NCBI GenBank assembly: GCA_004431415.1
Contig: QPMI01000089.1
Coordinates: forward strand, 62,001 to 126,000
Reading direction: 5' to 3'
Source of the DNA: Cyanophora paradoxa CCMP329
Taxonomy: Eukaryota; Plantae; Glaucophyta
DNA length: 64,000 nucleotides
In this document: positions 1-64,000 of the stretch, in pieces
How positions within the stretch are numbered: position 1 is the first letter of the stretch
How the letters are laid out: every line of letters begins with the position of its first letter
The notes under the pieces: model-generated
Database searches by the model: none
The model's input: only the letters and a program-made list of their open reading frames with translations
What the model was told of the DNA's origin: nothing
Position numbers and translations under genes: made by a program

Positions 1-551
1 AGCTTTCCGCATGCACGCCCTCGCATGCTCACGCATGGGCATTGCTACAGTATTCATTTGAGCTCTTTGTAAAGCTTTGCGCGAGCTCTGCGGACGGCGG
101 CAATCCAGCCGACGCAAAACTTCGATCCTGGCCACGCCTGCACATCTTTCCGCGCGCCCTCGCCTCCGCAGACCTGCACATCGATGCTATATGCGTTCGA
201 GATTCTTTTTAAGCGATTCGCAAGCTCTGTGCATGCGCCTGGCCGCGAGAACCTCGCCCCTGCCGGGCCTCCTTCCCAACAATATTATATAATTAATCTC
301 CTCTCAAACTAGATCGATCTGCTCCACTCTTTAATTATTTCCTCGCTCAGTACATAATGGCATTAATATTACTCTAGCTAGCCGACCAGCGTTAGCTGGA
401 CTGGCCGTCAGCCAGCCAGCTTCTAGCCAGAAAGCTGTTCGCGATCGGCCAGGCCGCTGGCCAGTGCCCTATATATAGGCCTACTGTGACAGCCGCGAGG
501 GCGTCCGCGAGGCTTCGCCGTACTTAGTGCTCCGCAGGAGCACGGATCTTG
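1..551 (+). mobile_element. 3' part of a non-autonomous Helitron (upstream copy of a head-to-tail pair)
   Basis: Homologous to ~1600-2133. Ends with hairpin GTGCTCC-GCA-GGAGCAC, then GGAT-CTTG (548-551), directly abutting the TC start of the next copy. Confidence 0.7.
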
Positions 552-2133
552 TCTCAAACCCAAAAACCGCCGATATAAATTCCTTTTTTAACCTTTTTTT
601 CCACTCGAGATCCCCCCTGCTAAATAATTTCCGCGTCGCACTCCCTCGAGGACGAATTATTAATTCTGCCTCGACGCGGACGCGATTGCTGCTGGTAACA
701 CAGCTCCCCGAACCCGCACACAGCCATTTTTAGCGTCCTGGCTCCCCTAAGACGACCGCTCGCCCGTGGGCGTCGCGCGAATTTCGAGTTTCCCTCTGGA
801 TCAATTCCGGTACTTGACCTCCGACAAACGCAGTCCGCATCAGAAGGTGGGACCCGGTCCCGCCCGGTCCCGCGACGAAATCGCGCCAGGGACGCCCCAG
901 AGCGATGCAGAAAGAGAGCCGAGGGCGAGCGCATCGCCGCAAGCTCGATTTCGGGCGCCGTCGGCGCTCCACTGCGAAGAGCCGGCCGAAAATTTGATCC
1001 GGCCGGTTCCGGCCGGTCCCGCGACACGCGCAATCGATGCGTACTGGCGCGCATAGACATAGAAGGGCCTGCGCACCCCCGAAATCCGCTTTTCCGAGCC
1101 GGAGCAGCGCAGGAAGGCTCCCGGCGGCAAAAATTCGATCCTGCACGGGCCTGGACATCTTTCCGCGCGCCCGCGCTGCGGCGCATGCGCGGACCAATAG
1201 TATGAGCATTTGAGATGTAGACAAAGCATTCCGCACGGTTTACGGATGTGCCGGGCCGCGAGGACCCAGCCGACCCCGAAAATTCGATCCTTCACGGACC
1301 TGCACGTCTTTCCGCGCGCCCTCGCATCCTCACGCAAGCACATCGCTACTATATTCATTTGGGATTTTATCAAAGCCTTCCACAAGCTTCGAAGACGCGA
1401 AAGAGCACGAGAACCCAGCCGGCGGCAAAAATTCGATCCTGCACGGGCCCGGACATCTTTCCGCGTGCCCACGCCGCGGTGCATGCGCGGAACAATAGCA
1501 TAAGCATTTGAGATGTAGAAGAAGCTTTCCGCACGCTTTACAGATGCGCCGGGCCGCGGGGACCCAGCCGACCCCGAAAATTCGATCCTGGACAGACCTG
1601 CACATCTTTCCGCGCGCCCTCGCATCCTCACCGTGGCACGCACGGGCATCGCTACAATATTCATCAGAGATGTTTTAAAAGCCTTTCGCAAGCTCTGCGG
1701 ACGCAACAGGGCGCGGCAATCCAGCCGACGCAAAAATTCGATCCTGGCCACGCCTGCACATCTTTCCGCGCGCCCTCGCCTCCGCAAGCCTACACATCGA
1801 TGCTATATGCATTCGAGATTCTGTTTAAGCGATTCGCGAGATCTGTGCATGCGCCTGGCCGCAAGAACCTCGCCCCTCCCGGGCCTCCTTCCCAACAATA
1901 TTATATAATTAATCTCCTCTCAATCTGCTCCACCCTTTATTTCCTCAGTACATTAATATTCCTCTAGCCGGCCAGCGCTAGCTGGACTGGCCGTCAGCCA
2001 GCCAGCTTCCAGCCAGAAAGCTGTTCGCGATCGGCCAGGCCGCTGGCCAGTGCCCTATAGGCCTACTGTGACAGCCGCGAGGGCGTCCGCGAGGCTTCGC
2101 CGTACTTAGTGCTCCGCAGGAGCACGGATCTTG
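552..2133 (+). mobile_element. Non-autonomous Helitron, ~1.58 kb, with internal ~150-bp subrepeats
   Basis: 5' TC at 552. 3' hairpin at 2109-2125, then CTTG (2130-2133) and a T. No TIR or TSD. Internal units carry AAATTCGATCCT...ATCTTTCCGCGCGCCC. Confidence 0.72.
1120..1790. repeat. ~150-bp tandem repeat organised as an alternating ~300-bp dimer
   Basis: AAATTCGATCC recurs at ~1131, 1280, 1430, 1579 and 1734. Units 1/3 and 2/4 resemble each other most. Confidence 0.85.
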
Positions 2134-2164
2134 TAGACCACTTATGGTAACAAAGTTAAATATT

Positions 2165-2420
2165 TAATTGATTTAATCGAAAAAGAACATGATTTAATCG
2201 AATTTATTGATATAATTCCGATTAGATTCATTTAGGATTCAATTAAGATCAATCGAAGTTATTGATATAATTCCGATTAACTCTAATTAAGATACAATAT
2301 CGATTAATCGAGTTTATCGATATAACATCGATTAAATTAATTGAAAATGCATATAAAAATATGAAAATTCCTGTGAAAATTCAAATAAATTAATCGATTT
2401 TATTGATATAACATCGAATC
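2165..2420. repeat. AT-rich degenerate ~55-60-bp repeats
   Basis: TAATCGA..TTATTGATATAA(T/C) recurs at ~2195, 2251, 2305 and 2391. Confidence 0.6.
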
Positions 2421-3839
2421 ACACATATGAATATTCATATTTTGTTCCGCCTCAGGATTAAAATATGAATATTCATATGTGTCAGTTTGCCAGGAACGAC
2501 TTGCCCTGTCGCGTCGGTCCTGCGATGTCAGTTGCAATCGCGAGCGTCAGTCGTGCATATGATCGATCAACACGCACAATTGCGCATGCAAGCGATCGTG
2601 CGCATGCGCAAGTCATAAGCGCGATCACGCGTGATCATAATTAAGCACCTAATATATATGACTAGCTATAGCTATAGCTATAGCTATCTATATAAATATA
2701 GTACGATGTAACGCGTACGCGATCCGAAGATCGACACTCATACATACCTAGAATGGAAACGAATCGGAAGCCTGGGCGGCCGTCAGACAGCTTCTTTCGA
2801 GATGCTGGCGGCACATGTACGCCGATGCTACTGGGACCGTCTTCTGAGGGCTTCAAGAGCTCGAGATGCACGAAACTCGAGCTCATGATCATGCTAGCTA
2901 TAGCGCTGTATACGTGTACGCTCAAGCTTGCCGTCCACGGGTGCGCATCCGTATGCCGCGGCCGTACGTATACGTAGATAGCTGCAGACCAGCCTGGGCC
3001 GGGCCAGGATCCCCCCGCCGGGCCGGCCTAGCTACTAGTATAAAGGCCTGGACGTCGACGTGTATATACGTATATGTCGATCCATCGCGATCGGCCAACG
3101 ACGGTCATGCCACTGCCAGTGGCGCGGCATGCGCTCTGTCATACGTGATCTCGAATGGAGTACTAGTAACATGATCACTGAGTCACGGCACCGGTACCAG
3201 TACTAGTAAACGTACTGTCACAGCTGCAGTGTGTCAGTCAGAGTCAGAGTCACTGCACTGTGTTAGTCTGTGTGCCGTCAGCCTGGCAGTGCCAGTCACT
3301 GATTCACTGACTCGTCACGGCGTGAGTGTTCACGAGGCTGACACGAGCTCGAGCCACGGCCGGTGCGTACATGAGTAACATGACTCAGTAAAGTGCACTG
3401 TCAATGCATATATATCATGGTATCACGGAGTCATGTCGGAATATTTTTAATCTGCACTTCATGATCATCAGCTGCAGAAGGTTATAAAATCTGGCCCTCC
3501 CTTGTTTAGGCGAAATATCAGTCCCAAAATCTATATGCATGCTTGTATATATATATGGGGCGGTAATTATAATATTTCATGCTGTGGCCAACTTGGGGGG
3601 TTACGTAATTGTTTTTGAGAGACTACGTAGACAGTAGACTAGAGTCCCAAATTAACAGATTATGCCAAAATTTCGGTCTGTTAATTTGGGATTCTAGATC
3701 TGCTAATATTAGAGAGTCCAGTATTCACACACGTTAATTATAACCGTGACGTGCGCGTATCTTCCGAGTTCGCGAATCTTCATGATCATGAACTCTTCGA
3801 CTCTTCATCATGAACACTGTTCGCGATCGTCAATCGATG

Positions 3840-4056
3840 CTGTCATGGTATTATGTTAGACGGGTATTAAGTTAGACGCGGATAGACGAGAAATTTAGCT
3901 CGTCTAACTTAATCCCCGTCTAACTGCCCGCAAAGGGGGTATACCATAGTGCCGCCTGTATGGAGCGGCCACAACCTCGTCTAACTTTGTCCACGTCTAT
4001 CACGGTGGGTGGGCGAACGTCTAACTAAATACCCGTCTAACATAATACCATGACAG
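3840..4056. mobile_element. MITE, 217 bp, ~39-bp terminal inverted repeats
   Basis: CTGTCATGGTATTATGTTAGACGGGTATTAAGTTAGACG at 3840 pairs with ...CGTCTAACTAAATACCCGTCTAACATAATACCATGACAG ending at 4056 (1 mismatch). Internal CGTCTAAC motifs. Confidence 0.85.
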
Positions 4057-5041
4057 TATCGCCGATTCGGCGAGACCCGGCCCCGCATGCGCATTGGCCA
4101 TGGGCTGAGTCTCAGCCTGAGTGGGCTAGCGCTCTGCCGCCAGCCTCTGCATGCGCATTGCGCATGCGATATGCGGGCCAGATCTAGACGCCTACGCTGG
4201 TCGGCTTGTCAGCTGGCTGGCTAGCGCCACGTGCACTGCTGCGGCCGTCCAAGTTTCTGGCGTGCAGCCAAGTTTTGGCTAGCGCTACCCCGGTAGCGCT
4301 GCAGCTAGCGCTGGAAGCCTCTGGGGCCTGGGCCAGCAATTGCTATGTCGGCTTGGGCTGGCCGGGCCTCAGGGCCTGGCCCGCTATCACGATTCACGAT
4401 CAAGATCTCAAGATCTTAGGGATCTGTTTGAATTCAGGAATCTTCCGAGACTGAACATGAAGATCTAGAACAAGCAGGGGGGCAAGCCCCCCCGCACCCC
4501 CCCATTTAATAATCGTTCTGATGTTTTCTGACATCGCCGAGTCGATGCATTTGCTGAGTAATCAAATATAAGTTGGTCTCGGTGCCTTCAACGATGAATC
4601 GCAAATTAATCTCGCGAGTAATCCATAACCTTGCGAACTCTGGATCCAGCTGCATGCGCATGCGCAGTCGACGTCTGAGCGCAAAACACGCATGTGATAT
4701 CGATTGTATACGTAATTAAGTACCACATTTGCACAAGCTGCTGTTTGCAACATTAAATCGTGGCGGGCAGCTCTAGCTGTACACGGGGGGGTTCGCCGAA
4801 TCGCGCACAGTATCTCTGAAAAATGCCAGATCTAGAATTTTTCAGCCGCAGCTGCCGCAGTGCAGGTCTAGGGCACTGATCATGCATGATCATGAGGCAA
4901 AAGAATAATTTTCCTCAGCTTAAAGCTGCGTCTTCGATTAGCATCGCCTTTTCGAATTCATGATCAGGATCCGGAGGCTGCGTTGACTCCGCCTGCAGCA
5001 GCTGCTGATGTGCTCCTTTACGACAAGCGCTAGCGCTTTTG

Positions 5042-5227
5042 CTAGCGCTAGCCACGTACGCGTGCACTGTGCACATGCATATGTACAGAAACTGCAGCTG
5101 CAGCTGCCGCATGCGCTGCGCATGCGCTGCCCTTTCTAGCGCTAGCCACGTACGCGTGCACTGTGCACATGCATATGTACAGAAACTGCAGCTGCAGCTG
5201 CCGCATGCGCTGCGCATGCGCTGCCCT
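5042..5227. repeat. Two-copy ~95-bp tandem duplication built from short palindromes
   Basis: CTAGCGCTAGCCACGTACGCGTGCACTGTGCAC...GCGCTGCCCT occurs at ~5042 and ~5137. Confidence 0.85.
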
Positions 5228-5440
5228 GCACTGCAGTACTTTCCGTTACTTTCCGTTACTTTCCGTTACTAGTACTGACAGTATCCGCCATATCCGCCGG
5301 CGCCAAGTTCCGTCGACGTCATCCGCGGATAATCCGCCACGTAGTCTCCGTTTGCAAACGATGTCAAAATCTAGCGTTTTGGGGAACGACGTCGTTTTGG
5401 GGAACTACGTTCGTCGATCGATATCCGATGATCGCAATCA

Positions 5441-5680
5441 GAAATAAACCGCGGCATAAATTACCGCGTTTTAAAACCCGGCCCGCCATATAGAGCAAAA
5501 TACCGCGGTATACGTACCAAATTACCGCGTTTTAAAATTGAAGGTTTCTATCATAGTATGGGGCGACTTCTCAGCAGGTAATTTCCGCGGTACCAAATTA
5601 TATAATTACCGCGTTCTTACAAACTTTTGGCGCGGTAATTTTGGTACCGCGGTAATTATAAGTGGGCGCGGTGTTTATTT
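5441..5680. mobile_element. Degenerate MITE/foldback-like element with AATTACCGCG motifs
   Basis: AATTACCGCG repeats on the left, CGCGGTAATT on the right. Ends AAATAAACCGCG / CGCGGTGTTTATTT are imperfectly inverted. Confidence 0.45.
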
Positions 5681-6438
5681 TACTAGAGGCTGTGGCCGGT
5701 AATTCACCAAAAAAAAATATATTAAATTAATTATGTGTTTTACGGTAGACGTCGGAGTCCGACGGTCCGGGTCCGCGCGCCACCGCCGGCGCGCGCGCGC
5801 GCCGCGACTCCCGGGCCCGCGAGTCGCGCCGCACCCCGTGACAACGTTAACGGTGGCAGCTGGCAATGCCTGGCATGCAGCAGGCTAAGCCAGCAGCTAG
5901 TGGGCTAGTAGTGGCTGCGGCAGCTGTCGCAGCCTGTCGGAGTCTACGCCGATGTCGACACTCGACGTGTTCGCACATGAGGGTTCATATTGGGTGCGAC
6001 AAAACGGGGAACTGAATCGAAACTGCCAAGCTCAGTGTCCGCTTGCGTCTTAAGTAATAAGTTATAACTTAGTATTTCGAATCCGAGTTCGATCGCCGAT
6101 CGCGCGCCGATCCGATGATCGCGATCGCGAACTCGGAATCGCGATCGGATATATATTGATCGATCGCGATCGCGCGCGCTCGATGAATTCGAAATACGCA
6201 TATGCATTACGACACCAGCTCTAGATCTAGCCTGGCAGGCTATGCCTGCGCATGCCAGCCTGGCAGCTCTAGTACTACGGTAGTAAGGTAGTACCGTAGT
6301 ACGAGCTGAGGCTACCTGAGGTCTAGTAGATCTGCAGGCGCGTGCGCGCGCAGCGCATGCGCATTCACTCGTGCTGCGGCAGCGGCAGTTGTAACTATTG
6401 CTTGAGCTGTCGCTAGCTATAGCGCTGTCCGACGGTCG

Positions 6439-9400
6439 ATGAAGCTGCTTTCGTGGACGTCGACTTCGGCAGCCGCAGGGGGGCGTGATCGCGCACTCGC
6501 CGCCGAGCCGGAAGGCCTTGCCCTTCTGCAATCAACCAAGCGCGTACGGCTTGTTTCTGTCATAGGCCCATGCCGCACGGGCAAGTCCTGGCTTGCAAAT
6601 CAACTTTGCGGCACTGGAACCTTCGTCGTTACCAATGGAAAGCCTGAGACCAAGGGAGCCCAGATTTCTCCTTTAGTGATCATGAGTTCGAGGCCTGCGC
6701 ACATGCATGCAGCTGCAGCTAACGCTGCAGCTGCCGCTGCTCCAACCCATGGCCAAGGAAGTCGAGGTGATGCATATGTGCACATGCGTCTATGTGTACG
6801 TACTATACATCAATAATATAACCCTGCATGAGTTGCACGCGTTCGCGAGTTGCTGATCGTGCATACGTATACGTATACGAATTTTCTCAGGAGTCAGTTC
6901 GGGTGGCCTATATTGACGCAGAGGGCTTTGGCGATGGATCGTTGGCGCATGATGCTAAAGTGGCGGGGCCGCTCCTCGCCGTGTCCTCGGCTGTCATTCT
7001 GAATGTGGACCAGAGCTGCTTCGGCGTTCAGAAAATGCTAGATGAAACCTCGCTCATAGCTCATGTCGCCATGCGCGCCATTGATGATCTGCGTCTCGAA
7101 GGTGATCGTGAATTTACTAGCTGACCGCGCCCGGCCCTGTGCAAGTGCGGCAAGTGCGGGCCGCGCGCGGAGGTGCAAGGGGGGGTACTGGTAAGCATCG
7201 CGGGATTGGCCGGTGCGGGCGGCCGCGGCGGACGATGCTTGCGGGGTGGGAGCTCGGAAGAGGAAGGTCGACGTCGGGATTTGAGTCAACGCGTACGCGT
7301 ATGGGCGCGAAGTCTATACCTAGTACCCCTAGTGAAAAAAAGGCCGCTGCGTCCTGCAGCAAGAGAAACAATAGGAGAATAGGAGCAGTGTGAGCAAGAG
7401 TTGTAGCTACGGCACGGCGCCCGGCCCAAGCTGGAGGCCCCCCCGGAGAAGAGGCGCGCGAAGAGGCGCGCAAACTCACCGTGTGGCTGATCATGAGAAG
7501 AAGATGCGCATGCGGAGCTGTTCGACGACAGGCCGCGATCTGCAACCGGGCGCCCAGTCAGAGAATTGGCCGCGCGCAGCGCACGAGCTCTTGGCGCTAG
7601 TTGTGCAGCCGGCACGCGAGCTCGCCTTCTGGTTGAGAAGAAGAAGTAGTGCTCGAAGCGACAGCAGACGACAGGCCGCGATCTGCAACCGGGCGCCCAG
7701 TCAGAGAGGTGGCGGCGCGGAGCAAGCTAGCTATGGGGCCGCTGGATCGTGAGCTCTGCGGCCACCGGCTCGCGGGCTCACCTTGCGGCTGAGAAGAAGA
7801 AGATGCGCAAGACGAGCTGTTCGACGACATGGCGAGATCTGCACCCGAGAGGTCATGCGCCGTCGGCGTCTATGCACACCCATCTCGGGATTGCCGGGCG
7901 GCATGGGAGTTCACCTTTAATCTCGCAAGAGAGGTGCATGTTTGAAGAAAACGCAATCGCCGAGCTCGGATCTGCGGGCGGCGGACGCGGGGCAGTCAGA
8001 ACCATCGTCGCGTCCACTCGGCCAAGCTTCGCGCACCGGAACGCGGCGTTGCGGGTGCCTTCTTCCTGCACTCTCTCACGTGCTTGTACAGGTTCTTCGG
8101 CTGCTGCCGGTGCTCGCCGCAACCCACGCATCTGCCGCCAGGAGCGCAGCCCCGGCTGTGTCCGCACGGCGCCGAGCAGAGCTGAACTTCGCTTTCGGAT
8201 ATGTCGGGCGGCAGGTCCGCACCGCGCCTCCGTCCAGATGGAAGCGCCATCCGGGTACTGCAAGACGATTTTTTGTTTTTATATGTCCGGGTACTGGAAG
8301 ACGATTTCGGCTCCAAACTCGCAGGAGCGCTTCTTTCCGGCGCCCGGTACAATAGGTACTTGAGGCGGCCTAGCGCGCCGCGCACCGCTTCTCGAGCCCT
8401 GGCATGTATGACGAAGTTTGTAGAGCGCATCGAGAGCAATCACGAGCACGTGGTCCGGCGCGTATAGCAATAGCAGGTGAGGCGCAACTTCGACATGTTT
8501 GCGCAGCCCCGCCCGTGCATTTTTTTCCGCCGCTCGCAGCGGCTACGATGCGATCACACCTATACGAGAGCGCATGCAAAGAATCGCATCTTACAAAAAT
8601 TGCTAACACAGAAAGTACGCAGCAGCAACTCACCAGGGGAGCAAGGGAGGGGGTACCCCCCCTTGCAATATACGTATACGTAAACATATGCATATGCGAG
8701 CATTCTTCCGACTATAATCTTATCTACAGGCACTTCATCATGGCGCCGGCTCTTCAGTTTCTCATCGCGATCCAGTAAAGCTTTGGGATCCCCAGGTAAT
8801 TAGACCGGCATTCGATTCTTTGACATTATAATGGCATTCTTTGACATTATAATTATAATGGCATTCTTGGATTACAAACCCCATATATTTCTTACATACC
8901 GGTACCATGCAGAGAACTCACGCAAACCGTTTGGTGCTCTGTACATCGTATATCGGAACTGGACGAACAGTTTGAAAGCACATGAGATCGAAGCACGGCT
9001 CCTGACAGATGAAGAGGGCAATTCTAACGAGGCCGTCGCTAAAAACAATCTTCGCGCACTTCTGCGTGCGGCCTTCTCGCGCATCACTGTCCACTGCATG
9101 CCCTCTCCCGCCTCAGACGCAATAATTCAATCCAAACCAAGCTTGCCGTTTGAATCCACAAGCAAAGAGTTCAAGCGTTCATTGGATGAGCTCCGCCGCG
9201 ACATTGAAGAGTACCTGCTGCAGCTGAGCCCCGTCTCATCCAGCGCTGGCGGTCTTCCTGCCGCTCGATGCAACGGCACCATGGCAGCAGCGCTTCTTCA
9301 TCAGCTCACAGTGCGTTTTCTTTTGAGTTTAAAGTACACGTATATTTTGCATGCATTTGTAGATATATGCATGACGCAGATAAAGCCCGGGATAAGCATT

Positions 9401-11318
9401 GTCAGCGCTCTAGAGGCAGCACGCGAGATGGCTGCACACAACGCAGCAGATGCGATGGTTCAGCGGCATCTGGTTCCTTTGCCAGCCGACAGCTTGCTTG
9501 CAAATCAGGAAGCAGAGGCGGAAATTCGCGGCCGGTGCAAAGCTGCCGCCAGAGCCCTCAACAGCCAGGTCCGCTGCGACGCCGGGAATTGAAAACCATT
9601 CGAGAGATGCCTAATACGTATACAAATATTCCCACAGCTCTCGGCAATCTTCGAAGGAAATGAAGACAAGATCAAACGGCACGTTCTAATTATAATAATT
9701 AATTAGATCTAGAGTCTAATTAGAGTACAGTTTCATGGAGGAGCTGGCGGCACCATGCCTTGCCTTTCTACATCGTGAGACCACCGCTGCCACCGAGCGT
9801 CTCAGGGTTGCGGAAATCAAGGTGCACGTGGGCTCGTGAGTGTACATTGCTGCAGCTAGCGCTGGATCGTCTTGTGATTAGCATGATCAACTCTATTATT
9901 ATATTGAGTTTGACTATGCATTGATTATAATTATATTTGCAATTGGAAAAATTAATCGCAATTTATTGGAATGAATTCCAGTTGATTCGCTTGTCGACAG
10001 GTTTTCCAGGAGGCATCAAGACTGATCCATTCCGTGAGCAATGATCTGTGTGTCGCATCCTTCAGTTTCGACACGTCGCGACCGAACGATCAACGTCGGC
10101 TGAACCTGCACACCACCCTCACCATTTCTGTCGGCCATGGCAAGAGGCAGATGGAAATATGTCTGCCCAAACCGGGAACGACAGCACAGCAGGTGGTCTC
10201 GAACATTCTGGACACAGTTCTGCATGAAGCCCGCATCCAGGCGCATACCGAAAACTCCGACGCGATCACAAGGACCCTCGCCGCGCGTAAGGAGGTGCGT
10301 ATTAAGCAATATTAATAAAAATTTTAGAGCAAAAAGGAGAACTCTAGATCTGACTGATACGCAGGATTTGCTCCCCCGGATCGCGGCTGCTTTCGCGATT
10401 GCAAATGAGAAAGCGATCACTAGCAGCTGCCTTGCTGTCGACAAGGCGCTTGGTTTGTTCCTTTAATAAACTCCGCTTTCGTCAGCTTATAGTATTTATA
10501 ATTAGCAGCTCACGTGTACGGGGGTCCGTCGGGGAATCGATTGCGCAGTCCGAGAAAAGGAGATTTTGCGGAATTCCGAGGCGGTACTCACGGAAGTGCA
10601 TCAAGGCATTTTGACTCGGGAGGCTCTCAGAGAGAAACTGGAGCGGCTTGTAACCGAATGGCCGACGGATCCGGACGAGACACTGACAAAACGTGTGGCA
10701 GACCGCGTGCTGAAGTGCAAAATGGAGGGAGCTGCAGAGCGGGAGGCCGTCCTGAGTCGCCTGTTGGCAGCGCACAAATGCAAGGCGCGAGAGAAGCTAC
10801 GGGAGGCAGGCTGCCGAGTGGAGGAACAGATCCGGTTGGATGTGGACTCGCTCTGGCGAGCGGAGCTCGAGACGAATCCGAGCACGAAAGCAGCCGCAGC
10901 GGTGGTCCCGGCGGATGCAAACCGCGAGCTCGGAAGGCTTCAAAATTTAGCGCAGGAAGCACGGCAAAATGCAGACAAGCGACGGGCGGAAGAGGAGACG
11001 ATCGCGAAGGCAAAGGCCGAGGAGGAGCGTCTCAAGGGCGAGTCGGAGGCTGCAAAGAAGCGAATCGAGGATGAGAAAAAGCAACAAGCTAAGAAGGAGC
11101 TGAGCAGCACGCGCATTTCGACCCCTTCAACGCCTGTTCATGTGTACAGATCTAGAGCGCCCAGCCCTACATATATGCGTGCAGCTGCAGCTGCAGCCAT
11201 GTACAGCTACATGTACAGCCAGCTCCCAGTTTCGTTTCCGGCTGTCCGCCCGATCTTCTATGGGCCACGTGGAGGGAGATTTCATATTACCTCTGGAGGA
11301 AATCGGAAATACTTTTAG
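6439..11318 (+). CDS. Guanylate-binding protein (GBP)/atlastin-family large GTPase, multi-exon, with helical tail and C-terminal PBCV-type basic adaptor motif
   Basis: G1 GPCRTGKS, G3 IDAEGFG, LLAVSSAVILN, FGALYIVYRNW, NNLRALLRAAF..MPSP. About 10 exons join in frame with GT/GC-AG sites. Coiled-coil tail; ends PIFYGPRGGRFHITSGGNRKYF. Confidence 0.85.
7174..8667. mobile_element. Non-autonomous insertion within the GBP intron (7102-8729)
   Basis: 15-bp inverted match TGCAAGGGGGGGTAC (7174-7188) / GTACCCCCCCTTGCA (8653-8667). The right copy is part of a hairpin. Three internal ~150-bp repeats at ~7495, 7635 and 7790. Confidence 0.5.
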
Positions 11319-11707
11319 GCTGAAGCAGACGTATTGCAGGAGGATATCGTAGATACGTATACGTCCGCTGACGTCGGACTGAGTTTGCCACATGTACATC
11401 GCCTCAGGTCGTCACTGAGGCAATGCGCCTCTTTGTCATATAATCATAATCTTATAATTAACAAGCGATCGATATCGCCGCGATCGCTTTTTCATTGCTT
11501 TCATCGCTTTCATCGCGTACTACGGTAGTCGCACTGGATCATTGCAATTGGGCATTGAAAAAGATTTTGGATCATTGGATATATATCGAGAAAGATGTTT
11601 TAGTAGTTCGTGTCTAGTGCAGTCCTCATTTTAATACAGAGGTTGCGTTCCATATTTCCATCTTTCAGTTATCTGGTCTCTTCGATGCAATTGCAAATTC
11701 TGCTCCC

Positions 11708-12262
11708 GCGACATCCGTGGCTTCGGTGGCGGCGGCGGCGTCGGCTCCTCCTTCTCTTCTGCGGGGGCCGAGACGCGCATGGATTCCGGGGGCGTGGGCG
11801 CCGGGGGCGGCGAGGGCGCCGGGGGCGTGGCGGGCGTCCCTGGGGCAGAGGCGACCGAGGAGCGGCGTGGCGTGGGGCGCGGAGCGCCGGGGGCGCCGAG
11901 GGCGGGCCGGGGCGCGGCGGCCCCCAGGCTCGGGGCTCTGGGAGGCGGAGGGGCGGCGCGGGGCGAGGGGCGTCGACTGCCCCGCGAGCCCCGCTGCGAG
12001 CGGGCGCCGCGGGGAGGGCGAGGGCGCCCGCGGGCTCGTGTCCGAGGGCGGGTGCGGGGCGAGCTGCCCGGTCGAGTGCGGCGGGGAGGAGGAGGCGGAG
12101 GAGAGGCGGCGGGCGCGCGGGCTGAGGGGCGACGCGGCGAGGCCGGGGAGGGGGGGCGGAGGCCCTCGCCCGCGAGTCCAATCTCGGCGGGCGGGGGGGC
12201 CGGCGCGAGGCCCGTGCACGTGGCGAGGCTGACGCGGCGGCGCTGCGGACCGGGGGCCCGTT
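11708..12262 (-). pseudogene. Inverted duplicate of an internal exon segment (~29515-30070) of the EF-hand/Pro-rich gene
   Basis: Translates PQRRRVSLAT...RRSSVASAPGTPATPPAPSPPPAPTPPES...KPRMSRE, near-identical to the 28580-30721 ORF. Confidence 0.85.
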
Positions 12263-13389
12263 CAAACTTCACACAGATCACTCCCCCCCCTCCCCTTTCC
12301 CCCACATCCCCTCGCCCGCCCGCCTCCCCTTTCCCCATCCTCCGGAGAAGGATCCCCGCCGGCCTCCTTCTCCTTCTCGCACGCCGCCCTTGCACATGCT
12401 CTCCCACCTCTCTGCCCTCCAAGCTATAGGTCTCCTCCTCCACGCTCTCGATCTCTGTCCCTCCTCGCCCCCCCTTCGATTCCCCCCCCCCCCCCCCCCC
12501 CCCGCGCGCGCGCGCCTCACCTCTAGATCTCCTCCCACCGTGGCACTAGTACTAGTACTGGGCAGGTGAAGGAGGCGGCGCGGAAGGGCGTCGACGTCAT
12601 CAGCTTCACTTCTCTCAGAGTCTGCTCCCTCTGTTTTTCCCTCGCTCTAGATCTCTCCTTTCCCCCTCTCCTCTCCCCCGCGCTCTCCGTACGCGTCCCT
12701 CCGGATCCGCCACCCCCTCACCCTCCCCTGCCTCATTGCGATCGTCTCCCCGGGCAGTTCACCATACCCCCGCTCGGCCGGCCCAAGGTCCTCTCCCTCG
12801 TCCCAGCTTCTTCAAGTACTAGTGTTCTAACAGCTTTACGAGCAGCTCTTAAAGCTCCCCCTGCCCTGGCCGCCGCTTCAAATCGGTGCTCCTAGAAATA
12901 AAAATTAAACACCACATGCGTCCCGCTCATCGCCCCTGGCCCCCCCCCCCTCCCCACCACCGCCCCCCCCCCCTCTCCCCACCCCCTTACTACCGTACGC
13001 GTGGTACGATCCCCCCCTCCCCCCTCTCGGCCTCCTGCCGCTGATTGTCAGCTCCGCGACCAGCCCCGGGCGACTAGTACTGGCCAAAAATACCATGGCC
13101 AAATTAAAGATACCATGTATATGCGATCAGGCACCGGCAATTTTAATCGGCATTTGAATGGGAGAGGCAGAGATCTAGAGGACTGTCGGACGGGGAGGTC
13201 TCGAGCCACGATCGCGAGCTCGCTTCCGAGCTTCAGGTTTTACGCGAAGAGGGCGGGGTTGAGGCGGGCGCTCTCGCGCCCGCGGCCGCCCGGCGCCTGC
13301 CGGTCCTTCGCCTCCGGGGCGTCCCTGCCCGCCGCTCCCTCCCTCAAAGAATTTCAAAGGAGACTCTGAGAGCGGGTTCTCTGGGCAGA

Positions 13390-14454
13390 TGTAGATCTAA
13401 ATCTAGAGCGAGACAGAACCGTACCGGAAGAGGGCGACGTAGCGGGCGGAGGCGCGGCGGGCGAGCGCGAGGTGCTCCGCCTGGAAGCCGGCCGTGAGGT
13501 GGTCCGCCAGCGGCGCTAGGAGAACCACATCGTACGCCGCATACCTGCTCAGATCAGGTCAGATCAGATCAGATCAAAATTTGATCTGGATCGAATTCAT
13601 TAATTTTTTATAAATCGCGTACTTGACGAGGTCCTCGTCAAGGGGCCGCCGCTCCCAGAGCTGCAGGTCGGAATCGAAGCGGGCCGAGACGCTGTCCTTC
13701 AGCCGCTGCGCCTCCTGGAGGCCGCGCATGAGGCCGGAGTCCGCCAGCACGCGCTTGAGGCCGGTGACGTAGTCGGGGAGCCGGCCCCACTCGTTGCGCC
13801 ACTTCAGCGCGTTGCAGAGCTGAGTGTCGAGGACGTTTTGCAGCGCCACGCCGTGCTGTTGGTACAGCTGCGCGGACCAGGCGTTGGGGTCAATCGCAGG
13901 ACCGGGCGACTTCAAATTCGAGATAAATTCGAGTACTCAAAACCATCTATCCGCGCGCACCGCGTCGCTGTCCCGCCTGCAATCGTGGAAGAGTTTTTGC
14001 ACGGTCGGGTCGGCCAGGATACGGGCGAGACCCTGCGAAAATTCGAAGCAGTCCGAATTCGCGCAGTTCGAATTTCGCGCAAGGCCCTGATCATTAGTGC
14101 AGGCGAGGGCACCGTGGGGAGGCATCCGAGGGCGACGACGTCGAAGACGTACACGCGCAGGGACGGGTCCTCCGGGTCGGCCACCTGCTTCCCCAGGCCC
14201 GCGCGCGCGATCAGACCAAGGCCGAGGCCGAGGCCGAGGCCCGCCCCGGGGCCGAGGCCGCGCCTGGACGAGGCAGAGGCGCCCGCGGCGGCTGAGGTCG
14301 ACGCCCTCGCAGTCCACCGCGAGCCGCGCGGCGCCGTCTCCGCCAGGGCCGGCGTGTCGACCAGGTGGAACGTCCCGTCCGCGGGGGCGGAGAGCCCCCC
14401 GGGTTTGCGGGCGGAGACCACGCGAGCGCTGTAAACGCCGGCCATCCGAAGCAC
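13390..14454 (-). pseudogene. EXD1/Egalitarian-like DEDDy 3'-5' exonuclease, frameshifted near its 5' end
   Basis: Exo I LAVDCEG, GRLCLVQ, YVFDV, Exo II KLFHDCRRDSDA, VLDTQL, WERRPL..LVKYA/AYDV. A ~19-nt deletion near 14335, relative to the copy at ~56100, shifts the frame. Start and end approximate. Confidence 0.75.
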
Positions 14455-14790
14455 TAGTCGGGGCCCGCTGCGAAGCTAGTGCGTGCTGACTCGGTGCACC
14501 CGAGTCAGTCGACGTCACCTTCAGACTCGCTCGGAAATTCGACCGAAACCAGGGGACAAGTACTGCGTACAGCATAACTGAAGATCTTCTGAAGAGCATT
14601 CACTCTCCAATTCGAATTCATTTTTAAGCTTCAACCGCCTGTCAACTTTTGAGAAGCGAGAGGCTCAGATCTAGAGACTACAGCTATATGCCTCGATGTA
14701 ACGAAGAAGACGATTGAAGGTAAGCGATAAGAGATAAGATAAGACTAAAAATAAATTAGAGTCTACACGGACGAATCCGAAACGAGAGAA

Positions 14791-16499
14791 TCAGCCCTGC
14801 ACGTTGAGGGGCTTCGGGGCGGGCCGGGGCCGGGGCCAGGCCGCGTGGACGGCGCGGGCGAAGAGGGCGAGCCCGACGGCGGCGGCGGCGGAGAGGAGGG
14901 GGCGCTGCAGCCAGAAGGAGAGGTGCGCGGGGCAGTCGGAGGTCGACGCCCGGCGGGGCGCGGCCTGCTTCCCGTTGAAGGGACACTCGCCCCCGTCCGC
15001 CTTCACCGGCGGGTGCCCCGCGGGCAGCTGCGAGTCCTGCGGGGGGCGCGTAAGCGAAGGAAGGGCCGTCGGAGCGAATGGACGGACCCCGCTCAGGAGA
15101 CCGCCTGCGCCCTCCCCGGCCCCGCCCGCCGCCCAGGCCCCGGCCCCGGCCCCGGCTAGAGGCTCGATGGCAACGCGGACGAGGGGCGCAAGGGCGAGGA
15201 GGACGAGGAGGGCGAGCGCGGTGGCTGCGAAAGGACGACCCGTCCAGTAGGAGAGGTGCGCCGGGCACTGGGAGGAGGAGGCACCGCCCGCCCCGGCGGC
15301 CTTCGAGCCGCGGGCGCCGGCGCCGATGGCGAAGGGGCACTTGCCGCCGCCCGATGATGTCGCGGGCGGGTGGCCGGCAGGCAGCGCGTGCCCGTCCTCC
15401 TTTCCATCCTGCCGAGCGCGGACCGTCAGCAGCAAGCGCGTGCGCTAGCAAGCGATCAAATTCGAATTTGATCCGGGGCGCACCGGAGATCCAGAGGCCT
15501 TCTGCGCGTCCAGGATGCGGTCGCCCTCGAGGAGGATGCCGCGGTTGAGCTGGTACGCGGCGAGCGCCTCGCGCAGGATCGCGTCGCGCTGCCCGCGGGA
15601 GAGCGGCAGCGCGTCCAGCGCCGCGCGGTACTCGTTCTTGAACGCGCGCGGGTCTGCGATCTCGGGGAACTCGAAGAAGTCCGTCCCGCGCGTGCCGCGG
15701 CCGTCGCCCTCGCGCCCCAGAACCCGCCGTGCCGTCTTTTTCATCATCTGGCCGCCGCTCAGGTCTGCGGGCGCGCGCGAGGGGCGCATACGCGGCTCAG
15801 CACTCGGGCGAAATAGTGAGAGAATTCGAATTCGAAGCTCACCGCCGAGGTACCGCACGTACGCGTGCGCGATCAAAAGCTCCGGCTGCGTCATCGCCGC
15901 CTGCCCGGCGGCCGGAAGCAATCAGCGCGAGCGGAGAGACGTCGACAGGGAGAAGGAAAGGCCGGGCCGCTCGCGTGAATGCGCATGCATATGCACCTCG
16001 CGAATGCGGGAGACGTACTCTTCGCCCGAAGAGAGCGGCTGCACGGTGGAGCGCCAGTCGTCGCCCGCGAGGTGCCGAAGGTCGCTCTCGATGTTGGAGG
16101 CGCGCGCGAGCCTTGGGAAGTAGGATGCGGCGATGAGCGGGTTCTTCTTCTCCTCCGCCAGGGCCTTCAGCTCCTCCTCCAGCGCAGAGTAGACGCCGTG
16201 CATCGTGGCCAGCTGCGCAGGCGCCAAGAAGCATCTCGGAAACTGATCTCGCGCGCGGTGCGCGACGGGCGAGAGCTCACAATCCGCGCGTACAGCGGCC
16301 GAGACACCTCGCCGGCGATGAAGCGCTTGATGAACTGGGAGTGGGAGACGTCGTCGTGCACGGCTTTCGTGTCCCGGCGCAGCTCCTTCGCGAGGGTCGC
16401 CGCCCCCGAGCCCGCCGCCGCAAGTTCATCGGCGAAGCTTAAGGACTCGTACGCCACCGCAGCCGAGTCGTCAGCGCTCTGCTCCGCTCGTGCTGACAT
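14791..16499 (-). CDS. Heme oxygenase, membrane-anchored type, with duplicated C-terminal CP-motif + TM module
   Basis: LRRDTKAVHD (proximal His), VYSALEEEL, YFPRLAR, LLIAHAYVRYL(G)DLSGGQ, FFEF..FKNEYRAALDAL. Several short introns. Confidence 0.93.
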
Positions 16500-17391
16500 C
16501 GCTGACGCGTGACGCGCGGCAGCAGCGGGATTGGGCTGGGCTCCGAAATCTCAGCTGGTCAGAAGAACGCGTGTCGCGTGCGCGCGTGCCCTTCGCGCGT
16601 CCGGTCGCGGGGCGCCGAGCTGCTCGTTGCAACGCTGGCTGATTGGAGAGAGCTGCGCGCTCGCGGTTTCAGGTGCTGCTGCTGGTCCGTCGACGTCGTT
16701 TTGACTTGTAGCCCCGACTCCGGGGGTAGAGGGCGCGACGAGGGCCGGGGGGGGGGGGGGGGGGGGGGGGGGGAAGGGGGCGTCGGCAACGTGAAGGGAA
16801 GGGGGCGCACCCCATGGCCAGGCGCGCCTCCCGGAATCCGAGGCTCAGGGCCTTGCCAAAGTTGCGCGCGATCGAGCTCTTGATCAAAACGTTTACGTAT
16901 ACGTTAGCACAGAATTCGAAGCTCGCGCGCATATATGCATTGCCCGGCCGCGCGCGGACCGACGTCGACGTCGACCTTGACCTTGGCGGGGGGGAAGATT
17001 ATATTAATTGATATCGATATTGCGCATGCGCATGCCGGCCTGCGACTATCAATTAATGATGCCGTACATCATCGTCGATTTTGATTTCACGTTCCATTAA
17101 TTATAAGTTAAGCTTATCTGCGTTCCTTAGGTAAAGCTTAGTAGTACCGCACTTCCTAGCGAATCCTACTAGGCTAGGCGTAGACTCTGAGACCTAGGCC
17201 TGTTAGAACAAGAAATTCCTGTCGGAACAGCTGCAGGCCTGTCCTACGGCGGGGCTCTTCAAGCTGCAACGTTAACCTTCTTAGCTTCACTGACTGACTT
17301 CATCAACTGCCGCTTTCCCAATTCTTGCGAACCTCCGGTAATCTTCAACTGCAGGGCATATATACAGCCGGATCGCGGCCGGCGGCCAGCG

Positions 17392-20300
17392 CTATGCGAT
17401 GGCGGGCTTGGAGGCCCCCGCGGGGCGGCGCCTGGCGGCCCCCTCCTCCTGCATCGGGTCCACCAGCACGAACAGCTCCAGCTCCACGATCTATTTTTAG
17501 GGGTGGGTGAGGGACGGAGGGGGTACAGTCGCGGGGGATGGGGGAGGGGGGTACCTGGAAGTTGAGGGAGGCGACGCCGGGCCCGCAGAGGGCCGGGCTC
17601 TTGTACGTCTCGTTCCTGCAGAAAGAAATCATAAGCTTAGGTGTAAATTTCTAAGGAACCGATAACAGAAACAAAGCTGAAGGGCGGACGGGAAGGAGGA
17701 GGCGCCGCAGAGGTCGCCTTGGATCTCCAGCGCGTAGCTCGCCCCGTCCTCCCTGCCTCCGCGTTGGGGCGGGAACCAGTAGCGAGGGGGCGGAATAGTA
17801 CGAAAGGGGCACCCGCCGGAGCCGATCTGGAGGGCCTCCCAGGAGGCGCGCTGGTAGGGGCCCGTGACGCCGGGCTCGCCGGTCTCCGCCCCGGACTCCT
17901 CGTGGCTCGCGGGCACTGCGAACGAAGCGGAGAGTAGCCCCCCCGAGGCCCGCTTCTTGGACGCGGGCCAGCCGGGGACGGCGGGGTACGCCCGCGCCGG
18001 GCCGGGCTGCTCAAAGCTCAAAAGCGGACAGAGAGGGAAAGAAAGCGGAGGGGGCGCCTCAAGGACGAAGAGGAAGTTGTCGCGGGAGCCGTAGTACCGC
18101 TCGAAGCTGATCTGCGCGGCGGAAAGGGGGAGGCTGAGGCCCGGCGCTCGCTTGCAATCGTAAAATGAGATCGTCAAAGCTCACCCGCCAGAGCTCGGGG
18201 GAGAAGAGGCCGAGGACGCGGCCGCCCCCGGTCTTGAGGAGGAGGAGCGTGGGCCGGCGCGCCCCGTCCTCGCGCTCCCCGCCCCGCATGAACCCATACA
18301 CGTCCGCCCCGGCCCCGGCCCCGCCCCGCGCCCGCGACGCCGCCCGCTGCAGCGCTGTTTGAGAAGGGAGGGAGGAGGGAGGGGGGTACGGGGTCCTCGC
18401 CTGCTTCCGGAGGAGGGTGCGGAGGGAGCAGCCGTGGTGCCGGCAGGAGAAGGCGAGGCGCCAGTCCCGCAGCCGGTCCCGCTCGGGCAGCAGACGCCAG
18501 AGCGACTCGACCATCTCGTAGCGCACGAGGATGGAGGAGGGGAGATTTCGCGGGTCGAGCCCCGCGGGGGCCGGCTGGGGCGGGAGCAGCCGGGGCCTGT
18601 GGAAGGGCGCCGGGGGGCGCGTCCACGCGTCCACGACGGCGAGGAGCTTGCGCGGGTCGGCGCGCGCGGCGGCGCGGAAGGCGTCGACGGCGCCCCGCGT
18701 CGACATGCTCTTCCACGCGGCGGCGGCGAGGGCCGGCGGGGCGGCCGACGCCGCCGCCCTCCTGAACGCCTCGAGGAGCTCGTGGGCGGGGGCGGCCTTG
18801 GGGCGGGCGGAGGAGGCGCGGGCACGCTCCTCGCCGAGGCGGAGGAGGGCGAGGGCGGCGCGGTGGAGCGCCTTGGCGCCCTCGCAGACGGCCGCGTCGA
18901 GCGCGTACTCGGCCGTGGCGAGGGGTACGTGCCCCAGGAACGCCGACTCGAGCCACGGCCGCAGCAGCTGCGCCGGCTCCGCCCCCGCCCCCCGCAGCAC
19001 TGCGGCGGATCAGGCGCGTCGGGGGCGGGCGGATGGAGGGGTACGCGCACGGGACACGGCGCCGGGGGCGTGCTTCTCGGCGAGGGGTACGGCGGCCGCC
19101 CACGAGAGCGCCGCGGAGGACCTGTCGAGAGGTGAGGGGGGGTGGGAGATGAAGCGGGAGGGAGGGGGGTACCGGGAGGTGTCGAGGAAGCGGGAGCGGG
19201 GAGGGGGTACCTCGCGGGATCGGTCCAGGAGGGCGCATGCGGCGTAGTACATTTCCCGCTCGCTCAGCACGCGCGCCAGCAGGCAGACTGGGGTACGGCA
19301 AAGGTTCGAGGGGGAGGAGGCGGTGGGGGGTATACGGGAACGAACGGATGGCGGGGAGGGGCGCGCAGTAGACGGCGTCGGGCCGCGTCATCGCGATTAC
19401 GATCAGGAGCCGCCGCACCTGGCGCGGGGGGGGGGGGTACAGTGAGAAGAGGGGAAGGGGCTGGAAAGGGGTGGGGGTACGGCCCGCGCGCACCGACTGG
19501 ACGGCGGGCGGGGCGAGCTCGGCGAGGGCGTCGTACCCCCCCGGCACGCCCCCGGGGGCGGCCTCGGGGGCGCCGAAGGAGGGTACGGCGCAGGCGGGCC
19601 CGTAGGGGGCGCCCGGCCCGAACGTCTCCCTTAGCGCCTCGTCGTAGGCCCCAGGGCGCTCTTTCATCATTCGCGCCGCTGCCCCCGCGGCTCAGGCGGA
19701 GCGGAGGGAAGGGGGGGGGAAGGGAACAGGGGGGGTACCGCCGGACATGCCGAGGAGGGCGGGGCGGCGGGCGTGCGGGGCGAGGCCGGCGCGCACGGCG
19801 GGCCGGTGGGCCTCCGCCAGGAGAGCCGGGTCCCCGCTCGGCAGCGCCTCCTGCGGGCCCTCCTCCTGCGCGACCTTAGGATAAGGGGGAGGGGGAGGAG
19901 GAGGGGGGGTACGTACGCCGCTGGTGACGGACGTGATGCTGCAGACGCGGGGCACGTGCGCGGCCGCCCCGCAGAGCTGCCGCCGCCCCCGTTCGAATCC
20001 GCGCCGGGTAGATAGAAAGAAAGATAGGGGGGGGGGTACCACGAGGCGGAGGAAGCCGGCGCGGGCGCCGCCGGGGGAGCGGAGGCGTAGGGCGCGGTCG
20101 AAGGGGCGCGGGAAGGCATCCGCCGCCGCCCCCAGGTCCACCTCCGCCTCCCCCAGGGGTACGCGCTCCCCGCGGGACCCGTCCTGCCCCGCAGTAAGAA
20201 GGGGGGTGGGGGTGAAGAGGAGGGGAGGGGCGCACCCCGGCGGGGAAGACGCGGAGGAGGAGGGGGGGTACGGGCCCCTCGGGCAGCGGGAACGTGAGGC

Positions 20301-21542
20301 ACTGCGCGAAGACGGGCGACGCGGTACCCCAGACGGTCTGCGGCGGATTCGTAAGAAAAAGCTCGGAGGGGGTACGGGGTTTGGGACCTTGGTGGAGCCG
20401 GCCAGGGCGCCCAGTCGGACTTCGATGTAGAGCCCTACGCGGCGGTTAAAGCTGAAGGAGGGGGAGGAAAGAGGGGGGTACACCTCCCGGGACGTCGGAG
20501 GCGGCGCCGGGGGGCGGCCCCGGGAGCGGCAAATCCGCGCCCGCCAGCACCGAGACGTACGCGTACCCCGCCCCGTGCACGCCCCCCGCCGGCCCCTGCG
20601 CCGCAGCCGCCTCCTCCTCGTCGTCCTCTTCCCCCAGGCCGTCGTCGAAGGGGATCGGCGAGGCGCGCGCGGTACCCGTCCGACCCAGGGACCCCTCCCG
20701 GCGCGCCACGTCCTTCAAAAGAAAGTCAACGCGAGCGAGCGCGCGGGGAGGGGTACACCCCCGCCGCACCTCCTCGGAGTCGACCTCGAGGATGATACGG
20801 ACGCGGGCGGCGGCGGCCGCCGCGCCCTTCTCGCGCTTCCTGCGGCTCTTGGCGAAGGAGAGGAGGCCCGAGGCCTGCGGGGCCTCCAGGGGTACCGCGC
20901 GGTCCAGGGCGCCCTCGGGCGTGAGCAGGGCAGCGAGCAGCGGCACGCGCGCCGTCCCCAGCGCCTTCCCCGCCGCCAGATGCGCCGTCAGCACCAGCGC
21001 AGACTCGGCGGAGCCGCGCCCGTACGTAAACTCGAACCGCTGCGCGCGAAAGGGGCGTGAGCGGCGCTCGTCCGCAGAGTTTAATTTGCGGCGCGCGCGC
21101 TCGCCTCGCAGAAGGTCGGGTCCCCGTCCCTCTGGACGACCCGCGTGCGGGCGCGGCCCTTCTCGCCGGCCTCGACGGCGCTGGCCGAGCAGCTGACGGC
21201 GCCGGCGCCCTCGAGCCGCAAGGCGAAGTAGACGTCGGGCTCCGGCGCGCCCGCGAGGGCGTCCAGTCGCTCCGCAGAGGCGAGGAAGACGGTGGCGCGC
21301 CCCGCGGCCGGGACGGAGGCCTCGATGATGTCCTCCGCGCTCCGCTCCCTGCCCGTGGATCCGCGCAGCGCGTACGCGTCGACCACGCCGCCCTCTGTGA
21401 AGTCGAAGTCGGCGTCGCCGTGGAACGCCGCGGCCGAACTCGACTGGTAGCTCCGGCGCCGCTCGAGGGAGGACGAGGAGAAGACGAACGGCAGGAGGAG
21501 AGGTATCAGCTCCGCCGACGTCTTCCCTGCCGGCTCCGCCAT
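17392..21542 (-). CDS. C2-C2-TBC(Rab-GAP)-TLDc protein, TBC1D24-like core, multi-exon
   Basis: C2-like ATVFLASAERL..DVYFALRL..RTRVVQRDGDPTF and AYVSVLAGADL. TBC-like VRAGLAPHARR, YCAPLP, EGAKALHRAALALL. TLDc WRLAFSCRHHGCSLRTL, GRVLGLF, YYGSRDNFLF, QIGSGG, IVELELF. Confidence 0.85.
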
Positions 21543-21877
21543 CCGCACGGCCCGGCTGAATCTCTAGAAAGCTGCAGTCAAAGCGCGAGCAGTCCGGGCG
21601 ATCCTGGATCACGAGCTACGAAGCGCTCGGATGAAGACTGATCTGCAATATCGTGCAGCTCTGTCGCCCGGGCGCGCGCCGCCGACCGGCGGACGGGCGC
21701 TTTGCCGCTTGAAGCTGATCGGACGCCGGTCAGTCGGGTTGCGCCAGCTGCGTCAGCCGGGATGCGCCGGCGCTGCAGACTCCACATCCATCGTCGCCAG
21801 AGCTCAGCTCGACCGGCCGGCCAGCAGATGCGCCTATCCAGGGGTACGCTGCGCTGAATTGCAGAAACCTTAGCTAG
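21543..21877. promoter_or_regulatory. Short divergent (bidirectional) promoter region
   Basis: The inferred start codons of the TBC-TLDc gene (-, 21542) and SET gene (+, 21878) are 335 bp apart, head to head. Confidence 0.5.
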
Positions 21878-24703
21878 ATGGGCAGGAGAGCGTGCCTCGC
21901 GCTGCTGGCGCTGCTGGCGACAGTGCTATGCGTCAGCGCACAAGCGGAGCTGTCGGAAGGTCGGCCGCTAGCACTTCCCGCCTTTGCCATCCTGGCGTCT
22001 TGCTCGATGTGGCTCCGCGGCTGACGCCGACGTCCGCGCTCGTCGTAGTTGAGAAGGAGTCGCTGACGACATTCGGCCAGTGGCTCGCCGGAAATGGCCT
22101 CGGTGCGGCGGGCGGCCGTCGCCGGTGCCCGCGGTGGCGTACTCACGCTCAGAGATGCAGGCGAGCACAACCTGAAGATAGCAGCGATGGGCGGGGACCA
22201 GGGCCGCGGCATCTACTCGACCCAGGACATCCCGGTGCGTTCAAAGCGCGTCGAGCAACCGCTCCGGCGGCTGCGGCCGCTTCCGGTCCATGAGAGACGC
22301 GGATGCTCGTCGCCGCGTGCTGCGTGTCGCCCGGGCGGGGAGCCGTCTCACCCCGTGCTTCCGCCGCTCCGCAGGCCGACAGCGTCATCCTGTCAATGCC
22401 CTTCAAGGCACGCGGCGCCTTCCGTTCCTTTTCTTTCCTTTCCTTTCCTCTTGTCCCGCTCACTGCCGCTGCAGTTCCTCATCACGACGCGCACGGCCGT
22501 CGAATCAGACATCGGCAACGTACGCGTCGCGTCCTCCCGCCGCCCAGCGCCCGCCTGCCCCGCGCTCCTCTGACGCACCGGTACCCGGCCACAGGTCTTC
22601 AGGCACGCCTCCGCTACTCGCGCGTGCCCTGACCGCGCGCTCGCGCCTGAGCCGCCGCTTTCGCCGCAGCGACATCCCGGACATCAATCCGATGATCACG
22701 CTCGTCGTCTACCTCATGTACGAGCGCCACAACCCCAAGTCCAACTTCGCCGCCTACATCGATATCCTTCCCGCCGCCTCCGCCCCGCCCGCGCCCCGCC
22801 CCGCGCCAACCCGCCCCGCCCCGCGCCGGGCGGTTTCTTTCGCCGCCGCCCTTGACGCACTCTCGCACCGACCCTTCCCAAGAGCTTCGAGACGACCGTC
22901 TTCTGGACGAACGACGAGCTGAACGAGCTCCAGGGCACCGCCCTCCTCAGTCCGTACCCCCCTCCGTGACCCCGCCGGCCTCGATCCGACCCCGTACCCC
23001 CCTCCCGGCAGCCTTCACGCTCCGGCGCCAGGAGCAGCTGAAGAGCGACTACCAGCGCCTCTTCCCCGACCTCCTCTTCAAGGTTCGCCGCACCCCCCTC
23101 CGCCTTCCCCCCCGTCCCCAAGAAAAGAACCCTGACCGCGGACCCGCAGCTGTACCCCACCGTCTTCCCCGCCGACAAGTTCACGTGCGTGCGGGGGCCT
23201 ACGTACCCCTTAATCCTCCTGCCCCTGCCTAACACCTCCCCTCCCCCCCCCCTCCTCTAGGTTCGAGGAGTTCCAGTGGGCGACGTCGGTCGTCTGGAGC
23301 CGCTGCTTCCTCTTCAACGTGGGCCAGGACTCCGTACCCGTCCTCATCCCCCTCATGGACATGTTCAAGTGCGCCCCTCCGCCCCCCCTTCTCCTTACAT
23401 ATCTCACGCTCCTTATTCTTTCGACTTCGTTCGCAGCCACGCGAACGCGGCGACTTCGTTCGAGGTGGACGAGGCGAAGCAGGAGTTCCGCCTCCGCACC
23501 GCCGCCGCCGTCCCGAAGGAGACCCAGGCGCGCGTCCCCCCCTCTGTCCTGCCACCCCGCTCAGATCTGACCCGCGCGGCTCAGATCTTCGCGAACCTGG
23601 GGAACAAGTCGAACGCGCACCTGCTGCTGAACTACGGGCACATGCTGCGCGCCAACGAGCACGACACCGTTCTCCTCAACATCATGCACTCCCAGGTCCG
23701 CCGGGCTAGGTAGGGAGGGGCGGCCCGGGGGGCGGCCGGGCCGGAACGAGGGATCTAGATGCACTCCCGCCCAGGTCCGCCTTGCGCCGAAAGGGGTTAG
23801 GGGCCGCTGGCTAGAGCCGGCGTGCTAGCGCCTGGGCGGACGGAGAGAGGCTAGGGCGAGGGCCCCGCAGGCGGCTTCGGAGGCCTGCGCCTGCGACTGG
23901 GAGGAGACCCTGCCCGCCTCTCCTATCGGGTCGCCTAGTGTCTCCGCCTGCCTGCGCCTAGCGGGACCTGGATCGCCCGCCCCCCGTACCCCCCCGCTGA
24001 GCCCGGCCCCGGGGGGTACAGGAGGACCTTTTCTACCACGCAAAGTCCCGGATCCTGGAGGCCGGCGGCCTCGCCTCGGGGAACCAGACGTACTACCTCC
24101 GCTCCGACTCCCTGCCCGAGGCCATGCTCCAGACCATGCGCGTCCAGCTCATGAAGGCATCCTTTCTTTCTCTTTCTTTCTCTTTCTTTCTCTTTCTCCG
24201 TCTCACACTTCGTTCGCAGCCGGCGGACTTTGAGAGGGCGCAGCGGGCGCTCAAGGGGCCCGTCTCCCTCGCCAGCGAGCTCGAGGTCAGATCTGATCTG
24301 ATCTGATACGATCTGATCTGATACGATGCGATACGATTGAATCTGATCTGATTTGATTGGGTCGGGGCGCAGGTGTACAGGCAGCTGATCGCGGCGTGCA
24401 ACCACCTGCTGCGGCAGTACCCCACGACGATCGAGGCGGACGCCGAGCTCCTGCGGGGCGAGCTGCCGCCCCGCCGCCGCGCCGCCGTCCAGCTCCGCCA
24501 CGACGAGAAGGCACGCAGCCCCGAAGCCCGGAGCCCAGAGCCTTATTTGAATTTGAATTTGAACCATTCCGGCGCAGGTGATCCTCGTCAGGACGGTGGA
24601 GATGCTGGCCCGCCGCTGGTCCACTTTCCTCATCGACGGCTTCGACGAGTCCGCCGCCGCCGCCGCCCCCGCCGCGGCCGCCGCGCCCGCAGCCTCCCCG
24701 TAA
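21878..24703 (+). CDS. Rubisco-LSMT/SETD3-type SET-domain protein with predicted N-terminal signal peptide, multi-exon
   Basis: GRGIYSTQDI, FAAYIDILP, FWTNDELNELQGT, WATSVVWSRCF, LIPLMDMFNH, NKSNAHLLLNYG, substrate-binding domain LLRQYPTTIEAD..LRHDEK. N-terminus MGRRACLALLALLATVLCVSA. Confidence 0.9.
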
Positions 24704-25544
24704 CCCGCTCCGAGCCACCATACTTCTAAGGACCCTAACCATACTCTTTATGTAGGCAGCCGGCGCCCGACCCGCGGGCGCCGGACCCTATTGAACTCTA
24801 TCAAGACAACACTGCTTCTGCGCGTGCGCTCTGGGCTGGAGAGCCTGCGTACGCCGCGTTGGCCGATGGGCTGGACGCTGGCCGATACATCGCGGCCGGG
24901 CTGCAGCGCTAGCTGATCATCATGACGCGCCACCGAAACCGCAGCGCCGAAAGCTGCTGGTATACCCCAGAGAGAGAAAAAAAGCCGGACACCCGCGCGA
25001 CCTGTCAGCATGCTCTAGGCGCCTCGAGCGTCCTTCTGTAGGGAGGATTCGCTGCCGCTGCAGCCCCGCGAAGGCAGCTGCGGCGGGGCGGTGCCACGCG
25101 AGCACCTGGGTGCTCCAGCCGAGCGCCCCGTGCTCGAGCGAAGCGCCTAGGCTCCGTAGCAGCGTTTAGGCAGGCAATCTGCGCCCCCACCGTTACTACG
25201 TGCCAGCAGCCGCGAGCAATCGAACTTTGAAACCAGACCACGCGGGCCCGAGGAGGCCGTGCGGGAGCGCTCAGTACCGCCACAGCTGTGCAATCGGCGA
25301 ATCAAGCGCTTTGGCGAGCGTACGCTGCTGTCCGGGGCGCTTCGCGGCTAACGTCCGGGGACCGAACGGCGCCACTAGGGCAACACTCGAGAAGGCCCTG
25401 CGACTACCAAACCCCACCACTCTACATCGCGCAGGTGCGGCGTCCGCCCGACGCAGTCAACCCGCTGGCGCCGGGCACGCGCCGCAGCGGACAGCTAACC
25501 GGGGCGCGCACGCAGGCTAGAGTCGGAGGCCGCGCGGATCCGAG

Positions 25545-26513
25545 ATGCCGCTCGCTCCAGCCAACTACAAGATCGGCCAGGTGAGGAGTCGGCTTAACTG
25601 TGAGGCGCCTGCAGTTGGCCGGGCCCCTCACCCTGCCTCTCAGTACTTCCGGGAGTTCGATAACATCACTGGGGACTTCATCATCCCGTCGAAGCCCTAT
25701 GGCGAGGAGATCAACCCCCTGGTCGACACGCAGAAGGTCCGACGGGGCGCCTGGCGCCGCCCGCGCCTTCGCCCCTGCGACGCGGCAGGGACCGACCGGT
25801 CCGCTGGGCGCAGCGGTCGGACCTCATATGCATGCGCATCATGGTCAGGAAGAAGGCGCTACCCCTGGGCGACGAGCAGCGGCACGTGGCGCGGCAGCTG
25901 AAGCGGAAGGGCAGCTTCGGGCGCCCCCCGCCGCCCGTACCCGCCGAGCCGAAGCTTCTCCGGAGCAACAGCGTCGACCGCGGAATCAAGGAGCAGCCCG
26001 AGGTCACAATGTTCGACCAGGCGCGCCCGCTCCCGTACCCTCCCCACCCCGCTACCCCCCCCTCCCGCATGACCCTAAAGATAGATGCGGGGGTACCTGC
26101 ACGACGAGACGGAGATCACGCCGGGGGTGTACAAGCCGACGGGGGAGGTGGATCTCCTGCAGCGGGACCGCCTCCGATTCGACCCGGGGATCATCGCCCT
26201 ACTCCACGCCTTCTGGAGCGCCGCAGACACCGACGCCAGCGGTGCGCCCGCCTTGGGGCGGGGCCCTGCTCCCTGTACCCCTCCCACCCCCGGCTGGCCG
26301 CTTCGAGCTGGGCCCTGCTGCCGGCGTCGGAGTGCCGCGCGGGAGGCGCTGGAGTCTATCCAAGCTCAGCGCCGGGCTGCTTGAGCTAGCAGCTAGCCGT
26401 AGCCCCCCCTTCTTCGTATCTAGGCTAGGTTAAGCTAAGTAAATTTATCGTCTACCCCCCCCGCTACCCCAGCGTCTAGTAAATTTATCCGAGCTAAGCT
26501 AAGCTCAGCTAAG

Positions 26514-26546
<33 letters not shown>

Positions 26547-29500
26547 TTCTCCCTCTCAGGGACGCTCTCGTTCGAGGAGTTAAGCTAGCAGCTTAAGCTC
26601 AGCGCCGGGCTGCTTGAGATAGCAGCTAGCTGTAGAATCCGCCCTCGCCCCCCCCTCCACCCCTCCCCTCACCCCCCCCCTCACCCCCCCCGGCAGGGAC
26701 GCTCTCGTTCGAGGAGTACCGGGCCGTGCACCGGCTGCTCTTCCGCTGCCTGCGCACCCGCTGGGACCTCGAGACCGCCGAGCGCTCGGCGCGGGAGGAC
26801 TTCGAGTCCGACCGGCGGGGCAAGGACTACGTCGACAAGTACCGCTTCTTCATGTCCATCTTCCAGGCGAGTCTTAGTATTTCTTTCTTAAAGCATCTTA
26901 GCATCTTATAGAGTGGTCCATCTTCCAGGCGAGTCCATCTTAGCATCTTATAGAGTGGTCCATCTTAGCTTCTTCGTGTCCATCTTCCAGGCGAGTGTAT
27001 TCTTCTTTCGCGAAGTTTCGCGAAATGCGCCATAGAGAATTGCATTAGACGCCGAGGGAGAGCCTAGGTTCAGAGCGCCGGGCCCGGCCCGTCCCACCCC
27101 GGCCCGTCCCACCCCGGCCCGTCCCACCCCGTCCCAAGAGAATAGCTTAAGAAGCGGCGAGAGAGCCATAGAGAATTGCATAGAGAATTGAAACTTCGCG
27201 GCAGGCGGCGGACCTGTGGACGGAGAACGTGAACGAGTACGAGTACCGCCAGCTCCTCAAGTGCGTCCTCAAGTCCATCATCTACGAGGGCGTCACCGTG
27301 CGTACCCCCCTCGTCTCACGCGTACTCCCGCGTACCCCCCGCCCCGCCCCGACCTAGGCGAAGCGCTTCCTTCCTTCCTTCCCTCTTCCGAGGGCTCCCC
27401 CGCTCCGCCCCGCCCACGCCCTAGCCCTCCAGCGTCCCCTCTCTAGCTAGCATCTACGAGGGCGTACCCCCGCCCCGCCCCGCCCCGCGTACCCCGCCTC
27501 AGCCCCGCCCTAGACGAGGCTCCGCCCGCCTGGGGGCTTCTTTCTAGCGTCTACGAGGGCCCCAGCCCCGCCCCGCCGCCCCTTTTGAAGCCCGCCGCAG
27601 TACAAGGGGCGGCACTTCTTCCGTCCGATCACGGAGGTGGAGCCCGGCTGCGCCGTCCGCATGTTCCGCGAGAAGATGAAGCGCCGCAAGTTCCACGCCG
27701 CCCGTGCCAAGCAGGCCCGCCCCCGCTCCTTCTTTCTTCCAAGGCACTGCTTTCTTGGCTGAGGCGCTGGGGCGCCCTCGTTCGCAGCTCTCGTTCCTGC
27801 GGCACAAGGCGATGGGCGTCATCCGCCAGTCCGCCCCCCTCGCCGCCTGCCTCGACGTCCGGGTCCGCCGTACCCCCCTTTCCAATCGCCGTACCCCCCT
27901 CTCGCCCGGCTGATCCCGTACCCCCAGTGCTACCTGGAGGCCCGCGTGCACAAGATGACGTCGCTGGAGCTGATCGAGCTGGGGTACCACGTCGAGCCGG
28001 CCGGCCTTGCTGATTGGCTCGACAAGCACGGCTTCGACCTGGAGGCCGTCGGACCCGTCAACGCCGGCGCCAAGGCACTGTACCCCACCCTTAATCCCCC
28101 ACCCACCCCTTTCAACCCCCCGGGCAGGTGCAGAGCCCGGAGGAGGCGGTGCGGATGGTGGAGCAGCGCGCCGCGGCCCTCTGGCGAAAGGGCGTCGCCG
28201 TGCGTGACTCACGCTCAGCTCTGCGGGCGGCCTCGCCCCGCTCGCTGTTTCCCTGAGCTCGGCCTGGCGCAGAATACGAAGCAGCTGCAGGAGCACGTCT
28301 CGCGGGAGGAGAAGCGCGCCGCCGTCGTCCGCCTCATCGGAGGCGCGCCCGCCCCTCCCCTCGCTTTTCTCTTGCACGCCTCTTAATATTGTCCCGCGCA
28401 GCGTCTGCGCTGGAGAAGCCTTTGGAGCCGGCGCCGCCGCCGGGGACGGGCGCGGGGCGCCGCCGTTCCTCCCTCGCCTCCGCCGCCTCCGACGTGCGCC
28501 CGGCTCAGCTGAGCTCAGCTGAGCTCCGCCGGCCCGCGGCGAGCCGCCCCTGACGCCGCTTTCGGCGCAGCCGAGCGCCGTGTACGACCCGCGGGGGCGC
28601 GACCGGAGCGCGCCGCGGGGGGCGATGCAGACGGCGGCGCGGGCCGGGGGCTACGGGGCGGCGGCCCTGCCCAAGGGCTTCCACGTCAAGGTCCTGCAGA
28701 GCCTCAAGGGGATGCGGGAGGCGCTGGAGAAGCGGGGCGCGGACAAGGCGAAGGAGGCGGCGGCGCTCCTGGAGGCGGAGAAGGCGCTGGGCGGCGCCGG
28801 CGGGGGCCCGCCGGCGCTGAGCAGCCGGAGCCTGCGGCGGGTGCACGATGCGCTGCTCGGCGACGACGAGAGCAGCAGCAGCAGCGGCGGCGGCGAGAGC
28901 AGCGGGGACGAGGCCGGCGGCGCGGGCACGGGCGGGGATCTGGAGCTGCTGGAGGACACGGTGGGGAGCGGGGCGGCGCTGGGGAGCGTGCCCGAGGGCG
29001 TGGAGGAGTACCCGGACCTGGAGGCCCTCGAGCGGGCGGCCGGCGGGGAGGCGGCGGCGGAGGCGGCGGCGGCGGCCGAGCGGGCGCTCGTGCGGGGCAT
29101 CGTCAGCGGCAAGTCCTCCCGCCGCTTCCGCCTGCCAAAGGAGCCCTCCCAGACCCAGAAGCCCGCCGCGGAGAAGGTCCAGGAGGAGGAGCCGGCGCCG
29201 ACGCCGCCCCCGGCGCCCTCGCCGCCGCCGCCGCCGGAGCGGAGCGCGGAGCCGCGGCTGCCGGCGGCGAGCGAGCTGCTGCGGCCGCGCGCCGTCGCGT
29301 CGTCGCTGCTCTCGCAGCTCGTCGCGCCCTCCCCGGCCCGCCCCGGCGCCTCCCGGCGCTCCAGCCTCCCGTCCGCTCCGGCGCCGGCCCCGGCCGTCGC
29401 CCACTCGCTGGACTCGGCCCTCCCGGCGGTCCCGGGCCGGCGGGCCTCCCTGGCGCCCCTCGCGCCGGCCGCCTCGGCCCCCGCGCGCCCCGCCTCAGCC

Positions 29501-30721
29501 GGCGCCATCGCCATCAACGGGCCCCCGCAGCGCCGCCGCGTCAGCCTCGCCACGGGCCTCGCGCCGGCCCCGCCGCCCGCCCGCCCGCCGAGATCGGACT
29601 CGCGGGCGAGGGCCTCCGCCCGCCCTCCCCGGCCTCGGCGCCTCGTCGCCCCTCAGCCCGCGCGCCCGCCGCCTCTCCTCCGCCTCCTCCTCCTCCCCGC
29701 CGCACTCGGCCGGCCAGCTCGCCCCGCACCCGCCCTCGGACACGAGCCCGAGGGCGCCCTCGCCCTCCCCGCGGCGCCCGCTCGCAGCGGGGCTCGCGGG
29801 GCAGTCGACGCCCCTCGCCCCGCGCCGCCCCTCCGCCTCCCAGAGCCCCGAGCCGGGCGGCCGCCGCGCCCCCGGCCCGCCCTCGGCGCCCCCGGCGCTC
29901 CGCGCCCCACGCCACGCCGCTCCTCGGTCGCCTCTGCCCCAGGGACGCCCGCCACGCCCCCGGCGCCCTCGCCGCCCCCGGCGCCCACGCCCCCGGAATC
30001 CATCCGCGTCTCGGCCCCAGCGGAGGAGGAACCGGAGCCGCCCCCGCCGCCGAAGCCGCGGGTGTCGCGGGAGGAGCGGCGGGCGTCCATCGCGGCGGCG
30101 CTGGCCAAGCTCGAGGCGGCGGCGGGGGATTTCGAGGGGGCCCTGCGGGAGGTGCGCGGGGCGGAGCCCGTTCTCGTGCCCCTCGCCCCCGTCTTCCCCT
30201 ACGCCCCCTCCCGCGACGGCGACGCCGACGAGGAGGAGGAGGACGGCGGCGAGGGCGCCTCGCCCCCCGTGGAGCCGGAACCGGAGGCCGCGGCGGAAGC
30301 AGAGAAGGAGGCGGCGGCGGAGGCGGAGGAAGGCTCCGAACGGGAAAAGGAGCCGGCGACGCCGGAGCCTGCCGCGGCGGCCGAGGCGCCGCGCGCCGCG
30401 GCGCCGGCCCCGACGAAGCCGCCGCCGGCCGCGCCGGCAGCAGCAGCGGCGGCGATGGCGACGGTCCTGGAGGAGGGCGACGAGGAGGCCGCCGCGCCCG
30501 CGCCCGCCCCCGCCACGCCCGCCCAGCCGCGGCCCAACGTGGAGAAGGAGAAGGAGAAGGAGAAGCAGGGGGCGGCGGGCCCGAAGGGCGAGGAGGAGGT
30601 CAAGGCCGAGGAGGCGGAGGGAAAGGCGGGGGAAGAAGCGGGGGAGGGGGAGGAGGGGGAGGAGGAGCACCGGCCGCTGCACGCCTTCGGCGGGCACGAC
30701 CTCCTCTCTGCCATTGGCTAG
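25545..30721 (+). CDS. Large EF-hand-like protein with long Pro/Ala/Glu-rich C-terminal exon, multi-exon
   Basis: FWSAADTDASGTLSFEEY (EF-hand loop), AREDFESDRRGKDYVDKYRFFMSIFQAADLWTENVNEYEY. Strong GC3 codon bias. Final exon ~28571-30721. Start uncertain. Confidence 0.75.
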
Positions 30722-30990
30722 CCGGGCCACGCCCCTTGCTCCTTGCGTCATGTATGCGAGGGGGGATACAGCCGCTATCTGTGTGCAAGAGTGCCCTCCT
30801 CCCTGCCCCCGTCCCCCTTACCCCCGACCAACCTTCCCGGATGCCCTGAGCCCGGCGGCTCCACCAGGCTTGCTCTCGGACGAGCGAGCCCCCGACCCGA
30901 CCCGCCGTGCCGACGACACGGCGGGCCGTACTCTAGCGTGTACAGAGAGGTTTAGATTATAGACAAGTCGACGGCAGAAAAAAAAAAACG

Positions 30991-33900
30991 ATGTACCCAG
31001 GCCATCGCGAAGGCCTGCGCGTACGGGAAACTGGCGATGCTAGCGCATCGTCCAGCAGCATAAACAGCCTCCCGGCACCAAACGGAGCTGGAGGACACCG
31101 CCCGAGCACACCGGAGCCGAAAACAAGGCTCGCGACGCAACGCCAACAACAAGATGCAATCCAAGCGGCGTCGCAGCTCGGCGGTGCAGAGGGAGTCGAA
31201 CGATGTGGCGCCGCGCTCACTCTCGAGCCGAGCGACCACCAAGAAGCCAACGCCGCCCGCGACGGAACTCGAGCCGGGCGGCGACCGACCGAACAAGCTC
31301 CTTCTGCTTGCAGAAGCCCCCGTGCGATGCGCCCTTGCGAAGGGACATCACCCCGCCTCGCGCGTCGTTCGCGCCACCCGCCCGGGCCTCACGCCCGCCC
31401 CGCAGTTCTCAAATCACCACTCTTTCACTGCGTGGCGGGCGCGGGCGGCCGACGTTCGAACGACGTGCCCCCCGCGTTCGCTGCCGACGCTAAAGGCATG
31501 CCTCGCTCTGGCCGATGTCATGGGGCCTTACACCGTCGTCGTGCGGTTTGGCTATCCATGAATAAGCCCCCCCTCAATCCACACAGGAGCCGATGTAACG
31601 GGGCCTTACACCGTCGTCGTACGGTTTGGCTATCCGTCCGGTCTCCCCCGCTGCGCCGATGCCACGGGGCCACACGCCGTCGTCGAGCGGCCCGGCTCTC
31701 CGAGGATAGGCAACCCGCGCGTCGATCCCCCGGGGCCGCAAGGCTCACCGGGGTAAGATGCCCCCCTGCTGTTCGCTCCCCGCCGCGCGCGCGCGCCCGC
31801 CCGCCCGCCCGCCGCCCGCCTCTCCACCTCGACCCTCTCATGCCACACCTTCCTCGCAGGAAACTGGGTCTTCGGCATGGTGTCTCCACTCTTGGTCTGT
31901 TTTCTTTTCTTTTCCTCGCCCTCCTCCCGCCGGCGGCCAGCCTCGCTCCGGTCCTCGGGCCCCTAGCTGAACCCACCACCTGGGCTTCCCCTCCCTCCGT
32001 CTGCGCCTCTGAGATCCTCGGGCTCCTATCTAGTCCCAGCTGGATTGCCGTGGGGATACTCACGGCACTTAGCCTGTCCATGGGAATCGGCGTCCGGGGC
32101 TATGTCCGACGACGCCGGCGCCTAGACGATGTCGCCGGGCTCGCTCCCCGCGAAGTCGAACCCGGACCCCCGGGCCTCCGCCGGGGCCCCCGATCGCCGC
32201 GCCTACTCCGCCCCCCTCGCCGCCCCGCCCCGCTGCTAGGCCCCGCTCTCTGCCGCCGTCGCCGGCCCTGGCGGCCCCTGCCGAGGTCCACCCGCCGGCG
32301 CCTTCGCCGCTCCCGCCCCCGCTCTTGCCCTATCCCCTGCCCGGCCCGCGTCGGTGCAACTCCTTGGCTCCCGCGCTCGCCCTTCTCCCCCTATCAGAGC
32401 CGACCCTCGCCTCGCCGGCCCCGGGCCTCGCGGAAGAGTCATCCGCGTCGCCTCCGTCGTTTCTTCAGCTCCCCCGCCCCCCCACCCCTACCGGCTGAGC
32501 TGCAGGTTCCTGCTGCGACGCCCTCCCGCCCCGACCTCCCCCTACCTGGCCTCCGTCCTGCACAGTCCAATCGTGTACGCCCCCGTACCCTGCGCCCGCT
32601 GACGCCCCTGCCCGCGCGTCCTTCCTTCTCGACGGCGCGGGCACGTCGCAACGTTGCAGCCGCTCTTGCCCTCCGGAACAGCTGGCCCTCTTTACCCCCC
32701 CCAGCAGCTGTGAGGACGCGCCCGATGGCTCCGCAGGCCAGCTCCCTCGCCAGCTCTCCTGCCCCGCCCCGGGGTGTCCGCCTCACGGTCCGATTCGCGC
32801 TCTCGTCTGGCCGCTCCCTTCTTCGACCCCGCCCGCCCCTCCTCGCCCGGCGCCTCAAGGGCCACGCCACCCGCCGCCGCCCAGCCCGAGAGCCCCGCCC
32901 CCAGCCCGCCCCTGAGCCGCGCCGACGCCCGTCAACGGCAGTCCCTGACCCCCCTTCCTCCTGTACGGCCCCCATTTCCCCCCTTCATGCCTTCCTGCAC
33001 GGCTCGTGCCCCCCCCTGCCCCATATCACAACCCCCGAGCTCCTCGCCCTCTCCGCCCTCTCTCTCCTTTTTCTTCTTTCCTTTCTCCTCGCCCTCTCGT
33101 TACTCCCTTTCTCACTTCTCCTCCAGTTACCCCCCCGCCTCTCAGAGTACCCCCCCCTGCATCCCTTGATTGCCCGGCTCTTACATAGAACTCTCCTTTC
33201 CCCCCTTGGACCCCCTCAGCAGTGTCCTTCGCGGAGTCGCCTCCTCTCTCGGCCCCCCCTGACCCACCCCCTCTCCCCTTGTGGACTACCCCTAGGGCAC
33301 CGCCCCCTCTCCCCGCCTCTCCCGCCTCTTTCTTCCCCCCTTCTATCAGGCCCCCGTCTTATCTTCAGCTCTCCCCCGCCTTCCTCGCCCTCCCCTCGCT
33401 GCTTCTCCTCCTGCTGTCTGCTCGCTTCCTTCGCCACCTTGTTTTTCCCGATCCCGCTCCCAGCGCCCACCGTCCCCTCCTCATTCGCGCCCGCCGGCAA
33501 GCCCAGCATGCGCGACGAGCCCGCGGGCGTCGATGTGGAGGCCCTTACCGCGGGGCCCCCTCCTTATCCTCTCCCTTCACTGTCTCCTTGCCCTCCCTCC
33601 CTTACAACTGCCCCTCACCTTATCGACGCCCTCCGCTTCGTTATTGCAGCGGTTCCCGTATCCCCACTATGGTTCATTGATCCCTCGTACCCGGCCCCCT
33701 CGACCAGCCCTCCCCCCGCCCCTCCTCTTAGGACACCCGAGCAACTGCTCCCCCCCTCCCACCCTTCTCCCTCCCCCCGCCCCCGCCTCCTCCTACCCCT
33801 CTGCCCCTCCCCCCGCCAGCTGCCGGGATCCTTCTGCTCGCACTCCTCTCCCGGCGCCGCCGGCGGTTTCTTGACTCGTCCGGCCCTGCTCTTCTTCAAC

Positions 33901-36900
33901 TCCTTACCTGCCCTGTCCCTCCCCCCGACCTCCCCTCGCCCTCCCCCGGCCTTGTCCCCTTTGGCACGCCGCCGGGCAGCGTTTGCTTGGACCCGCCTCG
34001 CCGACTTTGCTCTCCTTCTCGCACCCCGTCTCCTTGAATTTTCTATTATTTTCCCGGCCTTCCTAGCGGCCGAATGGCATGTGCTTTCCTGTGCACTATG
34101 GCAGCTCGGGGCTGATCTCCTGCATGCACTCTATGTCTCAGATGACCCGGGCCTGGCCCCGGCTGTGCTGGCTGCACCGTTTACCCTGCCTTTCCTCCTT
34201 CTTCTAGGCCATCCTCCAGAACCCCTAGAATTTATTTCGATAGTGACCGTTTCTGCTTTAGCAGGCCACGCCCTACAAACTGCTCTAGACACTATATCCC
34301 CCCGTGGCCCCTTAAAGAAAGCCCCGTACCCACACTACTCCCCCAAGCTCCTCACCATCATCGCCGCCCTCTTGTGGCACATTCAACCTGCTGCTGCGAA
34401 TCCCGTCCTGCACCTTCCCCTCATCCCCCTTCTACCCATGGCCAGTCCCCTTCTCATTGCTCTTGGAGCTATCGCTGCCCTCCTTGCTTGCGGCCGCACG
34501 CAAATGCGGGGGCCCTCGAGCATGACCACTCCGACGTCTACTGGTTGGATCGACGGACAGGGTCTAACCACCTGCCGGGGCCCCAGCTGCATCACGCCTC
34601 GCATGCCACATGTGCCGCCGGGCCCCAACCCCCCGCGCGCCTTGCCTCCCACTGCGCCATGCGACCTGCAGGACGTCGTCGGCCCTCCCACCGCCCCGCG
34701 CTGCGCCCGTGCTAACGGACCCGGACCTGAGATGAGGCCGCCGCCGAGCCCCCGCGCGCCGCCCGCCTCGCCCCAGCTCGCGCCGCTAGACCTGCGGGAC
34801 GCTGTCGGCCCCCCTGCTGCCCCGCGCTGCGCCCGAACTGACGGACCTGGGCCGGAAGTGAAGCCGCCGCCGTGCCCCAGCGCGCCGCCCGCCTCGCCCC
34901 AGCTTGCGCCGCTAGACCTGCGGGACGCTGTCGGCCCTCCCGCCGCCCCGCGCTGCGCCCGAGCTGACGGACCTGGCCGGAAGTGACGCCGCCACCGAGC
35001 CCCCGCGCGCCGCCGCCTCGCCCCAGCTCGCGCCGCTAGACCTGCGGGACGCTGTCGACCCCCCTGCTGCCCGCGCTGCGCCCGAGCTGACGGACCTGGG
35101 CCGGAAGTGACGCCGCCACCGAGCCCTCGCGCACCGCCCGCCTCGCCCCAGCTCGCGCCGCTAGACCTGCGGGACGCTGTCGGCCTCACCGCCGCCCCGC
35201 GCTGCGCCCGTGCTGACGGACCTGGGCCGGAAGTGAAGCCGCCGCCGCGCCCTCGCGCGCCGCCCGCCTCGCCCCAGCTCGCGCCGCTAGACCTGCGGGA
35301 CGCTATCGGCCCTCCCGCCGCCCCGCGCTGCGCCCGAGCTGACGGACCTGGGCCGGAAGTGACGCCGCCACCGAGCCCCCGCGCGCCGCCCGCCTCGCCC
35401 CAGCTCGCGCCGCTAGACCTGCGGGACGATGTCGGCCCTCCCGCCGCCCCGCGCTGCGCCCGTGCTGACGGACCTGGGCCGGAAGTGAAGCCGCCGCCGC
35501 GCCCCGCGCGCCGCCCGCCTCGCCCCAGCTCGCGCCGCTAGACCTGCGGGACGCTATCGGCCCTCCCGCCGCCCCGCGCTGCGCCCGAGCTGACGGACCT
35601 GGGCCGGAAGTGAAGCCGTCGCCGTGCCCCCGTGCGCCACCCGCCTCGCCCCAGCTCGCGCCGCTAGACCTGCGGGACGCTGTCGGCCCTCCCGCCGCCC
35701 CGCGCTGCGCCCGAGCTGACGGACCTGGGCCGTGCCCCCGTGCGCCACCCGCCTCGCCCCAGCTCGCGCCGCTAGACCTGCGGGACGCTGTCGGCCCCCC
35801 CGCCGCCCCGCGCTGCGCCCGAGCTGACGGACCTGGGCCGGAAGTGAAGCCGCCGCCGAGCCCCCGCGCGCCGCCCGCCTCGCCCCAGCTCGCGCCGCTA
35901 GACCTGCGGGACGCTATCGGCCCTCCCGCCGCCCCGCGCTGCGCCCGAGCTGACGGACCTGGGCCGGAAGTGACGCCGCCACCGAGCCCCCGCGCGCCGC
36001 CCGCCTCGCCCCAGCTCGCGCCGCTAGACCTGCGGGACGATGTCGGCCCCTCCGCCGCCCCGCGCTGCGCCCGAGCTGACGGACCTGGGCCGGAAGTGAA
36101 GCCGCCGCCGTGCCCCAGCGCGCCGCCCGCCTCGCCCCAGCTCGCGCCGCTAGACCTGCGAGACGCTGTCGGCCCTCCCGCCGCCCCGCGCTGCGCCCGA
36201 GCTGACGGACCTGGGCCGGAAGTGAAGCCGTCGCCGAGCCCCCGCGCGCCGCCCGCCTCGCCCCAGCTCGCGCCGCTAGACCTGCGGGACGCTGTCGGCC
36301 CCCCTGCTGCCCCGCGCTGCGCCCGAGCTGACGGACCTGGGCCGGAAGTGACGCCGCCACCGAGCCCCCGCGCACCGCCCGCCTCGCCCCAGCTCGCGCC
36401 GCTAGACCTGCGGGACGCTGTCGGCCTCACCGCCGCCCCGCGCTGCGCCCGATTTGACGGGCCTGGACCTGAAGACAAGCCGCCGCCGAGCCCTCGCTCG
36501 CCGCCCGCCTCGCCCCAGCTCGCGCCGCTAGACCTGCCGGACGCTGTCGGCCTCACTGCCGCCCCGCGCTGCGCCCGATTTGACGGGCCTGGACCTGAAG
36601 ACAAGCCGCCGCCGGGCCCCGCGCGCCGCCCGCCTCGCCCCAGCTCGCGCCGCTAGATCTGCGGGACGCTGTCGGCCCCCTGCTGCCCGCGCTGCGCCCG
36701 AGCTGACGGACCTGGGCCGGAAGTGAAGCCGCCGCCGTGCCCCAGCGCGCCGCCCGCCTCGCCCCAGCTCGCGCCGCTAGACCTGCGGGACGCTGTCGGC
36801 CCTCCCGCCGCCCCGCGCTGCGCCCGAGCTGACGGACCTGGGCCGGAAGTGACGCCGCCACCGAGCCCCCGCGCGCCACCCGCCTCGCCCCAGCTCGCGC

Positions 36901-37742
36901 CGCTAGACCTGCGGGACGATGTCGGCCCCCCCGCCGCCCCGCGCTGCGCCCGAGCTGACGGACCTGGGCCGGAAGTGAAGCCGCCGCCGAGCCCCCGTGC
37001 GCCACCCGCCTCGCCCCAGCTCGCGCCGCTAGACCTGCGGGACGCTGTCGGCCCTCCCGCCGCCCCGCGCTGCGCCCGAGCTGACGGACCTGGGCCGGAA
37101 GTGAAGCCGCCGCCGTGCCCCCGTGCGCCACCCGCCTCGCCCCAGCTCGCGCCGCTAGACCTGCGGGACGCTGTCGACCCCCCTGCTGCCCCGCGCTGCG
37201 CCCGAGCTGACGGACCTGGGCCGGAAGTGACGCCGCCACCGAGCCCTCGCGCACCGCCCGCCTCGCCCCAGCTCGCGCCGCTAGACCTGCGGGACGCTGT
37301 CGGCCTCACCGCCGCCCCGCCCTGCGCCCGATTTGACGGACCTGGGCCGGAAGTGACGCCGCCACCGAGCCCCCGCGCACCGCCCGCCTCGCCCCAGCTC
37401 GCGCCGCTAGACCTGCGGGACGCTGTCGGCCTCACCGCCGCCCGGCGCCGCACCCGCGCTTACGGACCCGGACCCGCAGTGAAGCCGCCGCCGGGCCCCG
37501 CGCGCCGCCCGTCTCGCCTCCGCCCGCGCCGGCACCACGCGACCTGCAAGACACTATCAGCCTTTCCGCCGCCCGGCCCCGCGCCCGTGCTGACGGACCC
37601 GGACCTGACGCGAAGCCGCCGCCGGTCCTCAGCGCGCCGCCCGTCTCGCCTCCGCCCACGCCGCGCGACCTGCAGGACGCTGTCGGCCCGGCGGCTCGGC
37701 GCCGCGCCCGAGTCGACTGTCCGATCCCTAGAGCAAACCTAA
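30991..37742 (+). CDS. Putative ORF1 of the retrotransposon: Pro/Arg-rich, hydrophobic segments, 42-aa repeat array (frameshifted)
   Basis: ATG 28 nt inside the 5' end opens a 1331-codon frame that runs into the repeat array. The same repeat peptide continues in other frames to 37742. No recognisable gag knuckle or RRM. Confidence 0.45.
34620..37700 (+). repeat. 126-bp tandem array, ~24 copies
   Basis: GCCGCTAGACCTGCGGGAC recurs at 126-bp spacing (e.g. 34786, 34912). Unit translates PPPSPRAPPASPQLAPLDLRDAVGPPAAPRCARADGPGPEVK. Confidence 0.95.
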
Positions 37743-38880
37743 GGTTGCAGAAGTGTCCCGGAGGTCCATCTGCGACGCCCCGCCCGTCGAGCGCGTCGCA
37801 AGAGGTCAATCCCAGTCGAGATGCTATTGCCGCTGCCGCGCCACGCCGCGCTGCTCGCCTCGGCATCCAGCAGGCCGCGCAAGTACTTTCACAGCTCAGT
37901 CGCCGTGTCTACATCTGGAGCACCTCCTGGACCACGGTCGCTAGACCGCGCTACGGCATGCTCCAGAACTTGATCGCTGGACTGGAGCACGGAAGCCCCA
38001 TCAGAGCCGTCGCATACTGCAGTAGCCGGTGGAGTTTCCCCTTCCGGTCGGAACGTCTCAGGGCCCGGACGACACTGCGCCTACCGGTACCCCCACCGCG
38101 TGCCGTCAAAAAACCCCAACGCGAACAGGTTTTTTTATTCATGCGATTGATGAGTCGGGCAATGATTCGAAGCGGCCCAATGCCTCCGCAAATTGGACCG
38201 CAATCCGCGAGTGCTTGACTAGCTGCACTATAGCTAGTACGTATACCGTTCCCCCTGCGTACGGCCGCGAGCCGGCGCCTGGCTGTAGCACCGGCACTGC
38301 CATTGCAGGTTACTCAGCTAGCACTGGCGCCCACGCTAGTGCTGGCCCCACCAACGCCGGCGCCTCGAGCTCGGACGCTGCGCTGCATGACGCCGAGAGT
38401 TGTCGTACGAACCACGCGTACGGATCCGGACGCGTACTAGCCATGCGTACGGCCGCGTACCTCGCAGTTAGCCCCGCGCTAGTGCCCACGTGCACGCCGG
38501 CGCTGGCCCCGCCGACGCCGGCGTCACGGACGCTGCGCCGCATGACGCCGGTCTCGAACTCCTGGGCCGGCGCCGGCCTGCGCGCCGCGCCCCACAAACC
38601 CAACGGTCCTTCAGCCGCCCGGCCCCTCTCCTCACACACCTCCTCCTCTGTGTTCTCCTCGCCGCCCTTGTCCCCGTCGCCCTTGCGGACATCGAGCCCA
38701 GCACAGCAACGGCCGCCGCAGTCGCTACCGCCGCCGCCGCCCTCTCCTCTCCGCCACTAGTCACGGCGGCCTCGTCCCTTCTAACATTATACCTCCCTCT
38801 CTGTACACCGCTGACCGTATTGACGCTCGCCACCACCGTGATGCGCTCCAGATCCCTGTCCTAGCACACCCCCGGACGCG

Positions 38881-40896
38881 GCAAATGCGAAGCTGAACCT
38901 CCGCGCCCTCACGTGGAATATTCGCCGCTTGGAGGGGAAGGCGAGCGGCAACAATATTGCAACTAAATTTATCAGCGCAATTGACTATGGCCGCCGTGAC
39001 TGGGACTGCCACTTCGTTGCTCTTCAAGAGGTCGACATGGTCCCTACCGACCGCCCCCCCTCGAAGCCCTTTCCGCCCAATATCCGCGATCACCTGATTA
39101 AGACAGCAGTCCGCCGCCATAAATCTAGCTACCTTGTCTATTCTCCTCCATCCGCGGCCCGCCCTGGCACCGCTGGCTCCGCGCTATGGATCTCAGCAAG
39201 CTATGCAGCGCACCGCCAGGCGGATTATGCGTTTGACGGCCGAGTAGCCGGCGCCCGATTTGACTTCCCGCGCACGCGCGAGCGCCTCATTGTCCTCTCA
39301 CTCTACGTGCCGGACTGCGGGCACGACAATTTGCAAAAAGAGCTCCACGACCTCACCGAATACCTGACCGCGAAGGTCGCACCCGACATCCACGAACCTG
39401 ACTGGCAGACGCATCTCCTGGTACTCGGCGATATGAATAGCACCTACTCTCCGTGCAACGACCGGATCACCGGGGGCAACCGGCGCACTGAAACTACCCC
39501 CCCGAACTCCTACGCAGAAATATGGACCCTTTTCCGCGAGACCTGGGGTCTTTATGATACCGGAACCCCGGGCGATTTCACACATGTTTCCCGCCACGCC
39601 GACTTTCTTGACGATCAGGGCCACCGCCCCCTCCTGGACGCCGCCCGCATCGACTACGCCCTTGCCTCCCCCACTCTCGCGGCCCGATCACTAGGGACTC
39701 GCACGCTTTATGTCCCTGGCCGACCGTCCCCTTTACTCACAGCCGACCATCTCCCCGTACTTGCGACCTTCAAAACCGAAGGCGTGCTCTCTGCCCCCCC
39801 TACGGAGCCCCGCCAGCCCCGACCCCAGCCTCTCCCTCCTCTCTTCAACTATGCCGCCCAACCTGCACCCATCCGGCTTGCTTTCAAGCTCGCTGTCGAA
39901 ACTTTTCTCAATAAACACGGCCAGCGGTATATCCAGCTCCTTCTCACTCCCGAGAGCAGCCCCGACTACGCCCAACGCGCCACGAAATCCCACCGCTCCC
40001 TCCTCTGTGCTATCGCCCAAAGTATCAAGTCCGTCGCCCACTCCCAAGAATTCTCTACTGCTAAAGTCCTCCAACACCGCGTAGCTGCCCAGGGAGATAT
40101 GGCTAAGTTCAACCATCTATCTGCACTGGACGCTGACGACGAACAACTCGTTGGCCGCGTTGGACAGGCCTTACACGACTGGGCGCACCAAGGCTCCACA
40201 GACCACCCGCCTGACGAAACTATCCGGGCCGTCCTCCGGGACCTTCCCAAAGACGTGACGGACATCCGAAAAGCTGCGGGCTCGGACACCACACTGACAT
40301 TCTGCCCCTCCCTCCTCGCTTTCCCCGACCCTCCCAATTACCCTGAATTCGAGAATGGTACCATTACAGGCTCTGAAATCGCCGAGTACCATACTCAACT
40401 AAGTACATGGCACTTACAGGCGCGGGCCGCCCTGGACAATCATCGCCGTGCATATACCGAAGCCGACATTGCTCGCAATATTGACACCCGCCGCCACCTC
40501 CTGTCCCACTGTCGAAGTATGGGTCGGGCTATTCAACTCCTCCTCTCCCGCTTCCGATCCGCCCCCCGCCTATACCTTACCCGCACGGCAGCGGGGCTAC
40601 CCGAAGTGCTCACTGATCCCAATGAAATTAAACGCGCACATCTGGATCACTTCAAAAATTTCTGGCGACTCCGCAAGGCTGCCCCAAACCTGGATGCCAT
40701 AGCTACGAAATTCGCGGACATTGAAAACGGCGCCTGGTTGGGCAGATTTTGGAAACGCCAGTACCGACCCCTTTCCCACTTCACCCCCGCCGTCTGGGAC
40801 GGACTAATGGCCATGCCAGAGGACCCCGAACTCGATCGCCTCATCTCGTCCCTGTCCAATGGTGCAGGCGGTCCTCCGGCCTCACGAACGGAATGA
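38881..40896 (+). CDS. Retrotransposon ORF2 part 1: apurinic-like endonuclease (APE) and linker
   Basis: LTWNIR, LQEVD, SLYVP, LGDMNS, ARIDY, TADHLPV. Frameshift at ~40870 joins it to the RT frame (GAGG/SSGLTNGMIK). Confidence 0.92.
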   Translation, partial: ANAKLNLRALTWNIRRLEGKASGNNIATKFISAIDYGRRDWDCHFVALQEVDMVPTDRPPSKPFPPNIRDHLIKTAVRRHKSSYLVYSPPSAARPGTAGSALWISASYAAHRQADYAFDGRVAGARFDFPRTRERLIVLSLYVPDCGHDNLQKELHDLTEYLTAKVAPDIHEPDWQTHLLVLGDMNSTYSPCNDRITGGNRRTETTPPNSYAEIWTLFRETWGLYDTGTPGDFTHVSRHADFLDDQGHRPLLDAARIDYALASPTLAARSLGTRTLYVPGRPSPLLTADHLPVLATFKTEGVLSAPPTEPRQPRPQPLPPLFNYAAQPAPIRLAFKLAVETFLNKHGQRYIQLLLTPESSPDYAQRATKSHRSLLCAIAQSIKSVAHSQEFSTAKVLQHRVAAQGDMAKFNHLSALDADDEQLVGRVGQALHDWAHQGSTDHPPDETIRAVLRDLPKDVTDIRKAAGSDTTLTFCPSLLAFPDPPNYPEFENGTITGSEIAEYHTQLSTWHLQARAALDNHRRAYTEADIARNIDTRRHLLSHCRSMGRAIQLLLSRFRSAPRLYLTRTAAGLPEVLTDPNEIKRAHLDHFKNFWRLRKAAPNLDAIATKFADIENGAWLGRFWKRQYRPLSHFTPAVWDGLMAMPEDPELDRLISSLSNGAGGPPASRTE

Positions 40897-43800
40897 TTAA
40901 AATGCTCTGGTCCCCCCTCCGCCTCTCCAAGACGGAACGCCAGGCCTTAGCCGCCTCACACTCTACCGACGAGATAAACAGCTTCGAGTCCGCGGCTCAC
41001 TGGACCACCTCGCGCGACGCCATCCGAGCTCTAGTTCAATCCACTCTTCTCGGCCACGTGCCCGACCACGCACTTCGCGGTCAAGTCTACGCTATCCCGA
41101 AACGTGATAATTCAGCAGATCTTGCCGATCTCCGCCCCATCACCCTTCAAGAAGTCACCTGGAAGCTGGTCACGGGCCTCCTGACCCACCGCATGGAAGA
41201 CCGCATTGATACACATAACATACTACGCGGCCGCAACTATGGTTTTTGTCGCCGCGAATCTACCGACCCTGTTCTCTACGCCCTCCGATCCTCCCTCGAG
41301 GACGCGCACCAGTTCAAAAAGCCAATCTTCGGCGGCCTGGGGGATATTGCCAGCGCCTACGACAGTGTCTCCTGGCATAGCCAAGAGCTCAGCCTTAATC
41401 GTATCCAACTCCACCTCCATCCTGAAGGAAAACGCTATATAGCCCTCCACAAAAAAGCAGCTCAACACCGCACGGCGTGCATCCTTACCCCCCACGGCCG
41501 CACGGACTATTTTCAAGTCCCCTGTGGCCTCCCCCAAGGAGGCATCGAAGCCCCTCTCCACTGGCGCATTTTCTTCGACGCCGCTCTCACCGCCATAGAA
41601 GAACGAGCGACTCAGTCCAATTTCGGCTACCAGCTCGGGCCGCACCGATCTGACCCTACCCGCCCCCGTTCCCCCCGCCCACCATGTCCTGGCGAACCCC
41701 TCTACTTCCCCGCCGGTCCCTGCCCCACAGTCTCTGTGCTCGCATACGCCGATGACACCACCATGCTTGCCAGCTCGGCTCAGGGTCTCCAACATATGCT
41801 TGACTGGTTGTCCGAATTTCTCCATATCCATGGCATGAACCTGAACGCCAAAAAGACGGAAATTTTCCACTGGAAACCCCCCCGATCCGAAGCGCCAGTC
41901 AAGAGCAAATACTATGTCGGCGTCGGCGATTCCAGAGCTGAGGTTGGCCACATCCTCTCCCCCACAACACCATTCCGCGTCCTCGGCGTCCAGTTTACTG
42001 CGACCCTGTCTTGGACCCACCAAGTCCGTCTACTCAAGTCCCAGCTCCAGTCCGCAATCTCCGTCTTAGCCACAAAGAAGATTACCGTCCACGAATTCCA
42101 AGTGATACTACATCGGGTTCTCTTCCCCAAACTGGCATACCCTCTCCGCATCATGACCTTAACGCCATCCCAATGCCAATCCCTCGACGCTGTCTGGCTC
42201 ACCGCGGCCAAACACACGGCCAACCTGGCCCAGTCCGTTTCCACGGCTGCCTTCTCTTCCATCTATCGCCTTCCCTCAATAGCTGTCATCCAACGCCAAC
42301 AGCAGTGCGTCGACGAGCGCCTCCGCCAGGAACTAGCCTCTCACACATCATCACTCTACGGCCAAATATACCGACAACGTGTCCTCGACACCCAGGCCCG
42401 ATACGGGCTTCCCCTTCTCCCACACGAATATCCGAACCTCCCCTCGGGGCCCCTCACACTACAGAAAAATATTACGCTTGCCATCACGGCAGACCTGACC
42501 TCCACCTCCCATCACATCCTCACAACGTGCGACTCCTGGACACATGGCCTCCCCTCCCGCCGCTCCCATCTTCGACGAGAATATATTATATCAACGCAAT
42601 TGTCGCCCCTCACCCTCCAACAAGCCGGTCAGCGACTCTATCGCTGCGGCCTCCTCACAATCCGCGACATCACGGCCCCTGACGGCTCCCTTGCCGAATG
42701 GTCCCTCCTCTGGAGTCACGGCCGTGTCCCGGCATACTACAAACGTGCCCCCTCCTGGTGGGACGCTGTCCGCGAAGAACTCTCTCTTCCCCGCCCCTCC
42801 ACCCGGTCCCCTTTCCTCCCCCGCCACCCTATGCCTCCGCCGCCCTCTATCCCAGACATTCGTCGCTCTCTCCAAGCTAATGCCGTCCTTGCAGGACTCA
42901 ACATTGGTGACTTTGTCTGGACATCCCAAGGCCTGGTCGGCCGCGTCGTGGGGAAACCCCCTATCCCAGACGAAAACCCGGACGAACTAGCTTCGGAGGA
43001 CTCCGATGCGGATCCTAACTGCCCCCGAGATTCAGAGTATAACTATGGGGTGGAACTCGTCCATTACTGCCTCACCCCATATGATGGCTTCTCCATGCGC
43101 GACCCCGGTCTATCGGCGCTTGAGCTCGACCCCGCCTGGCGTGAACGCAGACTGGAATTCCAATTTTGCCCTCACCCAAAATACTGCGGCTCTGAACAGC
43201 TTCATCGCGAGCTGGGCCTCTCTACGACTGCTTGTCGATGGGTCGAGTACGCATCTCACGTCCGCCGAATCCCGGCAGGCTCGTCGTGCGAATCGAAGGG
43301 CTGGTCTCCGAGCCTCTCCAATCTCAATAGGCCGGTGCCCACCCGCTCCCGGCAGCTGCCCGACTCCACCTCCGCCTTCACATGCTCCCACTCTAGAGGA
43401 CAGCAGCCCTCCCGTGCTCAACCCACACGAGCAGCTAAAAAAGCCCGCCTTGACCCCTCCTCAGCTACCCCTCCTGCTCAATATGACCCCGAACTCCCCC
43501 CTCCCAACCTCCCCCGCGAAATCACACACATTGGCTTCATCGACCTCTGGCTCCGGGAAACTGACTGGTGGGACTCTTTCCGAGCGGAGGCCCAGGCTAC
43601 CAATGTTGCCCTCGAGAGACGCCCACGCCTTATGACCCCCGCATCACAAGCCGACCGCGACTTCTATGAATCCCCGGCCGGGCTCGACTTCCTTTTCATT
43701 ACCTCCCGAGCCCTTTTCGCAGAGCTCTGCCCTACACTCCGCGCACTAAACTCCCCGCCCCTTCCCTCCGGACCTACTCCCCGGGTAATATACACGGACG

Positions 43801-45190
43801 CCAGCACACAAAAACAGGGCTCCGCCTCCGTCCGAACCACTTACGCCGGCCTTGCACCCCTCGAAAATAATCCCGACCTGCCTGACAAAATCGAGTTCGC
43901 CCACCGTCTCCCCGGCGTCCAACACAACGTGAACCTGGGAGAGCTAGCAGGCACAATCTCCGCAGCATTCACGTATTTCGGGCCCACGGGCGGGAAAATT
44001 ATCACGGACAGTCAGAACACTATCCGAGCCCTGACAGCCTTCGCCTTTCAAGACCCTTCATCTTTCTCCCATCCCATCAACTTCCGCACCCTGCTCCGCC
44101 GAGAAGACGGGGCCCTCCTCCTCAACGCTCGAACGCAATACGCCATTCGTATCGCCCAAGACCCGAACTTCCAAGTCACGCTTCAGTGGGTCCCCTCTCA
44201 CCAACCAAAGACCATCCCGCGGCCACCTGCAACGGCTCCAACACCAACGACGACCCGCCGCCCGGCCCCCTCTTCCCCCCGCCGACCCCGTGTCCCCCTC
44301 AGCGGACCAGCTGCCCCCCTACCTACCGCCCCGCAGACGTTCTCTGCCTCGGCTCCCTACCACTATATTGGCGGAATGGACATCCCCGATGCCCGACTCC
44401 TTTTTTCGGACGACTCCTCCCCACCCCTCCCCCCGTCCCTATTCTCGTCCCTCTTCCCGCCTCGCCGGCACATTCGCACATATATTCTAGCTGACAGCCC
44501 CGCCGACTACCATTTCCTCCGATGCCAAGCGGACCTCGTTGACTATGTAGACGCCTCTGAGACTACCAACACCCACCTGGTCCTCGACCTCGTCCCCCTC
44601 GCGTCCGCCAGACTTGAACGCGCCTTCACGGCGGCGGAAACCGTCATCTGGAACCGCTGCATCCGACTTCCCAAGGATCATGCTCTCTTCCCCTCCGACG
44701 AACACCTGACCATTGTCTCGGACTGCGACATCCTCCGCGCCTACTCCGCTTTCCTTGAAGCCTTAGGACGCAGAGACATCACTCACAGCATCTCCTTCCA
44801 GTGCTGCTCCCCTCCCAACCCAATCTTCCTTCAACCACTCCCCGAGGACGCCCCTGATGTTGACTACCCTGATCCCGGGCCTACAAGGAAACTCGCCCTC
44901 GACTATTACTTAGCCCATCCTAGGGGTTCCGGCCCCACCTGGCATTTCTACCCCACTTCCCTCTGCAAACCCGCTGTCCCCGCCGACCGTGACACGCCTT
45001 TCCCCGCCTGGTACTGGGACGAGGATCTTACACTCGCCCCCACCTCCCAGACCGAGGCTGGCACCCCTCTGGTCGCGTACCACCGTTGCGACCCTGGCAT
45101 GTGGGGCGTTCCTATTTCCTCCCTGATCGCAGAACAATGGGCACGGGGACCCGCCCTGTCCTGCCCGCACTGCCACCCACCCCCCCCCCC
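40870..45190 (+). CDS. Retrotransposon ORF2 part 2: reverse transcriptase, N-terminal part of RNase H, unknown inserted domain
   Basis: LRPITLQE, NYGF, DIASAYDSV, GLPQGG, LAYADDT, RVLGV. RNase H YTDAS (~43790), GELAG, TDSQN, WVPSH (44187-44201). Confidence 0.95.
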
Positions 45191-47300
45191 CCTGGCCCCC
45201 ACCCACGTTCCCTTTCCGCGACCAAACCGGCGCCCTTCCTGTTTTATTCGAACGCTATGGACGCCGAGCCATCCCCTACTCAGCTGCCATCGACCCTGAC
45301 GGCCCCAGGTATGATCGCCGAGTACTTCCCCTCCTCGACGGCATAAAATCTCGCCTGGCTGCCCTTAAAGCGGCCCCCCTCTCCCTCATCGACCCCAACC
45401 CCCGGTCTGGGGCCCACCTGGCCACACCCGTTCTCCTCGCACAACCCATACCTGCAGAACCCGTCGACGCTTTCTTCAGACTTCTCCAAAACCGACAAGT
45501 CTCCTTCCGCCTTCATGCCCCGACCACCCCCAAGTGCCTCTTCCTCTCGTCCTCCCACGCAACCTCGATCCTCATGGGCACAGCCCCCACTGCCCTCTCT
45601 CTCAAAGCCCGCGCAGGCCAGCCACACCTGGACCGACCCTACGTCCCGCACCCTTTCTCCCCAACGGAATACGATTATATTCTCCTCCCCCTGCCCCCCT
45701 CTGGGTCCCGACCCTGGCGACTAGCAATCATCTCGGCCCGCCTCCGCGAAATCCGCATCCTGGACGTCACCCGCAAACCCGCCTCCGACGTCACGGCCCC
45801 TCTTAAAGACTGGGTCATCAGCTGGTGGACGGCGACTCTCCGCCCCGGCGACCCCTCCCCACGCTCGGCCTGGAAGTACGACACCAGCACCTTCCCCACA
45901 CAAGCCTGGAAAAACGTCCACACGGGTGAAGACGCTCTCTTCGTCATGACTGCTGCTGAGTTCATTGGCCGCGGTGAGGAAGTCCACCTGTATGGCAAAG
46001 GACGGGGCCGCCCTATCCCCTTCCACGCCCCCATCTACCGGGAGCGTTGGGCGGCCGCTCTCCTTCTCCGGGACCCTGAGGTTCTCCTGGGGACAGTCCA
46101 GGCTAACGACCCGGCATTCACAACAAAACGACAGCGCATGACCCCGCGCACCAGCTCCCGCCCCTCCCAGCACACGGCAGCCAAAGCCCGCCGTCCGGTC
46201 AGACGCAAGCGAGACCCCACCCCTCCTCCCTTCCGTCCTCCCCTCTCCCCCCCGTCCCTTACACCGGTAACCCCCCGGTCCCCCAATTCCCCTCCCTCCT
46301 CCCCGCAGCCCCCCACCCCCCCCCACCCTGCCCTTCCCCACCCCCACGCCCCCGGCGCCCGAGGCCCGACCAACTACTTCCCCAGGCCGAACCCCCGCTC
46401 ACCCGACTGAATTTCCCCTCCCTCGCCCCCTGACGCTGGCGGAGAAAAGTTGGCTGGGAATGCCTTCCGGTTTGCAGACAATGATTACTGCGCGGAGCAA
46501 ACTCTCATGTCGAAACCCCCCTCCCACCCGCCCCCCGACATGACCCTCATCGCCACTCCCTCATTCGACGAGGCGACCTTATCCACCTCCGGCCGCATGC
46601 CGCCCTCAGCCTCCCCCTTGTGGAAGCCTTCCTTGACATGCTCTCCTCCCGTGAAGCCGCCCTGGCCTCGCCTCACCCTGCCTACTTCCTGTCGTCCAGC
46701 TCCTATCCCGCTAGTGCAGCCTCCCAATTTGACTCTCGGGGCTCTGCCCTTCTCCCCCTGCACCAATACCTTCCCCCCGGACGCCTTCTCGATGCCCGCC
46801 TTGTCCTTGTCCCCATCCTTACCTATCGCCCCACTCATCATACCCCACCAGCCCCCTCGCCGACCCTTCCCTCAGGCAGATCCCGGCACCCTCAGGGCCC
46901 CCCGGGACACTGGCACCTACTCGCTTTATTTCCTCAGACGCGCTCGTTCTACATTCACAACGGCTCCCTCGACGTCCCTGATCACCTTGTCTCCTTTGCA
47001 CAAGACTTGGCCGCCACTTGGAGTCACCGCGACTCTGGTTCCCCCCTCCCCCTCACTCCATTCTGCAGATGGACCTATTTACGCCCGGAGACATCCCTCT
47101 CCGTTCTCCAGCCCCCCAACAGCACGGCCTGCGGCCCTCTCCTCCTCCTCACAGCTGACCTACTCAGTCGCTCCTCAGCACTTGCCCCGTCGGACTTGCC
47201 CCGCCCCCCAGCCTACATTCAGATCGACAATGCAACGCTCCGCAGATACCGTGAATATATTGCCCTCAGCCTCTGCTACGGGTCCGTCACCCTTGACCCT
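45190..47300 (+). CDS. Retrotransposon ORF2 part 3: two tandem Ulp1/C48-like peptidase domains (first degenerate, second with catalytic residues)
   Basis: Domain 1: VDAFFRLL..KCLFLSS..YDYILLPL..PWRLAII..IRILD..PTQ..EDALFVMTAAE. Domain 2: VEAFLDML..AYFLSS..LVLVPI..GHWHLLAL..IHNGS..QPPNSTACG. Confidence 0.7.
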
Positions 47301-47769
47301 ATATGCTGTGGTCCTGCCCTCCCGGCCCTCAGACCCCCACCGACCTTCCCGGGGCGTCCCCACCCGCCACGCCGCCCCCCGGTCTCCACTGGCGGCACCC
47401 TGCCTACCCTAGACTCCCCACCATCCTCCCCCGACCACCCAGCCCTCCCGCGCTCCCCAACTGTGCTTGAGTCTACCCCGCCTCGCCCTGCAGGGCCCGC
47501 CACCCCCCTCCCTCCCGGTGCTCGCTACGCCCAAGAACTCGCCTCTCAGCTCGCTGACCTGGCCCGCAACGAAGCTTCCGCAACAGCACGCCGTCTCTTC
47601 CGGCCGTCCCACGTGACCCCACTCGAGGCGGCGACCATCCTAGCTGAAGCCGCTCACCGCGACGCCGCCCAGCCGCCACCACGGTCCGCCAAAACATCTA
47701 AAACGGTCGCAAAGAAAGAGGCGGCCCGGACCCCGGCCAAGAACCGTATCCCGAACCCAGCATATACTC

Positions 47770-50267
47770 CTGACAACTGCCACAATGACGCCGTTGACAA
47801 GCTTGCCAAAACGACCCCAGACGCCCCCCTCTCAGCCCTTCTCTTCATTCCCCACAGTTTCAAATGCTTCCTCATCCGCGTCGGCCTCCCGCCCCCGTCA
47901 TCCCAAGGCCCAGTTCCAGGAGCCGAGCCCTACAGAGGCAGACTCCATGCATACCGCGTTGAGGGGGACCCCCGCTCTCACTTCCTAGCCGAAGCCTCCC
48001 TCTCCAATACCTCGACTGGCGCCAGCTTCGCAACGCGGGGGCCGTCCTCAGCAATCCTCACGTTACCCTCGCCCCAGCCCTCTCCCTCGTGTCCGACAAG
48101 CCACCGGACCGCCGTACCCCCACAGGCGATCACCTCCGCAAAGTCAGATTCCAATGCATTCTTGGAGGCCTCCCCTCCCTCACCATCCGCCTCCTCCACG
48201 ACCCCGACCTATACGGCCCTCTCTTTCCTGACGGTATCGCCCACTGCCCCTTCTGTCACCTCCCTCCCACCCCTGCCCCAGTCCCCGAGGACCCTGCTTC
48301 CCCACCCCCACCCTCCCCGCCCCCTGCCACGTTCACCCCCCCGGGCTCCCCCCCGCCCTCTTCCCCACCGAGGGCCGCAGACCCCAGACAGCCCGACCCC
48401 ACAACCCACCCCCCCGAAGACTTCATTCACATATTTACTTGCCCCGCCGCTCGCCTCCTCCTCCAAGCTCTCCAGGACGCACTCGTGACCTTCCTCCGCA
48501 CCCGGGTTCTCCGCCACTCGCCCAAACCCTTAGGACACGACGATACTATTTTTCAACTCTTTCCCTTCCTCCGCCTCGTCTCCCCTGACCCCGCCTCTCC
48601 CCTCCAATCCGCCCTCCTCTCCCCCACTGAAAATCCGGCCCTTTTCCGCCCCCCAGGTCTCACCGATACCCTATGGACAAAGCTTAGCCCGGCCTTGGCT
48701 GACCTGCTCCCCTTCCCCGCCCCTGCCCTCCTGCGCCTCGGTACCCCGGCAGGATTGCCCGCCCTCTGCACAGCCCTGGGCATTAACAAGACCACCACAA
48801 TGTCAATCCAAAAAGATTTAGCGCTACTCCTCGACCAACACCTCCGTGCGATCTGGAGGGACCGCTGCGCCCGCAACCACGCCTGGGAGCTCCGACAAGG
48901 CATCACTGACAGAACCAAACGTCGATACCGCAAACATGCCGACACCAAACCCTCCCGCTCGCCGCCAGTACAGCCGCCTGGTCCCCCCCTCCCCCCCCGC
49001 CCCCCCCGCCCCCTCCCTCCATGATACTATCTCCATCACTGACTTCTGCTGCGGATTGGACTCGGAAAGCCAACCATGGGTTCTCCTGGAAAATTTCCGC
49101 CAGGCAATTGCACGACTCCCTGCCTCCCCCTCGCCCCAGACCGCCCCCTCCCCCCAGGCCCCCCCCTCCCCCCAGCCGCCCAATACCAGCACCGTAGCCA
49201 TGACATCTGACTTCTCTTGTACCTGTGGCACCCGATTTGCCTCCGCAGCTGCCCTCCAGGCCCACTCCGACGCCAGACGGGGAAAGTGCCCCGCTCGCCC
49301 TGAGACCACCTCATACTCTAGATCTGCCTCCCAACCTGCTGCACCCCCAACGCAACCTTCTCACAAGAACCCCGACAATGGCACCCTGCCCGCTTTGCTC
49401 ACGGGCCCTACGTCCGCTACTCAACCTTCCAAGCGCCCCGCCCTAACGCCCCCCCTGGCCCCTCCCTCGAAACGAACTCGCCCGTCGCCTGCCTCACGCA
49501 AACGGACAACCGATACTCCCCCCGCCCCGGCACCCAAACGCCCGCGCCCCATGACCCCTCCCCTTCCCGCCTCTTCACCCGCCCCACCCGTACCTACGGC
49601 GAAAAGAAAGGCAGCCGGTCGCAAGACCCCCAAGCGCGGAACCAAAAAAGCGCGAACGGTGTCGATACCCGCTGGACAACTCACAATCACGTCCCTCTTC
49701 GCACCTGGAGTGTACAAACCACTAACGACGCTTCCAGTAGCCGACTCTCCCCCCCCCTCCTCGCTTCAGCCGGCCCCCCCGACCGAGACCCCGCACGAGG
49801 CCGCCCCGCCGCCCCCTACGGTCCCTCCCCCGGCCCCAACCGACTCACAAGTGTCGAACCCCTCGTTGACTCCGGCCACCCCCATGGCTTCGGCCCCCCC
49901 ACTGGCTTCGGCCCCCCCCTCGGCTTCGGCCACCCCATCGGCTTCGGCCCCCCCCCCGGCTTCGGCCACCCCATCGGCCTCGGCCACCCCTCTGGCCTCG
50001 GCCACCCCCCCTACTCAGACCGACCCCTCCCGACCCCTCGCGACCCGCCTCGTCTCCGCACTCCCCGCTCTCTGCGCCGCCTGTCAGTGCCCACGCTCAC
50101 TCCACTCTGCCGTCCCGGCACCGCTCCCTGCCCTGCCCCGCATCCGCTGCCCACCCCCTCCCGCTGCCGCCGCCCACTCCCTCTCCTTCCTCATATCTTC
50201 CTCCTACCACCTTCTTCACCTCGACAGAACGGGACACCGATTAATCGGGGTCCTGGGGCGCAGGTGA
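47770..50267 (+). CDS. Retrotransposon ORF2 part 4: RNase H C-terminal helix, CCHC finger, extra Zn fingers, NLS-like and PIP-box-like motifs
   Basis: HNDAVDKLAK (~47780-47810), CPFCH...EDFIHIFTCP, IWRDRCARNHAWE, CTCGTRFASAAALQAH..C, KRKAAGRKTPKR, QLTITSLF, CAACQCPRSLH. Frameshifts at ~48000-48090 and ~49010. Confidence 0.8.
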
Positions 50268-52047
50268 GGAGGAGGGAGGAGGCAGAGTGAGGAGGAGGAG
50301 GGGTGGCGGAGCGGCGGCAAGGGAGGGCGGCGGACTGCGAGACATTTCACTTCCAGGGCTCATGAGGGATGGAGGAGTTGATCAAGGGGTGGGCGCGCGG
50401 GCCTGGTTACGGCTATCACCGAAAACCATGGCTCCCCCACTCAGGCGAACCTCCCATATTGAGCGACCCATGGCCGGCACCTTGCTAGCGTCTTCGGCTA
50501 GACAGATGACCGGTCGGAAGGGCACGTCACGTAGAACATTGATACATGTGCCGTGGTGTATCAATGCGACGTCCACTTTTGCAAAAAAAAAGAGAGGTTT
50601 AGATTATAGTGCGCCTTCTCGGAGGCCCTAGCTTACTAGGCATAGCGCTAGCTACAGCTGCAGCTCACTTCGCTGCCCACCTCTGGTTTCTATTCTCGTC
50701 CCTGGGTAGTCACTCCCTTTCCCGCGTAGGATCTTTCCTGTGCTGCAGCTCTAGACTTAGTCCCCGGGGTAGCATCGCCAGTTACTTCCACATCCGAGCT
50801 CCACCCGGTCCGATGTCCGAAAGGCTTAGTCCCGTAGGCTCATCTCTCGACTTGACACAGATGGACACCTCAGTTACATCTCTAGCCATTTGTCTCGGTG
50901 TGTGCGAATTCATTTATAGGCTATCTGTGTGCAAGAGGGGGGGTACAGATGCAAGCAGCAAGCGAAATCCCCAATAGTCAGCTGGCTGTAAAACTAAGAG
51001 CTCGAGCAGCTCGAAAGCGAGCAGAACTCGAAAAGAATACTCTGCAGCAGAAAGCGAGTGAGTTCCAATCGCTGAAAGGAAGGTTTGTGTGCCGTCACGG
51101 CGTGATGTGCCGCGCAGTGCATATGCATGTGCATTGAACTTTAAACTTGAAGCTTAAGCTTTGTACGTACGACCGAATGGCAGGCCTGGGCAGCACGTAT
51201 TCCGAAAAGTTCATTTCGTACCGGCGGCACGTACTAGTACTCCCGCGGCGCGCAGCTGCAGCGGGGCCGAGCGGGGCCGAGCCTCGGAGTTCTAGCTATA
51301 GCCGCTGCCGCACGCGAGAGCTATGAGGCCCTTAGGGAGAGCGAACTTCGGAAGCTAGCGGGGAGAGCGGGTGAAGTCGCGGAGATCTAGCTATAGAGGC
51401 CGCCGGTTGCGAGCGACAACCAAGTGATTCACGTGTGGGCGCCGGGCGAGCGAGCTGCTGCGAGAGCTGCACTTGCAGATTCCGGTGCTACGCTCTGGAG
51501 CACGGATCCGCAGCGAGACAGCCCCCCGAGATGCACGGATCCGAAGCGAGCATGCGCACCGACGTGGCTGATCATGACGGGCGCGGCAGGGTCGCGGAAG
51601 AATGCCCCGCGCGCAGCATGGCCATGGCCGCGCAAAAGGCAGGTGTTGATCCGAATGCGTACCCCCCTAGATCCCACCTTCTCGATTTGACCCGACTCGG
51701 CCGCTCTTCAAATACTAGATGGCAGCCTCCCCATCGCGAGGATGACTGCAAGTAACACGGCGTGGCTGTGCCGGGGGGTGAGGATGGGCGTTGTAATCGG
51801 GTTCCGGAAGGGTTGTGACAAGCGCGCACACGCCCATCCGCCGCGCTCTTTTGCGGTATGGCTTTGTACGAATGTATACACGCAGTTTTCTTCTACTGGC
51901 CTCAGCCAGCTGCAGCTGCAGCCGCCCGGTCAATATCATGATCATGAGGTGCTTAAGCTTGCAACTGCGCTTCGTGCCTCGAGCTCGAGGCCTAGGTCCA
52001 AAGATAGGAGGCACACAGCCTCGTGCTCGAGCCTTATATAATTATAG

Positions 52048-52644
52048 AACGCATGCACAGCTTCGTGCTCGAGGACTGCCCGCACTTCGGCGCCTCCTTC
52101 CGCCTCCGCGGGGCGGCCTCCAGCTTCCTCAGCCCGCCCCTCGACCACTTCGAGGACTTCTCCCGCCGCGCCTTCTGCGCCCTCCTCTATTACATGTGCG
52201 CCCCCCGTAAATTAGTAACTTAGTAAATTAGCTAATTCTAAGCGCAGTTACACGGAATCCCTTCCGGAGGCCGGCGCGGCGGATGAGCTCGAGCTCGAGG
52301 ACCAACCATGGCCAGGAGAGCTGACACCCGACGAGGCGGTTCAGCTGCTGGCCGCCTCGCACATATATATACGGCAACGTTAACGCTCATTTCCGCGAGG
52401 TCCGCTTTGATTTCTGATCCGAATGCCAGCCTGGCGCGCGCGCTTGCGCTCAGGCCCGAGATCTGCATCCTTGCCGCAGTGCCAGACGGTGGAAGTGTAC
52501 ATCGGGGACGTGCAGCGTGGAATGGTGACGCGGGAGACGGTGGCGCACCTGCTCGAGGCGGCGCGCGAGTACGGGGCCGACCAGCTGGAGCGCCACTGCG
52601 TCGACCGCATGCAGGAGATCTTTGAATTCGGCTCGGAGGACTGA
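52048..52644 (+). pseudogene. BTB/POZ-domain gene fragment
   Basis: FEDFSRRAFCALLYYM and VYIGD..TRETVAHLLEAAREYGADQLERHC match the C-terminal half of a BTB domain. No intact 5' part found. Confidence 0.55.
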
Positions 52645-52737
52645 TCGATATCTGTACATGCATGTGTGATCATGAAGGACGAGATCGCGATCAATCGAAA
52701 TCCTGTACCTTCTGTTTTTTTTGTATGCATCATTTAC

Positions 52738-53035
52738 CGCCCCCATTTCACTCGCGATCGCACTGCATCACTGGAAGGCATCTCGCATTTGAAGTCCTCG
52801 CTGTACTTGCGCGAAATCCTCGCTTAGCGGCTGTCCTTGCGCGAAATCCTCGCTTAGCGGCTGTCCTTGCGCGAAATCCTCGCTTAGCGGCTGTCCTTGC
52901 GCGAAATCCTCGCTTAGCGGCTGTCCTTGCGCGGAATCTTTGAATTCAATGGCGGCTGTCCTTCACACGATTATTTGCGCGAAATACGCGAAATTCTCCT
53001 TCTCACGATCTTTGCGCGAGTGAAATGGGGGGGCG
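52738..53035. mobile_element. MITE with ~17-bp TIRs enclosing a 30-bp tandem repeat
   Basis: CCCCCATTTCACTCGCG (52740) / CGCGAGTGAAATGGGGG (53015). Internal GCTGTCCTTGCGCGAAATCCTCGCTTAGCG x~4.5 at 52800-52935. Confidence 0.75.
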
Positions 53036-53294
53036 CAGCGGTACCTGGAGGCGTATGAGAGCGGGGAAAGAGGTGTGCACGTGCACGCTAGCCTTAGCAG
53101 TCTATTCAGAAAGCCCAGTCTCGAGGAGGAGGAACCGCCTGCCGCGCCGAGTCTCTTGCTGTTCAAGAGTTTAAAAACGTTGAAGCTGACAGGCGGATGA
53201 AACAAGTTACATTCGAATTCTACGTTATTCGCCGATCCATGCCACGACCATCAGATCCGCGGAGGGCGGCGGGGGCGGCCCGCGGGGTACGGCT

Positions 53295-55100
53295 CTACGG
53301 GCGGCGCCAGGCGGAGTGGCGCTCGACAGTCCCCAGCACGTCGTCCTTCCGCACCGGCCTGCCGCGGCGGCCGGGTCAGAGGCAGGCCCGCAGGCTCAAG
53401 GGTCCGTTTTTTTTGCAAAAGTGGACGTCGCATTGATACACCACGGCACATGTATCAATGTTCTACGTGACGTGCCCTTCCGACCGGTCATCTATCTAGC
53501 CGAGGGTGCTAGCTAGGTGCCGGCCATGGGTCGCTCAATATGGGAGGTTCGCCTGAGTGGGGGAGCCATGGTTTTCGGTGATAGCCGTAACCAGACCCAC
53601 GCGCCCACCCCTTGATCAACTCCTCCATCCCTCATGAGCCCTGGAAGTGAAATGTCTCGCAGTCCGCCGCCCTCCCTTGCCGCCGCTTCGCCACGCCTCC
53701 TCCTCCCCACTCCGCCTCCTCCCTCCTCCTCACCTGCGCCCCAGGACCCCGATTAATCGGTGTCCCGTTTTGTCGAGGTGAAGAAGGTGGTAGGAGGAAG
53801 ATATGAGGAAGGAGAGGGAGTGGGCGGAGGCAGCAGCTTGGGGCGGGCAGCGGATGCGGGGCAAGGCAGGGAGGGGTGCCGGGACAGCAGTGTGGAGTGA
53901 GCGTGGGCATTGGCAGGCGGCGCAGAGAGCTGGGAGTGCGGAGACGAGGCGGGCCGCGAGGGGTCGGGAGGGGTCGACCGGGTTAGAGGGGGGGGCCGAG
54001 GCCAGGGGGGCGGCCGAAGCCATGGGGTTGGCCGAAGCCAGGGGGGTGGCCGAAGCCGATGGGGTGGCCGAAGCCAAAGGGGGGGCCGAGGCCATTGGGG
54101 GGGCCGAAGCCATAGGGGTGGCCGGAGCCAGCGGGGGGTCTGACACTTGAGGGCCGGTTGGGGTCGGGGGGGAGACCGTAGGGGGCCGAGGGGCAGCGTC
54201 TTGCGAGGTCCCGAGCGGGGGGGTCAGCTGAAGCGAGGGGGGGGAGGGGGAGTTGGCTGCTTGCAGCGTCGTAAGTGGTTTGTACACTCCAGGTGCAAAG
54301 AGGGACGTGATTGTGGGTTGCCCCGTGGGTATCGGCACCGTTCGCGCTTTTTTGGTCATGCGCCTGGGAGTCTTGCGGCCGGTTGCCTTTCTTTTTACCG
54401 TAGGTACGGGCCGGGCGGGTGTAGAGGCGGGAGGGGGAGGGGTCGCGGGGCGCGGGCATTTGGATGCCGGGGCGGAGGGGGTATCGGCTGTCCGTTTACG
54501 TGAGGCAGGCGACGGGCGTGTTCGTTTCGGGGGAGGGGCCAGGGGGGGCCCCGGGGCGGGGCGTTTGGAAGGTTGGGTAGTGTTCGTAGAACCCGCGGGC
54601 GAAGCGGGCAGGCTGCCAGTGTCGGAGTTCTCGTGTGACTGTCGTGCTGGGGGTACCGCAGGTGGGGAGGCAGGGCAGGAGGTGATCTCAGGGCGGGCGG
54701 GGCATTTTCCCCGTCTGGCGTCGGAGTGGGCCTGGAGGGCAGATGCAGAGGCGAATCGAGTGCCGCAGGTGCAGGAGAAGTCAGACGTCCCGGCGGCGGA
54801 TCCTGCATCGGGCAGCGGAGGGGAGGGGGGGGCCTGGGGTGAGGGGGCGACGGGGAGTCGTGCAATTGCTTGGCGCAGGCTCAAGGGTCCGGGCCCGGGC
54901 CCTGGGGCCGGTCGAGAGGGGACGGGGGCGAGGTGGGAGGCCGGGGAGGCCTAGGGTCCCCCTACATTCTTTTAACCGCTCTAAACCTCGCGGGCCGGGG
55001 CGGGGGCGGGGCCGGGGGCGCGCTTGACGAGGACGGCGTTCATACCGGCCTCGAGGCACCGCCGCAGGCTTGCCTCCATCGCGTTCGCCGTCAGTGCCTG
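53295..55100 (-). pseudogene. 3'-terminal fragment of a response-regulator receiver (hybrid histidine kinase type) gene; intron holds the truncated LINE
   Basis: Exon ALTANAMEASLRRCLEAGMNAVLVK (~55025-55098) splices to PVRKDDVLGTVERHSAWRRP* (~53367-53295), restoring the conserved KP. Upstream exons are absent. Confidence 0.75.
53407..54875 (-). mobile_element. 5'-truncated copy (~1.47 kb) of a diverged member of the giant retrotransposon family
   Basis: Reverse-complement homolog of ~49097-50590 with poly(T) at 53407. TSD (CG)CAGGCTCAAGGGTCCG at 53389-53406 and 54874-54891. Confidence 0.93.
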
Positions 55101-55109
55101 AGGCGCTCG

Positions 55110-56143
55110 GAGCGCCGGCGCCCGCGGCTCGAAGGCCGCCGGGGCGGGCGGCGCCTCCTCGCGAGCTCCCAGTGCCCCGCGCACCTCTCGTACTGGACGG
55201 GCGCCCCCCTCGCGGCCGCCGCGCTCGCCCCCCTCGTCCTCCTCGCCCTGCCAGGCTGGCGCCCTTCGTCCGCGTCGCCATCGAGCCGCTCGCCCGAGCT
55301 GGGGCCCGGGTCGGTGCCGGTGAGGGCGCAAGCAGTCTCCTGATCATGAGCGAGGTTTGTTTGCCCCCCAGACCGCCCTTCCTTCGCTTACGCGCCCCTG
55401 ACCCCGCAGGACTCGCGGCTGCCCGCGGGGCACCCGCCGGTGAAGGCGGACCGGGGCGATCGCGAGTGCCCCTACAGCGGGAAGCAGGGCGCGCCCCGGC
55501 GGGCGTCGACTTTGAACTGCCCCGTGCACCTCTCCTTCTGGCTGCAGCGCCCTCTCCTCTCCGCTGCCGCCACCGCCGGCTCGCTCTCTTCGCCCGCGCC
55601 GTCCACACGGCCTGGCCCCGGCCCCGGCCCGCCCCGAAGCCCCTCAATGTCCAGGGCTGACGGACTCGTTTCGAATTCGTCCGCGTAGACTCTTGATCAT
55701 GATTTATTTTTAGTCTTATCTTTTCTCTTATAATTATCGCTTACTTTCAATCGTCTTCTTAGCTACATCGAGGCATCTAGCTGTAGTCTCTAGGTCTGAG
55801 CCTCTCGCTTCTCAAAAGTTGACAGGCGGTTGAAGCTTGAAGTACTTGTACCCCTGGTTTCGGTCGAATTTCCGAGCGAGTCTGAAGGTGACGTCGACTG
55901 ACTCGGGTGCACCCGAATCAGCACGCACTAGTGAGCTTCGCAGCGGGCCCCGACCAGTACTTCGAATGGCCGCGCGGCCGGCGTTTACAGCGCTCGCGTT
56001 CTCTCCGCCCGCAAACCCGGCGGGCTCTCCGGCCCCCCCCCCCCATCCGCCCCCGCGGACGGGATGTTCCACCTGATCGACACCGTGGCGCGCCGGACGT
56101 GGCGGAGGCGGCGCTGGGGCACCTCGAGGGCGCCGCGCGGCTC
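55110..56143 (+). pseudogene. Inverted duplicate of ~14322-15320 (heme oxygenase 3' end, intergenic DNA, EXD1-like 5' end)
   Basis: Contains QCPAHLSYWTG, LPAGHPPVKAD, WPRPRPAPKPLNVQG*, the shared intergenic sequence and FHLIDT..AEAALGHLEGAARL, with indels. Confidence 0.88.
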
Positions 56144-56650
56144 TTTTCTCTTATCGCTTATCGCTTATTCTCAATCTTCTTCTTCGCCATATCGAGGGAT
56201 CGAGTCTCCGAGTGCTGCTCGCGATGGGCGAGCCCGGCCGAGCCGCGGGGAAAGCGATCGATTAATATTTAGCGACTCAATCGATATCAGATGAATTCAA
56301 TTATCAATTCCTAATTAACGCACGCGGCCCTATAGCTATATGGCCTGGCTGGTTTGGGCCCCGGGACTTTGGGGCCCAAATTTGGGGGTTGATGATGCAT
56401 GCAGATCTAGAGCTCGACATGCAGAGTCGAGCTCTGGGATTCTTCAGCTGAAGTTCTCTTTCGAGCTCGAAACCTACTATTCCATCATGCGCTAGAGCTC
56501 TCGAGCTCGAATTCGAAACCCACTTTTCAATTATGGTCGTGATAACCGAACCGGCGCCTCTCCTTGGAACGCGCACTAGCTAGCGCTCGGCTGACCACTG
56601 TGACCAGCGACGTCGACGCGCCTAGTATACGTATCGGCGCTCTGAAGACG

Positions 56651-59600
56651 ATGCTGCAGTCTCAGCCGGCGCCCGCATCGACGGCCGCGGCCGCGGCCGG
56701 CGCGGGCGGCGCCGGCGCTCGGCGCTCTCGCGTGAAGGAGTTCGGGCAAAAGTCCTCCCGCACGCGCAACATCAAGAATGTGCTTCACCAGTACCTTGAG
56801 GGCACGCAGATCTTCCGTGCGTCGCCATGAGCTGCCGTCAGCGCGCGCGCGTGCGCGCGTTCGACCCCGCGATATTATTTTGTGACGTCGACATCTCTCG
56901 CGAAGGGGAGCTGATGCAGAATGCGGACGATGCCCGCGCAACGTGCGCGCTTCTTTATTTTAATTCGCATCTATCTCGCCATGGCCATGGCCCCCGCGCC
57001 TGATCATGGCGCGCGCAGGCGCATTGCGTTCGTGGTCGACCTGCGGACGGACCATCCGGCGGACAAGCTCGTAGCGACGGGCGGGACGCGGGGCCGGGAG
57101 CAGGTGGCGGCCCTGCAGCGCGCCCCGGCGCTCCTTGTCTTCAACGATCGGCCCTTCTCCGAGGAGGATTTCGAGGCCATCAGGAAGCTCGGCGACAGCG
57201 ACAAAGCGCGCTCGACGAACAAGATCGGCCAGTGGGGGCTCGGCTTCACCAGGTGGGGGCTCGGCTTCGAGTTCATTGGCATACTTCCGGATCCGATCGT
57301 TGACACACTCGCGCGCAGCGTCTATCATTTGACCGACTTCCCAGGTGCGCATGCCCAGGTCTAGAACTCGAGGTCGACGTATAGCTGTAAGGTCGACGTC
57401 TAGAATAAAGGTTGCACCGTCTTTAACGGACCGGAGTCCTTTTTGCCTGTCCTTTTACCCCGTCTCGTTCCACTGCCTTTAGAATTTGTATCGAATTTCT
57501 CCTTAATACGGTCATGCCCCACTTGGCCATCCCCTGTACATGTTCTCTTCCTCTGCAGCTGCCCCTTGTCTTCGCTTCCCCTCCTTGCTAATAAATAACC
57601 CTTTTCTGACCATCTCTCGCTTACACTAACCCCTCCCCAGCGCCTCCCTCCCTCCCCCATTTTCAGCAACCCCATTTTACACTTTCCGCTTTAATTCATT
57701 TCCAAGCCTAAGCGTGCATCTTTAATTTTCCACGAGCACAGGACTGGTCTCGAGCGGGGATCTTGGGCTCGTCGACCCGCACGAGTGGTATATTGAACCC
57801 AAGGGCGGGGCCCGATTCTCCCTGAACGTGCGTCGGCCCGCGGCCCACCCCGCCTGCTTAATTATACCCTAAGCTTCTTGAAAGCTTAAGCGGCCCGCTT
57901 GCTTAAGCTTCTTATAAGCTCGCTTAATAATGTGCGCCGGCCCGCCCCGCTTAAGCTTGCTTTCTGAAATTCGTTCGAATTCCCCGTCTCGGCTTTAAGC
58001 TTGTGCCGCAGGACGTGGACGAGGACGACGAGGCGGGCCGGACCTTTGCGGAGCGGTACGCGGACCAGCTCGCGCCCTTCCGCCTCGTCCTGGCGGACGG
58101 GATGCGCTGCGAGCCCGCCGACCCCGCCTTCTCCGGCACCGTCTTCCGCTTCCCGCTCCGCATCGCCCGTGAGTCCTCTTATTTTATGTAACGTGCTCGA
58201 AATATTAATTGCATTTATAAACGTATACGTAATTATCGTTTATAGACGTAATTATTCCGGTTGCGCCTCGTTTTGCGCTCGAGCTTGTTAGAAATTGACG
58301 CCTCGGGCGCAAGCAGGGAGCGAGATTGGGGACGGCCCGTTCGCGGCGGAGGAACTGGAGCGGCTCGTGGCGCAGTTCGAGGGGGAAGCTCATGATCAAC
58401 GCCTCCTCACCTTCCTCTCCTCCCTCGCCCACGTCGAGACCTACGTCTGGCGCCACGGCGAGGAGCGGCCCCACCTCAGCTTCTCCTGCAGCGTCGGCGG
58501 CGACCTCGCTGCGCGGGCGCGCTTCTGGCCGACGCTACCCGACCCGTCGGGCTGGTGCGCGCCGTGCCAGAATGGATTCCGGCTGGAGCTCCGCTGGCGG
58601 ATGGAGGGCGGCGAGGAGCACAAGGAGGAGGTCGTGGTCGCAAGCCGCTTCGGCGCCGCGGGCTTTGCTGCCTTCGAGTCGCACGAGCACCTCGCCCACG
58701 GCCTTCGCTTCATCCCCTTCGGCGCCGTCGCAGTGGGTGCGGAGCGGAGCCGCAGGGCGGGCCGTTTGTTCTGTTTCCTGCCCATTGGCGAACTCCCCTC
58801 GGGCGAGGCGGCCGACACGCACGGCTTTTTCGCCCTCTTTCCGGAACGGCGCAAATACGTCTGGGGCAAGGACCTCAGCGTTCGTGCTTTCGAAATTCTC
58901 TTCGCATTCGCTTATTCACGACTCCACTAATTATAATCCGCTCCGCTCCGCTGCAGGGCTCATCTGCGTTGCAGGCGAAGTGGAACAGCTTCCTCTTCGC
59001 GGAGATCGTCGGTCCCGCCCTCGCGGACCTCGTCGAGATGCTCGCAGGATCCGGAGCTGCGGCCGCAGCGGATGGCGGTCCCGCTGCCTTGCCGCAGGGA
59101 TTCTACAACATCTTCCCACACTCGCCGGAAGACCCTGCCGACGTGAGCGTCAAATTTGATGCATATTGCTGCGCTGCGCGCAGCTGGTCTCTGCCAAAAA
59201 CTTGTCGATTTACTCACACATTATACAGATGATAATGAACGAACACTCCCCCGTCGTCGCTAGCAGCTTCTACCGTTCTATCGCGTCCCGGTCGGTCCTG
59301 TTGTCGGCCAGCGGGCAGTGGCTTGCTGCGCACGAGGTGTTGCAGGGCGTTGGAGTCTCGGGAATCGCTCCTGGCACAGCACTCTGGTCTTACTTGTCGG
59401 CCTCTGGCCTGCCCCTCGTCGACTTGCCGGTCCATGTCGTCCAGGGCCTTTGCTCTGCGGGCTCTCCCGTGCGGGCCGTCACCGTTCAGGACATTGTAGC
59501 GCACATCCGCTCTCTGGCCGATCGCGGCGCGGCCGCCCCCGACCCCGCAGCGGCGGCTGAGCTCGTAGAGCTGCTGGCGGCTGCGGCCCCGACGGAGGTC

Positions 59601-59872
59601 TCGGTGCAGGAGCTGCTCGGTGCCCTGTGGCTCCCGGTCGACGGCGGCAGCTCTGTCCGTCTTCTGCGAAGCTCTGATCATGAGAAAGGTGACTTCGTCT
59701 ACGTCCTGCTTCCTCCCGCGGCCGGCGGCAGAGTCTCAGATGATCTGGCGTTCGGTCTCTTCCCTGCCGCAAAACCGTTGGCCGTCAGCTCGGCGCCGGC
59801 GCTCTCTCCGACAGCGCAGGGTTGGCTGTACAACCAGGTCGCCGACGCAAAGCCTGCATCAAACCTCCGCCG
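56651..59872 (+). CDS. Sacsin-like protein (N-terminal GHKL/HSP90-like sacsin repeat), interrupted by a viral insertion
   Basis: FGQKSSRTRNIKNVLHQY, ELMQNADDA, PALLVFNDRPFSEEDF, KIGQWGLGF.SVYHLTDFP, GTVFRFPLR, GRLFCFLP, HGFFAL..R, WNSFLF. The coding frame runs straight into AT-rich DNA at ~59873. Confidence 0.88.
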
Positions 59873-60202
59873 CACACATATAAAAACAAATATTATTATC
59901 CCTCGCGTTCCGCTCAGGATAATAATATTTGTTTTTATATGTGTGTTACTATAAGTTATATAAAGATATTAGCATTTTTATCATAGTGTATATCGATATC
60001 TGATATGTATTTTATCGGTAGTTCGTAAACGAATCAATAAAAAATAATATATGTATCGTGAAATCTTTGTAAATTATGTATATAAAAATATGTAGTCGCG
60101 ATATAGCCGATATGTGTTTACGATGCGCGATGTGTATCTAAAATAATTACAATGTGCTGCTTGGGACGCGCCACATATAGTCATGTGTATCATCTATGTA
60201 GC

Positions 60203-60795
60203 TTCGATAGGGTGGGGCGGGTGGGGTGAGGTGGGGCATTTTTTTGAATTCCCTAAAATAATTCCCCCTCAAAAAGTTTTGGTCAAAAAAGACCCCACCC
60301 AACCCCACTTACCCCACCCTGTATCTTTTATTATATTCATGATTGATTTCAATGTGATTAATGTATAAAGTATAGAGATTATGTATGTTAAATTAATACC
60401 GGGTGGGGTGTGAGGGTGGGGTGTGAAGGTGGTATCAGCCAACCATTTAATAATTACGATATTGAACCGACGTGATACCGACGAGATATGATATAATCGG
60501 ATCGTATTAGAACGGCGCGATCACTAAGAAAAACAAGTATCATGTGCTGTATATTTCGCGATCCCTGAATCGCGAATCGATAGGGTGGGGTGAGAAAGTG
60601 GGGCACCACCCTCACTGTATACACTGTCATATGATCGCAATCCCGATGTAGCCTACTATGATATCGTGCGTACTTCGATAGGGTGGGGTAAGTGGGGTGA
60701 GGTGGGGCTTTTTTTTGAATCCCTTAAATTTTTGGGGGGTCAAATATTTTTGGGCAAAAAAGACCCCACCCAACCCCACCCTCCCCACCCTGTAT
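60203..60795. repeat. Duplicated ~120-bp G/C-tract hairpins in the viral terminal region
   Basis: GATAGGGTGGGG..GTGGGGTGAGGTGGGG...CAAAAAAGACCCCACCCAACCCCAC..CCCCACCCTGTAT at ~60205-60325 and ~60678-60795. Confidence 0.85.
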
Positions 60796-61069
60796 TACTT
60801 ATCGATACACCTCACTTATTTCAATGTACAAACTCTAATTAAATAGATAGTAAATATGTATAGAAATAACGAGATTGTAGTATAGGGTGGGGTGTAGGGT
60901 GGGGGCAAAATGCAAACTGAATCAGTGCGATATAATTTAGTGAACACGAAGTGGATACGAAGTGGATACGAAGTGGATACGAAGGGGATAAGTGCGCCCC
61001 GCCCACTATGCAAGATACATGCCTTTCTTATGCATGATCTATGAAAAATAACAATAAACCCATCTCTCT

Positions 61070-61333
61070 TTACATAGGAGCACTCACAGGAATTTCGCTT
61101 GCCTTTCGAACAGTCCCCCGATTAAACGCTTGCTCTACAATCGCTTCCTTTGTGAGTGGAATCGGAATTCCAGCACCAATACACGATTTAACTTCTTTGT
61201 CCACGATTTCATCCACAGCGATTCTCGCCCTATTATGAGCTACATTATCAATCCATTCCTGAACAGAGAAGGCACAGTATTCCATTCCCAGTTTCTCGGT
61301 ATCAGTTAGAACGACTTGGTAGATGTTCGACAT
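61070..61333 (-). CDS. 87-aa phage-like protein, probable fibre partner/chaperone
   Basis: LTDTEKLGMEY.A.SVQEWIDN..HNRARIAVDEI..QAF..G.V resembles small proteins I recall downstream of C1q-domain fibres in aquatic tailed phages. Not searched. Confidence 0.65.
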   Translation of the reverse strand: MSNIYQVVLTDTEKLGMEYCAFSVQEWIDNVAHNRARIAVDEIVDKEVKSCIGAGIPIPLTKEAIVEQAFNRGTVRKASEIPVSAPM

Positions 61334-61342
61334 TCTTTTACT

Positions 61343-62365
61343 TTATGTAACAGAAATTAATTCGCCCGACCAGAAACAATGGGCATTTGTTGTATAAGCA
61401 TGTAGTGCTCCTGAGACCAATCTTATCTTTATGGAATCCCCCGCTACCAGATTAATCATGCATTGCATTGAAATAGGTCTGAAAGAACTTGATGTTGAAG
61501 TCCCCCCAGAATACCCAAGCATTTCAACCCCTGCATATGTCCCGCTACCATTGATAAACCACTGAACAGCGGTGTCTGCTGTATTTCCAGTTGTTCCATT
61601 AAATATAAATCTATAAACACCACTCACAGGTGCTGTAAAGACACCACTCGAAAATGAAGTCGATGTAGCCCATGAATACCCCCATGCAGTGACATCCCCT
61701 GCTGTTGTAAGGGAAGCATTCAAACCATAACAAAACCGTGGATGGTTTGGAGTTGAAAGATATGAATTTGTCCCATTAATAGTGAACCCATTCCAGTTAT
61801 AAGTGGTGCTATTGCTTGGTCTTGTGTAACTTGAAGCAAAGGTAGAAGCAATATTTGCACCGCCTCTCTTAATTACAAAATTATCACTTGCACCCACAGT
61901 ATCAATTGAATTCGTTTTGATTCCACCACTTGCTGTTAGGAGCCCAGTAAATCCACCAGTGGTTGCATTCACAGCCCCATAAGAAGTTGCTGTCACTGTC
62001 CCATTCACACTCAGTCCAGTCCCAATCCATGCCCCTCCACTGTAAACTTGAAAAGCCGCCGAATTCCTATCAGCCGGATTAAAAGCCGTTTTGGAATCCT
62101 GTTGACCTTCATATAGATATTCTTTGGTGACCAGCCCCGAAGATATTGCGGGTCGATTAGATACGATCATTTGAGTAGCTTTAACGAGTCCATCAATCTT
62201 GTCAGCTCTGAGTTCTTTGACTCTGAGTATGCTTTGGTCATTAAAAGAATCGGTTTTCGCTGTCTCAGTCGAAGGATGGCTCGGAGATAAATCATAGACT
62301 GTGTGTTGGACATTATGGACAGCACTTGCACTCAAAGAAAACACAGGCGTGAATACAGTTGACAT
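61343..62365 (-). CDS. Viral fibre protein with C-terminal C1q/TNF-like domain
   Basis: G/T/S/N-rich shaft; C1q signature GVFTAPVSGVYRF, LVAGDSIKI, FWSGELI. Confidence 0.85.
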   Translation of the reverse strand: MSTVFTPVFSLSASAVHNVQHTVYDLSPSHPSTETAKTDSFNDQSILRVKELRADKIDGLVKATQMIVSNRPAISSGLVTKEYLYEGQQDSKTAFNPADRNSAAFQVYSGGAWIGTGLSVNGTVTATSYGAVNATTGGFTGLLTASGGIKTNSIDTVGASDNFVIKRGGANIASTFASSYTRPSNSTTYNWNGFTINGTNSYLSTPNHPRFCYGLNASLTTAGDVTAWGYSWATSTSFSSGVFTAPVSGVYRFIFNGTTGNTADTAVQWFINGSGTYAGVEMLGYSGGTSTSSSFRPISMQCMINLVAGDSIKIRLVSGALHAYTTNAHCFWSGELISVT

Positions 62366-62386
62366 CTTTTGATTGTTCTTTACTTA

Positions 62387-63849
62387 TTAAGCGAGAATAT
62401 TATTGTTTTGGAGAGGTCCGACAGCAATCCAATGGAGTTTAAGGGTGCGATTGCTTTGGATCACACTGTTATAATTGATGTCCGAGTAACAAGTGAATAT
62501 CGCAATCCAAGTGAATTTATTTTTGAACCCAATGCGATTTCCGAACTGATATTCAGCAGAGAGATATATGCTATTGGTGAAATCGACACTTGTTAAAATA
62601 ATACTGTTTTCGAGAGTAGCAGTAATTACAGGATCACTAAAAAATGGGTTGAGAATGTAACGGTTCCCGATACTGTGGTAAAATCCCCTTTGTAATAGAC
62701 TCCGGCAGGAATTACTACATCCATTGTCCCTTGTTGCACATATGCATTTGGATTCACATAACTACCGAAATTCGTGAGCAACTCGATGCTGTGATTGTGA
62801 GTAGGTGGCGAAGTGGGTGTGTTAATTAAATCGTCATAGTTCCCGCTTGTAGCCACAGCATGCAAGTTTGGTGTATTAACTAAATCTGTATAGCTCCCAC
62901 TTGTAGCCACAGCATGCAAGGTCGGTGCAATAGGGGTGTTAGTTAAATCGTTGTAATCACCACTTGTGGCAACAGCATGCAAATTCGGCTTAGTAAATAA
63001 CCTATCCCATGTCCCATTGAAAGGGAGTGTAGATTCTGATATAATTACACCTTGATCAATCCAACGAGGTATATAGCTTGTGAAATCGGGAGGATTTACA
63101 AGATCATAGTAATTTCCTGTGTATGCTACACTACTCCAAGTCGGCTTCTGAATGATATCACTCCACTTCCCACTAAATCCCGCCGGCACATCTGTAAGCT
63201 CTTTATAGCTCACCTTTTGCTTCGGTATAGACAGCTCAATGGGTGAGAATGCACCCGAAAGGCGATTTTCAGAGGTGAAATACATAAGACTTTGACTGTT
63301 AGGGAACTCATCCACGAGATTAAAGGTGAAATTCGTGGGCAATTCGAGTCGACTAATTGGGGTGTTGTCGCCCAATATAAATTCGGCACCTGTATGCACG
63401 ACCGGGTTTCTTTGGATATACATATTTGATGCACCTATTACAGGTGCTACTATGGGCACATCCGAATTAACGAGATTGCAAGTGATGGAGAAAATGGTTT
63501 TGGGGGCAAACAGATTGCAATCAAAGGTAATCGTGGCGGGATCAATAGTAGGATCGACATTTGAACAGATCTGAAACATCCACCCACCCACACAGTTGCA
63601 ATTTAAATTGCGAAAGGCTGTGCCTGCCATTGCATCCACATAGCCGATCCCATTTGCAATGTCATAGATGTGACCAAACTCGTAACCGAAAAGGTCATTC
63701 CATAGGTTAGAAGCCATAGCTCCCATCACATAGCCTTTCATATTAACGATCAGATCATTGGATTCACTGGGTAGATCTTTATGGGTGATGTAGAATTGAT
63801 TTTCCAATACAGCATTCTTTACTGTCGTTTCTACTATGGGTTCCGTCAT
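62387..63849 (-). CDS. Viral structural protein: possible penton-like N-domain, fibre repeats, and a lectin/gp53-like tip reached through a -1 frameshift at ~62640
   Basis: Start MTEPIV at 63849. Repeats (N/T)LHAVATSG.Y.DL.N.P x3 plus degenerate copies. The zero frame stops at 62626; the -1 frame continues FFSDPVITATL...LHWIAVGP to a stop at 62387. Confidence 0.75.
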
Positions 63850-63877
63850 TATTTCTCTATTAAGGCATTCTACAAAA

Positions 63878-64000
63878 TTAAGGTCGCATCGGGAGAAGCT
63901 CGTATGTTCTGCCCTCTCGCTGTGCCATTTCCGCCATAAAGTCTGCATTATCTTTTATTATTGATTCAGCCCTTCGTTCTGCTCGCGATTTTTTGGGTGC
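63878..64000 (-). CDS. 3' end of an upstream viral ORF (partial)
   Basis: Open frame APKKSRAERRAESIIKDNADFMAEMAQREGRTYELLPMRP* ends 29 nt before the next ATG. Confidence 0.5.
   Translation of the reverse strand, partial: APKKSRAERRAESIIKDNADFMAEMAQREGRTYELLPMRP

Follow-up and report, generated by a model that had tools for sequence, protein, structure and literature searches.

The 64,000-nt stretch of Cyanophora paradoxa DNA analysed here (the window) raises the question of whether 19,628 bp lying between two copies of a short duplication are a single non-LTR retrotransposon, copied into the genome in one event. An initial annotation, made from the sequence alone, had claimed this. The question is taken up below through the boundaries of the insertion, the protein that identifies it as a LINE, and the long 5' region, on which its total length depends.

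Boundaries of the insertion and its target site

The sequence AGAGAGGTTTAGATTATAG constitutes the 19-bp target-site duplication, and exactly two occurrences of it are present in the window, starting at 30944 and 50591, as had been claimed. The left copy (30944–30962, + strand) and the right copy (50591–50609, + strand) match exactly. By simple arithmetic, about 0.0075 chance exact 19-mer repeats are expected in 64 kb, and the remaining long exact repeats of the window consist of poly-C or low-complexity sequence or belong to a separate repeat near 100–2100. The duplication brackets an inserted element of 19,628 bp at 30963–50590, whose sense strand is the + strand. Over 31–50 kb the GC skew lies between -0.19 and -0.45, reflecting a C-rich sense strand, while outside the element it takes values of -0.02 to +0.03 immediately downstream and of -0.07 on the upstream side.

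The host open reading frame, identified by codon-position GC (third positions 0.90–0.99), occupies 28580–30721, which places the insertion point in the 3' UTR of the host gene, about 240 bp into it. The earlier statement that the element follows directly on a host stop codon has to be abandoned, because the TAG at 30960–30962 closes a frame other than the coding frame of the host. An RNA-type contig from run X19 stops matching at 30962 and continues with 212 letters absent from the compared stretch (5,201 letters).

A search for an empty-site allele had been suggested, and such an allele was found in public DNA run X2, where one contig joins the left flank and a single copy of the duplication to the right flank. 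After 30962 this contig is identical to window positions 50610–50639 at 30 of 30 bases. Insertion as one unit is supported by this empty-site contig, and a recent date for the 19.6-kb insertion, also proposed initially, is supported by the agreement of the perfect duplication with the empty site. The assignment to non-LTR retrotransposons was borne out as well, because the element encodes an APE-type endonuclease, a reverse transcriptase (RT) and a weakly matching RNase H, a 5'-truncated second copy carries its own duplication, and a search of the element for terminal repeats (LTR or TIR) found none.

The second copy was detected by blastn on the minus strand at 53389–54891 and comprises 1,467 bp (53407–54873) between the two halves of an 18-bp duplication (53389–53406 and 54874–54891). 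It is 88.6% identical to 49142–50590 over 1,450 bp (blastn), with about 97–98% identity between the two copies in the last ~430 bp, and its tail reading frame is still open (ORF 53730–54884). The 3' UTR of the main element, about 315 nt, together with the terminal A8 (50583–50590) extends over 50268–50590 (+ strand) and is conserved in the second copy. The main element ends in TTTTGC(A)8, the ninth A belonging to the duplication, and the second copy stops at exactly the same terminal base. Because the second copy carries the same TTTTGC(A)8, this end looks like a fixed terminal motif and not like a long poly(A) tail. The poly(A) end described initially is thus correct insofar as an A-run is present, but the run is just eight residues long in both copies. 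A relative, L001, shares the 3' layout of a purine-rich stretch, a hairpin region and a short A-rich end; RNA fold prediction on the last 143 nt of the element gave no significant result (z = -0.86).

These data support the view that 30963–50590 is a real 19.6-kb LINE of Cyanophora paradoxa inserted as one unit. It probably represents a full-length member of an APE-type LINE family that is multi-copy and was active recently, and it sits in the 3' UTR of a host gene that is expressed.

Reading frame and domains of ORF2

The central reference for ORF2 is P0023, an uninterrupted ORF of 3,720 aa on a metagenome contig, which shows 50% identity to the element over the RT. Using tblastn with P0023, a conceptual ORF2 of about 3,800 aa was delimited at 38875–50267 (+ strand) in six frame pieces: 38875–40875 (phase 0), 40875–45155 (phase 2), 45217–46146 (phase 0), 46575–48041 (phase 2), 47963–48958 (phase 1) and 48822–50267 (phase 2). 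P0023 is colinear with 38875–50246 through all of these pieces, and a codon model trained solely on the P0023 gene recovered the same phases. Because an intact ORF is colinear in this way, the comparison supports an ORF2 of ~3,700–3,800 aa in a related family. The initial proposal of an ORF2 of ~3,800 aa holds for that family, but in the window the frame is broken into six pieces as assembled. Two scans of metagenome contigs, by EN and RT alignments, found no relatives with longer flanks, and a homologue search with the RT region of P0023 returned P0023 itself alone.

Frame changes are located at or near C13 (45180–45192), C9 (46316–46324) and C8+C8 (48991–49007), and a stop lies at 46408 in frame 0 of the ORF2 region. 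A programmed frameshift or an intron at 40875 was considered and rejected, since homologs are contiguous across this position, no slippery site is present, and the C. paradoxa EukProt gene model P0024, 98% identical, reads straight across the shift. A one-base deletion or an assembly error fits this frame change best. When read contigs were compared with the window, all of the listed indels (9/9) were bases missing from the window, and the base missing at 29888, in a unique host exon, was seen in four of four runs. C's are demonstrably lost from homopolymers in the assembly, so that ORF2 may or may not be intact in this copy; we infer that its reading frames are less damaged than they look as assembled.

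The N-terminal domain of ORF2 is an APE-type endonuclease (38908–39714, + strand; Pfam Exo_endo_phos, E = 2.1e-6, 28.1 bits with a cut-off of 24.5), whose motifs TWN, QE, GDxN and DH are kept in P0023 also. It is followed by the reverse transcriptase with its YADD motif (41094–41996, + strand; Pfam RVT_1, E = 8.5e-19). When a two-sequence RT profile was run against the PDB, the best matches were R2 proteins (3e-10), and no match to human L1 ORF2p was obtained at E <= 1. RNase H is represented at 43785–44204 (+ strand; Pfam RNase_H, E = 3e-4) by its N-terminal portion, which reaches as far as WVPSH; at 21.3 bits the match falls short of the cut-off (25.8), and it covers profile positions 5–123 of 141, and the motifs of this part are present in P0023 as well. 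The last RNase H motif, N-D-x-x-D-K-L-A-K (47775–47810, + strand), identified by motif reading and conserved in P0023, is situated about 3.5 kb downstream of the N-terminal part in both the window and P0023.

Judged from these motifs, RNase H looks split by an insertion of about 1,150 aa (44230–47770, + strand), in which motif reading recognises two putative Ulp1/C48-like modules. Module 1 (about 45427–46150) is without the His, and module 2 (about 46575–47300) carries GHW...CG motifs. GHW and CG are common to the window and P0023, with Asn in the window where P0023 has Asp. In the ESM Atlas, residues 2590–2830 of P0023 group with Peptidase_C48 clusters (score 0.92, 30 of 30 matches). An AlphaFold model of module 2 had a pLDDT of 48.6, and its top Foldseek rows were CE-clan proteases at non-significant values (E >= 0.04). 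The modules gave no match in Pfam, and pieces of the insertion gave nothing meaningful among PDB sequences.

Further downstream, alignment with P0023 (47% identity) identified a CCHC motif (CPFC ... H-x3-C) with a Pro-rich insert (48245–48442, + strand), followed by a conserved C-terminal block that extends to about 48958. When the post-CCHC region was run as a profile against the PDB, no R2 restriction-like endonuclease came up at E <= 10, and no motif of such an endonuclease was found in the post-CCHC translations, both being searches at the sequence level only, by which a divergent domain could be missed. The ORF2 tail contains a C2H2-like zinc finger (49212–49265, + strand; Pfam C2H2_ASCIZ_4th, E = 0.0018, below cut-off), and the second copy gives the same match. 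Over 49200–49300, eight of the nine differences between the window copies are synonymous in the ORF2 tail frame by alignment reading. Beyond the finger, the tail is Pro-rich.

The 5' 8 kb and its probable membership in the element

The element begins with a 5' leader of 28 nt (30963–30990, + strand), which on direct reading includes an A11 run (30978–30988). It is followed by ORF1, which as assembled spans 1,331 aa (30991–34986, + strand), is rich in Pro, Leu, Arg, Ala and Ser, and runs into a repeat array. Over 30991–34662, frame 0 contains no stop in 1,224 codons, compared with 22 and 18 stops in the other + frames. In 2,000 Markov simulations of the same interval, each frame contained 18 stops on average, and even the best frame always had at least 4. 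Owing to this stop-codon test, 30991–34662 is no longer read as non-coding, and the idea that the whole 5' 8 kb is a non-coding leader was dropped for this interval. The codon signal of ORF1 is weak except at 33.8–34.35 kb, and no GC periodicity was detected over the 5' 8 kb. ORF1 gave no match in Pfam or the ESM Atlas, a protein search with its first 500 aa found no homologue, an exact look-up of ORF1, and likewise of P0024, among assemblies gave no record, and the 5' 8 kb searched in all frames and both strands gave no Pfam match. Read contigs show an extra C at 33555, 33598 and 33735 and an extra CC at 33920, which would close ORF1 near 34064; because of these additional bases, the 3' extent of ORF1 is uncertain.

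The tandem array occupies 34663–37689 (+ strand) and consists of about 24 units of 126 bp, one of them of 108 bp; TRF reports a period of 126, 24.2 copies and 88% matches. An alignment of the units contains only single-base homopolymer gaps and one 18-bp deletion. ORF1 enters the array in the only + frame that is open in the consensus unit. Differences between the units comprise 22 synonymous and 39 non-synonymous changes vs 19.6 and 41.4 expected, that is, no synonymous excess. The array may consist of 42-aa repeats that extend ORF1 to a stop at 37740–37742, or it may be a non-coding monomer array. Every + frame of the spacer between ORF1 or the array and ORF2 (37743–38885, + strand) is interrupted by stops (7, 5 and 12).

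Perfectly matching read contigs of the 5' region have k-mer depths of 221–453 (run X1) and 233–571 (run X2), about 5–10 times the 23–102 of unique flank contigs, contig depth reflecting copy number only roughly and the flank having a higher GC content than the element. RNA-type contigs tile 31099–34600. The 5' 8 kb is present in multiple copies, is probably transcribed and, we infer, is a standard part of the LINE family.

A different history would be that the LINE proper covers only about 38.9–50.6 kb (~11.7 kb), and that the 5' 7.9 kb is another repeated, transcribed sequence that became attached to it a single time, through 5' transduction or through template switching during reverse transcription, and was inserted along with it. 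Neither a link between the 5' 8 kb and the RT in other copies nor a second full-length copy was seen, and the P0023 contig ends 296 bp upstream of its ORF2, all of which would agree with such a join, as would an ORF1 with no homolog or domain. At the 5' end itself, the read-derived contig begins at 31012 and not at 30963 in two runs, and the A11 run lies 15 nt inside the end. A one-off transduced host sequence would, however, be single-copy, which the depth of the perfectly matching 5' contigs contradicts. The open frame is non-random, on the same strand and 28 nt from the end, as expected of a LINE ORF1, and the 5' region has the same C-rich strand bias as the body. Around the spacer, a search for traces of a chimeric junction found neither poly(A) nor a boundary resembling a duplication, and the presumed junction at 37.7–38.9 kb bears no scar. 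A joined 5' region is therefore considered unlikely.

It is far less credible that an assembler misplaced the LINE or joined two repeats and that the true genome has the empty site alone: the systematic single-base errors, the empty-site contig and the lack of filled 5' and 3' junctions among the examined read-derived contigs would suit this, but a misjoin does not create an exact 19-bp target duplication precisely at the 5' end and after A8, the neighbouring truncated copy bears the same insertion signature, and homopolymer single-base errors differ in kind from a 19.6-kb misplacement. A single LINE that includes its 5' 8 kb is the reading carried forward here.

Proposed mechanism and comparison with known elements

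In the proposed mechanism, the LINE would have used target-primed reverse transcription to enter the 3' UTR of a host gene that is expressed. The endonuclease would cut staggered nicks 19 bp apart, and the RT, starting at the fixed TTTTGC(A)8 terminus, would copy all 19.6 kb of the RNA through to its 5' end. The element would then read as a 28-nt leader, a long low-complexity ORF1, ~24 x 126 bp, a 1.1-kb spacer, ORF2 and a ~315-nt 3' UTR, with a predicted ORF2 order of APE, RT, split RNase H with two Ulp1-like modules, CCHC, C2H2-like finger and Pro-rich tail. In its widest form, the proposal is of an active autonomous ~20-kb LINE with an RT that completes 19.6 kb and with two giant proteins, a repetitive ORF1 of a new kind (1,000–2,250 aa) and an ORF2 of ~3,800 aa with protease modules nested in RNase H, which might make it the longest LINE insertion so far recorded with bracketing duplications; this is advanced tentatively, as a reading that could well be right but falls somewhat short of probable.

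Most studied LINE RTs copy 3–7 kb, and most insertions are 5'-truncated; the Cyanophora element exceeds the usual LINE length several-fold. A clean bracketed insertion of 19.6 kb with a surviving empty site provides evidence from nature that target-primed reverse transcription can be very processive, which is relevant both to what limits LINE length and to enzymes for writing long DNA on an RNA template. It further points to a recently active LINE in Cyanophora paradoxa, a species whose genome paper describes "little or no expansion" of repeats (PMC6704402). The element can thus be used to test how a LINE is built whose ORF1 is giant and domain-less, whose interior carries a 3-kb array and whose protease modules apparently sit inside RNase H.

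Mouse L1 resembles the Cyanophora element in having a 5' tandem array, an ORF2 with APE and RT, target-site duplications and 5' truncation. The tandem "monomers" of mouse L1 are non-coding promoter units at its extreme 5' end and add far less length, whereas the Cyanophora array is 3 kb long, is found 3.7 kb into the element and possibly belongs to ORF1. In the PDB, the RT profile of the Cyanophora element finds R2 proteins and not human L1 ORF2p.

An Ulp1-like cysteine protease is known from the non-LTR retrotransposons NeSL and Utopia (Kojima and Jurka, 2015, PMC4640811). These are small, target-specific elements with a restriction-like endonuclease and an N-terminal protease, unlike the Cyanophora element, which is APE-type and apparently has its Ulp1-like modules within RNase H. 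Other LINEs of Cyanophora paradoxa, represented by EukProt gene models P0001, P0002, P0087 and others, also combine APE and RT (with or without RNase H) but share just 35–44% identity with the 19.6-kb element in the RT.

A literature search for the longest or giant LINEs gave nothing usable except the description of Dualen-1_GCr from a cryptophyte, a LINE ORF of 5,287 aa with C48 peptidase, APE, RT, RNase H and CCHC (Lescot et al., 2016, PMC5029228). Because giant LINE proteins of this kind have already been published, the protein size class is not new, and the LINE sizes quoted as background in the initial annotation were incomplete. Dualen-1_GCr and the Cyanophora element both encode giant LINE proteins with APE, RT and CCHC features, to which the Cyanophora element adds a putative RNase H and putative C48-like modules as counterparts of those in Dualen-1_GCr, and both come from protist algae. 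The Dualen/RandI group is defined by an APE together with a restriction-like (PD-(D/E)xK) endonuclease, the latter not found in the Cyanophora element in a sequence-level search; no SET domain was found in it either. The C48 peptidase of Dualen-1_GCr is N-terminal, whereas the C48-like modules of the Cyanophora element appear to lie inside RNase H, and the Cyanophora element differs further in its about 8 kb upstream of ORF2. The novelty lies in the overall length, in the 5' 8 kb and in having direct evidence of insertion: Dualen-1_GCr was rebuilt from transcripts, whereas the Cyanophora element is a bracketed genomic insertion.

The insertion and its empty site

The window holds exactly two copies of the 19-mer AGAGAGGTTTAGATTATAG, starting at 30944 and 50591 (chance exact 19-mers expected in 64 kb, by arithmetic, ~0.0075), confirming the 19-bp duplication around 19,628 bp proposed in the initial annotation. 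Other long exact repeats of the window consist of poly-C or low-complexity sequence, apart from an unrelated repeat near 100-2100. In that region, segments of several hundred bp at 97-550 and 1713-2130 repeat each other directly, ~1.6 kb apart and with exact blocks up to 79 bp; an LTR pair, a solo-LTR duplication and a tandem duplication are possible origins. Poly-C stretches reach at least 22 bases at 12482 and ~35 at 26514. No terminal repeats were found on the element (30963-50590, forward strand). Its 3′ terminus reads ...TTTTGC followed by A8. The proposed poly(A) end amounts to only eight A's, and because they are identical in a second copy they look like a fixed terminal motif and not a long poly(A) tail.

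The insertion had been placed just past a host stop codon. This position had to be revised, as the TAG within the duplication terminates a non-coding frame. The host ORF, marked by a third-position GC of 0.90-0.99, occupies 28580-30721, and the insertion point therefore lies ~240 bp inside the host 3′ UTR. This last ORF of the host gene (713 aa) has no Pfam domain, and the gene is probably expressed. In the empty allele the host 3′ UTR (30722-30962) extends across the insertion site; in the filled allele the 19.6-kb element, oriented like the gene, splits it.

Logan contigs from four public runs were placed on 29400-34600. A contig of the DNA run X2 matches the left flank to 30962 and continues for 164 nt, the first 30 letters of which are exactly window 50610-50639 and are found nowhere else in the window. 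This contig is the uninserted allele, the empty site that had been sought, and has the 19-mer only once. Run X19 contributes a 391-nt RNA-type contig that matches 30791-30962; its other 212 letters match nowhere on 29400-34600. The empty site and the perfect duplication show that the 19.6 kb was inserted recently and as one unit, in agreement with the initial annotation on both points. C. paradoxa has been reported as more likely haploid (PMC6704402); together with the empty-site contig, this makes the insertion probably polymorphic among the sequenced cultures.

LINE identity and ORF2

Pfam detects an APE-type endonuclease above the curated cut-off (38908-39714, +), a reverse transcriptase (RT) with E=8.5e-19 (41094-41996, +) and a weak match to RNase H. 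When the window was compared with itself, another copy came to light in reverse orientation (53407-54873, minus strand), 88.6% identical to 49142-50590, with an identical terminal base and A8. It is 5′-truncated and lies between exact 18-bp duplication copies of its own. The element thus belongs to a LINE family with a classic insertion signature. Identity between the two copies is 97-98% over the last ~430 bp and ~85% over the remainder, which points to a conserved 3′ UTR. Between the copies, at 52770-52949, lie ~5 tandem copies of the 30-bp unit GCTGTCCTTGCGCGAAATCCTCGCTTAGCG.

Downstream of the RT, the apparent N-terminal three-quarters of an RNase H, up to WVPSH, lie at 43785-44204 (+), and the closing motif N-D-x-x-D-K-L-A-K at 47775-47810 (+). 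The ~1,150 aa separating them hold two probable Ulp1-like modules, neither of which has a Pfam match. The second retains GHW and CG motifs, and its counterpart in P0023, a metagenomic relative, is grouped with Peptidase_C48 clusters in the ESM Atlas with a score of 0.92; the top matches of a low-confidence predicted fold were CE-clan proteases, non-significantly. These are followed by a CCHC motif (48245-48442, +) with a conserved block after it, a C2H2-like finger (49212-49265, +) and a Pro-rich tail up to the stop at 50265-50267. By alignment reading, nine differences separate the window copies in 49200-49300, eight of them silent in the finger frame, and the tail frame is still open in the truncated copy.

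As assembled, ORF2 (38.9-50.3 kb) is divided over phases 0, 2, 0, 2, 1 and 2. The RT piece, used as query in an exhaustive HMMER search, identified P0023, an uninterrupted 3,720-aa ORF (297-11459 of L001, the 11,942-bp contig k141_121716 of ENA ERZ27275054) with 50% identity across the RT. By tblastn its residues 2-3716 align colinearly to window 38875-50246, all phase changes included, and a codon model trained on this ORF alone recovered the same phases. An ORF2 of the originally proposed ~3,800 aa therefore exists in a related family; the window copy is split into six frame pieces as assembled. L001 shares the apparently split RNase H, the Ulp1-like modules and the 3′ UTR layout; because it bears an intact ORF2 of this layout, giant LINEs of the same type evidently exist beyond the C. 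paradoxa copy.

At 40875 the frame shifts cleanly by one base, and the C. paradoxa EukProt model P0024 (tig00000293_g23868, 98% identical) is continuous across this point. The accession of P0024 confirms the organism as well. Further breaks coincide with or adjoin C13, C9 and C8+C8 runs. All nine listed indels between read contigs and window are bases absent from the window, including one at 29888 in a unique host exon, missing against four of four runs. Extra C's in DNA and RNA-type runs were also seen at 30899, 33555, 33598, 33735 and 33920 and in array units. In short C or G homopolymers the assembly seems systematically to be one base short. Apparent frameshifts in GC-rich genes of the C. 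paradoxa genome therefore call for caution, and the element's ORF2 may be more intact than assembled. LINE ORFs also appear split into several gene models in the 2019 annotation; the consecutive EukProt models tig00001344_g8370, g8371 and g8372 belong to three related clusters of LINE proteins.

The 5′ 8 kb

The region upstream of ORF2 has no Pfam domain in any frame or strand, the first 500 aa of its long frame have no homolog, and outside 33.8-34.35 kb, a piece that returned no Atlas matches, both GC periodicity and codon scores are weak. A non-coding leader was considered and dropped after a stop-codon test of 30991-34662. Frame 0 is free of stops from an ATG at 30991, which follows the first 28 nt of the element, to 34662; the other forward frames have 22 and 18 stops. 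First-order Markov simulations (2,000, run globally and locally in 300-nt blocks) gave ~18 stops per frame and always at least four in the best frame, so the element's open frame is maintained. It resembles a very long ORF1 of low complexity. A basic motif, C-x-G-A-L-H-R-R-R-x-V-W-L-S, is encoded by three copies of a 47-nt unit at 31511-31701 and might bind nucleic acid.

ORF1 enters a 126-bp array (34663-37689, +, ~24 units) in the sole open forward frame of the consensus unit. Since all units are 126 or 108 bp, allowing for single-base homopolymer gaps, ORF1 may extend to 37742 (~2,250 aa). Synonymous changes are not in excess among the variants between units. The extra C's at 33555, 33598 and 33735 (net +3) leave a path that is likewise open; the CC at 33920 in read contigs would terminate the frame at 34064.

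L001 reaches only 296 bp upstream of ORF2, and scans of metagenome contigs for further relatives gave no matches. A one-off chimera or transduction joining the 5′ 8 kb to the LINE is nevertheless unlikely. Read contigs perfectly matching 31012-34538 have a k-mer depth of 221-571 versus 23-102 for unique flank contigs, suggesting roughly 5-10 near-identical copies of the 5′ region, with depth subject to GC bias. RNA-type contigs tile 31099-34600, an ORF begins right at the 5′ end, and a C-rich strand bias runs unbroken through 31-50 kb and is absent from the flanks. The presumed junction near 37.7-38.9 kb shows neither poly(A) nor scar. These data indirectly favour a single unit of 5′ region and ORF2 body. 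No filled junction was found among the read contigs listed on 29400-34600; misassembly at the locus is highly improbable.

Comparison with known elements

Giant LINE proteins have already been published, such as the 5,287-aa cryptophyte Dualen-1_GCr with SET, C48, APE, RT, RNase H, CCHC and restriction-like endonuclease domains (PMC5029228), and NeSL and Utopia are known to bear Ulp1-like proteases (PMC4640811). At the sequence level the Cyanophora element differs from Dualen in the defining trait, because a profile search of the region after the CCHC motif found no restriction-like endonuclease. The PDB matches of its RT include R2 proteins, with no match to human L1 ORF2p. The element, of solid interest for retroelement research, is set apart from known elements by its total length, by a giant ORF1 that lacks known domains, with a 3-kb repeat array, by putative protease modules that appear nested in RNase H, and by direct evidence for a complete 19.6-kb insertion.

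Follow-up and report, generated by a model that had tools for sequence, protein, structure and literature searches.

Overview of the element

The window analyzed here is a 64-kb stretch of contig QPMI01000089.1 from the glaucophyte alga Cyanophora paradoxa CCMP329. It contains an APE-type LINE on the forward strand (Table 1). The element encodes APE and reverse transcriptase (RT) domains on the sense strand in one polyprotein, and these were identified by the Pfam families Exo_endo_phos and RVT_1. The 3' end is A-rich. An inverted, 5'-truncated copy lies at 53407-54849, and its similarity to the element stops at 50590. The A9 tail and this truncated copy are hallmarks of LINEs. The element was placed as an APE-type LINE without a clade, because its RT is only 22 to 27% identical to the nearest proteins found.

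Frameshifts have made the window copy a pseudogene: its reading frame is broken at least five times, once at a run of 13 C residues. Another break falls near 40876-40894 between the APE frame and the RT frame, with a stop at 40894.

An intact relative, P0001, was retrieved by an exhaustive HMMER search. It is a single ORF of 3,720 amino acids on an 11.9-kb metagenome contig and is about 40% identical to the window element. It encodes, in order, APE, RT, an RNase H core ending in WVASH, a 1,171-amino-acid insert, the motif NDQVDKLAK, and a CCHC knuckle. The CCHC motif of the window copy aligns with residues 3082-3141 of P0001 and with residues 1371-1395 of a more distant relative, P0004.

Table 1. 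Features of the element in the window copy
Feature	Position	Strand	Frame and evidence
APE endonuclease region	38875..40902	+	Frame 1; tblastn with P0001 residues 2-668, 41-42% identity; Pfam Exo_endo_phos, E 2.4e-4
Reverse transcriptase domain	41094..41996	+	Pfam RVT_1, E 8.4e-19, ORF residues 116-416; YADD at 41745-41756
RNase H core	43785..44201	+	beta1 to beta5 plus catalytic His; D of YTDAS, E of GELAG, D of TDSQN, H of WVPSH
Neck QPKTIP and opening Pro-rich linker	44202..44330	+	QPKTIP 44202-44219; Pro-rich counterpart in P0001 at 1758-1806
Cys/His domain, conserved	44331..45195	+	AWYWDEDL 45006, AYHRC 45075, CPHCH 45162; 35-39% identical to P0001 1800-2105
C13 homopolymer	45180..45192	+	Shift from frame 0 to frame 1
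C48-fold domain 1	45340..46130	+	Frame 1; 45-47% identical to P0001 2150-2392
Pro-rich linker between C48 domains	46131..46649	+	Frame-1 stop 46408, C9 run 46316-46324, return to frame 0
C48-like domain 2	46650..47330	+	Frame 0; 41% identical to P0001 2540-2760
S-T-G-G-T, candidate cleavage site	47385..47399	+	Directly after the live-looking protease; sole Gly-Gly conserved in a linker
Closing linker	47400..47750	+	Pro-rich, then charged composition
Neck PNPAYT and alpha-E helix	47751..47810	+	PNPAYT 47751-47768; NDAVDKLAK 47784-47810 with the last catalytic Asp
Post-alpha-E conserved segment	47811..48041	+	EPYRG 47925, AYRVEGDPR 47949; frame 0 to 2 within 47963-48041
CCHC zinc-knuckle-like motif	48242..48445	+	Frame 2; HCPFCH 48242-48259, HIFTCP 48428-48445
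C-terminal region	48446..50267	+	AIWRDRC 48848; Pro/Ala-rich low-complexity tail, stop codon; frame 2 to 0
3' UTR and 3' end of element	50268..50591	+	Ends in A9 run at 50583-50591

RNase H core and proposed distant alpha-E helix

A preliminary description of this DNA had listed five RNase H motifs in order, with the closing motif about 3.6 kb downstream of the others. All five were found at those places, and all are in frame 0. The first four are YTDAS (43791-43805), GELAG (43938-43952), TDSQN (44004-44018), and WVPSH (44187-44201). NDAVDKLAK closes the set, and 1,194 codons separate the His from its Asn. A coding insert of some 1,200 residues thus appears to split the RNase H, parting the catalytic His from the alpha-E helix. 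It enters directly after the catalytic His, in the flexible loop that joins strand beta5 to helix alpha-E.

Pfam RNase_H matched the core (window 43785-44204) with an E value of 1.7e-5; its 25.4 bits fall just short of the gathering score, 25.8. The match covers profile positions 5-123 of 141 and so stops at the His. P0001 encodes WHDAST, GEVAA, LDSKS, and WVASH within residues 1627-1757 and NDQVDKLAK at 2929-2937. Its catalytic residues are D1629, E1677, D1698, H1757, and D2933. The window core is 43% identical to P0001 1600-1770 and keeps all four catalytic residues of the core; with the distant Asp, all five are common to both elements. Both contain the catalytic order of type-1 RNase H (PF00075), which is Asp, Glu, Asp, (His), Asp. 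In neither does alpha-E directly follow the His loop. Pfam RNase_H was not detected in the P0001 core on its own, and a PDB search with a two-sequence profile of the core returned no RNase H.

Protease module

The insert is about 1,170 to 1,190 residues long across the window copy and P0001. It consists of the QPKTIP neck, a Pro-rich linker, a Cys/His domain, a linker, a dead C48-fold domain, a linker, a live-looking C48-like domain, a linker, and the PNPAYT neck. The Pro-rich linkers that the preliminary description saw around one unknown domain and two C48-like domains are present, including those between the Cys/His domain, C48 domain 1, and C48 domain 2. SHQPKTIP is identical between the two elements. 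The gap had also been described as coding on the same strand. It is coding on the + strand, but the window copy has no single open frame through it. Frame 0 runs to about 45190 and frame 1 from 45217 to 46203; a stop follows at 46408, and frame 0 resumes from about 46617. At the C13 run, the frame change reflects a genuine slippage mutation or else an indel introduced by the assembly.

The Cys/His domain had no match in Pfam or the PDB. Its AF2 model had a pLDDT of 35 and was unusable.

Domain 1 has a C48 fold in the AF2 model of its P0001 copy (core pLDDT 55-82), which was compared with SENP5, SENP2, and Ulp1. VIA Z scores against SENP/Ulp1 SUMO proteases (such as PDB 1euv, 2io0, and 9gnx) were 12.6 to 14.3 over 173 to 195 aligned residues, and the top score of 14.3 spanned model residues 8-247. 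The top 50 Foldseek matches of the model were all CE-clan proteases (E 3e-6), in keeping with a CE-clan fold. ESM features assigned the domain to C48 at 0.95. In the window copy, Pro/Arg stands in place of the His (RPWRLA 45709) and Asp in place of the Cys (GEDAL 45925). An hhalign alignment put domains 1 and 2 in register, with the His replaced by Arg and the Cys by Asp in domain 1. Domain 1 is predicted to be catalytically dead, as both residues are absent from the window copy and P0001 alike.

Domain 2 of P0001 contains H2635, D2652 after a spacing of 17, Q2700, and C2706. We take the H-17-D spacing and a Gln six residues before the Cys to be the Ulp1 pattern. The C48 triad and oxyanion Gln occur in order with Ulp1-like spacing in this domain, and domain 1 of both elements departs from this arrangement at the His and the Cys. 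In the window copy, the His lies in GHWHL (46905-46919) and the Gln and Cys in QPPNSTACG (47109-47135). Asn occupies the catalytic Asp position (IHNGSLD, 46953-46973). P0001 domain 2 matched Pfam Peptidase_C48 (PF02902) with an E value of 0.0026 and 18.1 bits, below the cut-off of 20.7. The window pieces did not match PF02902. ESM features assigned domain 2 to C48 at 0.93, and its AF2 model was of low confidence (pLDDT about 50).

The His-Asp-Gln-Cys order and spacing of domain 2 and the fold of domain 1 are shared with SENP/Ulp1 proteases. Identity to those proteases is only 9 to 18%, and domain 1 differs from them in lacking the His and Cys. Since these are missing in both elements, the C48 pair is one dead and one live-looking domain, not two proteases. 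Of the tandem Ulp1-like proteases proposed earlier, the two C48-like domains stand, the first by fold and the second by motifs and a sub-threshold Pfam match. The count of two proteases does not.

Conservation in relatives

The window copy and P0001 are colinear along the entire insert at 35 to 47% identity, a level close to the 48% of their RT regions. DNA similarity was seen only in the RT region (66%). P0001 has the same domain order and insertion point, so the insert is a feature of the family and not a nested element. The split that the preliminary description took for an architectural feature therefore recurs in an element only about 40% identical. The RNase H/protease layout appears to be a real, unusual domain arrangement and not damage. 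The three-domain module has probably been retained by selection across families at this level of identity. One intact relative was found among 1.84 billion representatives and two metagenome scans gave no matches, so conservation of the layout rests on two sequences. Distant RT relatives (P0005) encode an OTU protease downstream of RNase H.

Comparison with known elements

RNase H-bearing APE-type LINEs include the I group, plant L1, and Dualen/RandI (PMC4640811). Like the element here, they encode one polyprotein in which APE and RT are followed by a type-1 RNase H and then a Cys/His knuckle. They also have an A-rich 3' end and 5'-truncated copies. Their RNase H is contiguous, whereas about 1,170 to 1,190 residues separate the His from alpha-E here.

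Dualen/RandI LINEs encode a Josephin-related cysteine protease, as cited from Kojima and Fujiwara 2005 in PMC9977147. They share with this element the combination of APE, RT, RNase H, and a ubiquitin-system cysteine protease. The protease here belongs to C48 of the CE clan, not to Josephin or OTU, and it lies within RNase H instead of forming a separate terminal domain. The Dualen/RandI clade combines APE with a restriction-like endonuclease (RLE). No such endonuclease was recognized here, either by Pfam in P0001 or the window or by eye after the CCHC motif.

NeSL and Utopia LINEs are RLE-type and encode one N-terminal Ulp1-like protease upstream of RT (PMC4640811). An in-frame Ulp1-like (C48) protease in a non-LTR retrotransposon is common to them and this element. 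The present element falls outside that group, as its N terminus is an APE domain and its dead and live-looking pair is downstream of RT, nested in another domain.

The DNA transposons Ginger1 and Mutator-like elements carry Ulp1/OTU domains with a proposed role in transposition or DNA repair (PMC2836005). They share the habit of carrying SUMO/ubiquitin-type proteases. Theirs are terminal additions to the transposases of non-retroelements, whereas the module here lies within an enzyme active-site loop.

Proposed organization and function

We interpret the locus as a dead LINE copy with a nested-domain polyprotein, in which RNase H is interrupted after its catalytic His by a three-domain protease module (probability about 0.78). 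Strand beta5 and helix alpha-E are adjacent in the RNase H fold, so the module would bulge from the fold, tethered by its long flexible linkers, while both halves of RNase H would reassemble into an active enzyme. The most likely role of the live-looking protease, offered tentatively, is in trans where reverse transcription takes place: it would strip SUMO or another ubiquitin-like modifier from proteins of the host or the element. The dead C48 domain may serve as a modifier-binding or scaffolding partner.

It is less likely that the live-looking domain cuts the polyprotein in cis after S/T-G-G-T, between domain 2 and alpha-E. Under this reading, RNase H would form from two chains, or the cut would act as its switch. 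Gly-Gly or Ala-Gly precedes the bond cut by Ulp/SENP and by viral CE proteases, and S-T-G-G-T is a candidate Ubl-type cleavage site. Its Gly-Gly is the only one conserved in any linker of the polyprotein and lies 85 residues past the domain 2 Cys (P0001 2791; window 47391). CE-clan proteases of adenovirus, ASFV, and poxviruses process polyproteins, and ASFV pS273R and poxvirus I7L are among the VIA matches of domain 1 (Z 7.5-8.5). However, we know of no need for processing in LINE polyproteins, and little weight can be put on one dipeptide that two sequences share. Cleavage at the Gly-Gly would also put the RNase H core and the last catalytic Asp on different chains, and no ubiquitin-like fold was detected upstream of that site.

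More doubtful still is that RNase H is gated by the protease. Domain 2 would either cut S/T-G-G-T before alpha-E or hold SUMOylated partners at the active-site loop, and RNase H activity would be turned on or off at one particular point in target-primed reverse transcription. To our knowledge, such gating has not been described for any retroelement.

A nested RNase H depends on NDAVDKLAK being its alpha-E helix. The motif might instead be part of a pre-CCHC module, with RNase H C-terminally truncated or inactive and the proteases between two domains. The end of the Pfam match at profile position 123 agrees with this, and no tool modelled the halves together. A two-chain prediction of core and alpha-E scored 0.00, with partner pLDDT below 50. 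The segment also gives a PPR-repeat-like match, and such short helices recur in unrelated proteins. Several observations nevertheless make this alternative improbable. Only one match to N-D/E-x-x-D-x-L-A-K exists across all six frames of the window. A relaxed alpha-E motif is likewise present there just once, and shuffling the residues of the coding sequence downstream 20,000 times produced it twice. Both elements keep the consensus Asn and Asp alongside the other four catalytic residues, and the alpha-E neck is an island of identity within a poorly conserved linker. The top non-repeat PDB matches are to the HIV RT RNase H helix (538-551). In P0003 the corresponding helix follows the core without a break (5 residues from His to Asn), and in P0004 it lies 41 residues away; these regions map to P0001 1718-1758 and 2928-2943. 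The best blastp and hhalign matches of their RNase H C termini on P0001 fall at 2928-2963, colinear with the CCHC knuckle, although each alpha-E match is weak (E 0.01-1). The helix continues as K-G-C-E-E in P0004 and G-C-K-E-E in P0001.

A nested mobile element, a host gene captured in one copy, or an assembly misjoin would fit the shifts of reading frame that bound the middle part of the insert, but is very improbable: the first shift falls in the C13 run, no TIR or TSD was found flanking the insert, and P0001, which comes from another sample and belongs to a diverged family, carries the insert at the same residue within one intact ORF.

Significance

Pfam at its thresholds found neither RNase H nor the proteases in the window. 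Annotation pipelines will label such an RNase H as truncated and overlook the proteases. Carriers of SUMO/ubiquitin-type proteases now include glaucophyte APE-type LINEs, with a conserved dead and live-looking pair. Should the protease indeed target host SUMO conjugates, the module would suggest that a transposon of an early-branching alga counters silencing or repair that depends on SUMO.

The RNase H domain of retroelements is regarded as one compact, uninterrupted unit. These elements provide a natural test case for domain insertion into an active-site loop. Among these related LINEs, the His-bearing RNase H loop can accommodate 5 or 41 residues, or as many as about 1,170.

Split RNase H

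The stretch around the RNase H motifs in the window is part of a plus-strand non-LTR retrotransposon (LINE) (see table). APE endonuclease, RT, and RNase H were all matched by Pfam in ORFs of the window. The preliminary description had the RNase H split by a coding insert, and its RNase H motifs were all found where it placed them, in a single frame. The insert lies between the catalytic His and the last RNase H helix, alpha-E. When the whole 64 kb is translated in six frames, a relaxed alpha-E motif (N-D/E-x-hydrophobic-D-x-L/I/M-A-K/R) has a single occurrence. Among 20,000 shuffles of the coding residues downstream, 2 contained it. The split is therefore real and not a chance pattern. The isolated window core matched Pfam RNase_H at E 1.7e-5 with 25.4 bits, just missing the cut-off of 25.8. 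The match spans profile positions 5-123 of 141, so that it ends at the His without the last helix. In sequence and profile searches of the PDB, the window pieces and the RNase H core profile retrieved chance hits only.

Features of the element in the window and in its intact relative P0001 (P0001 positions are residues).
Feature	Position	Strand	Basis or remark
LINE coding part	~38875 to stop 50265-50267	+	comparison with P0001
Coding path, frame 1	38875-40902	+	
Coding path, frame 0	40875 to ~45190	+	
Coding path, frame 1	45217-46203	+	
Coding path, frame 0	46617-48041	+	
Coding path, frame 2	47963-48907	+	
Coding path, frame 0	up to 50264	+	
In-linker stop	46408	+	window copy
YTDAS	43791	+	same frame as other motifs
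GELAG	43938	+	same frame as other motifs
TDSQN	44004	+	same frame as other motifs
WVPSH	44187-44201	+	same frame as other motifs
NDAVDKLAK	47784-47810	+	same frame as other motifs
Block 1	P0001 ~1810-2095; window 44331-45195	+	conserved A-W-Y-W-D-E-D-L, A-Y-H-R-C, C-x-x-C-H
Block 2, dead C48-fold domain	P0001 2150-2392; window 45340-46130	+	model and sequence
Block 3, live-looking C48-like domain	P0001 2540-2760; window 46650-47330	+	motifs, features
Pro-rich segments	P0001 1758-1806, 2066-2138, 2410-2498, 2748-2856		separate three conserved blocks
A9 run, element 3' end	50583-50591	+	sequence
Second copy of LINE family, 5'-truncated, 3' 1.4 kb, inverted	53407-54849	-	84-90% identity to 49142-50590

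The A9 end and the 5'-truncated copy are typical LINE features. The truncated copy also contains the 18-bp-period low-complexity repeat present at 49873-50011. The window copy is broken, with frame changes and a stop relative to the intact P0001, against which its coding path was traced. The change from frame 0 to frame 1 coincides with a C13 run (45180-45192) and may stem from a slippage mutation or from an indel in the assembly.

Intact relative P0001

With window 46485-48485 as the query, HMMER was run exhaustively against 1.84 billion representative proteins and returned two hits. P0001 (E 4.8e-47) is a LINE polyprotein of 3,720 aa. It is one ORF filling an 11.9-kb contig from an ENA metagenome assembly, with 296 nt ahead of the start codon. 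P0002 is a predicted protein of 107 aa from Cyanophora paradoxa; over its first 43 residues, ~93% agree with window 48158-48290, which makes Cyanophora or a close relative the most probable source of the window. P0001 and the window align colinearly along the whole P0001 length. Identity is 42% in the APE, 48% from the RT to the end of the first insert domain, 45% for domain 1 (block 2), 37% from domain 2 (block 3) through the alpha-E helix, and 46% around the zinc knuckle. At the DNA level, similarity could be detected in the RT region alone (66%). The two belong to separate families that have diverged and are not copies of a single element.

P0001 contains WHDAST at 1627, GEVAA, LDSKS, WVASH at 1753-1757, and NDQVDKLAK at 2929-2937. 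These positions give it the same insert at the same residue as in the window, 1,171 residues long, in an uninterrupted reading frame. The S-H-Q-P-K-T-I-P run from the His onward is identical in both. At the other end, P-N-P-A-Y-T-x-x-N-x-x-N-D-x-V-D-K-L-A-K is an island of identity in a poorly conserved linker. No inverted or direct repeats were found flanking the insert. A nested element or a misassembly is excluded by the absence of such repeats and by the P0001 layout. Between the window and P0001, conservation of the insert is close to that of the RT, so the insert is under constraint. Homologue searches with ORF residues 1000-1516 and P0001 1680-3020 retrieved nothing beyond P0001 itself. 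Scans of metagenome contigs with alpha-E/post-alpha-E patterns and domain 1 patterns found no relatives.

Distant helix

The RT relatives P0003 and P0004 are distant (22-27% identity), and lengths at the His loop form a graded series. In P0003 the RNase H is contiguous (Pfam profile 4-139) and reads W-I-K-G-H, five residues, and N-E-M-V-D-Q-L-A-K. The Pfam match of P0004 ends at profile position 122, near where that of the window core ends. P0004 then has 41 charged residues followed by N-D-K-A-D-E-L-A-K-K-G-C-E-E, the P0001 sequence being N-D-Q-V-D-K-L-A-K-G-C-K-E-E. The P0004 insertion (41 residues) is at residues 1211-1253 of the protein encoded at 1181-6106 of contig L002. P0005, another distant LINE relative, has an ~18-residue insertion at the same loop (residues ~1846-1865). 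In this LINE group, the His loop looks like a hot spot for insertions.

For P0004 and P0003, the part from the RNase H to the C-terminus was compared locally with the whole of P0001. The best match of the P0004 part was P0001 2929-2963 (E 0.12), and the second was the CCHC knuckle, in colinear order. The top two matches of the P0003 part were P0001 2928-2943 and 1718-1758, which correspond to the first and second half of its unbroken RNase H domain. The helix was picked again by hhalign of the P0001/window profile with P0004 (E 0.013). Against the PDB, a profile built from the four helix segments placed designed PPR repeats at the top, a result that reflects their repeats and is an artefact. 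Below these, the HIV-1 RT RNase H helix (538-551, E 0.25-0.47) led the single-stretch matches, alongside some other chains that include a few designed helical repeats. Isolated alpha-E segments had no Pfam match. The individual scores are weak; in combination, and with the catalytic Asp conserved and the motif unique, they make the downstream helix likely to be alpha-E. Aligning P0001 1600-3160 globally to P0003 and P0004 with E-INS-i spread the short sequences over the insert, and this alignment was set aside. Two-chain prediction of P0001 1605-1765 with 2905-2960 scored 0.00, with partner pLDDT <50 and no usable model. Because beta5 and alpha-E adjoin in the RNase H fold, we infer that the two halves physically reassemble.

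Insert content

(a) Linkers and block 1. The insert contains the Pro-rich linkers and the uncharacterized domain of the preliminary description, the latter being conserved block 1. Block 1 had no match in Pfam or the PDB, including by profile search. Its AF2 model (pLDDT 35) was unusable. Window insert pieces retrieved nothing from Pfam at E up to 10, and the profile of block 1 retrieved only chance PDB hits.

(b) Block 2. AF2 on both C48-like domains jointly gave usable confidence for the first alone (core pLDDT 55-82). The top 50 Foldseek matches of this model were all CE-clan proteases (SENP1/2/3/5/7, Ulp1, NEDP1, and others; best E 3.4e-6). VIA-align of model residues 8-247 gave Z 12.6-14.3 across 173-195 residues. 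Language-model features gave Peptidase_C48 at 0.95. The His position is Arg in P0001 and Pro in the window, and the Cys position is Asp in both. Block 2 is a conserved pseudo-protease. The tandem Ulp1-like proteases first described are thus two C48-like domains but not two active ones, as block 2 is without His and Cys.

(c) Block 3. Block 3 matched Pfam Peptidase_C48 at E 0.0026 with 18.1 bits, under the cut-off of 20.7, and features gave C48 at 0.93. P0001 has H2635, D2652 (+17), Q2700, and C2706, matching the spacing of yeast Ulp1 (His514, Asp531, Gln574, and Cys580). The window keeps His, Gln, and Cys, with Asn replacing Asp. The block 3 profile returned only chance PDB hits. BLASTP between the two C48-like pieces gave only Pro-rich noise, and hhalign of blocks 3 and 2 gave an in-register alignment (E 0.014). 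This is consistent with a tandem duplication and later inactivation of the first copy.

Proposed function

The nested-domain architecture is solid and unusual. It and its conservation are observed directly; the mechanism is what we infer from them. Long flexible linkers and two conserved necks would allow the module to bulge out at the His loop. RNase H could still form despite the insert because all five catalytic residues are kept. We favor, at about 45%, a protease acting in trans at the integration site, where it would target SUMO, or another ubiquitin-like modifier, on proteins of the host or the element. The dead domain may be a binding partner. An OTU domain is present after the RNase H in one related LINE protein, P0005. 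This domain (Peptidase_C65) and the Tudor domain of P0003 are both far downstream.

Self-processing of the polyprotein by the live-looking domain is the rival reading, less likely at around one chance in four. What probability is then left goes to a purely structural role, or none, for the protease. CE-clan proteases cut after Gly-Gly, and S/T-G-G-T (P0001 2791; window 47391), just past that domain, is the sole Gly-Gly conserved in any linker. This motif (window 47385-47399; P0001 2789-2793) is within an otherwise variable Pro-rich linker.

Ulp1 or OTU domains are carried by several transposon classes (PMC2836005, PMC4640811), including DNA transposons (PMC2836005). Dualen elements have Josephin-related proteases (PMC9977147). 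The Ulp1-like protease of RLE-type NeSL and Utopia elements is at the N-terminus (PMC4640811), whereas the C48-like pair of the window element is nested inside RNase H. In the published literature, we found no description of a retroelement RNase H with a protease module nested inside it, nor of this glaucophyte LINE family. Specialists in transposons and in protein architecture should find this arrangement of moderate to high interest.

Neighboring features

The 3' UTRs of the window element (50540-50591) and the P0001 contig (L001, ~11780-11850) have a purine-rich start (GAGGAGG repeats) in common. They also end similarly, with TGTAT-T/C-AATGC ... TGCAAA ... A-run. This shared terminal motif may be an RT recognition site. 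A GC-rich tandem repeat of 126 bp, in about 25 copies with 89% matches, occupies 34491-37689, ~1.2 kb upstream of the APE start. Inverted repeats with 82-100% identity pair 11730-12200 with 29575-30052 and 14383-15274 with 55162-56036. They are probably other dispersed repeat families. This region is very GC-rich, with GC up to 0.80 at 28-30 kb. At 60001-64000, the GC content falls sharply to 0.41-0.42, compared with 0.6-0.8 in the rest of the window.
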